From Polynucleobacter sp. MWH-HuK1 (GTDB taxonomy: Bacteria; Pseudomonadota; Gammaproteobacteria; Burkholderiales; Burkholderiaceae): a stretch of 22,373 bases of DNA. Numbering within the stretch: position 1 is the stretch's first letter; every line of letters begins with the position of its first letter. The notes below the pieces were generated by a model. That model saw only the letters and a list, made by a program, of their open reading frames with translations. It was not told the origin of the DNA and searched no databases. A program made the position numbers and the translations under genes. Positions 1 through 22,373 of the stretch are shown piece after piece. The stretch spans positions 408,979 to 431,351 of the forward strand of contig NZ_JACVPP010000001.1 in the NCBI RefSeq assembly GCF_018881815.1. The letters run 5' to 3'.

Positions 1-375
1 ATTAACTGGCATGCCTTCTAAGCTATCTCGCGAGGTGAGGTACTTATTGACGAGGCTATCGACTTCTTCAATGTGGCGTTGCCCAACACCTTGTAGCTTT
101 AAGAACAAATCAATGACATCTGAGTCTGCTATTTCATAAACAATGGATTTACCTTGCCTGACAGTATTAACAATGCCCACTTGTTTGAGTACTTGAAGGT
201 GTTGCGACACATTGGCAATTGGCAGCTTAACCTTTTTGGCTAGGTCTTCAACAGCCGTAGGGCACTGAATAATTAGCTCTATAAGCTCTAAGCGCACTTC
301 AGAACCAAGGGCTTTTCCGAGTTTGGCAAATTGCTCGAACAGTTTTTGCTTGAAAGTCGTTTTTTGTTTAGGCAT
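1..375 (-). CDS. ArsR/SmtB-family winged-helix transcriptional regulator, partial (C-terminus runs off the left edge)
   Basis: Absent from the ORF track because there is no in-window stop. The reverse complement from ATG 375..373 reads MPKQKTTFKQKLFEQFAKLGKALGSEVRLELIELIIQCPTAVEDLAKKVKLPIANVSQHLQVLKQVGIVNTVRQGKSIVYEI..., an ArsR-type HTH pattern (VSQHLxxLxxxGlV). The frame stays open to base 1. Confidence 0.8.
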   Translation of the reverse strand, partial: MPKQKTTFKQKLFEQFAKLGKALGSEVRLELIELIIQCPTAVEDLAKKVKLPIANVSQHLQVLKQVGIVNTVRQGKSIVYEIADSDVIDLFLKLQGVGQRHIEEVDSLVNKYLTSRDSLEGMPVN

Positions 376-400
376 AATCATTCAATGATTTTATTGAATA
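376..400. promoter_or_regulatory. Candidate ArsR-type operator in a 40-bp divergent intergenic region
   Basis: Two overlapping inverted repeats: aatcatt-c-aatgatt (376-390) and attcaat-gatttt-attgaat (380-399). They lie between the ArsR start (375) and the ATG at 416. A GTGAGG Shine-Dalgarno sits at 404-409. Confidence 0.45.
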
Positions 401-415
401 TAAGTGAGGCTGTAA

Positions 416-841
416 ATGCTTAAAAAGCTCGTGGGCGTAATTATCTCTTCGGTTTCATTAAGTGTTCTAGCCAATAGCCCTGTTCCGCTAGAGATTAATG
501 GACAAAAAGCCTTGGTATTCATTAATCAAGATCCTCCTGGGACTAGATGTAATACCAACGTTCAAATTGCCGCAGAAATTGCTAATGCGTATCGACTGCC
601 AATTTTGATTCTGCCCCAAACAGCCGTTCCGCCATTAACGCCAGCTCCTTCAGTTTGGTACAACGGACAAAACATAGCGGCAAGTGGTGGCGCTCACAAT
701 GGCATGGTGAGCTATCAAATTATTGCGGACATTCTGGAATTAGAGGGAACCACCAAGCAGAAGAAGCAGGGTAAGTTATTTAACGATAGCGTGAGACCTG
801 AATTCGATAAGTTCAAATCAACTATTAAAACTGGGAAATAA
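416..841 (+). CDS. Exported hypothetical protein (signal peptide)
   Basis: The 141-aa ORF has an N-terminal hydrophobic signal-like segment, MLKKLVGVIISSVSLSVLA. Its stop abuts the next ATG (842), suggesting an operon. I recognise no family. Confidence 0.6.
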   Translation: MLKKLVGVIISSVSLSVLANSPVPLEINGQKALVFINQDPPGTRCNTNVQIAAEIANAYRLPILILPQTAVPPLTPAPSVWYNGQNIAASGGAHNGMVSYQIIADILELEGTTKQKKQGKLFNDSVRPEFDKFKSTIKTGK

Positions 842-1297
842 ATGATAAAACTATTCATTGCGCTTGCGCTCACATCATTCATGGCAAGCCCAGCGTTTGC
901 TGATAACAAAGCTATTGCTGTTGATGAGATGGCGGGTTATCTTGAGTTTGTAGACTATGGTGGGGCTACGATATTTCCTGAGCAGATACCCGCAGAAGAA
1001 TACAAGAAGATGATGGTGATTGATGCTAGAGATAAGGTTCAGTTTGATAAGAGCCATATTCCTGGAGCAGTCAACATTGAGTGGCGCCAAGTCTTGGCAC
1101 AAAAAGATAAGATTCCTAAGAACAAGCCCGTCTTAATCTACTGTAATACCGGTAGTCTGTCAGCACAGGCAGGCTTTGCTTTGCGTGTTGCTGGCTATGA
1201 GAATTTGCGCATTCTTCAGGGTGGCTATGAAGAGTGGAAAACTAAAGGTGGCATGGATGCCTACAAGAAGGCTGTTAATAAGCAACCCAAGCACTAG
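842..1297 (+). CDS. Rhodanese-domain sulfurtransferase, exported
   Basis: It has a signal-like N-terminus and the rhodanese active-site loop YCNTGSLSAQ (CxxGxxS) after the IDARD..F..SHIPGAVNI pattern. Confidence 0.8.
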   Translation: MIKLFIALALTSFMASPAFADNKAIAVDEMAGYLEFVDYGGATIFPEQIPAEEYKKMMVIDARDKVQFDKSHIPGAVNIEWRQVLAQKDKIPKNKPVLIYCNTGSLSAQAGFALRVAGYENLRILQGGYEEWKTKGGMDAYKKAVNKQPKH

Positions 1298-1300
1298 CAA

Positions 1301-1915
1301 ATGAACAAAAAAGAACACTGGGAAAAGGTCTACGGTACTAAAGCCCCTGATGCGGTTAGTTGGTATGCCCCGCATTTAGAGACTTCCTTAAATCTTATCT
1401 ATCAAGCTACAAGCAATAAAGATGCCGCAATTATTGATATTGGTGGCGGAGAAGCTACTTTAGTAGATGATTTGCTAACAGAGGGCTACAAAGACATTAG
1501 TGTTTTAGATATATCTCAAAAAGCAATTGATGTAGCTAGAGCTCGCATTGGTAAGCAGGCTGATAAGGTTCACTGGTATTGCGCTGACATTACACAGGCA
1601 ACATTACCTCAAGGCTATTTTGATATTTGGCACGATAGAGCAGTCTTTCATTTTCTAACTGAAGAAGCACAACGAGCAAGATATGTAGAACAAGTGATGC
1701 GCTCAGTTAGGCATGGTGGCTATGTGATTATGTCCACCTTTGGTCCTGAAGGACCTGAGAAGTGTAGTGGGTTAGATGTGGTTCGCTATAACGCAGAAAA
1801 TCTTCATGGACAGTTTGGCAAAAAATTCCAGCTCATTGATAGTTCAACTGAAATACATAAAACGCCTATGGGCACCACTCAACAATTTCTCTATTGTTTT
1901 TGTAGGATGGAGTGA
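1301..1915 (+). CDS. Class I SAM-dependent methyltransferase
   Basis: Motif I is IIDIGGGEATLVDDLL, followed by an acidic residue at the end of beta-2 (VLDIS) and CADIT. Length is 204 aa. Confidence 0.8.
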   Translation: MNKKEHWEKVYGTKAPDAVSWYAPHLETSLNLIYQATSNKDAAIIDIGGGEATLVDDLLTEGYKDISVLDISQKAIDVARARIGKQADKVHWYCADITQATLPQGYFDIWHDRAVFHFLTEEAQRARYVEQVMRSVRHGGYVIMSTFGPEGPEKCSGLDVVRYNAENLHGQFGKKFQLIDSSTEIHKTPMGTTQQFLYCFCRME

Positions 1916-1950
1916 TAGTTTTGTAGTAATCAAACTTAGTTAATTTGCTT

Positions 1951-1967
1951 TGTCGTTTCATACGACA
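1951..1967. repeat. Near-copy of the island palindrome (tgtcgtttcatacgaca)
   Basis: The core gtcgtttcatacgac differs by one base from the copy at 9295-9309 (gtcgtttcaaacgac). It is intergenic, between the methyltransferase and the DUF4395-like gene. Confidence 0.5.
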
Positions 1968-2001
1968 TACAGTTCACTATCTATATTAATGAGGGGTAAA
2001 C

Positions 2002-2754
2002 ATGACAACATCCATTTTTCAATTTGGGGAGATTAAGTCTGAATATCCAGTCGCAGTTTTGAATGAGCGAACAGTCAGAGCGGCCGCAGGTATTTTGTTT
2101 GTATTTGCCTTAATTTCATTTATGAATGCCTGGCTAATGGGAAACTTCTTTCCTACCAAGGTATTTGTATGCGCCTTTCTAATTGAATTTACGATCAGAA
2201 TTTTTATTAACCCCAAATTTGCGCCTGTCATGGTTTTGGCGCAGTGGTTGGTTAAGGGTCAGCAACCTGAATACACAGGGGCTCCACAGAAGCGTTTTGC
2301 CTGGTCAATCGGATTTATCCTGGCCGCCACCATGTTTTATTTGGTGGTGTTAAAAAGCGTAGTCGGACCATTCAATATTATTGTTTGCGCTTCCTGTTTG
2401 GCGCTGATGTTTTTTGAAACCTCTTTTGGTATTTGTATCGGCTGTAAGATTTACAACCTATTCAATAAAGCTCAAGCTCAGTTATGTCCGGGGAATTCAT
2501 GTGATATCAAAACAGAGCAACAAAACAATATATCTAAGAGTCAATTAGCAATACTGGTTTTATTTGCTGTGAGTGTGTTGGCTATCTTCAATTATTTCTC
2601 TGACAAATCAAATGAATCTACATTGTCATCGGCTACGAATGGGGTAATAAATAAAGAGGTAGACGTCAAAGAGGCTGAAAGATGTCGGGTGCCTGATTTT
2701 GCTAAAGCTATGGGGCATGAAGAAAAGTGGAAATTACACAACAACTGTAAATAA
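2002..2754 (+). CDS. Multi-pass membrane protein, DUF4395-like
   Basis: The 250-aa ORF has an N-terminus (FGE..YPVAVLNERTVRAAAGILF) and about 4 TM segments that match my recollection of DUF4395 proteins, which often sit beside rhodanese/ArsR genes. The family name is unverified. Confidence 0.65.
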   Translation: MTTSIFQFGEIKSEYPVAVLNERTVRAAAGILFVFALISFMNAWLMGNFFPTKVFVCAFLIEFTIRIFINPKFAPVMVLAQWLVKGQQPEYTGAPQKRFAWSIGFILAATMFYLVVLKSVVGPFNIIVCASCLALMFFETSFGICIGCKIYNLFNKAQAQLCPGNSCDIKTEQQNNISKSQLAILVLFAVSVLAIFNYFSDKSNESTLSSATNGVINKEVDVKEAERCRVPDFAKAMGHEEKWKLHNNCK

Positions 2755-2760
2755 AGAGTC

Positions 2761-2833
2761 AGGCATCCTCTGCCCTGGTCGATTCCGCCCCGGGCCACCA
2801 AGAAACACTAAAACCACCTTCGGGTGGTTTTTT
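2761..2833 (+). repeat. tRNA-3'-half-like + terminator module, copy F1
   Basis: It begins aggcatcct. Bases 2779-2800 (tcgattccgccccgggccacca) are identical to 13229-13250. Then come the spacer agaaacacta, the hairpin aaaccacc-ttcg-ggtggttt (2811-2830) and a T-run (2828-2833). It starts 7 nt after the stop at 2752-2754. Confidence 0.8.
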
Positions 2834-2859
2834 CATTTGGGCTCGGTTACATTGTTGCT

Positions 2860-4050
2860 ATGAAAGCGCTCAAGAAAAGAATCCTGGGGTCTTGTTGTGG
2901 TGCCCATATTCTTCATGATGGATATACCGACCTACTGTATGTCATGTTTCCCATTTGGCAAATGGCATTTGGTCTATCGCTTGCTGAAGTTGGCTCTTTA
3001 AAGACTTTATATTCGGGGGCAATGGCTTCGCTACAAGTCCCAGCAAGTATGTTGTCAGAAAAGGTCGGTGAAAAACGCCTATTGCTATTCGGCACTCTGA
3101 TTGCGGCAATTGGATTTTTATTATCTGGTTGGACTACCGGTTTTTTGGGTTTAGCAGCCTGTTTAGTTCTTAGCGGTATTGGCGCCAGTGTTCAGCATCC
3201 CCTTTCCTCCTCATTAACTTCCCATGCTTTTCAAGGTTCGGAATTAAGGGGCGCTTTGAGCACATATAACTTTTCTGGCGATATAGGGAAGGTGTTGTTG
3301 CCATCACTCTGTGCGGCTTTATTGGCAGTCTGGGATTGGCATACCGTAACCAGCGTGATGGGGCTCTTGGGATTGTTGGCTGTAATGTTCTTAGCAGTTG
3401 TTCTACCTAAAACAACAGTTACCAATCACTCTAAGACCCAGTTAAATAAGGCATCAAGTGATACAAGCGGAAAAGGTGCAGGCAGCAACTTTCTTAATCT
3501 AGGCTTTATTTCTTTATCGTCAATTGCTGCTATCGATAGCGCTACTCGTATGGGGTTTCTAACACTACTACCTTTTTTATTAATGTCTAAAGGCGCCACA
3601 GTCACGCAGGTAGGCTTTGCGCTGAGTTTAACTTTTGCTGGTGGCGCCGCAGGTAAATTTGTTTGCGGGTTTATCGCAGCTCGTTTTGGCGTAATCAAAA
3701 CCACTTTAATAACAGAGATTGCTACGTCTATTCTGATGGCTTTAACCTTGCCGCTAAATGTTGATGTTGTTATGTTGATGCTGCCATTAGTTGGTGTTGC
3801 CTTAAATGGAACATCCTCTGGGCTTTATGGAACTGTCCCCGAGTTAGTTCCACCGCACATGCGATCAAGAGCATTTGGAGTGTTTTATACAGTAACAATT
3901 GGTGCTGGTGCTATTTCACCTCTTGTTTATGGTTTTGCCGGGGATAGGCTTGGAGTTCCGAATACTATTGCCCTAATTGCTTGCTCAGTATTAATGGTGC
4001 TACCGCTGACTTTGGTTTTAAAAAAAGCTTTTAGAAGATTACAAGTCTAG
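2860..4050 (+). CDS. MFS transporter
   Basis: The product is hydrophobic with about 12 TM segments. I prefer ATG 2860 (MKALKKR...) because the track's GTG at 2824 lies inside the F1 terminator hairpin. Confidence 0.8.
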   Translation: MKALKKRILGSCCGAHILHDGYTDLLYVMFPIWQMAFGLSLAEVGSLKTLYSGAMASLQVPASMLSEKVGEKRLLLFGTLIAAIGFLLSGWTTGFLGLAACLVLSGIGASVQHPLSSSLTSHAFQGSELRGALSTYNFSGDIGKVLLPSLCAALLAVWDWHTVTSVMGLLGLLAVMFLAVVLPKTTVTNHSKTQLNKASSDTSGKGAGSNFLNLGFISLSSIAAIDSATRMGFLTLLPFLLMSKGATVTQVGFALSLTFAGGAAGKFVCGFIAARFGVIKTTLITEIATSILMALTLPLNVDVVMLMLPLVGVALNGTSSGLYGTVPELVPPHMRSRAFGVFYTVTIGAGAISPLVYGFAGDRLGVPNTIALIACSVLMVLPLTLVLKKAFRRLQV

Positions 4051-4054
4051 AGCT

Positions 4055-4132
4055 AGGATTGGATATCTTTAGGCTTGGTCGATTCCGCCTCAGGCCACCA
4101 AGAAATACTAAAACCACCTCCGGGTGGTTTTT
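4055..4132 (+). repeat. tRNA-3'-half-like + terminator module, copy F2
   Basis: Sequence is aggattggatatctttaggcttggtcgattccgcctcaggccacca + agaaatacta + the hairpin aaaccacc-tccg-ggtggttt (4111-4130) + a T-run. It starts 5 nt after the stop at 4048-4050. Confidence 0.8.
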
Positions 4133-4169
4133 GTTTGGAGAATTGCGTATGGGGCGCCTGATTAAGAAG

Positions 4170-4186
4170 TGTCCTTTAAAAGGACA
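4170..4186. repeat. Palindrome tgtccttt-a-aaaggaca (variant of the island palindrome)
   Basis: It has perfect 8-bp arms. It differs from GTCGTTT-N-AAACGAC by one symmetric change per arm (G to C and C to G). Confidence 0.6.
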
Positions 4187-4214
4187 TGTCAATTACGCAT
4201 CCCTGCGTCAGTCG

Positions 4215-4233
4215 ATGTCGTTTTAAACGACAT
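4215..4233. repeat. Island palindrome copy A (atgtcgttttaaacgacat)
   Basis: Perfect 9-bp arms surround a central t. The 19-mer is identical to 5372-5390. Confidence 0.85.
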
Positions 4234-4238
4234 TACAC

Positions 4239-4262
4239 ATATATACGCATATGCGTATATAT
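4239..4262. repeat. 24-nt perfect palindrome atatatacgcat|atgcgtatatat
   Basis: I read it directly and it is exactly self-complementary over 24 nt. It sits at the left end of the island, next to the 3' end of the ORF at 4270-4734. Confidence 0.85.
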
Positions 4263-4269
4263 AGAAATC

Positions 4270-4734
4270 TTACTTTCTTTGATTAAGTTTTCCCGAGCTC
4301 CATATGTCAAATTGCCGTTGAGCTTCAGCAGTGATGCCATCAATAGAGTCTTGGGGTAATTGCTTAAGGCATTCAGCTAACGCTTCGGGGCTGGGTTTTT
4401 CAGCAGGCTTGGTCTTCTTAATTTCTTGCGGCGATTTGCCATCCCAAGCAAATGGATTGCCAAACGCTGGTGTATCGGGCAGGCAATCATCTCTATAGAC
4501 TGGCGCATCATTTGTAGCAAATGGCGTAAATGAAATCGTTCTTTCAAAGATGAGTGATTTGCCTGTTGGTGTAGGTGGCAGAGCTGGCATAGACTTCATT
4601 GCCTTTCTAGCTAATTGCTCCGCTTTATCGGAAGTTTTCCAAAGCGTTTCTACTTTAGTAACAGTTCCATTTGGAGCAATTTCAATGCTGAATCTCACAT
4701 GTCCTTGGTCTGGAGACCCTGCTCCAAAAATCAA
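4270..4734 (-). CDS. Hypothetical protein with a TonB-C-terminal-like segment; possibly a gene remnant
   Basis: GHVRFSIEIAPNGTVTKVETLWKTSDKAEQLARKAMKSM resembles the TonB C-terminal fold signature. The track start is TTG (rc of 4732-4734), with an in-frame stop 5 codons upstream. There is no TM or Pro-rich N-terminal part and no Shine-Dalgarno. Confidence 0.45.
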   Translation of the reverse strand: MIFGAGSPDQGHVRFSIEIAPNGTVTKVETLWKTSDKAEQLARKAMKSMPALPPTPTGKSLIFERTISFTPFATNDAPVYRDDCLPDTPAFGNPFAWDGKSPQEIKKTKPAEKPSPEALAECLKQLPQDSIDGITAEAQRQFDIWSSGKLNQRK

Positions 4735-4765
4735 GAAAATTAATGACTATGGGCAAACATTAGTT

Positions 4766-5137
4766 GTGGATGATGAAAAAAACATTCATGCCAAATATTT
4801 CTTTAGTCCTGATAAAAGACAAAATAAAGGCTTATTAATTCCTGTTGCCGCGCAAGTGGAGAACTTAACAATAGCTAAGTGGGAAAGAATTTCTATTCAG
4901 GGCAAGCTTGAGAGAAAGTTTAATCAAAAGGGATGGTTCAAGTGTCTTCAGGACTCACAAGGTTTTTATACGGAAATTGTTTTTGGTGAGCCGATAAAAT
5001 ACGAAATATGGATTAAATTAGTTGAAGATGGAGATGTATTTTTCGGTAGCGGGATGTACGAGGGAAATGCTAGACCATATTCTCAGTGGCGAGCTTCAAA
5101 CACGTTTTGGAATAAATTAATTACTAGCCGATACTAG
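4766..5137 (+). CDS. Hypothetical protein, start uncertain (GTG 4766 proposed)
   Basis: The 195-codon open frame 4550-5137 is antisense to 4270-4734 for its first 185 nt. Only the non-overlapping part looks protein-like (KYFFSPDKRQNKGLLIPV...WFKCLQDSQGFYTEIVFGEPIKYEIWIKLVEDGD). There is no in-frame ATG after 4735 until late in the frame. Confidence 0.35.
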   Translation: MDDEKNIHAKYFFSPDKRQNKGLLIPVAAQVENLTIAKWERISIQGKLERKFNQKGWFKCLQDSQGFYTEIVFGEPIKYEIWIKLVEDGDVFFGSGMYEGNARPYSQWRASNTFWNKLITSRY

Positions 5138-5164
5138 GTTGCCCATACATTTTATTGAAAATAA

Positions 5165-5199
5165 ACTTGCTGTATGAGCTCAAAACTTTTACAGCAAGT
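5165..5199 (+). promoter_or_regulatory. 10-bp-stem hairpin or operator immediately upstream of the integrase start
   Basis: acttgctgta (5165-5174) pairs perfectly with tacagcaagt (5190-5199) across a 15-nt loop. It ends 2 nt before ATG 5202 and covers where a Shine-Dalgarno would be. No T-run follows it. Confidence 0.5.
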
Positions 5200-5201
5200 C
5201 G

Positions 5202-6476
5202 ATGTCTAAAGACGTAGTCACTAAACTTACAAATCTAGAAGTTCTCCCCTCACCTCAGCATAAATCTCAATCCACAGTCTTAGGCCAACTTAAATACGCA
5301 GAGCCTACAGAGCTTTATTTACGTGACGGTGACGTAGTACTCTTTCGCAGACCAAATAGCCCTCTCTGGCAATGTCGTTTTAAACGACATGACAACACAT
5401 GGGACAGAGTCTCAACCAAGCAAGCATCAATTGAACATGCCGTCAGAGTTGCCTGTGATTTATATGATGAAGCCAGATTTCGCCAGCGGTTGGGGCTTGC
5501 GCAAAAAGCACCTACATTCGCAGAAATAGCGCACGCCACACTTTATGAAATGCGACGTGATTTGGATGAAGGCATTGGTAAGGTGGTTTACCTAAGCTAT
5601 ATCACTTGTATTGAGAAATACTTTTTGCCTTATTTCATGGATAAGCGACTAGAGGAAATAACCTATACAGACGTTCATGAGTTTGAGATTTGGCGTAATA
5701 GACAAATGCGACTAGTGCCTAAATCCAGCACCTTAATGAACTTTGCCAGTGCTTGGGCGAAGCTACAGCAGACAGCAGTTAATAAAGGCTGGATAAGTGA
5801 GCGAGTGGCAATACCTAAATTAACTACTCGTGGGCATAAAGGTAAAACTCGTCCTGCCTTTAGCCGCGAAGAGATTACCAAGTTATTTGAATATATGGAG
5901 AGGTGGGCCAAGGAAGGCCGCCTAGAGGTAGAGCGGGAGATAAGGCCTTTAGTACGTGACTATGTAGAGATGCTTTTGCTAACTGGCATGCGACATGGTA
6001 CTGAAGCACTCAATATTTGCTGGAACAATATTGAATGGCATACCAATGATGGCAAGAAATATCTGCGTATATGGGTGGATGGCAAAACTGGCGGTCGCTG
6101 GCTAATAGCTAAACATAGGGCTGTTGATGTTCTCAAGAGATTACATAGCCGCCAAAAAGCTGTGTATGACATTCCGTTTGATAGATTGTTTGAATCTCGT
6201 GCGCCGCAAAGGATATTTGTGATGGCAGATGGGCATCAACCTTTGCGTATTGATGGCACATTTAAGAAGCTTATGCGAGATAGTGGATTAGCCAGAAGTC
6301 AGGATGGGCAAATGCGTACCTTGTACTCATTGCGACATACTTACGCAACATTAGAGCTACTAGAGAATAAGACGGATATTCACACGCTGGCTAAGCAAAT
6401 GGGAAATAGTGCCGCCATGATTGAGAGGCACTATTCAAAACTGACTCCCACTATGGCGGCTGAGCAATTGGCGTAA
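5202..6476 (+). CDS. int: Tyrosine-type site-specific integrase (phage integrase family), 424 aa
   Basis: Catalytic signature: LLLLTGMRHGTEAL (box I Arg), YSLRHTYATLEL (HxxR) and MGNSAAMIERHYSK (Tyr). A long N-terminal arm/core-binding region is present. Confidence 0.9.
   Translation: MSKDVVTKLTNLEVLPSPQHKSQSTVLGQLKYAEPTELYLRDGDVVLFRRPNSPLWQCRFKRHDNTWDRVSTKQASIEHAVRVACDLYDEARFRQRLGLAQKAPTFAEIAHATLYEMRRDLDEGIGKVVYLSYITCIEKYFLPYFMDKRLEEITYTDVHEFEIWRNRQMRLVPKSSTLMNFASAWAKLQQTAVNKGWISERVAIPKLTTRGHKGKTRPAFSREEITKLFEYMERWAKEGRLEVEREIRPLVRDYVEMLLLTGMRHGTEALNICWNNIEWHTNDGKKYLRIWVDGKTGGRWLIAKHRAVDVLKRLHSRQKAVYDIPFDRLFESRAPQRIFVMADGHQPLRIDGTFKKLMRDSGLARSQDGQMRTLYSLRHTYATLELLENKTDIHTLAKQMGNSAAMIERHYSKLTPTMAAEQLA
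5372..5390. repeat. Island palindrome copy B, inside the integrase CDS
   Basis: atgtcgttttaaacgacat is identical to copy A. It encodes (Q)CRFKRH at int codons 57-63. Confidence 0.85.
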
Positions 6477-6478
6477 AA

Positions 6479-6500
6479 AAGCCCACTAAAAAGTGGGCTT
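6479..6500. terminator. Bidirectional intrinsic terminator between convergent genes
   Basis: aagcccac-taaaaa-gtgggctt is flanked by an A-run on the left and T/A-rich sequence on the right. It lies between the int stop (6476) and the stop of 6509-6916. Confidence 0.75.
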
Positions 6501-6508
6501 AAAGAGAG

Positions 6509-6916
6509 TTAATTGAGTTGCTGAATTTCTATGCCCTCAATAAAAGTTGGGCGTTTCTTTGGCATTTCATATTTAGAATTCAATCCTTCGGAGGGATTAA
6601 ATGAATCAGGGTGAATTAGTGCGACCCTGCTATTATTTAAATATGCTGATAAGGTCGCAAGAATCACGCAATCATCACAAAAATTCTTCCACCTTTGATT
6701 GCTAGATACGGCTAGGTGAGGATTAGAGTCAAAAAACTTGTCTTCCAAAGGCAGTGAATATTCAAGTCTTTTAAGCAAGCCCTTCAAAAATGATTCATCT
6801 TTTTGGGTGCGGTATTTATTCATATGCCATTCAAGATTAGATTGACTTGCCATAACAATTGTTGATAAACCAAATGGTGCCATGTAGACGCCATGGTGAA
6901 TATCTCGACTTTTCAT
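6509..6916 (-). CDS. Hypothetical protein (135 aa), translationally coupled to the AAA+ gene
   Basis: Its start overlaps the AAA+ stop in an ATGA (6913-6916). An AAGGAG Shine-Dalgarno sits at 6924-6929 (rc). I recognise no family. Confidence 0.7.
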   Translation of the reverse strand: MKSRDIHHGVYMAPFGLSTIVMASQSNLEWHMNKYRTQKDESFLKGLLKRLEYSLPLEDKFFDSNPHLAVSSNQRWKNFCDDCVILATLSAYLNNSRVALIHPDSFNPSEGLNSKYEMPKKRPTFIEGIEIQQLN

Positions 6917-7575
6917 ATCGCTACTCCTTTCCGCCTAGCTAACCGCTTGAGGCCATGATTAAGATTTCTAAATGACCCATTTGCCAATGAAATAGCCTCT
7001 AATAAAACTTCGTCGTTTAAAAAGACATTTTTATTTTGGGCGATTTCTTTTGCTAATGGCAAATACTCCTCAGGAGCGCCCGCATTCATTTCAATCAAAA
7101 CACATCTATCTTTAAGGCCTTTATCAAGCTCAGATATGTTGTTGGTTGTCAGAATAAAAACTGCCCTATGAGTATTCATGGCTGATTTCAAACTCTGCTG
7201 AGCTAACTTGGTTAGGTTATCGACTTCATCAAGGATGATGTAGTGAAGCCCGCTAGAGTTAAAGGACATGACGTTTAAGATATTGCCTATAAGTGTCATT
7301 ACCTGCGGCCCATTGAATCCCTGCTGACAGCCGATAAAGGTTTCCGGGCTATTTAAGCCAACTCCAGCTTTACCTTTTTCGATTGCGTCAGGTAGCAAGT
7401 TCGCGAGAGTGGTTTTTCCTGTCCCATAGACTCCGTAAAGAAGTAATCCTGATTTGCCGCTTGAAGGGATCTCTTCGATATTTGTGACAATATCTTCGAT
7501 TCGTAATCGACTTTCAGGATTGCTGTAGTAGATGTCAAAAACATTTTGAGGCGCATTTTGGTTCTCCTTGTTCAT
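6913..7575 (-). CDS. AAA+ ATPase with clamp-loader (RFC/DnaX/HolB)-like motifs, 220 aa
   Basis: Walker A is LLYGVYGTGKTT, Walker B is YIILDEVDNL, sensor-1 is FILTTNN, and an SRC-like DRC motif occurs in KGLKDRCVLIEM. A strong AAGGAG Shine-Dalgarno (rc of 7564-7569) precedes the start. Confidence 0.8.
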   Translation of the reverse strand: MNKENQNAPQNVFDIYYSNPESRLRIEDIVTNIEEIPSSGKSGLLLYGVYGTGKTTLANLLPDAIEKGKAGVGLNSPETFIGCQQGFNGPQVMTLIGNILNVMSFNSSGLHYIILDEVDNLTKLAQQSLKSAMNTHRAVFILTTNNISELDKGLKDRCVLIEMNAGAPEEYLPLAKEIAQNKNVFLNDEVLLEAISLANGSFRNLNHGLKRLARRKGVAI

Positions 7576-7599
7576 TTGTAATTCCTTTCAGTGTTTAAT

Positions 7600-7623
7600 G
7601 GTGGTGGCAGTTAAGCCACCACC
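7600..7623. terminator. 9-bp GC-rich hairpin between 7631-8419 and the AAA+ gene (possible attenuator)
   Basis: The hairpin is ggtggtggc-agttaa-gccaccacc. On the minus strand it is not followed by a clean T-run, so its termination efficiency is uncertain. Confidence 0.4.
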
Positions 7624-7630
7624 TGTTTGG

Positions 7631-8419
7631 TTAGGCCGCTTTGGCAAGTTTTGCTTCAGCATCGTTAGCCGCATCTACAACTCGTTTTGCTTCGGCTGTA
7701 ACCTCTTGTTGCTTTGAGTACATTGCCGCAAATGCCGCCTTTACGACGCTGGCATTACGAATCACGACTTTGATATCAAATCCACCCTGACTGTTTTGCT
7801 CTGCTAGCAATACACAGGTATCACCCATGAAATCAGCATCAGCTGTCAGCGAAAGCATTTCGGAGCTGGCAGTACCAAGGGCTTTCATGTTGTCAAAGTG
7901 CTCCTTTGCCATTTCTGCCTTATCAGCCATGCTTACAAAGGTTTCGCTTTGTCCCAGCTTGATTTCTTGAACGCCACCCTCTTTTTCAATCCAATCCGCT
8001 AGCTCTAAGTAAGGCACATTTAATTTTTGTGCTTTACGTAAAACGATGGAATAGGTGCTTAGGCGTCGTCTATCAACATCTCCAAATACAGCACGAATTA
8101 CGCGGGTAATTAATGGCTTGGTTTTGTTGTACTTATAGTTGCGTGATTTATAAAACTTCTCAAGCGAAGCCAAACGAGCTTTAGCGTCTCCAATTGATAG
8201 CTCTCCGCAAAACTGTAAGCATTGGGCTAGCACTTGATATAGAGCTTGATTACTTGTTCTATATGCGCCTTCTTCCCATGTAATACGACTTTCTTCCATA
8301 GCGTATAAGAGCTTGGTAGAAGTTGAGGCAATCGTAGCCTTACGAGCCTTCTTTTGTTTGTCGTTTAAAACGACTTTATTTGTTGCTGTTGTTTCTACTG
8401 CGTTAGTTAATGTATTCAT
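7631..8419 (-). CDS. Hypothetical protein (262 aa), predicted mostly helical
   Basis: A good AGGAGA Shine-Dalgarno (rc of 8427-8432) precedes the start. The N-terminus is basic (KQKKARKAT) and the C-terminus is Ala/Lys-rich. I recognise no family. Confidence 0.7.
   Translation of the reverse strand: MNTLTNAVETTATNKVVLNDKQKKARKATIASTSTKLLYAMEESRITWEEGAYRTSNQALYQVLAQCLQFCGELSIGDAKARLASLEKFYKSRNYKYNKTKPLITRVIRAVFGDVDRRRLSTYSIVLRKAQKLNVPYLELADWIEKEGGVQEIKLGQSETFVSMADKAEMAKEHFDNMKALGTASSEMLSLTADADFMGDTCVLLAEQNSQGGFDIKVVIRNASVVKAAFAAMYSKQQEVTAEAKRVVDAANDAEAKLAKAA
8360..8374. repeat. Island palindrome copy C, inside CDS 7631-8419
   Basis: gtcgtttaaaacgac encodes VVLND at codons 16-20 of the minus-strand gene. 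Confidence 0.8.
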
Positions 8420-8464
8420 TTTTACTTCTCCTGTGTGTATATAAAGGTATGGTTGCTTGTTAAG

Positions 8465-8520
8465 AAATTTAACCGCTTGGCCATGACTCTATTAGGCCTT
8501 TTTTTGATAAACTTAACCGC
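8465..8520. promoter_or_regulatory. Direct 12-mer repeat in the divergent promoter region
   Basis: aaatttaaccgc (8465-8476) and aaacttaaccgc (8509-8520) match at 11 of 12 positions and are offset by 44 bp. They lie between the divergent starts at 8419 and 8557. Confidence 0.4.
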
Positions 8521-8556
8521 ATACAAACTAATTAAAGTAATTTGGATGTTAAGAAA

Positions 8557-9312
8557 ATGTTAAGAAGATTCCTTGCCCAGCACCCAACATTTGGAACAAA
8601 GAACAATCCACGCTCTTTGTCATACCAACAACAAAGCCCTTATTACTGGTGGTGGGCTTATTTGCGTCGTAATGAGGACTACTTAAAGTGCTGTGAAAAA
8701 AGCGGCAAAGGAAAGTTCGCAAAACTCTATAAAGACTTTGGAGATGTAAGAGAAGATAACTTTAAGAAATGGTGGACGGAGGAACAGCGAGGCGCCAATC
8801 TATTTTCTGAACAAGCGGGGTTAATGACGCTAATCGAACTTGAAGATAAAAGCCAATGGGATGAAGCTTGGACTAAAGACAATGTACTGATAATTGCGGC
8901 GCCTCTTACATCTAGCAAAAGATATCTTCAAAGCAGATTTGCTCGATTATTGAAAGAGCGACATACCGCTAAACGAGGAAGAACAGCCAAGAAGCTGGAA
9001 GCTAGCAATGCCAACTATCCCCTCGAAAGAAATTACACAATAGAGAATTTGAGAAAGACACTTCAGGTTTACGACGAATATGTTCGCACTAGGGCTGATG
9101 TTAAGAAAGTACCGCTATGGAAGGTTGGGGAGAACCTCCGATTAGTGCCTACTGCCATGACCTCTTCAAAGTTAATGGCAGATGAAAACTTTTTAAGAAG
9201 AAACGTCATGGGCGCAACTGTTAAGCGTTATCTAAAAAATGCTGAAAGATATATCAATGGTGCGGCACAGGGAAAATTCCCTGTATCAACAAAAGTCGTT
9301 TCAAACGACTAA
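8557..9312 (+). CDS. Hypothetical protein with a Trp-rich YYWWWAYLRRNEDY motif (DUF6499-like N-terminus?)
   Basis: The track start is TTG 8542; I prefer ATG 8557 (MLRRFLAQ...). The motif recalls the W-x-FLRRNP-x-Y signature of a domain seen in ICE/island regulators. That assignment is from memory and unverified. Confidence 0.6.
   Translation: MLRRFLAQHPTFGTKNNPRSLSYQQQSPYYWWWAYLRRNEDYLKCCEKSGKGKFAKLYKDFGDVREDNFKKWWTEEQRGANLFSEQAGLMTLIELEDKSQWDEAWTKDNVLIIAAPLTSSKRYLQSRFARLLKERHTAKRGRTAKKLEASNANYPLERNYTIENLRKTLQVYDEYVRTRADVKKVPLWKVGENLRLVPTAMTSSKLMADENFLRRNVMGATVKRYLKNAERYINGAAQGKFPVSTKVVSND
9294..9310. repeat. Island palindrome copy D, spanning two convergent stop codons
   Basis: agtcgttt-c-aaacgact encodes KVVSND-stop of 8557-9312 and overlaps the stop of 9309-9875. 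A second palindrome, acagggaa-aa-ttccctgt, lies just upstream (about 9267-9284). Confidence 0.8.
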
Positions 9313-9875
9313 ACCAATTCAACCGCCGCTTTAAGTTGAGTTGGACTTGAATATAGATAGCTAGCAGTAGTGCTGATGTTTCTATGCCCTGCCAAGCTTT
9401 TTAATATATGGATTGCTGTACCTTTATTGGCAAGGCCAGTTAGAAAGCTACGTCTTCCGCTATGACTACTCGCACCATCTAAGCCTACGTTGCGATATAG
9501 GTAAAAGAAGTACTGGGCTAGGGAGTTAGCTGAGAAACCTGCTTGTTTCTGCGTGTAGAACAAAGGCTTGCCGGCATCCCTAATGCGAAGTAGACGCAAA
9601 TACTGGCCAATCTCTTTGCGCATACGTTCATTAAGGTAAACAGTACGGGCATGTTTACCCTTGGTTTGTTCGGGCAATAAACGTACTTCATCCTTAATCG
9701 TGTTATCGCTGTTTAAAACGTCGTTTATGCGTAGGGCGGCAACTTCACCTACCCGCATACCCGCGTAATGCGTAAGTAGCAACATAGCGCGATTACGTGC
9801 GCTGTGCCTACGTGTAGCAACATGGTCTAAAACTCTACGTAGCTCTTGTGGGTTTAAAACTCTAGCTTGTGACAT
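9309..9875 (-). CDS. Small tyrosine recombinase, catalytic domain only (188 aa; FimB/FimE-sized)
   Basis: The protein has HSARNRAMLLLTHYAGMRVGEVAALRINDV (box I Arg), HSGRRSF (HxxR) and LAGHRNISTTASYLY (His/Tyr). There is no N-terminal core-binding domain. A GGGAGA Shine-Dalgarno precedes the start. Confidence 0.85.
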   Translation of the reverse strand: MSQARVLNPQELRRVLDHVATRRHSARNRAMLLLTHYAGMRVGEVAALRINDVLNSDNTIKDEVRLLPEQTKGKHARTVYLNERMRKEIGQYLRLLRIRDAGKPLFYTQKQAGFSANSLAQYFFYLYRNVGLDGASSHSGRRSFLTGLANKGTAIHILKSLAGHRNISTTASYLYSSPTQLKAAVELV

Positions 9876-10835
9876 ACGTTCTCCCTGAAATGTAATAAAT
9901 ACAGAGCTACAGTATGTTTTCTTATGTTTGGTTAGAGCAACCGAAAATGGCTAAGTAAGAACCTTCCAAAATTCAAAGACTTAGCTGATTTCATAATCTT
10001 TTACATATTAGATTATGTTTTCGTGGCATTTTCGCCACGAACTTTCATGAAGTATTTATAAGCCCTACAAGCTGTTTGATTTCGGGTTCTGCTACCCAAG
10101 TAAGCGAAAGCTTCTAATCATCGCTTAAACGAAGGATTTACCCTGAATGGGTCTACAGCTATTAAATTTCTGGGCTACGAAAAATTAATAGGTAGCTGAA
10201 GCTTTTCGGGTGGTGATTTTCTACCTATACCCCCTTAGTAGTAAGCGAGCTAACACTCGCTTGTGATTTCGCTTGTCGCTCATCACATTTCTTTCTTCTT
10301 AAATTGTTTGTATTGGCTTTCTCTAGATTCAACCTACACTGAGCCTTAAGCAACAGGCTCAGTTATAGAGAAGAAATAAGGAAAAGGACTTTCTCTGAGT
10401 TCTTTACTACACCACTTAGGGCACAACCCAATTGGGTAAGGGCGGTTTTGCTGTCTCCTTTTATGTGCGGCCGTAAAACGCAACAATGACATCAGCATTA
10501 AGTGGCTACCAATGTCTTGTTCGCAAGTTGCTGTGTAAGCAGGGCTTGCTCGTGATTCATTTAATCTTTGTGCTGAAACATTCTTGTATCAATTAGTAAG
10601 CAACTCTAATGGCGTCCTGTAAAGGATAGTGATACTAAGTCTCTGCTACTGCCCAGAATTTCCATCACTGCGACTCTAAGTCCAGCTTTAGGGTGACATA
10701 ACGACTGGGTGTCACTGCCCTTGTTTCAGTAGTAATTTATAAAGTTATTTAGCAAAACCTAATAAAAGAAGAGTAGAAATGAATGTGATTATTAGGTATA
10801 TGTGGCTTTTGGCATAAAGAGGTTGCTCTTTCGAA
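9876..10835. other. 960-bp ORF-free region rich in local hairpins (candidate invertible switch, large ncRNA, ori or decayed DNA)
   Basis: The track shows no ORF of 60 aa or more in any frame. Hairpins occur at 9992-10017, 10021-10040, 10243-10262 and 10338-10363. The hexamer gtaagc occurs 4 times (10100, 10241, 10535, 10596). A 9-bp inverted repeat, agagcaacc (9934-9942) and ggttgctct (10821-10829), brackets the region. Confidence 0.5.
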
Positions 10836-10883
10836 ATGGCCGACAATAAATTAACTGTGCCCATTCACACAAAGGAGAAAACG

Positions 10884-11321
10884 ATGAGCACACTTAATAG
10901 TTTGAAATTAGTAAATTCTAAAAAACCAACCGCAATTCCACCCATCCTTCATCGCCGTAATAAGCTAGGTTCTAAGGTATGGGAGCAAATTCAGCTAGCC
11001 AAAGCGCAAAAGGAAGGCGGTACTTTTACTGTTAAGAAATTCAAAACAGTGAAAGACTACGACGGCTCGCGTAAGAATATTGAAATTGAAAAGCGTATAC
11101 GCCAGTGGTGGTACGTGGCGGCTGACGGCAAGGTTTGCTTAAACATTCGCTATGGGGCAAAAATTATTGAATTTGCCAAAGGTAAAACTGCCGTAGAGGT
11201 GGGCTCAGGCGAAGAGCTTATTAAGGCACTTGAGATTATTAAAGGCGCTGTAGAAGCTGGCGAACTCGATACCCAAATTGAACAGGCTAGTGGGGCTGTT
11301 CGAGCTGGGTTTGGCCGTTAA
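10884..11321 (+). CDS. Hypothetical island protein (145 aa), DUF6641-like by recollection
   Basis: An AGGAGA Shine-Dalgarno at 10873-10878 favours ATG 10884 (MSTLNSLK...) over the track's 10836. The pattern RRNKL...EQIQLAKAQ...KRIRQWW...IRYGAKIIEFAKGK..VEV...ELDTQIE resembles a family seen in proteobacterial islands. That resemblance is unverified. Confidence 0.7.
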   Translation: MSTLNSLKLVNSKKPTAIPPILHRRNKLGSKVWEQIQLAKAQKEGGTFTVKKFKTVKDYDGSRKNIEIEKRIRQWWYVAADGKVCLNIRYGAKIIEFAKGKTAVEVGSGEELIKALEIIKGAVEAGELDTQIEQASGAVRAGFGR

Positions 11322-11328
11322 CTTGGAG

Positions 11329-11345
11329 TGTCGTTTAAAACGACA
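11329..11345. repeat. Island palindrome copy F
   Basis: tgtcgttt-a-aaacgaca lies between the stop at 11321 and the real terminator at 11357-11399. Confidence 0.8.
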
Positions 11346-11356
11346 AATGATGAATA

Positions 11357-11399
11357 CAGAGCTAATGCTATTGCTAATGGTATTAGCTCTGCTCTTTTT
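11357..11399 (+). terminator. Intrinsic terminator
   Basis: cagagctaat (11357-11366) pairs with attagctctg (11382-11391), followed by ctcttttt. Confidence 0.7.
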
Positions 11400-11409
11400 G
11401 GAGGATTGA

Positions 11410-11559
11410 ATGAAAACATTTGAAGCTTATGTACGAATACAGCCTCAGGGTTGGGTTGTGAAAACTCAGGTAGTTGCAGATAACAGTCAAGATGCTTATT
11501 TTTTATTACAAGGACAGTATGGCGCTGGCAATATAGTTCACTTGCCGTCTGAGGTTTAA
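11410..11559 (+). CDS. Small hypothetical protein (49 aa), below the ORF-track cutoff
   Basis: A GGAGGA Shine-Dalgarno at 11400-11405 lies 4 nt before ATG 11410. The ORF reads MKTFEAYVRIQPQGWVVKTQVVADNSQDAYFLLQGQYGAGNIVHLPSEV and stops at 11557-11559. Confidence 0.5.
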   Translation: MKTFEAYVRIQPQGWVVKTQVVADNSQDAYFLLQGQYGAGNIVHLPSEV

Positions 11560-11610
11560 GAATTTATTTGTAAATGGGTCTCTCGCTAAATATATTAAAA
11601 GGAGAGACTC

Positions 11611-12018
11611 ATGAAAGTTAAAGAAGTCACAAACCCTGAAGAGCAGTTAGGGTTGCTAAGGGTAATTATTGATAACACTTGGAGTGCCATCCAACAGCAG
11701 GCAGATGCCCATGCTAGGCAGAAAGCATCGCAACCACTTGCGAAACCAAAAGCTAAAGCTCCCAAGCCACCCAAGAAAGCCCCGCATGTCCCAAAACCAC
11801 AGCCTCTAGCAAAGCCCAAGGCTCCTTATCCAGCCATGCCACAGCCAGCAATGAAAAGTACTATCGGTAGAGCAGTCTATAAACAGCCTCAACCCAGTAT
11901 TGGCGCCCCAAAACAAACGGCGACTAGTCCTTCTAATCAGCCGAACGCTTCACTATCCAGTTTAGAGAAAGACGAAATGCTCAGCCTCCCTCGTGGAGCT
12001 TTGCCAAAACCGCTCTAG
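11611..12018 (+). CDS. Hypothetical protein with a Pro/Lys-rich low-complexity centre
   Basis: An AAGGAGA Shine-Dalgarno precedes the start, and KPKAKAPKPPKKAPHVPKPQPLAKPKAPYP forms the centre. The Shine-Dalgarno lies in the 3' arm of a hairpin (gtctctc 11578-11584 pairs with gagagac 11602-11608). Confidence 0.65.
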   Translation: MKVKEVTNPEEQLGLLRVIIDNTWSAIQQQADAHARQKASQPLAKPKAKAPKPPKKAPHVPKPQPLAKPKAPYPAMPQPAMKSTIGRAVYKQPQPSIGAPKQTATSPSNQPNASLSSLEKDEMLSLPRGALPKPL

Positions 12019-12162
12019 TGATTCAAAAGCGCGGTTTACATGGAGATTCATATGCTTTATTGATTGACAGAATAAAGCGCAGACAGGCATAGTGAAAATG
12101 AATAAGGATTAATTACATTTAGTAGAATGATTTTCATTCATTACACATAAATTGGAGCGGGC

Positions 12163-12972
12163 ATGGCAAAGGCACCAGCAAAAAAGACTGCTGTTAAAAA
12201 ACCGACTAAGAAGGTAGTTATTAAAAAGCCTAAGCCGTTAGCTCTAAAAAAGCCTGTTGCTAAAGCGCCTGCCAAGAAGGCTGTCAAAAAATCAACAACA
12301 CCTGATTACTTTAAGTTGCCATTTGAGGTTTATTACAGCGACCATGTGGGCGTTAATCAGATGGAGTTTAAGTCCGACGTAAAGTGCAAGTCATTTAGGG
12401 ATGTGAAGGTGGTACATCAAGAGCAAGGCGGCTCTTGGGGTCTTTCGCTTTATTGCCCCAAAAATAATGGGCCAGAACTTTACTGCTGTTTAACCAATGG
12501 CCATGATGAGGTTCAGCCAGAATGGTTGGATTATCTTGACGAGGAAAATATAGATTTCAACTCTGGAACTAACTATAAGGTTGTCGTAGAGGGGAATGAA
12601 ATTAGATTTGAATATCTAACTGACGATGAAGAAGACGAAGATTCAGAGGAATATCTCGATATCGATAATATGGATTATTGCTGTAGTTATACATTTATGA
12701 CTTATGAGTTGGGAGATAGTTGTCCAGACTACATAATTCTTGATGCTGATGACACAAGAATTAAAGTTAATTTAGATGGTTATTTGCTGGATGAAAACGA
12801 CGACGCTACAGAAGAGCAAATTATCGATGTAGAAAAATTGATTGAGAGTGATGAGTTGTCAGACTACGAAGTTGACGAGCTTTGGGATGCCAAAAATAAA
12901 TGGGTTGAATCCATTCTGAAGAAAGATTTTCCAAAAGATACAAATCTGTCTTTATCTTTCAAGACAAAATAA
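12163..12972 (+). CDS. Bipolar protein: histone-H1-like Lys/Ala-rich N-terminus plus a Cys-containing, strongly acidic C-terminal region
   Basis: The N-terminal ~45 aa are AKAPAKKTAVKKPTKKVVIKKPKPLALKKPVAKAPAKKAVKK. The C-terminal part has DDEEDEDSEEYLDIDNMDY and DENDDATEEQIIDVEKLIESDELSDYEVDELWD. Confidence 0.75.
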   Translation: MAKAPAKKTAVKKPTKKVVIKKPKPLALKKPVAKAPAKKAVKKSTTPDYFKLPFEVYYSDHVGVNQMEFKSDVKCKSFRDVKVVHQEQGGSWGLSLYCPKNNGPELYCCLTNGHDEVQPEWLDYLDEENIDFNSGTNYKVVVEGNEIRFEYLTDDEEDEDSEEYLDIDNMDYCCSYTFMTYELGDSCPDYIILDADDTRIKVNLDGYLLDENDDATEEQIIDVEKLIESDELSDYEVDELWDAKNKWVESILKKDFPKDTNLSLSFKTK

Positions 12973-12990
12973 TGTCGTTCAAAACGACAT
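12972..12990. repeat. Island palindrome copy G, at the right end of the island
   Basis: atgtcgttcaaaacgacat has 8-bp arms and starts on the last base of the stop codon of 12163-12972. Confidence 0.8.
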
Positions 12991-13031
12991 GCCAAGTAGA
13001 AATGGTTGGTGGCAGGCACAGGAGTCAAACT

Positions 13032-13146
13032 AATTTTTGACTGACACATATATGTTTTGAGCTTGCGCACAGTTTTTACACGCTAAGGCAACTTTCTGAT
13101 TACGCTCGAAATTTTGACCGGCACATTAAGTAAATTTTGCGCACGA
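13032..13146 (+). repeat. Imperfect direct repeat units at the right island end
   Basis: aatttttgactgacacat (13032-13049) resembles aaattttgaccggcacat (13109-13126), and ttgcgcac occurs at both 13063-13070 and 13137-13144. The period is about 75-77 bp. Confidence 0.5.
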
Positions 13147-13153
13147 AATGTCT

Positions 13154-13250
13154 GGGGTGGTGTAACCAGTTGAAATCAAAGCGAAAGCGGTCTATCGGAG
13201 GATATTTGAAAATCCTTGTGTCGGTGGTTCGATTCCGCCCCGGGCCACCA
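13154..13250 (+). pseudogene. tRNA-like remnant: well-formed 3' half (13199-13250) without a matching 5' acceptor strand
   Basis: The T-arm is ggtgg-ttcgatt-ccgcc (13223-13239), followed by acceptor 3' strand ccgggcc, discriminator a and CCA ending at 13250. The anticodon-like stem aggat/atcct (13199-13216) closes an 8-nt loop, atttgaaa. The best upstream partner, ggggtgg (13154-13160), gives two G-G mismatches. Confidence 0.55.
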
Positions 13251-13260
13251 AACTCAAATA

Positions 13261-13291
13261 ATGCCCTGCCTTATGCGGGGCATTTTCTTTT
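13261..13291 (+). terminator. Intrinsic terminator after the tRNA-like remnant
   Basis: atgccctgc-cttat-gcggggcat forms a 9-bp stem including one G-U pair, followed by tttcttttg. Confidence 0.65.
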
Positions 13292-13361
13292 GGGCTGGCG
13301 GATGAGCATGCTTCTTTAAAATTAAATATTGAGTCAAAAGCTTATTAATAAAGGTGAAGAT

Positions 13362-13571
13362 ATGCGTAAAGAATATGATTTCTCAAAGGCTCGTAAAAAT
13401 CCATATGCTTCTATGCTCAACAAGCCTATAACGATTAGATTGGATGAGGATTCAGTGAGCTACTTCAAGTCTGTATCAGAAGAGGTGGGCATTCCTTATC
13501 AAAGCCTCATTAATCTATATTTAAGAGATTGCGCCGCTTCGCATAAGAAGTTGAACCTTAGCTGGAAGTAG
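13362..13571 (+). CDS. brnA: BrnA-type (CopG/RHH-like) antitoxin, 69 aa, no cognate toxin gene adjacent
   Basis: MRKEYDFSKARKNPYASMLNKPITIRLDEDSVSYFKSVSEEVGIPYQSLINLYLRDCA matches the BrnA pattern as I remember it. ATG 13362 with an AGGTGA Shine-Dalgarno is preferred over the track's TTG 13329. Confidence 0.75.
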   Translation: MRKEYDFSKARKNPYASMLNKPITIRLDEDSVSYFKSVSEEVGIPYQSLINLYLRDCAASHKKLNLSWK

Positions 13572-13580
13572 TCTGGAGGC

Positions 13581-13656
13581 AGGATTGGCTCCTTACCCTT
13601 GGTCGATTTTGCCCTGGGCCATCAAGAAATAAAAAACCACCCGAAGGTGGTTTTTT
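13581..13656 (+). repeat. tRNA-3'-half-like + terminator module, copy F4
   Basis: Sequence is aggattggctccttacccttggtcgattttgccctgggccatca + agaaataaaa + the hairpin aaccacc-cgaa-ggtggtt + tttttt. It starts 10 nt after the stop at 13569-13571. Confidence 0.75.
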
Positions 13657-13690
13657 ATTTGGTTTATGGGTAATTCATTAAGATTGGCTT

Positions 13691-14050
13691 ATGCCTAACT
13701 TATCTAATTTCTTTGGCCCATTTTCTTTTGTTGGCCTTTTAGTTCTTTCAAATGTTTTTATGACATTTGCCTGGTACGCGCATCTTAAAAATCTATCATC
13801 CAAACCTTGGTGGATTGCTGTACTCGCTAGCTGGGCAATTGCTTTACTCGAGTATGTCTTTCAGGTGCCCGCTAATCGGATTGGATTTCAATATTTTTCC
13901 TTGGGACAACTCAAGATTGCTCAGGAGGTGATTACGCTGAGCGTCTTCGTACCATTTGCTGTTTTCTATATGGGCGAACCATTTAAGACCGATTACATAT
14001 GGGCTGGCCTATGTTTGTTGGGTGCGGTCTACTTTATGTTTAGAGGCTAA
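13691..14050 (+). CDS. DMT-superfamily small membrane protein (DUF486 type)
   Basis: The product is 119 aa with 4 TM segments. The FMTFAWYAHLK and EY..QVPANRIG motifs are typical of DUF486. Confidence 0.8.
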   Translation: MPNLSNFFGPFSFVGLLVLSNVFMTFAWYAHLKNLSSKPWWIAVLASWAIALLEYVFQVPANRIGFQYFSLGQLKIAQEVITLSVFVPFAVFYMGEPFKTDYIWAGLCLLGAVYFMFRG

Positions 14051-14126
14051 GGATCAAGCATCCTGGGGCTTGGTCGATTCCGCGCTGATCCACCAAGCAA
14101 TACCAAAGCCACCTTCTGGTGGTTTT
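14050..14126 (+). repeat. tRNA-3'-half-like + terminator module, copy F5
   Basis: It starts on the last base of the stop codon. Sequence is aggat-caagc-atcct (both halves of the anticodon-like stem kept) + ggggcttggtcgattccgcgctgatccacca + agcaatacca + the hairpin aagccacc-ttct-ggtggttt. Confidence 0.75.
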
Positions 14127-14143
14127 ATGTATAGAATTTCTCC

Positions 14144-14698
14144 ATGACAAATCTAAACCAGCTTCCTACAGATTTACCCATCCCTCAAGACGATGGTTCG
14201 ACCAATCATTTGAAGGGTATGAAATTACCCAATGTTTCTTTAAATGCTACCAATGGTAAGACGATTAATATTGGCGACATCAAAGGCAGGCTAGTTATCT
14301 ACTGCTATCCAATGACGGGGCAACCTAACGTAGCATTACCGGATGGCTGGGATCAAATACCTGGAGCAAGAGGTTGCACGCCTCAGAGCTGTTCGTTTAG
14401 AGATCACTATCAAGAACTTCAAGCATTGGGCGCTGAGGTTGTTGGCTTGAGTGTGCAAACTACAGAGTATCAAAAAGAGATGGCAGATAGACTGCACCTC
14501 CCATTCCCGGTTATTAGTGATGTGAATTATGAATTTCAGAAAGCATTGAATATGCCAACCTTTGTAGCTGCAGGCATGACCCTATTAAAGCGCGTCACAC
14601 TTATCGCTAATAATGGCGTCATTGAGGCGGTTCATTACCCGATTTTCCCAAGCGATAGTGATCCAGCGTGGGTAATTGACTATTTGAAGAGTCATTAG
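14144..14698 (+). CDS. Peroxiredoxin (AhpC/TSA, Bcp/PrxQ-like)
   Basis: The thioredoxin-fold pattern LVIYCYP...PGARGCTPQSCSFRD contains the peroxidatic Cys motif. Confidence 0.8.
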   Translation: MTNLNQLPTDLPIPQDDGSTNHLKGMKLPNVSLNATNGKTINIGDIKGRLVIYCYPMTGQPNVALPDGWDQIPGARGCTPQSCSFRDHYQELQALGAEVVGLSVQTTEYQKEMADRLHLPFPVISDVNYEFQKALNMPTFVAAGMTLLKRVTLIANNGVIEAVHYPIFPSDSDPAWVIDYLKSH

Positions 14699-14771
14699 GA
14701 CCGGATCATTGGCCTTGATTGTTTTATCTTGTGCCACGATGAAGCTCTACAACCACATTAGGGTGGTTTTT
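14697..14771 (+). repeat. Degenerate copy F6 of the tRNA-3'-half-like + terminator module
   Basis: It overlaps stop codon 14696-14698. Sequence is aggaccggatcattggccttgattgtttt...gtgccacgatgaagctctac + the hairpin aaccac-atta-gggtggtt + ttt. Similarity to F1-F5 is only partial. Confidence 0.45.
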
Positions 14772-14841
14772 CTTTTGCCTGAGATTTTTAGATGGCTTTT
14801 AAGCGACAATAGAAATTCATAAAGAAGAGCAGGAGACAAGC

Positions 14842-15525
14842 ATGTATAAGCTCATAGCCTTTGATGCTTATGGAACCTTATTTGATGTGTATTCGATGGG
14901 GCAGTTAGCAGAAGAATTGTTTCCAGGTCATGGCCAAGCTTTTGCATTAATGTGGCGCGATCGACAAATTGAATACACACGCTTAGTAACAATGAGTGAC
15001 CCCAACCCAGGTGGAAGTAAATACTATCTACCATTCTGGGAATTAACTATTCGTTCGCTTCGCTATGTTTGTAAGCGCATGCAATTAAATCTCACGGCAG
15101 AGCATGAGAGGCGACTTATGGATCAGTATGCGAAGCTCACCGGCTTTAAAGACAGCTTAAGTGTTCTTAAAACGATTAAAGATATGGGAATCTCGACTGC
15201 GATTTTGTCTAACGGTAGTAGGGAGATGTTGGCAACAGTAGTTGAAAGTAATGGTCTGGCGCCATACCTGGATAAGGTTGTTACGATTGAGGATGTGCGT
15301 TTGTTTAAAACTGCACCACAGGCTTACGAACTTTTATTAAAAGCTTTTCCAGTAAAGAAAGAAGAGATTTTATTTGTCTCAAGTAATGCTTGGGATGCGC
15401 TAGCCGCGAAGTGGTATGGGTTTGATGTATTTTGGGTCAATCGTCTTGGCCATCCTTTTGAAGAGATTGGCGAAAAACCAAACTATGAAGGAAATTGTTT
15501 AGGCAAAGTTTTAGAAGTTATTTAA
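14842..15525 (+). CDS. Haloacid dehalogenase type II (HAD superfamily)
   Basis: It has the N-terminal nucleophile motif FDAYGTLFDV, then WRDRQIEYT, SNGS and a late SSNAWD motif. Confidence 0.85.
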   Translation: MYKLIAFDAYGTLFDVYSMGQLAEELFPGHGQAFALMWRDRQIEYTRLVTMSDPNPGGSKYYLPFWELTIRSLRYVCKRMQLNLTAEHERRLMDQYAKLTGFKDSLSVLKTIKDMGISTAILSNGSREMLATVVESNGLAPYLDKVVTIEDVRLFKTAPQAYELLLKAFPVKKEEILFVSSNAWDALAAKWYGFDVFWVNRLGHPFEEIGEKPNYEGNCLGKVLEVI

Positions 15526-15535
15526 GGAGAAATGC

Positions 15536-15934
15536 ATGTTGCTGATGACTTCAATTATTGCCGCAAGCTTGACTATTATTTTCGTAAAGCTTTCTTTTGC
15601 AGTAATTGGCCTCAGAAGAAAAAATAAAGTTGGCCTAGGAAGCGGGGGTTACGACGATCTTGAAAGAGCTATTCGTGCTCAAGGCAACTTTGCTGAATAT
15701 GTACCGATAGGACTCATTTTGATTGCTTGCCTGGAGTTAAATGGCGCGCCTTGGTGGCTAGTTATTCTTCCGGGCATCACTTTAATCATTGGGCGCTTAA
15801 TTCATGCCAAAGGTATTAATGAGCCGCCACCTAACTTTAGTAGCCGTGTATTGGGGATGAAATTTACTTTTGGGACTCTCATTACATTGGTAATGCTCAA
15901 CATAGGCTGGTCTTTCTATAGCTTGGTTGTATAG
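15536..15934 (+). CDS. MAPEG-family membrane protein
   Basis: The product is 132 aa with RAIRAQGNFAEYVPIGLIL and GRLIHA motifs. Confidence 0.75.
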   Translation: MLLMTSIIAASLTIIFVKLSFAVIGLRRKNKVGLGSGGYDDLERAIRAQGNFAEYVPIGLILIACLELNGAPWWLVILPGITLIIGRLIHAKGINEPPPNFSSRVLGMKFTFGTLITLVMLNIGWSFYSLVV

Positions 15935-16031
15935 AGATTGCCGAATGTGAGATTTTCACTTTAAAAAATCTGCTATAAATTAGTCGTTACTTACGAAGTG
16001 GATTTCATCCAATCAATCAGGATTAAAAATC

Positions 16032-16187
16032 ATGAAAAAATTACTTCTTATTGCCGCATCGGCTGTGTTTGCTATGGCGCTATCAGGCTGTCTTGCCAGC
16101 ACAACTTCTCCTGATGGAGTTAACTGTAACTATGCTCAGGGTAAGCCCATGTGGGAAATGCCGCTAGATTGCCAGGGCGGTCGCTAG
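16032..16187 (+). CDS. Small lipoprotein (51 aa), below the ORF-track cutoff
   Basis: MKKLLLIAASAVFAMALSGC carries the lipobox LSGC. The mature part is Cys-rich and the stop is TAG at 16185-16187. Confidence 0.55.
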   Translation: MKKLLLIAASAVFAMALSGCLASTTSPDGVNCNYAQGKPMWEMPLDCQGGR

Positions 16188-16241
16188 AGGATTGACTTAG
16201 TATTTATTCGGCATCCCATTGTTAATTTGAGATGAGTAAGC

Positions 16242-16976
16242 TTGTCTGATCTGATCCTTCAGGCTCTAGTCCTAGGATCGCTGGGCCTGGGCGCTGGGGT
16301 TTTGGGTGGCGTCATTGGTTTTGGCACCACCATCATACTAATGCCCGCCCTCGTTTATTTTTATGGGCCTATTCAGGCAATTCCCGTTATTGCTTTAGTT
16401 GCAACCGTTGCCAATCTTTCGCGTATTTTTTTGTGGTGGAGCGTCATTCGGTGGCGCGTTTGCATTGTCTATAGTCTTGTAGCTATTCCGTTCACGGTGT
16501 TGGGTGTGAATACTTTGGTGCGGCTTGATGAGCGATTGATCGAAATGACTTTGGGCGGCTTTCTAATTTTGCTGGTACCAATTCGCCGCTGGATGCGTAA
16601 AAAGAATTTTTATTTAAAGCTTTGGCAGATGGGCTTGGTTGGTGCTTTCATAGGCTACTTAACGGGCATTGTTGCGACTACAGGAGCAATCAATACCCCT
16701 TTCTTTTTAGCGTATGGCTTAAGCAAGGGCGCCTTCTTGGGCACGGAGGCAGCAAGCACTCTATCGATTTTATTTACCAAGGGCATAGCATTTCACCAAC
16801 TAGGCTTTTTGAATATTACAGCCATCATGCAAGGACTGCTCATTGGGATTTGTGTTTTGGCTGGCTCAATTTTTTCCAAAAGAATTGTGTTGGCATTGCC
16901 AGAAGATAAATTTCTATTGCTGATGGAGTTAGTCATGTTGCTTTCAGGACTTTCTATTCTGACGATGTCTTTTTAG
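16242..16976 (+). CDS. TauE/SafE-family sulfite or anion exporter
   Basis: It has about 8 TM segments and a GGVIGFGTTIILMPAL motif. The start is TTG at 16242, because the nearby ATG 16232 is out of frame. Confidence 0.75.
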   Translation: MSDLILQALVLGSLGLGAGVLGGVIGFGTTIILMPALVYFYGPIQAIPVIALVATVANLSRIFLWWSVIRWRVCIVYSLVAIPFTVLGVNTLVRLDERLIEMTLGGFLILLVPIRRWMRKKNFYLKLWQMGLVGAFIGYLTGIVATTGAINTPFFLAYGLSKGAFLGTEAASTLSILFTKGIAFHQLGFLNITAIMQGLLIGICVLAGSIFSKRIVLALPEDKFLLLMELVMLLSGLSILTMSF

Positions 16977-17000
16977 TGCGTATTGGTACAAATCACTAGT

Positions 17001-17027
17001 TTGATAAAACCATCGTTCAGTTATAAT
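17001..17027 (+). promoter_or_regulatory. Candidate sigma70 promoter for the glycine riboswitch transcript
   Basis: TTGATA (17001-17006) and TATAAT (17022-17027) are separated by a short 15-nt spacer. The predicted start falls at the beginning of the riboswitch. Confidence 0.4.
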
Positions 17028-17031
17028 TTTC

Positions 17032-17222
17032 ATAAGCAGGAGAGTGAGGGGTCTCCCTCCACCGAAGGCGCAAACTCCCATGAACGCTCAGGTATCCACC
17101 AGGAAGGTACTGCTTATTCTAAATAGCCGTCTGGAGAGCCACCATTTTTATGGTGCACCGAAGGAGCAAGCCCTAAGCTACGCTTAAGGTGAATCTCTCA
17201 GGTATCAAGGACAGGGGGAGCG
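17032..17222 (+). promoter_or_regulatory. Tandem glycine riboswitch (two aptamers)
   Basis: Aptamer 1 reads caGGAGAGtgagg...ctCCACCGAAGGcGCAAactc...CTCAGGtatcc...ctg. Aptamer 2 reads ctGGAGAGcc...gtgCACCGAAGGaGCAAgcc...CTCTCAGGTATCAAGGACAGgg. Both match the GGAGAG / CACCGAAGGGGCAA / CUCAGGCAAAAGGACAG consensus. P1 of aptamer 1 is aagcag (17034-17039) paired with ctgctt (17110-17115). Confidence 0.85.
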
Positions 17223-17395
17223 GCATCCATCAGCGCGACCATGATCCGCTGATGGGCTGCTTTGGGAGAGTCTCCATGCACATTCAGATCGAATAGTTCG
17301 CAAATTTTTATCGCGCCGCAAATGCGGTTTTTAAATTCATCGATATTTCCCAGAATGAATTTTCATTTTGAGTGCTAACTTATTAAGGTAAATGT

Positions 17396-17587
17396 ATGAC
17401 AAACAAATTTGTTGAAGAGGCCCCATACCACCCTGGCTATGAAGATGCTGGTTTTAAAGGTATTGTTTCACCTCTGGCTGCAGAAATCGATCGCTTCAGA
17501 AAAAGCAATTCTCGTTACTTAAGCTTTGCTGATGTAATCGTGGATTTTTGTGTATCCGATCAAAATAAATTACAGCACGCTAAGTAA
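17396..17587 (+). CDS. Small hypothetical protein (63 aa) downstream of the glycine riboswitch
   Basis: It is the only ORF between the riboswitch and the strong terminator at 17598-17623. The Shine-Dalgarno (aagg) is weak and I recognise no family. Confidence 0.5.
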   Translation: MTNKFVEEAPYHPGYEDAGFKGIVSPLAAEIDRFRKSNSRYLSFADVIVDFCVSDQNKLQHAK

Positions 17588-17597
17588 GTGTAAAAAT

Positions 17598-17623
17598 AAT
17601 AAGCCACCCTTGGGTGGCTTATT
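17598..17623. terminator. Bidirectional intrinsic terminator
   Basis: aataagccacc-cttg-ggtggcttatt forms an 11-bp stem between convergent genes (17587 and 17652). Confidence 0.8.
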
Positions 17624-17651
17624 ATTTAAAAGGGGTCAGACTTTTTAGTCT

Positions 17652-18296
17652 TTAAAGATCTAAATTATCTAACGCCAAATTTTCTAGGTGGCTAGTGTCA
17701 GCCCAGCAATCCACTTTCCATGACTGTCCATCATGACTGATCCAGTTGAGGGAGGCATTAGGTACGGCAACAGCTTTTTTAGCATGTAAGAGTTGATTGC
17801 TTGCAATTCTGTACATCATGTCCAATGCGCCGCCATGGCTTACCAATAACACTGTTTTTCCAAGATATTGTTCGCGGATTTTCTCGAGTGTAGTGCTAAT
17901 TCGGTCTGCAAATTGTTGAATGCTTTCTCCGCCGCGTAATTCCTCAGTAACATTTCTGCTCAGGTGAGATCTCCAAAGGTCCGGCTCGAGTTGAGGAGCT
18001 TCATTGGTAGTAAGGCCCTGTAGTGCTCCAAGGTGTCGCTCTCGAAGCCCTGCTTCAGTAATAGCGGACGTATCAAATAATTCTTCAATTGCTTTTGCAG
18101 TTTTGGCAGCCCGCTGGAGATCGCTTGTATACAGCACATCAAATGCAAGACCCATTCTTTTGATTGCGCGCGCCATTTGTTCAGCTTGCGCCAAGCCCCG
18201 AGCATTTAGGTCTATATCTGTATGGCCTTGAAGGCGGCGCTCGGCATTCCAATCTGTCTCACCGTGGCGAACTAAACAAAATCGAGTAATGGTCAT
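17652..18296 (-). CDS. Histidine phosphatase family protein (phosphoglycerate-mutase-like)
   Basis: It has the N-terminal RHGETDWN motif and a later SHGG motif. Confidence 0.85.
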   Translation of the reverse strand: MTITRFCLVRHGETDWNAERRLQGHTDIDLNARGLAQAEQMARAIKRMGLAFDVLYTSDLQRAAKTAKAIEELFDTSAITEAGLRERHLGALQGLTTNEAPQLEPDLWRSHLSRNVTEELRGGESIQQFADRISTTLEKIREQYLGKTVLLVSHGGALDMMYRIASNQLLHAKKAVAVPNASLNWISHDGQSWKVDCWADTSHLENLALDNLDL

Positions 18297-18313
18297 GCAG
18301 TGATGATAAAGAC

Positions 18314-18712
18314 TTAATTGTTTTTTAGAGTCCAGGCGCGCGGATTATGTTCAAAGCCAATGTGCTCATAATATTCGTTTGCCTTGGGTGCTGCCAACAA
18401 GACAATCATGCATTCGGGACCAAGTCGAGTTTTGGTTTCTTCAATCAGTTGCTTGCCAATTCCTGAGCGTTGATATTGTTGATCAACCGCTAAGTCTGCA
18501 AGGTATGCGACATAAGCAAAGTCAGTTAAGGATCTAGAAATTCCCACTAAAGTTTCACCATCCCATGCAGTGATGGTAAGGTTGGCGTTTTTAAGCATGG
18601 CTTCAAAGGTTTGCACATTATGAATCGGGCGACGCTCGCCAAGAGTTGAGCGTTTGTAAAGATCTATCGCCTGCTCGGCATTAATGTTAGCGTTGTCGCG
18701 GTATTCAATCAT
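18314..18712 (-). CDS. GNAT-family N-acetyltransferase
   Basis: It carries the acetyl-CoA binding motif QQYQRSGIGKQLIE and is 132 aa long. Confidence 0.8.
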   Translation of the reverse strand: MIEYRDNANINAEQAIDLYKRSTLGERRPIHNVQTFEAMLKNANLTITAWDGETLVGISRSLTDFAYVAYLADLAVDQQYQRSGIGKQLIEETKTRLGPECMIVLLAAPKANEYYEHIGFEHNPRAWTLKNN

Positions 18713-19212
18713 TTTTCTTTCTCTGTGGATAGCTGATCGCCAATGCTTAGGATTCCAGAACTTAAAACCTCAGCACGAATGCCTCCTCGCCCTTCAAATG
18801 CGTCCATGAAGCTTGGCCTGCTAAGTAGCTGAGCAGGCCTTTCGCACGGAGTACAAAGTTCAGTGCCTAGCATTTGAATGTTCCCTAACTGAAATCGCTT
18901 GCCCACCAGGTTATTCAGTTCAGCTGCGGTGATGCCCTCAAGCGCGATATTTCGGCGTGTTTCTCCAGCGTCAAAAGCGGGCTCATCGCCAGCCTTTAGC
19001 CAGTCATTAGCTGTTTCAATTCCTGATAGGCTAATTAAGCTGATGTGTCGTACCTTAGCAGGCTCCGTTGCGGAATATACTCCTATGCCCATGGCATAGC
19101 GATCTCCCTCAATGCCTATGCCAGTAATGAGTTTGGCGGAGTGAACAGACTGCATGTTTGCTCCAGCGGAGTTCGCAAGATAAATAGCTTGTATATGGGC
19201 GCTCAATTTCAT
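18709..19212 (-). CDS. MOSC-domain protein
   Basis: It has GIEGDRY, RHISLIS and a C-terminal conserved Cys region (LCTPCERP). It overlaps the GNAT start by 4 nt. ATG 19212 (MKLSAHIQ) is preferred to GTG 19239. Confidence 0.75.
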   Translation of the reverse strand: MKLSAHIQAIYLANSAGANMQSVHSAKLITGIGIEGDRYAMGIGVYSATEPAKVRHISLISLSGIETANDWLKAGDEPAFDAGETRRNIALEGITAAELNNLVGKRFQLGNIQMLGTELCTPCERPAQLLSRPSFMDAFEGRGGIRAEVLSSGILSIGDQLSTEKEK

Positions 19213-19286
19213 AGGCAGTAGTTGAATATTACAGCCCACTTGCAGTCGATTGTTAATACAATTAATTCAATACAAGAAAAAGGGTG

Positions 19287-20162
19287 ATGGTGAACAAAGA
19301 AACTAAAGGAATGTTGATTGGCTTTATTGGCATTCTGATTTTTAGCTTAACGCTGCCTGTTAGCAAAATTGCTGTTTTAAGCTTCAACCCATATTTCATA
19401 GCCTTTGGTAGAGCAAGCTTGGCAGGGCTTGTCGCGCTCGCCTACCTTTCCTATAAAAAAGAGGAAATGCCTTCTAAGGTCGATTTTGTAAAGTTTGTAG
19501 TAATAGCTTTGGGAGTTGTATTTGGATTTCCTATTTTTACTACTGTTGCAATGACCCAAGGCTCCTCCTCTCATGGCGCCGTTATTTTGGGAATGATGCC
19601 GCTTGCTACAACGGTGATTGGGGTTCTGCGTTTTAAGGAGCGACCCTCATTAGGTTTTTGGCTGGTGTCTCTGTTAGGGGCTGGCTTGGTTGTTTTATAT
19701 GCCTTGCTCAAGAGTTCGGGAAGCTTTACCTATATTGATGGACTATTAGTCTTGGGCGGCATCAGTGCATGTATTGGCTATGTTGAGGGCGGCGAGCTAT
19801 CGAGAAAGATGAATCCCCGCGCAGTAATTTCTTGGGCATTGGTAATTTCATTGCCGCTAAACCTAGTGATGGCATGGCTGACATATAGCCCAGAATATAT
19901 TTCTGCAGGTGCAGTAGCATGGACTAGCTTTATTTATCTGAGCCTATTCCCCATGTTTCTTGGATTCTTCTTTTGGTATGAGGGCCTTGCAATTGGGGGC
20001 ATCGCAAGAGTTAGTCAAGTGCAGCTAATTCAACCTTTTTGCACTTTAGTGGCAGCCAGCATTTTGCTAGGCGATTCACTCACGGTAATGAACTTAATCT
20101 TCGCGGTTTTGGTGGTGTCTACAGTCATACTAGGAAAAAGAATGTTAGTGAGAAGAGCTTAA
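19287..20162 (+). CDS. DMT-superfamily (EamA-like) transporter
   Basis: It has ten TM segments and a duplicated EamA-like architecture. The start is ATG 19287, or GTG 19284. Confidence 0.8.
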   Translation: MVNKETKGMLIGFIGILIFSLTLPVSKIAVLSFNPYFIAFGRASLAGLVALAYLSYKKEEMPSKVDFVKFVVIALGVVFGFPIFTTVAMTQGSSSHGAVILGMMPLATTVIGVLRFKERPSLGFWLVSLLGAGLVVLYALLKSSGSFTYIDGLLVLGGISACIGYVEGGELSRKMNPRAVISWALVISLPLNLVMAWLTYSPEYISAGAVAWTSFIYLSLFPMFLGFFFWYEGLAIGGIARVSQVQLIQPFCTLVAASILLGDSLTVMNLIFAVLVVSTVILGKRMLVRRA

Positions 20163-20208
20163 TCAATTCTTCGTTTAATTTTTTTAGGTGTTGAGGAAGT
20201 AATTAATA

Positions 20209-20227
20209 AGCCCCGATTGACGGGGCT
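20209..20227 (+). terminator. Hairpin terminator after the EamA gene
   Basis: agccccg-attga-cggggct is followed by a weak T-rich tail. Confidence 0.5.
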
Positions 20228-20274
20228 CATTATTCAGAATAGCAGTTAAACCCTGCAAAAGCTATGATGTAGAC

Positions 20275-20511
20275 ATGATGAATTTACCCAGCTTAGTTTT
20301 TGCCCTTGTGATGGGCTTCTTAATGTCTCTGAGTATTACCCTGGCCACTACTTTTGTACGGGTTGGCCCCGCAGAAAATTTCTTTTGGGTATGGCTTGAG
20401 GTTTGGGTTGTGGCCTATCCGGTAGCGATTGTCTGCATTTTGATTTATAGACCGGTTGCCAGCAAAATTACCGGAAAGATTCTACAAAAGCTGGACCGTA
20501 ATAAATTCTAA
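20275..20511 (+). CDS. Small two-TM membrane protein, DUF2798-like
   Basis: The product is 78 aa. The pattern FLMSLSITLATTFVRVG...FFWVWLEVWVVAYPVAI fits my recollection of DUF2798, which is unverified. Confidence 0.6.
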   Translation: MMNLPSLVFALVMGFLMSLSITLATTFVRVGPAENFFWVWLEVWVVAYPVAIVCILIYRPVASKITGKILQKLDRNKF

Positions 20512-20532
20512 ATACGTCTTAGCGAACCTTAA

Positions 20533-20778
20533 ATGAACACATTAATAAAAAATTTCATGCTTAGCCTAAGCGCCATATTTATATTGAGTGCTTGTGCTGC
20601 GGTGTATACCGATGCTTCTGACTCCAATCACGTTACCCTCTTAAATAGTAGTGGAGAGTCTATTGAGCAGTTAACAAAAAAAGCAAATTCTTATTGTGCG
20701 CAATACGGTAAAACGGCTTCATTCAGAAGCAGCGATACTCAGTTGGTTGCTGTATTTGATTGCAAGGCGCCGCGTTAA
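20533..20778 (+). CDS. Small lipoprotein
   Basis: The signal peptide carries the lipobox ILSAC. Length is 81 aa. Confidence 0.6.
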   Translation: MNTLIKNFMLSLSAIFILSACAAVYTDASDSNHVTLLNSSGESIEQLTKKANSYCAQYGKTASFRSSDTQLVAVFDCKAPR

Positions 20779-20800
20779 TTTATTAAAGCAGTTGAATGAA

Positions 20801-22373
20801 TTAGCCTGCTAAATCCGACTGATAAATTAGGCCGGCATGCTCTCTCAAGGCATGGAATTGAATCGATTCCCAGCGTTGTTGAGCGACATCTAATTCCGAT
20901 TTATGTGATGCTAAGAAAACGGCTGCGCCTACAACATCTTCGGCCATGCGATGAATGTTTTCTTGAGTAAATTTCTTTAGTGCAACAGGGTCATCTGAGC
21001 TAACCCAGCGGGCTAAGCTATAGCGAGCTGGTAATAGGCGCACCTCTGCGCCATATTCAGTTTGTAGTCGGTGACTAACTACTTCAAATTGGAGCTGGCC
21101 AAATGCGCCCAGCAGCATCGTGCCGCCAGTCATTGGTCTAAAGACTTGAATGGCACCTTCTTCGCCTAATTGCATCAGACCAGTTCGCAATTGTTTCGAA
21201 CGCAGTGGATCTGCAGACTCAACCATGCGGAAAATTTCAGGCGCAAAAAATGGCAAACCGGTGAACTGAAGCTGCTCTCCCTCGGTTAATGTGTCGCCAA
21301 GGCGAAGCAAGCCATGATTAGGCAGGCCAATGATGTCGCCAGGAAAAGCTTCATCCAAAATATCGCGTCTTTGTGACAAGAAGGAAAGCGCATTATTGGT
21401 GCGCACCTCTTTGCCATTGCGACATATCTTGAGTTTCATGCCGCGCTGAAAATGACCAGAGCAGATTCTTAAAAATGCCACTCGGTCGCGATGTGCTGGA
21501 TCCATGTTGGCCTGAATCTTGAATACGACTGCCGAGAATTTGTTTTCTGCGGGGCTCACTTCGCGTTGTAATGCTTTGCGTGAGCCTGGCGAAGGTGCTA
21601 ATTCAACTAGTGTGTTCAGAATCTCACGCACACCAAAGTTATTGATTGCGGAGCCAAAGAAGACTGGAGACTGACGCCCGGCCAAAAAAGCTTCTAAATC
21701 AAATGCAGGCATCGCTTCTTTAATGAGCTCGACTTCAGCCAAAGCATTTTCTAAATCAGTGCCCAGGCGCTCTTTAAGGGCTGGATCATTCACATCAACT
21801 ACCGCATGGGAGTCTTCGGTAACACGATCTTCGCCTGCTTTGAACATGCGCATGCGCATATTAGCAATATCGATCACACCAGCAAAAGATTTGCCCATGC
21901 CAACTGGCCAAGTAAATGGAACCACTTCAATGCCGAGAGCGGTTTCGATCTCGTCCATGAGTTCCATCGGCGGTTTTACCTCACGATCCATCTTGTTGAT
22001 GAAGGTGACAATAGGCGTATTGCGTGCACGGCATACTTCCAGTAAGCGTAATGTTTGAGATTCAACGCCATTAGCGGCATCAATCACCATCAGGGCAGAG
22101 TCAACGGCGGTTAATACCCGGTAAGTGTCTTCCGAGAAATCTTGGTGACCCGGAGTGTCTAATAAGTTAATGATGCAATCACGATATTCCATCTGCATCA
22201 CAGAGCTTGCTACAGAAATGCCCCGCTGCTTTTCAATCTCCATCCAGTCAGAGGTTGCATGACGACTTGCTTTGCGAGCTTTAACGCTGCCAGCAATTTG
22301 AATAGCGCCCGCATAGAGCAGCAATTTTTCAGTCAGCGTAGTTTTGCCCGCATCTGGGTGAGAGATGATGGCA
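20801..22373 (-). CDS. prfC: Peptide chain release factor 3, 5'-truncated by the window edge
   Basis: GTPase motifs DTPGHQDF and NKMD are present. Upstream of the track's Met, the frame continues as AIISHPDAGKTTLTEKLLL (P-loop) to base 22373. Confidence 0.9.
   Translation of the reverse strand, partial: AIISHPDAGKTTLTEKLLLYAGAIQIAGSVKARKASRHATSDWMEIEKQRGISVASSVMQMEYRDCIINLLDTPGHQDFSEDTYRVLTAVDSALMVIDAANGVESQTLRLLEVCRARNTPIVTFINKMDREVKPPMELMDEIETALGIEVVPFTWPVGMGKSFAGVIDIANMRMRMFKAGEDRVTEDSHAVVDVNDPALKERLGTDLENALAEVELIKEAMPAFDLEAFLAGRQSPVFFGSAINNFGVREILNTLVELAPSPGSRKALQREVSPAENKFSAVVFKIQANMDPAHRDRVAFLRICSGHFQRGMKLKICRNGKEVRTNNALSFLSQRRDILDEAFPGDIIGLPNHGLLRLGDTLTEGEQLQFTGLPFFAPEIFRMVESADPLRSKQLRTGLMQLGEEGAIQVFRPMTGGTMLLGAFGQLQFEVVSHRLQTEYGAEVRLLPARYSLARWVSSDDPVALKKFTQENIHRMAEDVVGAAVFLASHKSELDVAQQRWESIQFHALREHAGLIYQSDLAG

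Follow-up and report, generated by a model that had tools for sequence, protein, structure and literature searches.

The window (the whole 22,373-nucleotide stretch of DNA analysed) carries an array of short modules directly behind the stop codons of its genes, and we consider it likely that these modules are the hybrid att scars of serial site-specific insertion, the array being an additive, cassette-type island downstream of tRNA-Phe(GAA). Observed in the window and in related loci are the array structure, the shuffling of its units, indels bounded by modules, the split inheritance of module halves, and an island lying in a module with an empty site elsewhere. Such a system would amount to an integron-like collecting of accessory genes in freshwater Polynucleobacter, via a tRNA-derived site instead of an integron site.

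Modules and cassettes of the window

On its + strand the window holds four good modules, each about 85 nt long, together with a fifth that is degenerate and a true copy of a tRNA 3′ half. The repeat finder returned a 78-nt family in four copies (2754-2831, 4054-4131, 13578-13655 and 14049-14126; 63-79% identity to the reference copy), a five-copy family made of the 3′ 43 nt of the module, which takes in 14733-14775, and an exact 23-mer repeat (2779-2801 and 13229-13251). A degenerate 30-nt module pattern matched four times, against 0.00 expected from 100 shuffles. Run on the window, a profile of 78 modules from other genomes gave E = 9e-33, 3e-27, 3e-20, 2e-23 and 1e-11 for the five modules in order and 3e-8 for the copy at 13204-13294, with no further credible match in the whole window. 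Repeat finder, shuffle test and profile thus agree that the family first noticed from the sequence alone is real, and its proposed position, 0-10 nt after stop codons, is borne out by gaps from stop codon to module start of 2, 6, 9, 1 and -2 nt. The features are as follows.

1-2754 (+): left multi-gene segment of the island (Pfam; locus comparison)
Before 416 (-): partial regulator, left segment (Pfam)
416-841 (+): 141-aa ORF, left segment
842-1297 (+): rhodanese (Pfam)
1301-1915 (+): methyltransferase (Pfam)
1952: palindrome, left segment
2002-2754 (+): DUF4395 (Pfam)
2743-2843 (+): module 1 (nhmmer E = 1e-28 and 9e-33; repeat family D1)
About 2757-2778 (+): module 1, pseudo-tRNA arm
2779-2800 (+): module 1, core TCGATTCCGCCCCGGGCCACCA
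2801-2840 (+): module 1, spacer, type-A hairpin and T-run (terminator-like hairpin 2810-2831)
2860-4050 (+): MFS transporter cassette gene (Pfam MFS_1, E = 2e-37)
4041-4139 (+): module 2, attL of the 9-kb island (repeat finder, nhmmer, empty-site comparison); its right part is the island's left arm with a type-A hairpin
4079-4100 (+): module 2, core in a TCAGG variant, from the MFS cassette with its pseudo-tRNA arm
4140-13198 (+): integrative island (Pfam, PHROGs, NCBIfam)
4550-5137: LlaMI-like REase fragment, island
5202-6476: 424-aa tyrosine integrase, island
6913-7575 (-): clamp-loader-like AAA ATPase, island
7631-8419 (-) and 8542-9312: uncharacterised island ORFs
9309-9875 (-): 188-aa Xer/invertase-like recombinase, island
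10585-10720 (-): Polynucleobacter-1 RNA, island
10836-11321: DUF6641, island
11611-12018 and 12163-12972: island ORFs
13199-13250 (+): attR of the island, made of the island's arm and then 45 nt that match tRNA-Phe exactly
13251-13310 (+): type-C left arm (terminator scan; hairpin terminator 13260-13284, T-run, GGCGGATGAG)
13363-13571 (+): brnA antitoxin cassette gene (Pfam BrnA_antitoxin; ORF listed from TTG 13329)
13570-13666 (+): module 3 (nhmmer E = 3e-25; repeat family D1)
13691-14050 (+): DUF486/DMT_6 membrane protein cassette gene (Pfam E = 3e-45)
14036-14138 (+): module 4 (nhmmer E = 6e-28; the stop TAA 14048-14050 overlaps its start)
14144-14698 (+): peroxiredoxin (Redoxin/AhpC-TSA) cassette gene (Pfam)
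14691-14781 (+): module 5, degenerate (nhmmer E = 1e-11)

The left segment is probably part of the array rather than of the core genome. Its 141-aa/rhodanese/methyltransferase block recurs in locus L044 downstream of tRNA-Phe and two modules, in L008 the methyltransferase has a module behind it, and in L029 DUF4395 forms a unit with modules at its borders. Since the window has no intact tRNA-Phe, we infer its place in a tRNA-Phe-headed array from L044 and the other loci. The MFS reading frame as listed begins at GTG 2824, inside the hairpin; its likely start is ATG 2860. The brnA gene, whose partner brnT is missing here, is 78-88% identical to its counterparts in 10 loci, which lie in cassettes bounded by modules, most of them brnT-brnA; a cassette homologous to DUF486/DMT_6 has a module on each side in L007, and peroxiredoxin homologues lie within the arrays of L010 and L033. 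Module 5 marks the right border of the array, and in the conserved right flank (HAD hydrolase, 14842-15525) homology to L010, L027, L032 and L038 starts at 14797-14799.

The 9-kb island encodes two recombinases, and no primase/helicase replication module was detected in it with Pfam, PHROGs and NCBIfam. Its backbone is also present in L039-L045 and in L047, where it is integrated at a genuine tRNA-Phe. In the attR, the 45 nt at 13206-13250 match the genuine Polynucleobacter tRNA-Phe without a difference, anticodon loop through CCA; the same 45 nt occur at six independent island right ends, with variable sequence on both sides. The copy at 13199-13250, previously described as the best-preserved tRNA-like copy, is thus indeed a tRNA 3′ half but a different object, the island's attR. 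The island is placed exactly in the MFS module, of which P. sphagniphilus (L028) has the uninterrupted, empty site; L028 and L031 carry the same arm as the window after MFS and different sequence beyond CCACCA. A homologue of the type-C arm directly follows the MFS module in L028 and precedes brnT-brnA in L103 and L105; on this comparison, 13251-13310 is the sequence that lay 3′ of the MFS module before the island inserted.

Parent tRNA and arrays in related genomes

On sequence comparison with related genomes, the modules descend from the tRNA-Phe(GAA) gene of Polynucleobacter and the terminator that belongs to it, the parent that the earlier note proposed to locate. The tRNA-Phe genes are near-identical in 10 genomes (one differs by a single base, outside the duplicated core), and AGAAACACCAAAACCACCTTCGGGTGGTTTTTT, which equals the module spacer and hairpin, lies directly 3′ of the gene in five of the 10. 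Derivation from this gene is certain for the 22-26 nt core and for the spacer and hairpin, the last two being the sequence natively found 3′ of tRNA-Phe in about half of the genomes. Upstream of the T loop the case for tRNA ancestry is only modest: the mean z against shuffles is 1.6, although in about half of 74 modules the best local alignment falls at or near tRNA nt 28-42, the anticodon arm. The tRNA 5′ half is never duplicated in the arrays, and the modules have derived features in common, namely a 1-nt deletion in the T loop and the GGCCCTGG segment.

A module-specific pattern was found in 37 stretches, all from Polynucleobacter or freshwater betaproteobacterial MAGs, and no isolate contig was listed more than once among the matches. 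Copies are not dispersed in related genomes: each has a single array locus, in which the modules (about 143 in the 37 stretches, and 6 in the window) are always co-oriented. Wherever the upstream flank is present, an intact tRNA-Phe heads the array, behind a histidine kinase and response regulator pair. Module spacing has a median of 708 bp across 111 intervals, which hold one gene in 63 cases, two in 24 and three in 9 (genes in the comparison loci being called crudely, as longest ORFs). In 86 of 101 cases the nearest gene 5′ of a module has the module's orientation, and for most such genes the stop codon lies -6 to +13 nt from where the module starts. Recurring cassette families are ordered differently from genome to genome; among them are brnT-brnA, phd/yefM-yoeB, gp49-HTH (three toxin-antitoxin pairs among the shuffled cassettes), DUF3106, tautomerase, UDG, BLUF, MAPEG, patatin, MFS and Prx. 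An integrase homologue is present in only 3 of the 38 sequences (window and 37 stretches), with a fragment in one more.

Within the module, positions 39-64 are invariant; the family of the upstream gene co-varies with positions 4-38, and that of the downstream gene with positions 65-100. The linkage of hairpin to downstream gene is partial (0.85-0.87 against a background of 0.77-0.78). Left module parts move together with the gene before them and hairpins with the gene after them, and the changeover maps to GGCCACCAA. The TCAGG variant is common to the window and L090, whose downstream sequences differ, which places the exchange point 3′ of module position 53.

The window copy of the MFS cassette is 96.7% identical over 1343 nt to that of P. 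sphagniphilus L028, and the block common to both ends at module position 61. In metagenomes this cassette stands in at least 15 different settings on its upstream side and at least 14 on its downstream side, and it directly follows an intact tRNA-Phe in L092, L095, L122 and L130. Beyond its CCACCA(A), sequence switches among at least five hairpin types, of which two could be tied to one downstream cassette each (type B to c12-c25, type C to brnT-brnA). There is polymorphism at population level, for which the earlier note had proposed to look: L100 and L101, 99.6% identical, differ by a 5.27-kb multi-cassette block that ends in modules; L100 and L105 share 99.6% identity as far as the module that follows MFS, after which they are unrelated; and L092 and L091 (99.6% identical) differ upstream of MFS by an island-type attR arm that stands in place of the tRNA-Phe 5′ part.

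Proposed serial insertion and its alternatives

We propose that the insertable unit is a cassette of one to three genes, or the 9-kb integrase island, each with an attP-like site in three parts: a left arm, formed by a terminator hairpin that imitates the sequence natively found 3′ of tRNA-Phe; a core of some 26 bp, identical to tRNA-Phe from T loop to CCA with AGAA added; and a right arm, a decayed tRNA copy from D-stem/anticodon arm to T stem that abuts the stop codon of the unit's last gene. A tyrosine integrase would recombine this site with the tRNA-Phe 3′ end or with any resident module. With an exchange point in or beside GGCCACCAA, the tRNA itself would never be damaged, and each insertion would create a hybrid module made of the left unit's pseudo-tRNA arm, the core and the right unit's terminator arm. 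Repeated insertion, with excision or exchange between any two modules, could then build and shuffle co-oriented, mostly single-gene arrays, and homologous exchange between near-identical module parts may contribute. Cassettes without an integrase would presumably travel as circles and be moved in trans by integrases such as that at 5202-6476; the terminator arm may have been kept for preserving tRNA-Phe termination and 3′ processing.

The earlier note had objected that serial integration duplicates only an att core and cannot explain the conserved spacer and terminator. This objection is mistaken: each element brings its own left arm with a terminator hairpin, and that arm comes to lie 3′ of the pseudo-tRNA arm that the element before it has left. 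Of the possibilities raised at that stage, cassettes with a tRNA-derived recombination site agree best with the single tRNA-Phe-headed locus, the shuffling, the module-ended blocks and the island with its empty site.

A rather unlikely alternative is that the modules are portable homology, cassettes being exchanged after DNA uptake by RecA-dependent recombination over about 25-64 nt, with site-specific integration reserved for large islands. Over some 64 nt, core, spacer and hairpin show more than 90% conservation, and both the scarcity of integrase homologues and the partial linkage of hairpin to downstream gene fit this idea. So do mosaic differences: MFS cassettes that are 99.6-99.8% identical differ at 3-5 positions in the upstream type-A spacer and hairpin 5′ strand, which would not be expected from one fixed crossover at CCACCA and which suggests additional homologous exchange or gene conversion. 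However, unrelated hairpin types switch within a few nucleotides of CCACCA(A), where only about 22-26 nt of identity lie on one side, and the integrase island is inserted exactly at that switch point in a module; moreover, portable homology leaves the origin of the arrays and of the pseudo-tRNA arms unexplained.

Could the modules instead be tRNA-like 3′-UTR elements, with an acceptor-like hairpin and ACCA tail that is cut by RNase P/Z ahead of the terminator, or stabilised, and conserved for this role in the RNA, recombination scars being incidental? We regard this as very improbable. GGCCC(T)GG, which the modules have and real tRNA lacks at that place, repeats the acceptor 3′ strand in inverted form; it is 83-93% paired across 74 modules (many one-sided changes giving G-U pairs), and the predicted fold has three hairpins (z = -2.5). 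The scan for promoters and terminators found no promoter-like sites between cassettes, which is compatible with polycistronic transcripts needing processing. Against this, covariation is weak (87.7% of cells paired, 86.3% in shuffles, few double changes), ARAGORN and Rfam called no tRNA in the window and detected no tRNA-like fold, and modules occur at the tRNA-Phe locus only, not after genes elsewhere. Their halves are also inherited separately, and a module is thus not a unit selected together with its gene. RNA processing, the t-element reading, is not needed to explain the data; it may be a side function of the modules.

We give equally little credence to the view that the array is what remains of successive large islands or prophages, its single genes being chance survivors of deletion with no mobility as cassettes. 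Large integrase islands do use the tRNA-Phe site and leave partial tRNA copies, and such a model has been published for tycheposon islands (bioRxiv 10.1101/2020.12.28.424599). Yet an identical module-bounded MFS unit stands in all its many upstream contexts, including one adjoining tRNA-Phe, integrase sequence is as rare as noted above, and the T-loop deletion and GGCCCTGG common to the modules would not result from functional tRNA ends decaying independently. Lastly, a REP/MITE-like mobile terminator family self-inserting after genes, raised in the earlier note and suggested by a short repeated element with a hairpin and bidirectional terminator-like stem directly after stops, is rejected as having almost no chance of being correct, because copies are confined to one locus per genome, always in the orientation of the heading tRNA-Phe where the flank is available, and their left and right halves co-vary with different neighbours, the same gene keeping its left arm while the hairpin type changes.

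Comparison with known systems

Chromosomal integrons consist of IntI, attI, attC and cassettes, and Vibrio-type superintegrons carry toxin-antitoxin cassettes. As in the arrays described here, integron cassettes are co-oriented, mostly single-gene and without a predicted promoter, a structured recombination site of about 60-130 nt follows the stop codon directly, toxin-antitoxin cassettes are interspersed, and cassette order varies by strain. Nevertheless, identity with an integron (as defined in PMC3698932), to which the earlier note had likened the array, is rejected: there is no intI platform beside the array and no attC, the site derives from tRNA-Phe and its terminator, and the proximal site is a functional tRNA gene. 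The terminator in each module also makes expression from a single Pc-like promoter unlikely.

The ICESt1/CIME work in Streptococcus thermophilus reportedly describes CIME-type elements and tandem accretion with integrase-less derivatives. Tycheposons are tyrosine-recombinase elements at tRNA 3′ ends (Hackl et al., bioRxiv 10.1101/2020.12.28.424599). In both, as here, new arrivals push older elements outward, only partial tRNA copies separate elements, and remnants pile up in islands. In contrast, our units are much smaller and almost always without an integrase, and the pseudo-tRNA arms form a conserved lineage of their own. Membership of the tycheposon family is not established, since the island has no detected primase or helicase replication module.

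In the literature searched, the scope of which did not take in the main island paper (PMC5244307), we found no description of such an array in Polynucleobacter. The additive flexible genomic islands at tRNA genes (e.g. fGI-2) share with our array the same tRNA-adjoining locus in all strains, a variable number of cassettes, direct repeats of the tRNA 3′ end between units, and streamlined planktonic hosts. They differ in having a 20-bp repeat where our array has a structured module, about 85 nt long and composed of pseudo-tRNA arm, 26-bp core and terminator arm; here the units are mostly single genes at integron-like density (median 708 bp), with the exchange point and the split inheritance of module halves mapped.

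Repeat modules and the parent tRNA-Phe gene

The repeat modules that the earlier note had picked out in the window are real; there are four good copies and one degenerate one, all on the + strand and each placed at the stop codon of a + strand ORF.

Modules in the window (the four well-preserved copies are 63-79% identical to the reference copy of 78 nt)
2754-2831, + strand, well-preserved module
4054-4131, + strand, well-preserved module
13578-13655, + strand, well-preserved module
14049-14126, + strand, well-preserved module
3′ end at about 14775, + strand, fifth, degenerate module of the repeat family

A degenerate module pattern has 4 matches in the window (0.00 expected), an identical 23-mer occurs at 2779-2801 and 13229-13251, and a profile rescan of the window found no extra degenerate modules left of 2743 or right of 14781. 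All copies in the window start between -2 and +9 nt relative to the upstream stop codon, and the genes that they flank encode a DUF4395 protein, an MFS transporter, BrnA, a DUF486/DMT_6 protein and a peroxiredoxin. The window comes from a Polynucleobacter; the MFS cassette (a cassette being the unit, mostly of one gene, between two modules) is 96.7% identical to its P. sphagniphilus counterpart, and the HAD gene of the right flank is 87% identical to a P. yangtzensis gene. The MFS ORF as listed begins with GTG at 2824, within the module hairpin; to judge from the conserved sequence of the cassette and from an ATG at 2860, position 2860 is the likely true start. The brnA gene of the window (13363-13571), which lies only ~70 nt from the left arm, encodes an orphan antitoxin; in most other loci with that cassette, brnT precedes brnA.

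A module-specific pattern scan, covering one genome per species of bacteria and archaea, returned 37 stretches, all from Polynucleobacter or from generically named freshwater betaproteobacterial MAGs. Twelve of these carry a tRNA gene; in ten it is tRNA-Phe(GAA), sharing the strand of the modules. Its sequence is near-identical in all ten (GGCCTGGTAGCTCAGTCGGTAGAGCAGAGGATTGAAAATCCTTGTGTCGGTGGTTCGATTCCGCCCCGGGCCACCA), with one locus (L024) deviating by a single base. Directly 3′ of tRNA-Phe, in five of these ten genomes, is AGAAACACCAAAACCACCTTCGGGTGGTTTTTTCATTTG, the exact equal of the module spacer and hairpin. Thus the parent tRNA, which the earlier note had supposed to exist, is located, and its native 3′ flank shows a module to be a tRNA-Phe copy that runs from about the 3′ strand of the D-stem to CCA, joined to the terminator of that gene. 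The proposed tRNA derivation stands for the core to CCA and for the spacer and hairpin, which equal the native 3′ flank of tRNA-Phe in about half of the genomes; it is weak 5′ of the T loop (mean z = 1.6), although about half of the 74 modules aligned still match the anticodon arm in register.

The copy at 13199-13250, taken in the earlier note for the best-preserved member of the family, is tRNA-like but different from the modules, its last 45 nt being real tRNA-Phe from the anticodon loop onwards. Modules have in common a 1-nt T-loop deletion, absent from real tRNA-Phe, and a GGCCC(T)GG motif that replaces the variable loop and T-stem 5′ strand of the real tRNA; these common features mark the modules as a separate lineage and not displaced functional tRNA ends. 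GGCCC(T)GG is an inverted repeat of the acceptor 3′ strand CCGGGCC (columns 24-35 and 48-54 of the module alignment), and the two can pair in 83-93% of the 74 modules, with few compensatory changes.

Cassette arrays and the point of exchange

A profile made from the window modules found ~143 modules in the 37 stretches, besides 6 in the window. Modules within any one locus are all co-oriented, an intact tRNA-Phe heads the array wherever the upstream flank is available, and isolate contigs were each listed at most once in the pattern scan; no duplicated tRNA 5′ half was found among the modules examined. The median module-to-module spacing is 708 bp and, of 111 intervals, 63 hold one gene, 24 two and 9 three. 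In 86 of 101 cases a module and the gene preceding it share an orientation, and most of the preceding genes stop between -6 and +13 nt from the module start, the TAA or TAG often being supplied by the module itself. Arrays differ in size, the smallest having one or two modules (L009) and the largest at least eight in 8 kb (L037); the right border in several genomes is the HAD-hydrolase gene that follows module 5 in the window, and homology to this flank begins at 14797-14799 in four genomes. ARAGORN also calls odd tRNA-Ser genes beside modules in L013 (5320-5409, anticodon ACT) and in L106, which are probably pseudo-tRNAs made by module junctions.

ORF clustering showed that the same units recur in varied order with varied neighbours, among them brnT-brnA, phd/yefM-yoeB, gp49-HTH, DUF3106, tautomerase and UDG (with channel) cassettes; BLUF, MAPEG, patatin, MFS and Prx cassettes recur likewise. 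A metagenome scan with the MFS protein gave ~40 loci, in most of which the MFS unit is module-bounded; its neighbours are of at least 15 kinds upstream and at least 14 downstream. An intact tRNA-Phe lies directly upstream of the unit in L092, L095, L122 and L130, and island-type arms in L091, L106 and L121. Gain and loss of units between strains at module edges, set by the earlier note as a check on the cassette idea, is seen in near-identical pairs of loci. L100 and L101 (99.6% identity) differ by a 5.27-kb multi-cassette block with both ends in modules; the 99.6% identity of L100 and L105 extends over 3.9 kb, to the module after the MFS gene, beyond which the two are unrelated; and L092 and L091 (99.6% identity) have, upstream of the MFS gene, the 5′ part of tRNA-Phe and an island-type attR arm, respectively. 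A scan of viral contigs with the 22-mer core returned 44 stretches, one of them a family island (L047) and most of them true tRNA-Phe genes, which often lay at the end of a contig or close to it, with no module arrays and no support for phage carriage of cassettes.

The two halves of a module are inherited with different neighbours. Over all module pairs, similarity in positions 4-38 (the pseudo-tRNA arm) is higher where both modules follow genes of one family, and similarity in positions 65-100 (spacer, hairpin and T-run) is higher where the genes after them belong to one family; positions 39-64 hardly vary, and BLAST blocks likewise end at position 61. The MFS unit keeps its own right arm constant and is followed, after CCACCA(A), by at least five unrelated, intact hairpin types. 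Two types are tied to the downstream unit: a kinase cassette follows type B, and brnT-brnA follows type C. The window and L090, which differ in their downstream sequences, have in common the two-base variant TCAGG of the acceptor-like part; this puts the exchange 3′ of TCAGG, in or next to GGCCACCAA. Such exchange, being 3′ of the T arm, would leave tRNA-Phe intact. In addition, the type-A spacer and hairpin have mosaic differences among nearly identical MFS units, suggesting that modules also undergo homologous exchange or gene conversion with one another.

Two other crossover points were considered and rejected. A crossover in the anticodon loop would bring in the module T arm, whose 1-nt deletion would inactivate tRNA-Phe, and TCAGG puts cassette exchange further 3′. 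A crossover in the hairpin loop fails as a general rule, because one left arm precedes five unrelated, intact hairpin types.

The 9-kb integrase island

The island at 4140-13198 encodes a 424-aa tyrosine integrase, a clamp-loader-like ATPase, a short Xer/invertase-like recombinase, a DUF6641 protein and unknown ORFs.

Tyrosine recombinases of the island (matches to PF00589, phrog_1 and phrog_216)
5202-6476, tyrosine recombinase
9309-9875, - strand, second recombinase, 188 aa, catalytic domain alone, Xer/invertase-like, kept in all island copies

Core direct repeats flank the island at 4079-4101 and 13229-13251. Its backbone is found in many freshwater contigs, in L047 beside a genuine tRNA-Phe, and identical 45 nt of tRNA-Phe stand at six island right ends. 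The P. sphagniphilus locus (L028) is an empty site, in which the type-C arm AACTCAAAGAATGCCCTGC...GGCGGATGAG comes straight after the MFS module; the window has the island inserted exactly between the MFS module core and the type-C arm. A module can thus be the target of an integrase element, and we regard this as the most direct evidence that modules are att sites. The pair L092/L091 gives a second empty-site comparison, the 5′ part of tRNA-Phe being replaced in L091 by an island-type right arm. No intact tRNA is regenerated at the island end in the window, where the left end is a module; one is present for the family member in L047.

Homologues of the integrase occur in only 3 of 38 sequences (the window and the 37 stretches), either within the array or, in the case of L025, 5′ of the tRNA. 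The integrases upstream of tRNA-Phe in L025 (395-1648) and L075 (12734-13984) are 45-47% identical to that of the window; they lie ~250 nt from the intact tRNA-Phe and are divergently transcribed, on the wrong side for normal 3′-end insertion, and may be part of an element that has a full copy of tRNA-Phe as its arm.

The island carries a Polynucleobacter-1 RNA (RF01718, 97 bits; 10585-10720, - strand), which is also present in two further island copies (L018 2703-2838 and L039 9552-9692); this recurrence suggests that the orphan RNA may be a mobile-element component. The palindrome GTCGTTTNAAACGAC has 9 copies in the window (0.06 expected), 7 of them in the island, and 29 of the 33 copies counted over all loci are found outside long ORFs or at ORF ends; a role as terminator, as operator or as target of the short recombinase is conceivable. 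The slot beside the island integrase holds varying restriction-modification cargo among island copies.

Palindrome copies and restriction-modification cargo
1952, 4171, 4217, 5374, 7012, 8360, 9295, 11330 and 12974 (window), copies of GTCGTTTNAAACGAC
4550-5137 (window), LlaMI-like endonuclease fragment
8244-9494 (L044) and in L045, HsdS
1-7724 (L039), full type I system and Mrr

Proposed mechanism and relation to known systems

We conclude from these comparisons that the modules are best read as hybrid att sites, which would arise as units insert one after another, site-specifically, at the tRNA-Phe 3′ end or into modules already present. Every inserted unit would contribute a left arm resembling a terminator and a right arm of pseudo-tRNA; the constant terminator character of the left arm would best be explained by selection, keeping tRNA-Phe termination and 3′ processing intact after insertion. 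We infer, solely from the mapped junctions, that units may leave and enter the array by site-specific recombination, in cis or in trans, and cassettes without an integrase could be moved in trans by the island integrases.

Integrons carry intI beside an array with attI and the promoter Pc, and their attC sites are imperfect palindromes (R''-L''...L'-R') with a GTTRRRY core. Like them, the array here has co-oriented, mostly single-gene cassettes without a predicted + strand promoter; no sigma-70-like sites were found on the + strand at the cassette borders of the window. Upstream of tRNA-Phe in L012, L014, L024 and L026 there is no integrase; a kinase/response-regulator pair, ntrY/ntrX-like by eye, is found there. 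Inspection of the 74-module consensus, which is tRNA-Phe 3′ sequence plus terminator, found no GTTRRRY/RYYYAAC pair. Of the integron-like cassettes with a tRNA-derived site suggested by the earlier note, the att-site cassette array is borne out by the island within a module and the empty site of L028; the array is not an integron proper, despite working like one, because it has neither an intI platform nor attC. A fuller functional analogy, which we offer tentatively as possible rather than probable, would give tRNA-Phe the role of attI and the ~85-nt modules that of attC; circles of one to three genes, integrase-less cassettes, would circulate across Polynucleobacter species, to be captured and reshuffled in trans by dedicated tyrosine recombinases on the co-resident 9-kb element, with the GGCCC(T)GG/CCGGGCC palindrome as recognition structure.

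Among the closest descriptions to the Polynucleobacter array are additive flexible genomic islands at tRNA genes, such as those of Ca. Methylopumilus (20-bp repeats of tRNA-Lys) and the Phe-tRNA hot spot of Alteromonas. Here too the locus is constant in related genomes, and the number and order of att-bounded units vary. We rate as new, against known islands, the density of single-gene units, the three-part ~85-nt module and the mapped exchange point. Tycheposons are marked by a tyrosine recombinase with a replication module (primase, helicase or similar). The window island has an integrase, a clamp-loader-like AAA ATPase and unknown ORFs, with no match to a primase or helicase. Tycheposon islands, whose elements are set apart by partial tRNAs (bioRxiv 10.1101/2020.12.28.424599), are the other of the closest descriptions. 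Other Polynucleobacter papers mention additive islands without this array, and no description of it was found in the literature searched, which left out the Polynucleobacter island paper (AEM 2017, PMC5244307).

The module might also act as RNA, as a tRNA-like 3′-UTR processing element (t-element); an acceptor-like hairpin with an ACCA tail is predicted (fold z = -2.5), which keeps such a role conceivable, but neither ARAGORN nor Rfam calls a tRNA in the window. The module hairpin resembles a bidirectional terminator in a terminator scan, and covariation of the module pairing over the 74 modules is weak and fits an RNA fold, a DNA fold or plain sequence conservation alike. REP/MITE elements are scattered over the genome in either orientation and are mobile as entire copies, and this reading of the earlier note falls on the single locus per genome, the one orientation and the separate inheritance of module halves.

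Returning to the att-site array, Polynucleobacter are among the most abundant freshwater bacteria and have a small, streamlined genome; such cells raise the question of how accessory genes are traded, and the locus shows exchange at single-gene grain at one chromosomal address. With its defined ~26-bp core site and conserved module, it extends the cassette-array idea beyond integrons, to sites derived from a tRNA gene plus terminator. Primers placed in the module could recover the whole cassette pool of lakes, as in attC-based PCR for integrons; the host is culturable, so excision, capture and the acting recombinase are directly testable, and the tRNA-Phe array locus is a natural landing pad for genetic tools.

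The only Rfam matches in the window are the Polynucleobacter-1 RNA and a glycine riboswitch aptamer (17121-17224, + strand, 59 bits). A 72% direct repeat at 17060-17088, ~96 nt upstream of the aptamer, suggests from its sequence a tandem aptamer pair.

What the first reader, a model, noticed from the sequence alone, without database searches (positions are those of the whole stretch)
9309..10883. FimB/FimE-sized recombinase next to a 960-bp ORF-free, hairpin-rich region bracketed by a 9-bp inverted repeat
The 188-aa recombinase has all catalytic motifs but no core-binding domain. From memory, its box I region (HSARNRAMLLLTHYAGMRVGEVAALRINDV) and C-terminus (GHRNISTTASY) track E. coli FimB closely. 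It is immediately followed by 960 bp without any ORF of 60 aa or more. The inverted repeat agagcaacc (9934-9942) / ggttgctct (10821-10829) sits 59 bp from the recombinase start and 55 bp from the next gene's start (10884). This bracketing by the two gene starts is what a fimS-like promoter inversion switch would look like, although an 888-bp switch would be unusually large. My rough estimate is that a 9-bp inverted repeat somewhere in 960 bp is expected by chance about once, while one within 60 bp of both ends has probability around 0.01-0.03. The interior has many independent stem-loops and 4 copies of gtaagc, so a large structured ncRNA, an oriV/oriT or decayed genes are live alternatives.
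Basis: inference. Interest (0 to 1): 0.7.

Follow-up and report, generated by a model that had tools for sequence, protein, structure and literature searches.

The report
Large island RNA, not inversion switch
The ORF-free kilobase next to the small recombinase is not a flip-flop DNA switch: it holds a ~540-nt highly structured non-coding RNA gene (its first third is the known Polynucleobacter-1 motif) plus a slot for swappable cargo genes, and the "bracketing" inverted repeat is simply two outward-facing copies of a promoter box that this mobile island also uses for its integrase.

Summary
The coordinates, the 188-aa recombinase, the ORF-free gap, the 9-bp inverted repeat (IR) and the hairpins are all real. 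The fimS-like switch reading fails. In 53 distinct homologous gaps the IR-bounded segment is never inverted. The arms mismatch in 31 of 52 loci. Each arm is the 5' end of a 31-nt promoter-like motif (GGTTGYYC-N12-13-GAMAA-YAWAYT). That motif occurs three times in the window (0 expected), in sense orientation 63-67 nt before the ATGs of rec188, DUF6641 and the island integrase.

The interior is mainly a structured RNA gene on the minus strand (about 10781-10243):
- Rfam Polynucleobacter-1 scores 96.9 bits at 10585-10720.
- Further helices outside that motif also covary: 22 of 100 pairs changed on both sides, 98.7% of cells paired, G-U 259 versus A-C 9.

Between the RNA and rec188 lie a hot spot, where sister islands carry orphan acidic-protein genes in either orientation, and a conserved hairpin leader that sequesters the rec188 Shine-Dalgarno sequence.

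Islands with 100% identical rec188 replace the RNA with a small basic-protein gene, so the RNA is exchangeable cargo and not a recombinase cofactor. rec188 is Xer-like, not a FimB/FimE member. The function of the RNA remains unknown.

The parts
9309..9875 (-). rec188: a 188-aa tyrosine recombinase made of the catalytic domain only. It is Xer-like and is not a FimB/FimE family member.
   Evidence: ORF limits. Pfam PF00589, E 5e-25. NCBIfam: XerA 82 bits, XerD 69 bits, Fim-type invertase 38.7 bits against a cutoff of 221. Best PDB relatives are XerC-like 4a8e and XerA 5hxy. Catalytic residues are invariant.
9883..9906 (-). Hairpin in the rec188 5' UTR. CUCUG (9906-9902) pairs with CAGGG (9887-9883), which overlaps the Shine-Dalgarno sequence AGGGAG.
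   Evidence: Alignment A4 of 61 upstream regions. The helix shows two-sided changes (UA/CG, GC/UA) and G-U 73 versus A-C 11, which assigns it to the rec188 strand.
9911..9942 (-). Promoter-like motif GGTTGCTC-N13-GAAAA-CATACT before rec188.
   Evidence: The box is conserved at a fixed position before the ATG, down to homologues with 60% protein identity.
9992..10041 (.). Two conserved hairpins of the recombinase-proximal leader (module D): CATAATCT/AGATTATG, which covaries, and CGTGGC/GCCACG, whose stem is nearly invariant. Strand unresolved.
   Evidence: (I20, I21). The 9-bp helix has three or more pairs with alternative Watson-Crick types. G-U 10 versus A-C 7 does not decide the strand.
10134..10242 (.). 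Variable slot (cargo hot spot). In this window it holds only a ~100-nt conserved non-coding element. Sister islands delete it, or carry 0.4-1.3 kb with one or two orphan ORFs, in either orientation.
   Evidence: Block structure of 53 gaps. ORF families and their strands. No Pfam, PHROG or PADLOC matches.
10243..10781 (-). Structured non-coding RNA gene of about 540 nt. The ends are inferred, not mapped.
   Evidence: RNAalifold on 42 sequences. Pair counts: 98.7% of cells paired, 22 of 100 pairs with two-sided changes against 14.0 +/- 1.4 in shuffles (0 of 500) and 4-7 in slid controls. G-U 259 versus A-C 9. MFE z-score -3.0.
10585..10720 (-). Polynucleobacter-1 RNA motif (Rfam RF01718). It forms the 5' domain of the larger RNA.
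   Evidence: cmscan 96.9 bits against a gathering score of 37, E 4e-20, full model 1-141. The same motif has the same orientation in 8 of 13 genome loci tested.
10467..10566 (-). Three or four further hairpins 3' of the Rfam motif, not covered by any Rfam family.
   Evidence: Helices 10-14 carry 10 pairs with two-sided changes. An E-value-level Rfam scan finds nothing here.
10456..10770 (-). Predicted long-range helix UUCUUUUAU (10770-10762) / AUAAAAGGA (10464-10456). It would enclose the Polynucleobacter-1 domain and the following hairpins.
   Evidence: It is 99.7% paired, but both strands are almost invariant and there are only one-sided U-A/U-G changes. It is therefore predicted, not proven.
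10243..10286 (-). Two 3'-terminal hairpins (GUGAU/AUCAC and AAGCGAG/CUCGCUU). They are shared by RNA-bearing islands and by islands that carry the basic ORF instead.
   Evidence: The last hairpin has at least 10 different stem sequences, all paired. G-U cases favour the minus strand 4 to 1. The hairpins are retained in L006 and L008.
10788..10815 (-). Sigma-70-like promoter candidate for the RNA (ATGCCA-N16-AATAAT; TTGCCA in most relatives).
   Evidence: with conservation. Weak: two lineages have 10-11-nt deletions in it.
10821..10852 (+). Promoter-like motif GGTTGCTC-N13-GACAA-TAAATT before DUF6641.
10884..11321 (+). DUF6641 protein gene, the conserved divergent partner of rec188.
   Evidence: Pfam PF20346 and phrog_31551. 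It is next to rec188 in all Polynucleobacter-type loci that reach it. The AF2 model (pLDDT 77) has no structural match in the PDB.
5137..5167 (+). Third copy of the promoter-like motif, GGTTGCCC-N12-GAAAA-TAAACT, ending 35 nt before the ATG of the island integrase int424 (5202-6476).
   Evidence: The box is present 62-66 nt before int424 in 11 of 14 distinct upstream sequences from other loci.

Best explanation
The window carries an ~8-kb integrative island of Polynucleobacter. Its order is int424, a putative replication module, rec188, cargo, DUF6641, and an end at a tRNA 3' fragment.

The 1008-bp spacer between rec188 and DUF6641 is a composite intergenic region, not an invertible element. 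It contains four things.

1. Two outward-facing copies of an island promoter motif drive rec188 leftwards and DUF6641 rightwards. A third copy precedes int424.
2. A ~540-nt multi-domain structured RNA is transcribed on the minus strand, from a start next to the DUF6641 promoter to a covarying terminal hairpin. Its 5' third is the Rfam Polynucleobacter-1 motif.
3. A recombination-prone slot follows, in which sister islands carry orphan acidic-protein genes.
4. A conserved hairpin leader precedes rec188 and includes a hairpin that masks its ribosome-binding site.

The RNA is exchangeable cargo that most likely acts in trans, because some islands with identical rec188 hold a small basic-protein gene in its exact place.

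By its Xer-like catalytic domain, and by homologues that sit beside plasmid rep/par genes, rec188 is most likely a maintenance (multimer-resolution type) or regulatory recombinase of the excised island.

Shown: the anatomy, the covariation, the strand, the absence of inversion, and the triple motif. Inferred: promoter activity, the transcript ends, trans action of the RNA, and the role of rec188.
For: No inversion:
- No reversed blastn match was found in 53 distinct gaps, nor in 8 contigs encoding the identical recombinase.

Boxes:
- The composite motif occurs 3 times in the window against 0 expected. All three copies are sense-oriented, with the box starting 63-67 nt before an ATG.
- It is found at the expected places in 81 of the 116 loci fetched, and before int424 in other islands.
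- The arms keep their positions when the two genes are 5-5.7 kb apart.
- The arms are mismatched in 31 of 52 loci.

RNA:
- RF01718 scores 96.9 bits.
- The consensus fold has 23 pairs with two-sided changes.
- In the controlled count, 22 pairs have two-sided changes against 14.0 +/- 1.4 in shuffles and 4-7 in slid controls, and 98.7% of cells are paired.
- G-U 259 versus A-C 9.
- The terminal hairpin has at least 10 different stem sequences.

Cargo:
- In L006 and L008, rec188 is 100% identical to the window and DUF6641 is 97-99% identical. In both loci the RNA domains (the Polynucleobacter-1 motif and the covarying hairpins after it) are replaced by a 99-127-aa ORF on the same strand, while the 5' region and the 3' hairpins are retained.
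- Cassette ORF families occur in the slot.

rec188:
-.
- A 41% identical, 194-aa homologue lies next to RepB/ParB/ParA on Legionella plasmid pLELO.
- The Shine-Dalgarno hairpin covaries.
Against: - There are no transcript data, so the promoter function of the motif and both RNA ends are inferred.
- The motif was written after seeing its three copies. Its window count is therefore partly circular; the independent support is its conservation in other loci.
- The candidate RNA promoter is disrupted by 10-11-nt deletions in two lineages.
- The long-range helix shows no two-sided change.
- The terminal hairpin is not followed by a U-tract.
- The structure was predicted on the same alignment on which it was scored, and the sequences are related. 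Both inflate the pairing statistics.
- At rec188 the box forms a dyad (TTCGGTT-N5-AACCGAA in many loci), which could be a protein-binding or crossover site.
- Assembled contigs show majority orientations only, so a rare flipped subpopulation cannot be excluded.
Confidence: 0.72

Rival explanations
1. A fimS-like phase switch. rec188 inverts the 888-bp segment between the two 9-bp arms and so changes expression of DUF6641 and/or rec188.
For: The recombinase is small and lacks an N-terminal domain, like FimB/FimE. There is an exact 9-bp IR close to both gene starts. In L014, L027 and L028 both arms carry the matching variant GGACAACC/GGTTGTCC.
Against: - 0 of 53 distinct gaps are inverted.
- The RNA (42 of 42) and the basic ORF (7 of 7) always have the same orientation relative to rec188.
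- The arms are mismatched in 60% of loci, at positions that would lie in or next to a crossover region.
- A third copy of the same box lies before int424.
- The -10-like halves of the motifs lie outside the segment, so flipping would leave both promoter-like motifs intact.
- The Fim-family models are failed.
Confidence: 0.03
2. The GGTTGYYC boxes are binding sites of rec188 itself. The dyad in front of rec188 would be a dif/lox-like resolution site, and the single boxes at DUF6641 and int424 would be operators. On this view the IR reflects a recombinase regulon and not RNA-polymerase -35 elements.
For: Many loci have a 7-bp perfect dyad, TTCGGTT-N5-AACCGAA, at the rec188 box. Placing a resolution site within the recombinase's own promoter region is a common design in plasmid and transposon resolution systems (recalled knowledge of Tn3 res; not tested here). 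Plasmid homologues lie beside rep/par genes.
Against: The right half of the dyad is absent in Limnohabitans-type relatives, where only the single box is kept. All three boxes are followed at a fixed 12-13 nt by GAMAA and a -10-like hexamer, as expected of a promoter. No binding data exist.
Confidence: 0.15
3. The whole gap is one long cis-acting 5' leader of the rec188 mRNA, that is, a giant riboregulator.
For: The RNA and rec188 are on the same strand, with no canonical terminator between them in this window. The Shine-Dalgarno-masking hairpin shows that rec188 translation is structured. Rfam annotators considered Polynucleobacter-1 possibly cis-regulatory (recollection of the Rfam/Wikipedia text; one search lists it with 'y' under cis-regulatory).
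Against: In many sister islands 0.4-1.3 kb of genes, often on the opposite strand, separate the RNA from rec188. The distance from motif to ATG varies from 620 to 1350 nt. rec188 has its own conserved promoter-like motif. Identical rec188 genes exist without the RNA.
Confidence: 0.07
4. The hairpin-rich region is the island's origin of replication or transfer (ssDNA hairpins).
For: The island encodes a clamp-loader/DnaC-like AAA+ protein. Limnohabitans-type relatives have 1-3 perfect DnaA boxes 130-240 nt upstream of the recombinase gene, and L112 has three ~140-230-nt copies of this region in tandem. Thermodynamic stability is the same on both strands.
Against: There is no DnaA box or iteron array in the window's gap. 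The strong G-U over A-C asymmetry and the Rfam covariance-model hit argue for RNA on one strand over most of the region. The recombinase-proximal ~250 nt remains open to this reading.
Confidence: 0.05

Closest known systems
Polynucleobacter-1 RNA motif (Rfam RF01718; Weinberg et al. 2010, PMC2864571)
   Same: The window holds a full-length, high-scoring member (96.9 bits) in a Polynucleobacter genome. It lies next to a DUF6641-type gene. The 2010 supplement already noted a neighbouring gene family, GOS11034; that this family is DUF6641 is my inference, not a test.
   Different: The described family is a 141-nt motif known from 16 examples, with no function and no link to a recombinase or an island. 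Here it is the 5' third of a ~540-nt RNA with further covarying helices. It sits in a defined slot of a mobile island and is interchangeable with a protein gene.
FimB/FimE-fimS invertible promoter switch of E. coli
   Same: A ~190-200-aa tyrosine recombinase without an N-terminal DNA-binding domain, and a short inverted repeat nearby.
   Different: No inversion is observed, the repeat arms are promoter boxes that also occur before a third gene, the candidate promoters face outwards at the arms and do not lie inside the segment, and the protein fails the Fim-type family models.
Large structured RNAs of mobile elements and prophages (GOLLD, ROOL, HEARO/omega-RNA class)
   Same: A length of several hundred nucleotides, many covarying helices, residence on a mobile element, and unknown biochemical role (comparison from general knowledge of these families).
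   Different: There is no sequence or covariance-model similarity to any of them. This RNA is restricted so far to freshwater Burkholderiales islands. No multimeric or guide function is indicated.
Multimer-resolution tyrosine recombinases of plasmids and phages (XerCD at cer/psi, Cre-loxP)
   Same: A Xer-like catalytic domain, a dyad-symmetric site just upstream of the gene, and homologues next to plasmid rep/par genes.
   Different: rec188 has no N-terminal domain, the dyad is not conserved across the family, and no recombination product or partner site has been seen.
Integron (intI, attI, cassette array)
   Same: A tyrosine recombinase gene lies beside a slot with variable, promoter-less orphan genes.
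   Different: rec188 lacks the IntI-specific insertion and N-terminal domain (TIGR02249 scores 42.6 bits against a cutoff of 265). No attC-like repeats or fixed cassette boundaries were found, and cassettes occur in both orientations.

Membership tests
Polynucleobacter-1 RNA (RF01718) | A match to the Rfam covariance model above the gathering score, over the full model. | tested here: met
   96.9 bits against 37, model positions 1-141 of 141, minus strand 10585-10720.
Polynucleobacter-1 RNA (RF01718) | Helices supported by compensatory changes among homologues. | tested here: met
   Helices 3-9 (window 10583-10732) contain 12 pairs with two-sided changes. G-U 35 versus A-C 2.
FimB/FimE-type DNA invertase with an invertible promoter element | Protein belongs to the tyrosine-type DNA invertase family. 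| tested here: not met
   NF007370 scores 38.7 bits and NF007371 25.8 bits, against cutoffs of 221-222. Xer models score higher.
FimB/FimE-type DNA invertase with an invertible promoter element | The segment between the inverted repeats is found in both orientations. | tested here: not met
   0 reversed matches in 53 distinct homologous gaps. This covers assemblies only; read-level data were not available.
FimB/FimE-type DNA invertase with an invertible promoter element | The inverted-repeat arms are kept identical, because they are recombination partners. | tested here: not met
   Arms are perfectly complementary in 21 of 52 distinct loci, have one mismatch in 17 and two in 14.
FimB/FimE-type DNA invertase with an invertible promoter element | A promoter inside the invertible segment drives the adjacent gene in one orientation only. 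| tested here: inconclusive
   The conserved promoter-like motifs start at the arms and run outwards. No transcription data exist.
Tyrosine recombinase superfamily (catalytic domain) | The R-K-H-R-H/W-Y active-site residues within a PF00589 domain. | tested here: met
   PF00589, E 5e-25. R41, H138, R141, H164 and Y173 are invariant in 10 relatives. My own offset arithmetic on the XerD 1a0p match range (query 24-181 to chain 129-285) places them at XerD's catalytic positions (XerD numbering from memory); no residue alignment was inspected.
Integron integrase and cassette array | IntI family membership and attC-flanked cassettes. | tested here: not met
   TIGR02249 scores 42.6 bits against 265 and NF011946 23.3 against 435. 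There are no shared cassette boundaries or repeats.
Xer-type or plasmid multimer-resolution system | A defined core site with two recombinase-binding arms around a 6-8-bp spacer, and resolution of dimers. | not testable with these tools
   Only a candidate dyad at 9925-9946 and plasmid context of homologues.

The most novel reading that the evidence does not exclude
The Polynucleobacter-1 motif is only the 5' domain of a new ~540-nt multi-domain RNA. This RNA would be a stand-alone, trans-acting cargo of a small integrative island and would do the job that a ~100-130-aa basic protein does in sister islands. One possibility is an RNA-based immunity, anti-defence or copy-control factor. That would give a natural case of RNA-versus-protein functional replacement at one locus, and a new member of the short list of large bacterial RNAs of unknown function.
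Probability: 0.25. Interest if true: 0.7.

Novelty: new variant of a known kind. Interest (0 to 1): 0.42.

Why it matters
For the finding as posed, the result is negative. There is no new phase-variation switch, and the "bracketing" repeat is explained by promoter boxes.

What remains is useful to RNA and mobile-element biologists for four reasons.
- An orphan Rfam motif, left uncharacterised since 2010, gets a genomic home: a defined slot of a widespread freshwater Polynucleobacter island.
- It gets a much larger covariation-supported architecture.
- It gets a natural protein counterpart occupying the same slot.
- It gets hundreds of environmental variants.

Together these make its function experimentally approachable in cultivable Polynucleobacter strains. 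The shared 31-nt promoter motif also gives a handle on how the island co-regulates its two recombinases.

Tried and rejected
- **Inversion.** blastn of the window gap against 53 distinct gaps, both strands, gave no reversed match.
- **IR as a long-range RNA helix.** Rejected. The arms sit at fixed distances from the ATGs whatever the gap length (903-5680 nt). They mismatch in 60% of loci. The left arm lies upstream of the RNA's candidate promoter.
- **Precise cassette boundaries or attC-like sites.** Right junctions scatter over gap positions 650-845. Flipped cassette homologues are too diverged (65-78% identity in short patches) to define break points.
- **Function of the cassette ORFs, the basic ORF and the other island proteins.** No informative Pfam, PHROG, NCBIfam or PADLOC hits.
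- **DUF6641 structure.** The AF2 model (pLDDT 77) gave no PDB fold match with E below 0.3.
- **Phage or viral origin.** No rec188 family member was found in IMG/VR beyond one hit at 24% identity. The conserved RNA core pattern was not found in viral contigs, and the gap has no match in GenBank phages.
- **DnaA boxes or an origin in the window.** None found.
- **Strand of the recombinase-proximal hairpins.** Undecided.
- **The 9-bp hairpin ACCTAATAA/TTATTAGGT (10757-10797).** Mismatches of both polarities are common, so it is not a maintained helix.
- **GTAAGC repeats.** Enriched in the gap, but the positions are not conserved.
- **Homology of the neighbours of the Azospirillum plasmid homologue to p256/p262.** None.
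- **Literature.** Nothing on DUF6641, nothing on an RNA partner of tyrosine recombinases, and nothing on this island.
Full report
**1. Observation**

The sequence features are as described. A 188-aa ORF lies at 9309-9875 on the minus strand and cannot be extended upstream. It is a tyrosine-recombinase catalytic domain (PF00589, residues 6-176). R41, H138, R141, H164 and Y173 are invariant in relatives.

The next gene (DUF6641, PF20346) starts at 10884. The spacer is therefore 1008 bp, and its only ORF is 50 aa. The inverted repeat (IR) AGAGCAACC (9934-9942) / GGTTGCTCT (10821-10829) is exact.

The same 1.15 kb contains three other perfect 9-bp inverted repeats, so the repeat alone is not significant.

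The remembered resemblance to FimB does not hold. The Fim-type invertase models score 38.7 and 25.8 bits against cutoffs of about 221. Xer-type models score 67-82 bits, and the nearest solved structures are XerC-like and XerA proteins.

**2. Context**

The exact recombinase protein is encoded on many metagenomic contigs, and relatives occur in Polynucleobacter genomes. The gene order is conserved:
- a 424-aa integrase (int424);
- p135a, an AAA+ clamp-loader-like protein, and p262;
- p256;
- rec188;
- the gap;
- DUF6641, p135b and p269.

The flanks differ between contigs. Identity to sister contigs stops at a tRNA-Phe-like 3' fragment at about 13204-13249, and a second tRNA-like fragment lies at about 4060-4100. 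The region is thus an ~8-kb integrative island, and rec188 is its second, minimal recombinase.

**3. Test of the switch**

I collected 59 loci that contain both rec188 and DUF6641 homologues, which gave 53 distinct gaps of 903-2231 nt.
- blastn of the window's gap against all of them, on both strands, gave only collinear matches.
- The eight contigs encoding the identical protein are also collinear.
- The two arms vary independently. Of 52 distinct loci, 21 have perfectly complementary 8-mers, 17 have one mismatch and 14 have two.

Recombination partners, or strands of an RNA helix, would be expected to stay matched.

**4. What the arms are**

Each arm sits at a fixed distance from its gene in every locus. 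This includes Limnohabitans-type relatives in which the two genes are 5.1-5.7 kb apart.

A search for GGTTGYYC found a further copy at 5137, which is 65 nt before the int424 ATG and in sense orientation.

All three sites share a longer pattern, GGTTGYYC-N12-13-GAMAA-YAWAYT. It occurs exactly three times in the window, against 0 in 100 shuffles. In the other loci it falls at the corresponding places, and it is present 62-66 nt before int424 in 11 of 14 distinct upstream sequences.

The pattern has the layout of a -35-like element (TTGYYC), a 17-18-nt spacer and a -10-like hexamer.

I wrote the pattern after seeing the three copies, so the count in the window is partly circular. The independent evidence is its conservation elsewhere.

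I conclude that the inverted repeat consists of two divergent copies of a promoter box used by at least three island genes. Whether RNA polymerase alone, a regulator, or rec188 itself reads the box was not tested. At rec188 the box is part of a dyad (TTCGGTT-N5-AACCGAA in many loci). That dyad is not kept in the distant relatives.

**5. What fills the gap**

*The Rfam hit.* Rfam finds a full-length Polynucleobacter-1 RNA (RF01718) at 10585-10720 on the minus strand, at 96.9 bits against a gathering score of 37. The same motif, in the same orientation, lies 620-1350 nt upstream of rec188 in 8 of 13 genome loci.

*Conservation and covariation.* An alignment of 42 gaps shows conservation far beyond the motif. 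RNAalifold predicts 103 pairs, of which 23 have two-sided changes. On a curated 100-pair structure:
- 98.7% of cells pair;
- 22 pairs show two-sided changes, against 14.0 +/- 1.4 in column shuffles (0 of 500) and 4-7 when partners are slid by 1-3 columns;
- ten of these covarying pairs lie in hairpins 3' of the Rfam motif (window 10566-10467), which match no Rfam family.

*Strand.* G-U pairs outnumber A-C by 259 to 9. This fixes the strand as minus. Thermodynamic stability alone does not distinguish the strands, with z-scores of -3.0 and -3.25.

*The 3' end.* The RNA ends in two hairpins (10286-10243). The last one has at least ten different stem sequences, all of which pair.

*Long-range helix.* A helix between 10770-10762 and 10464-10456 would enclose the first domains. 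Both of its strands are nearly invariant, so it stays a prediction.

*Promoter candidate.* A sigma-70-like candidate (10815-10788) lies back-to-back with the DUF6641 motif. Two lineages carry deletions in it, so the 5' end is approximate. The RNA is therefore about 540 nt (about 10781-10243).

**6. The RNA is exchangeable**

In L006, L008 and five other loci, the segment from just after the candidate promoter region to just before the 3' hairpins is replaced. In its place is an unrelated 97-132-aa basic ORF on the same strand. These loci have no Rfam hit.

L006 and L008 nevertheless encode rec188 100% identical to the window, and DUF6641 97-99% identical. rec188 therefore does not need this RNA, which argues against a guide or cofactor role. 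A cis-leader role is also unlikely (see section 7 and the rival explanations).

**7. The variable slot**

Between the RNA's last hairpin and the recombinase-proximal ~260 nt, sister islands have nothing, the ~100-nt element seen here, or 0.4-1.3 kb with one or two ORFs. These ORFs are mostly acidic. They have no family matches.

Four ORF families occur on either strand in different loci. The flipped copies are old and diverged, so no junctions can be defined.

This plasticity is internal to the gap and does not coincide with the IR arms.

**8. The recombinase-proximal region**

The ~260 nt before rec188 is conserved across the family. It holds a nearly invariant GC hairpin, a 9-bp covarying hairpin whose strand is undecided, and a covarying hairpin that pairs CUCUG with the Shine-Dalgarno region. 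In this last hairpin G-U outnumbers A-C by 73 to 11. rec188 translation therefore looks restrained.

Limnohabitans-type relatives lack the large RNA. They carry 1-3 perfect DnaA boxes in this region instead. The window has none.

**9. rec188's likely role**

Homologues of similar length, 41-45% identical, occur on plasmids. On Legionella pLELO the gene lies beside RepB, ParB and ParA. Taken with the Xer-like catalytic domain and the island's replication-type genes, I infer a maintenance or resolution role, or an autoregulatory one. No partner site or recombination product was seen.

**10. Comparison with what is known**

The 2010 description of Polynucleobacter-1 gives a 141-nt motif from 16 sequences. 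It notes a neighbouring gene family and a 3' half that is often undetected. It gives no function. I found no later paper on it, on DUF6641, or on RNA partners of tyrosine recombinases.

As far as this library shows, the following are new:
- the larger architecture of the RNA;
- its fixed slot in an island;
- its protein alternative.

**11. Verdict**

The invertible-switch interpretation is rejected. The biochemical function of the RNA is unknown. My committed reading is a trans-acting cargo RNA of the island.

Noticed in passing
window 17121-17224 (+): A glycine riboswitch aptamer (RF00504, 59.1 bits) lies in the host flank, about 145 nt after the TauE-family gene (16242-16976) and upstream of a small 63-aa ORF at 17396. 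The same riboswitch is in the flank of L023 (1270-1373).
   Followed up: no
window ~4060-4100 (+) and ~13204-13249 (+): Two tRNA 3'-end-like fragments (T arm, acceptor and CCA) lie in direct orientation. The second includes a GAA anticodon arm, so it is tRNA-Phe-like. No intact tRNA gene is present in the window. Identity to sister islands ends exactly at the second fragment, so the two look like att-type repeats bounding the island together with a small RE-like element.
   Followed up: partly
window 4550-5137 (+): A 195-aa ORF matches only the C-terminal part of the LlaMI restriction endonuclease family (PF09562, profile positions 103-264 of 266). It lies between the first tRNA-like fragment and the integrase promoter box. 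It may be a truncated or solitary restriction-enzyme gene.
   Followed up: no
window ~8440-8490 (between p262 and p256): A nested palindrome, CATGGCCAAGCGGTTAAATTTCTTAACAAGCAACCATA, lies in the divergent promoter region of p262 and p256. It is strongly conserved across most islands even where the flanking proteins are only 45-70% identical. It looks like an operator.
   Followed up: no
window ~7580-7625; L003 versus L100: The GC-rich hairpin between p262 and the AAA+ gene has its loop reverse-complemented between two otherwise near-identical islands (GGTGGTGG-CTTAACTG-CCACCACC versus GGTGGTGG-CAGTTAAG-CCACCACC). This is a small hairpin-loop inversion polymorphism.
   Followed up: no
L006 2897-3305, L008 2593-2976, also L067, L078, L085, L089, L097: A family of 97-132-aa basic ORFs with no database matches occupies exactly the slot of the structured RNA. 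The strand, the upstream region and the 3' hairpins are the same.
   Followed up: partly
gaps of L009/L023, L019/L092, L035/L097, L051/L059: Four families of orphan, mostly acidic cassette proteins occur on opposite strands in different islands. No inverted repeats or sharp junctions could be defined because the copies are diverged.
   Followed up: partly
L027, L028, L108, L113 and others, 130-285 nt upstream of the recombinase gene; L112 973-1638: Limnohabitans-type relatives of rec188 have 1-3 perfect DnaA boxes (TTATCCACA) upstream of the gene. L112 has three copies of this region (~140-230 nt each) in tandem. This suggests an origin-like or DnaA-controlled region in that branch.
   Followed up: partly
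L117 (Ga0326332_10000002): An island variant in which the large integrase gene lies directly downstream of DUF6641, not on the far side of rec188. The gap holds a 260-aa cassette and a 118-aa ORF. The rec188-cargo-DUF6641 core is kept while the rest is rearranged.
   Followed up: no
window 10100, 10241, 10535, 10596 (+): Four of the window's 13 GTAAGC hexamers fall in the 1-kb gap, all on one strand (GCUUAC in the RNA). The positions are not conserved in relatives, so they are probably not a functional repeat.
   Followed up: yes
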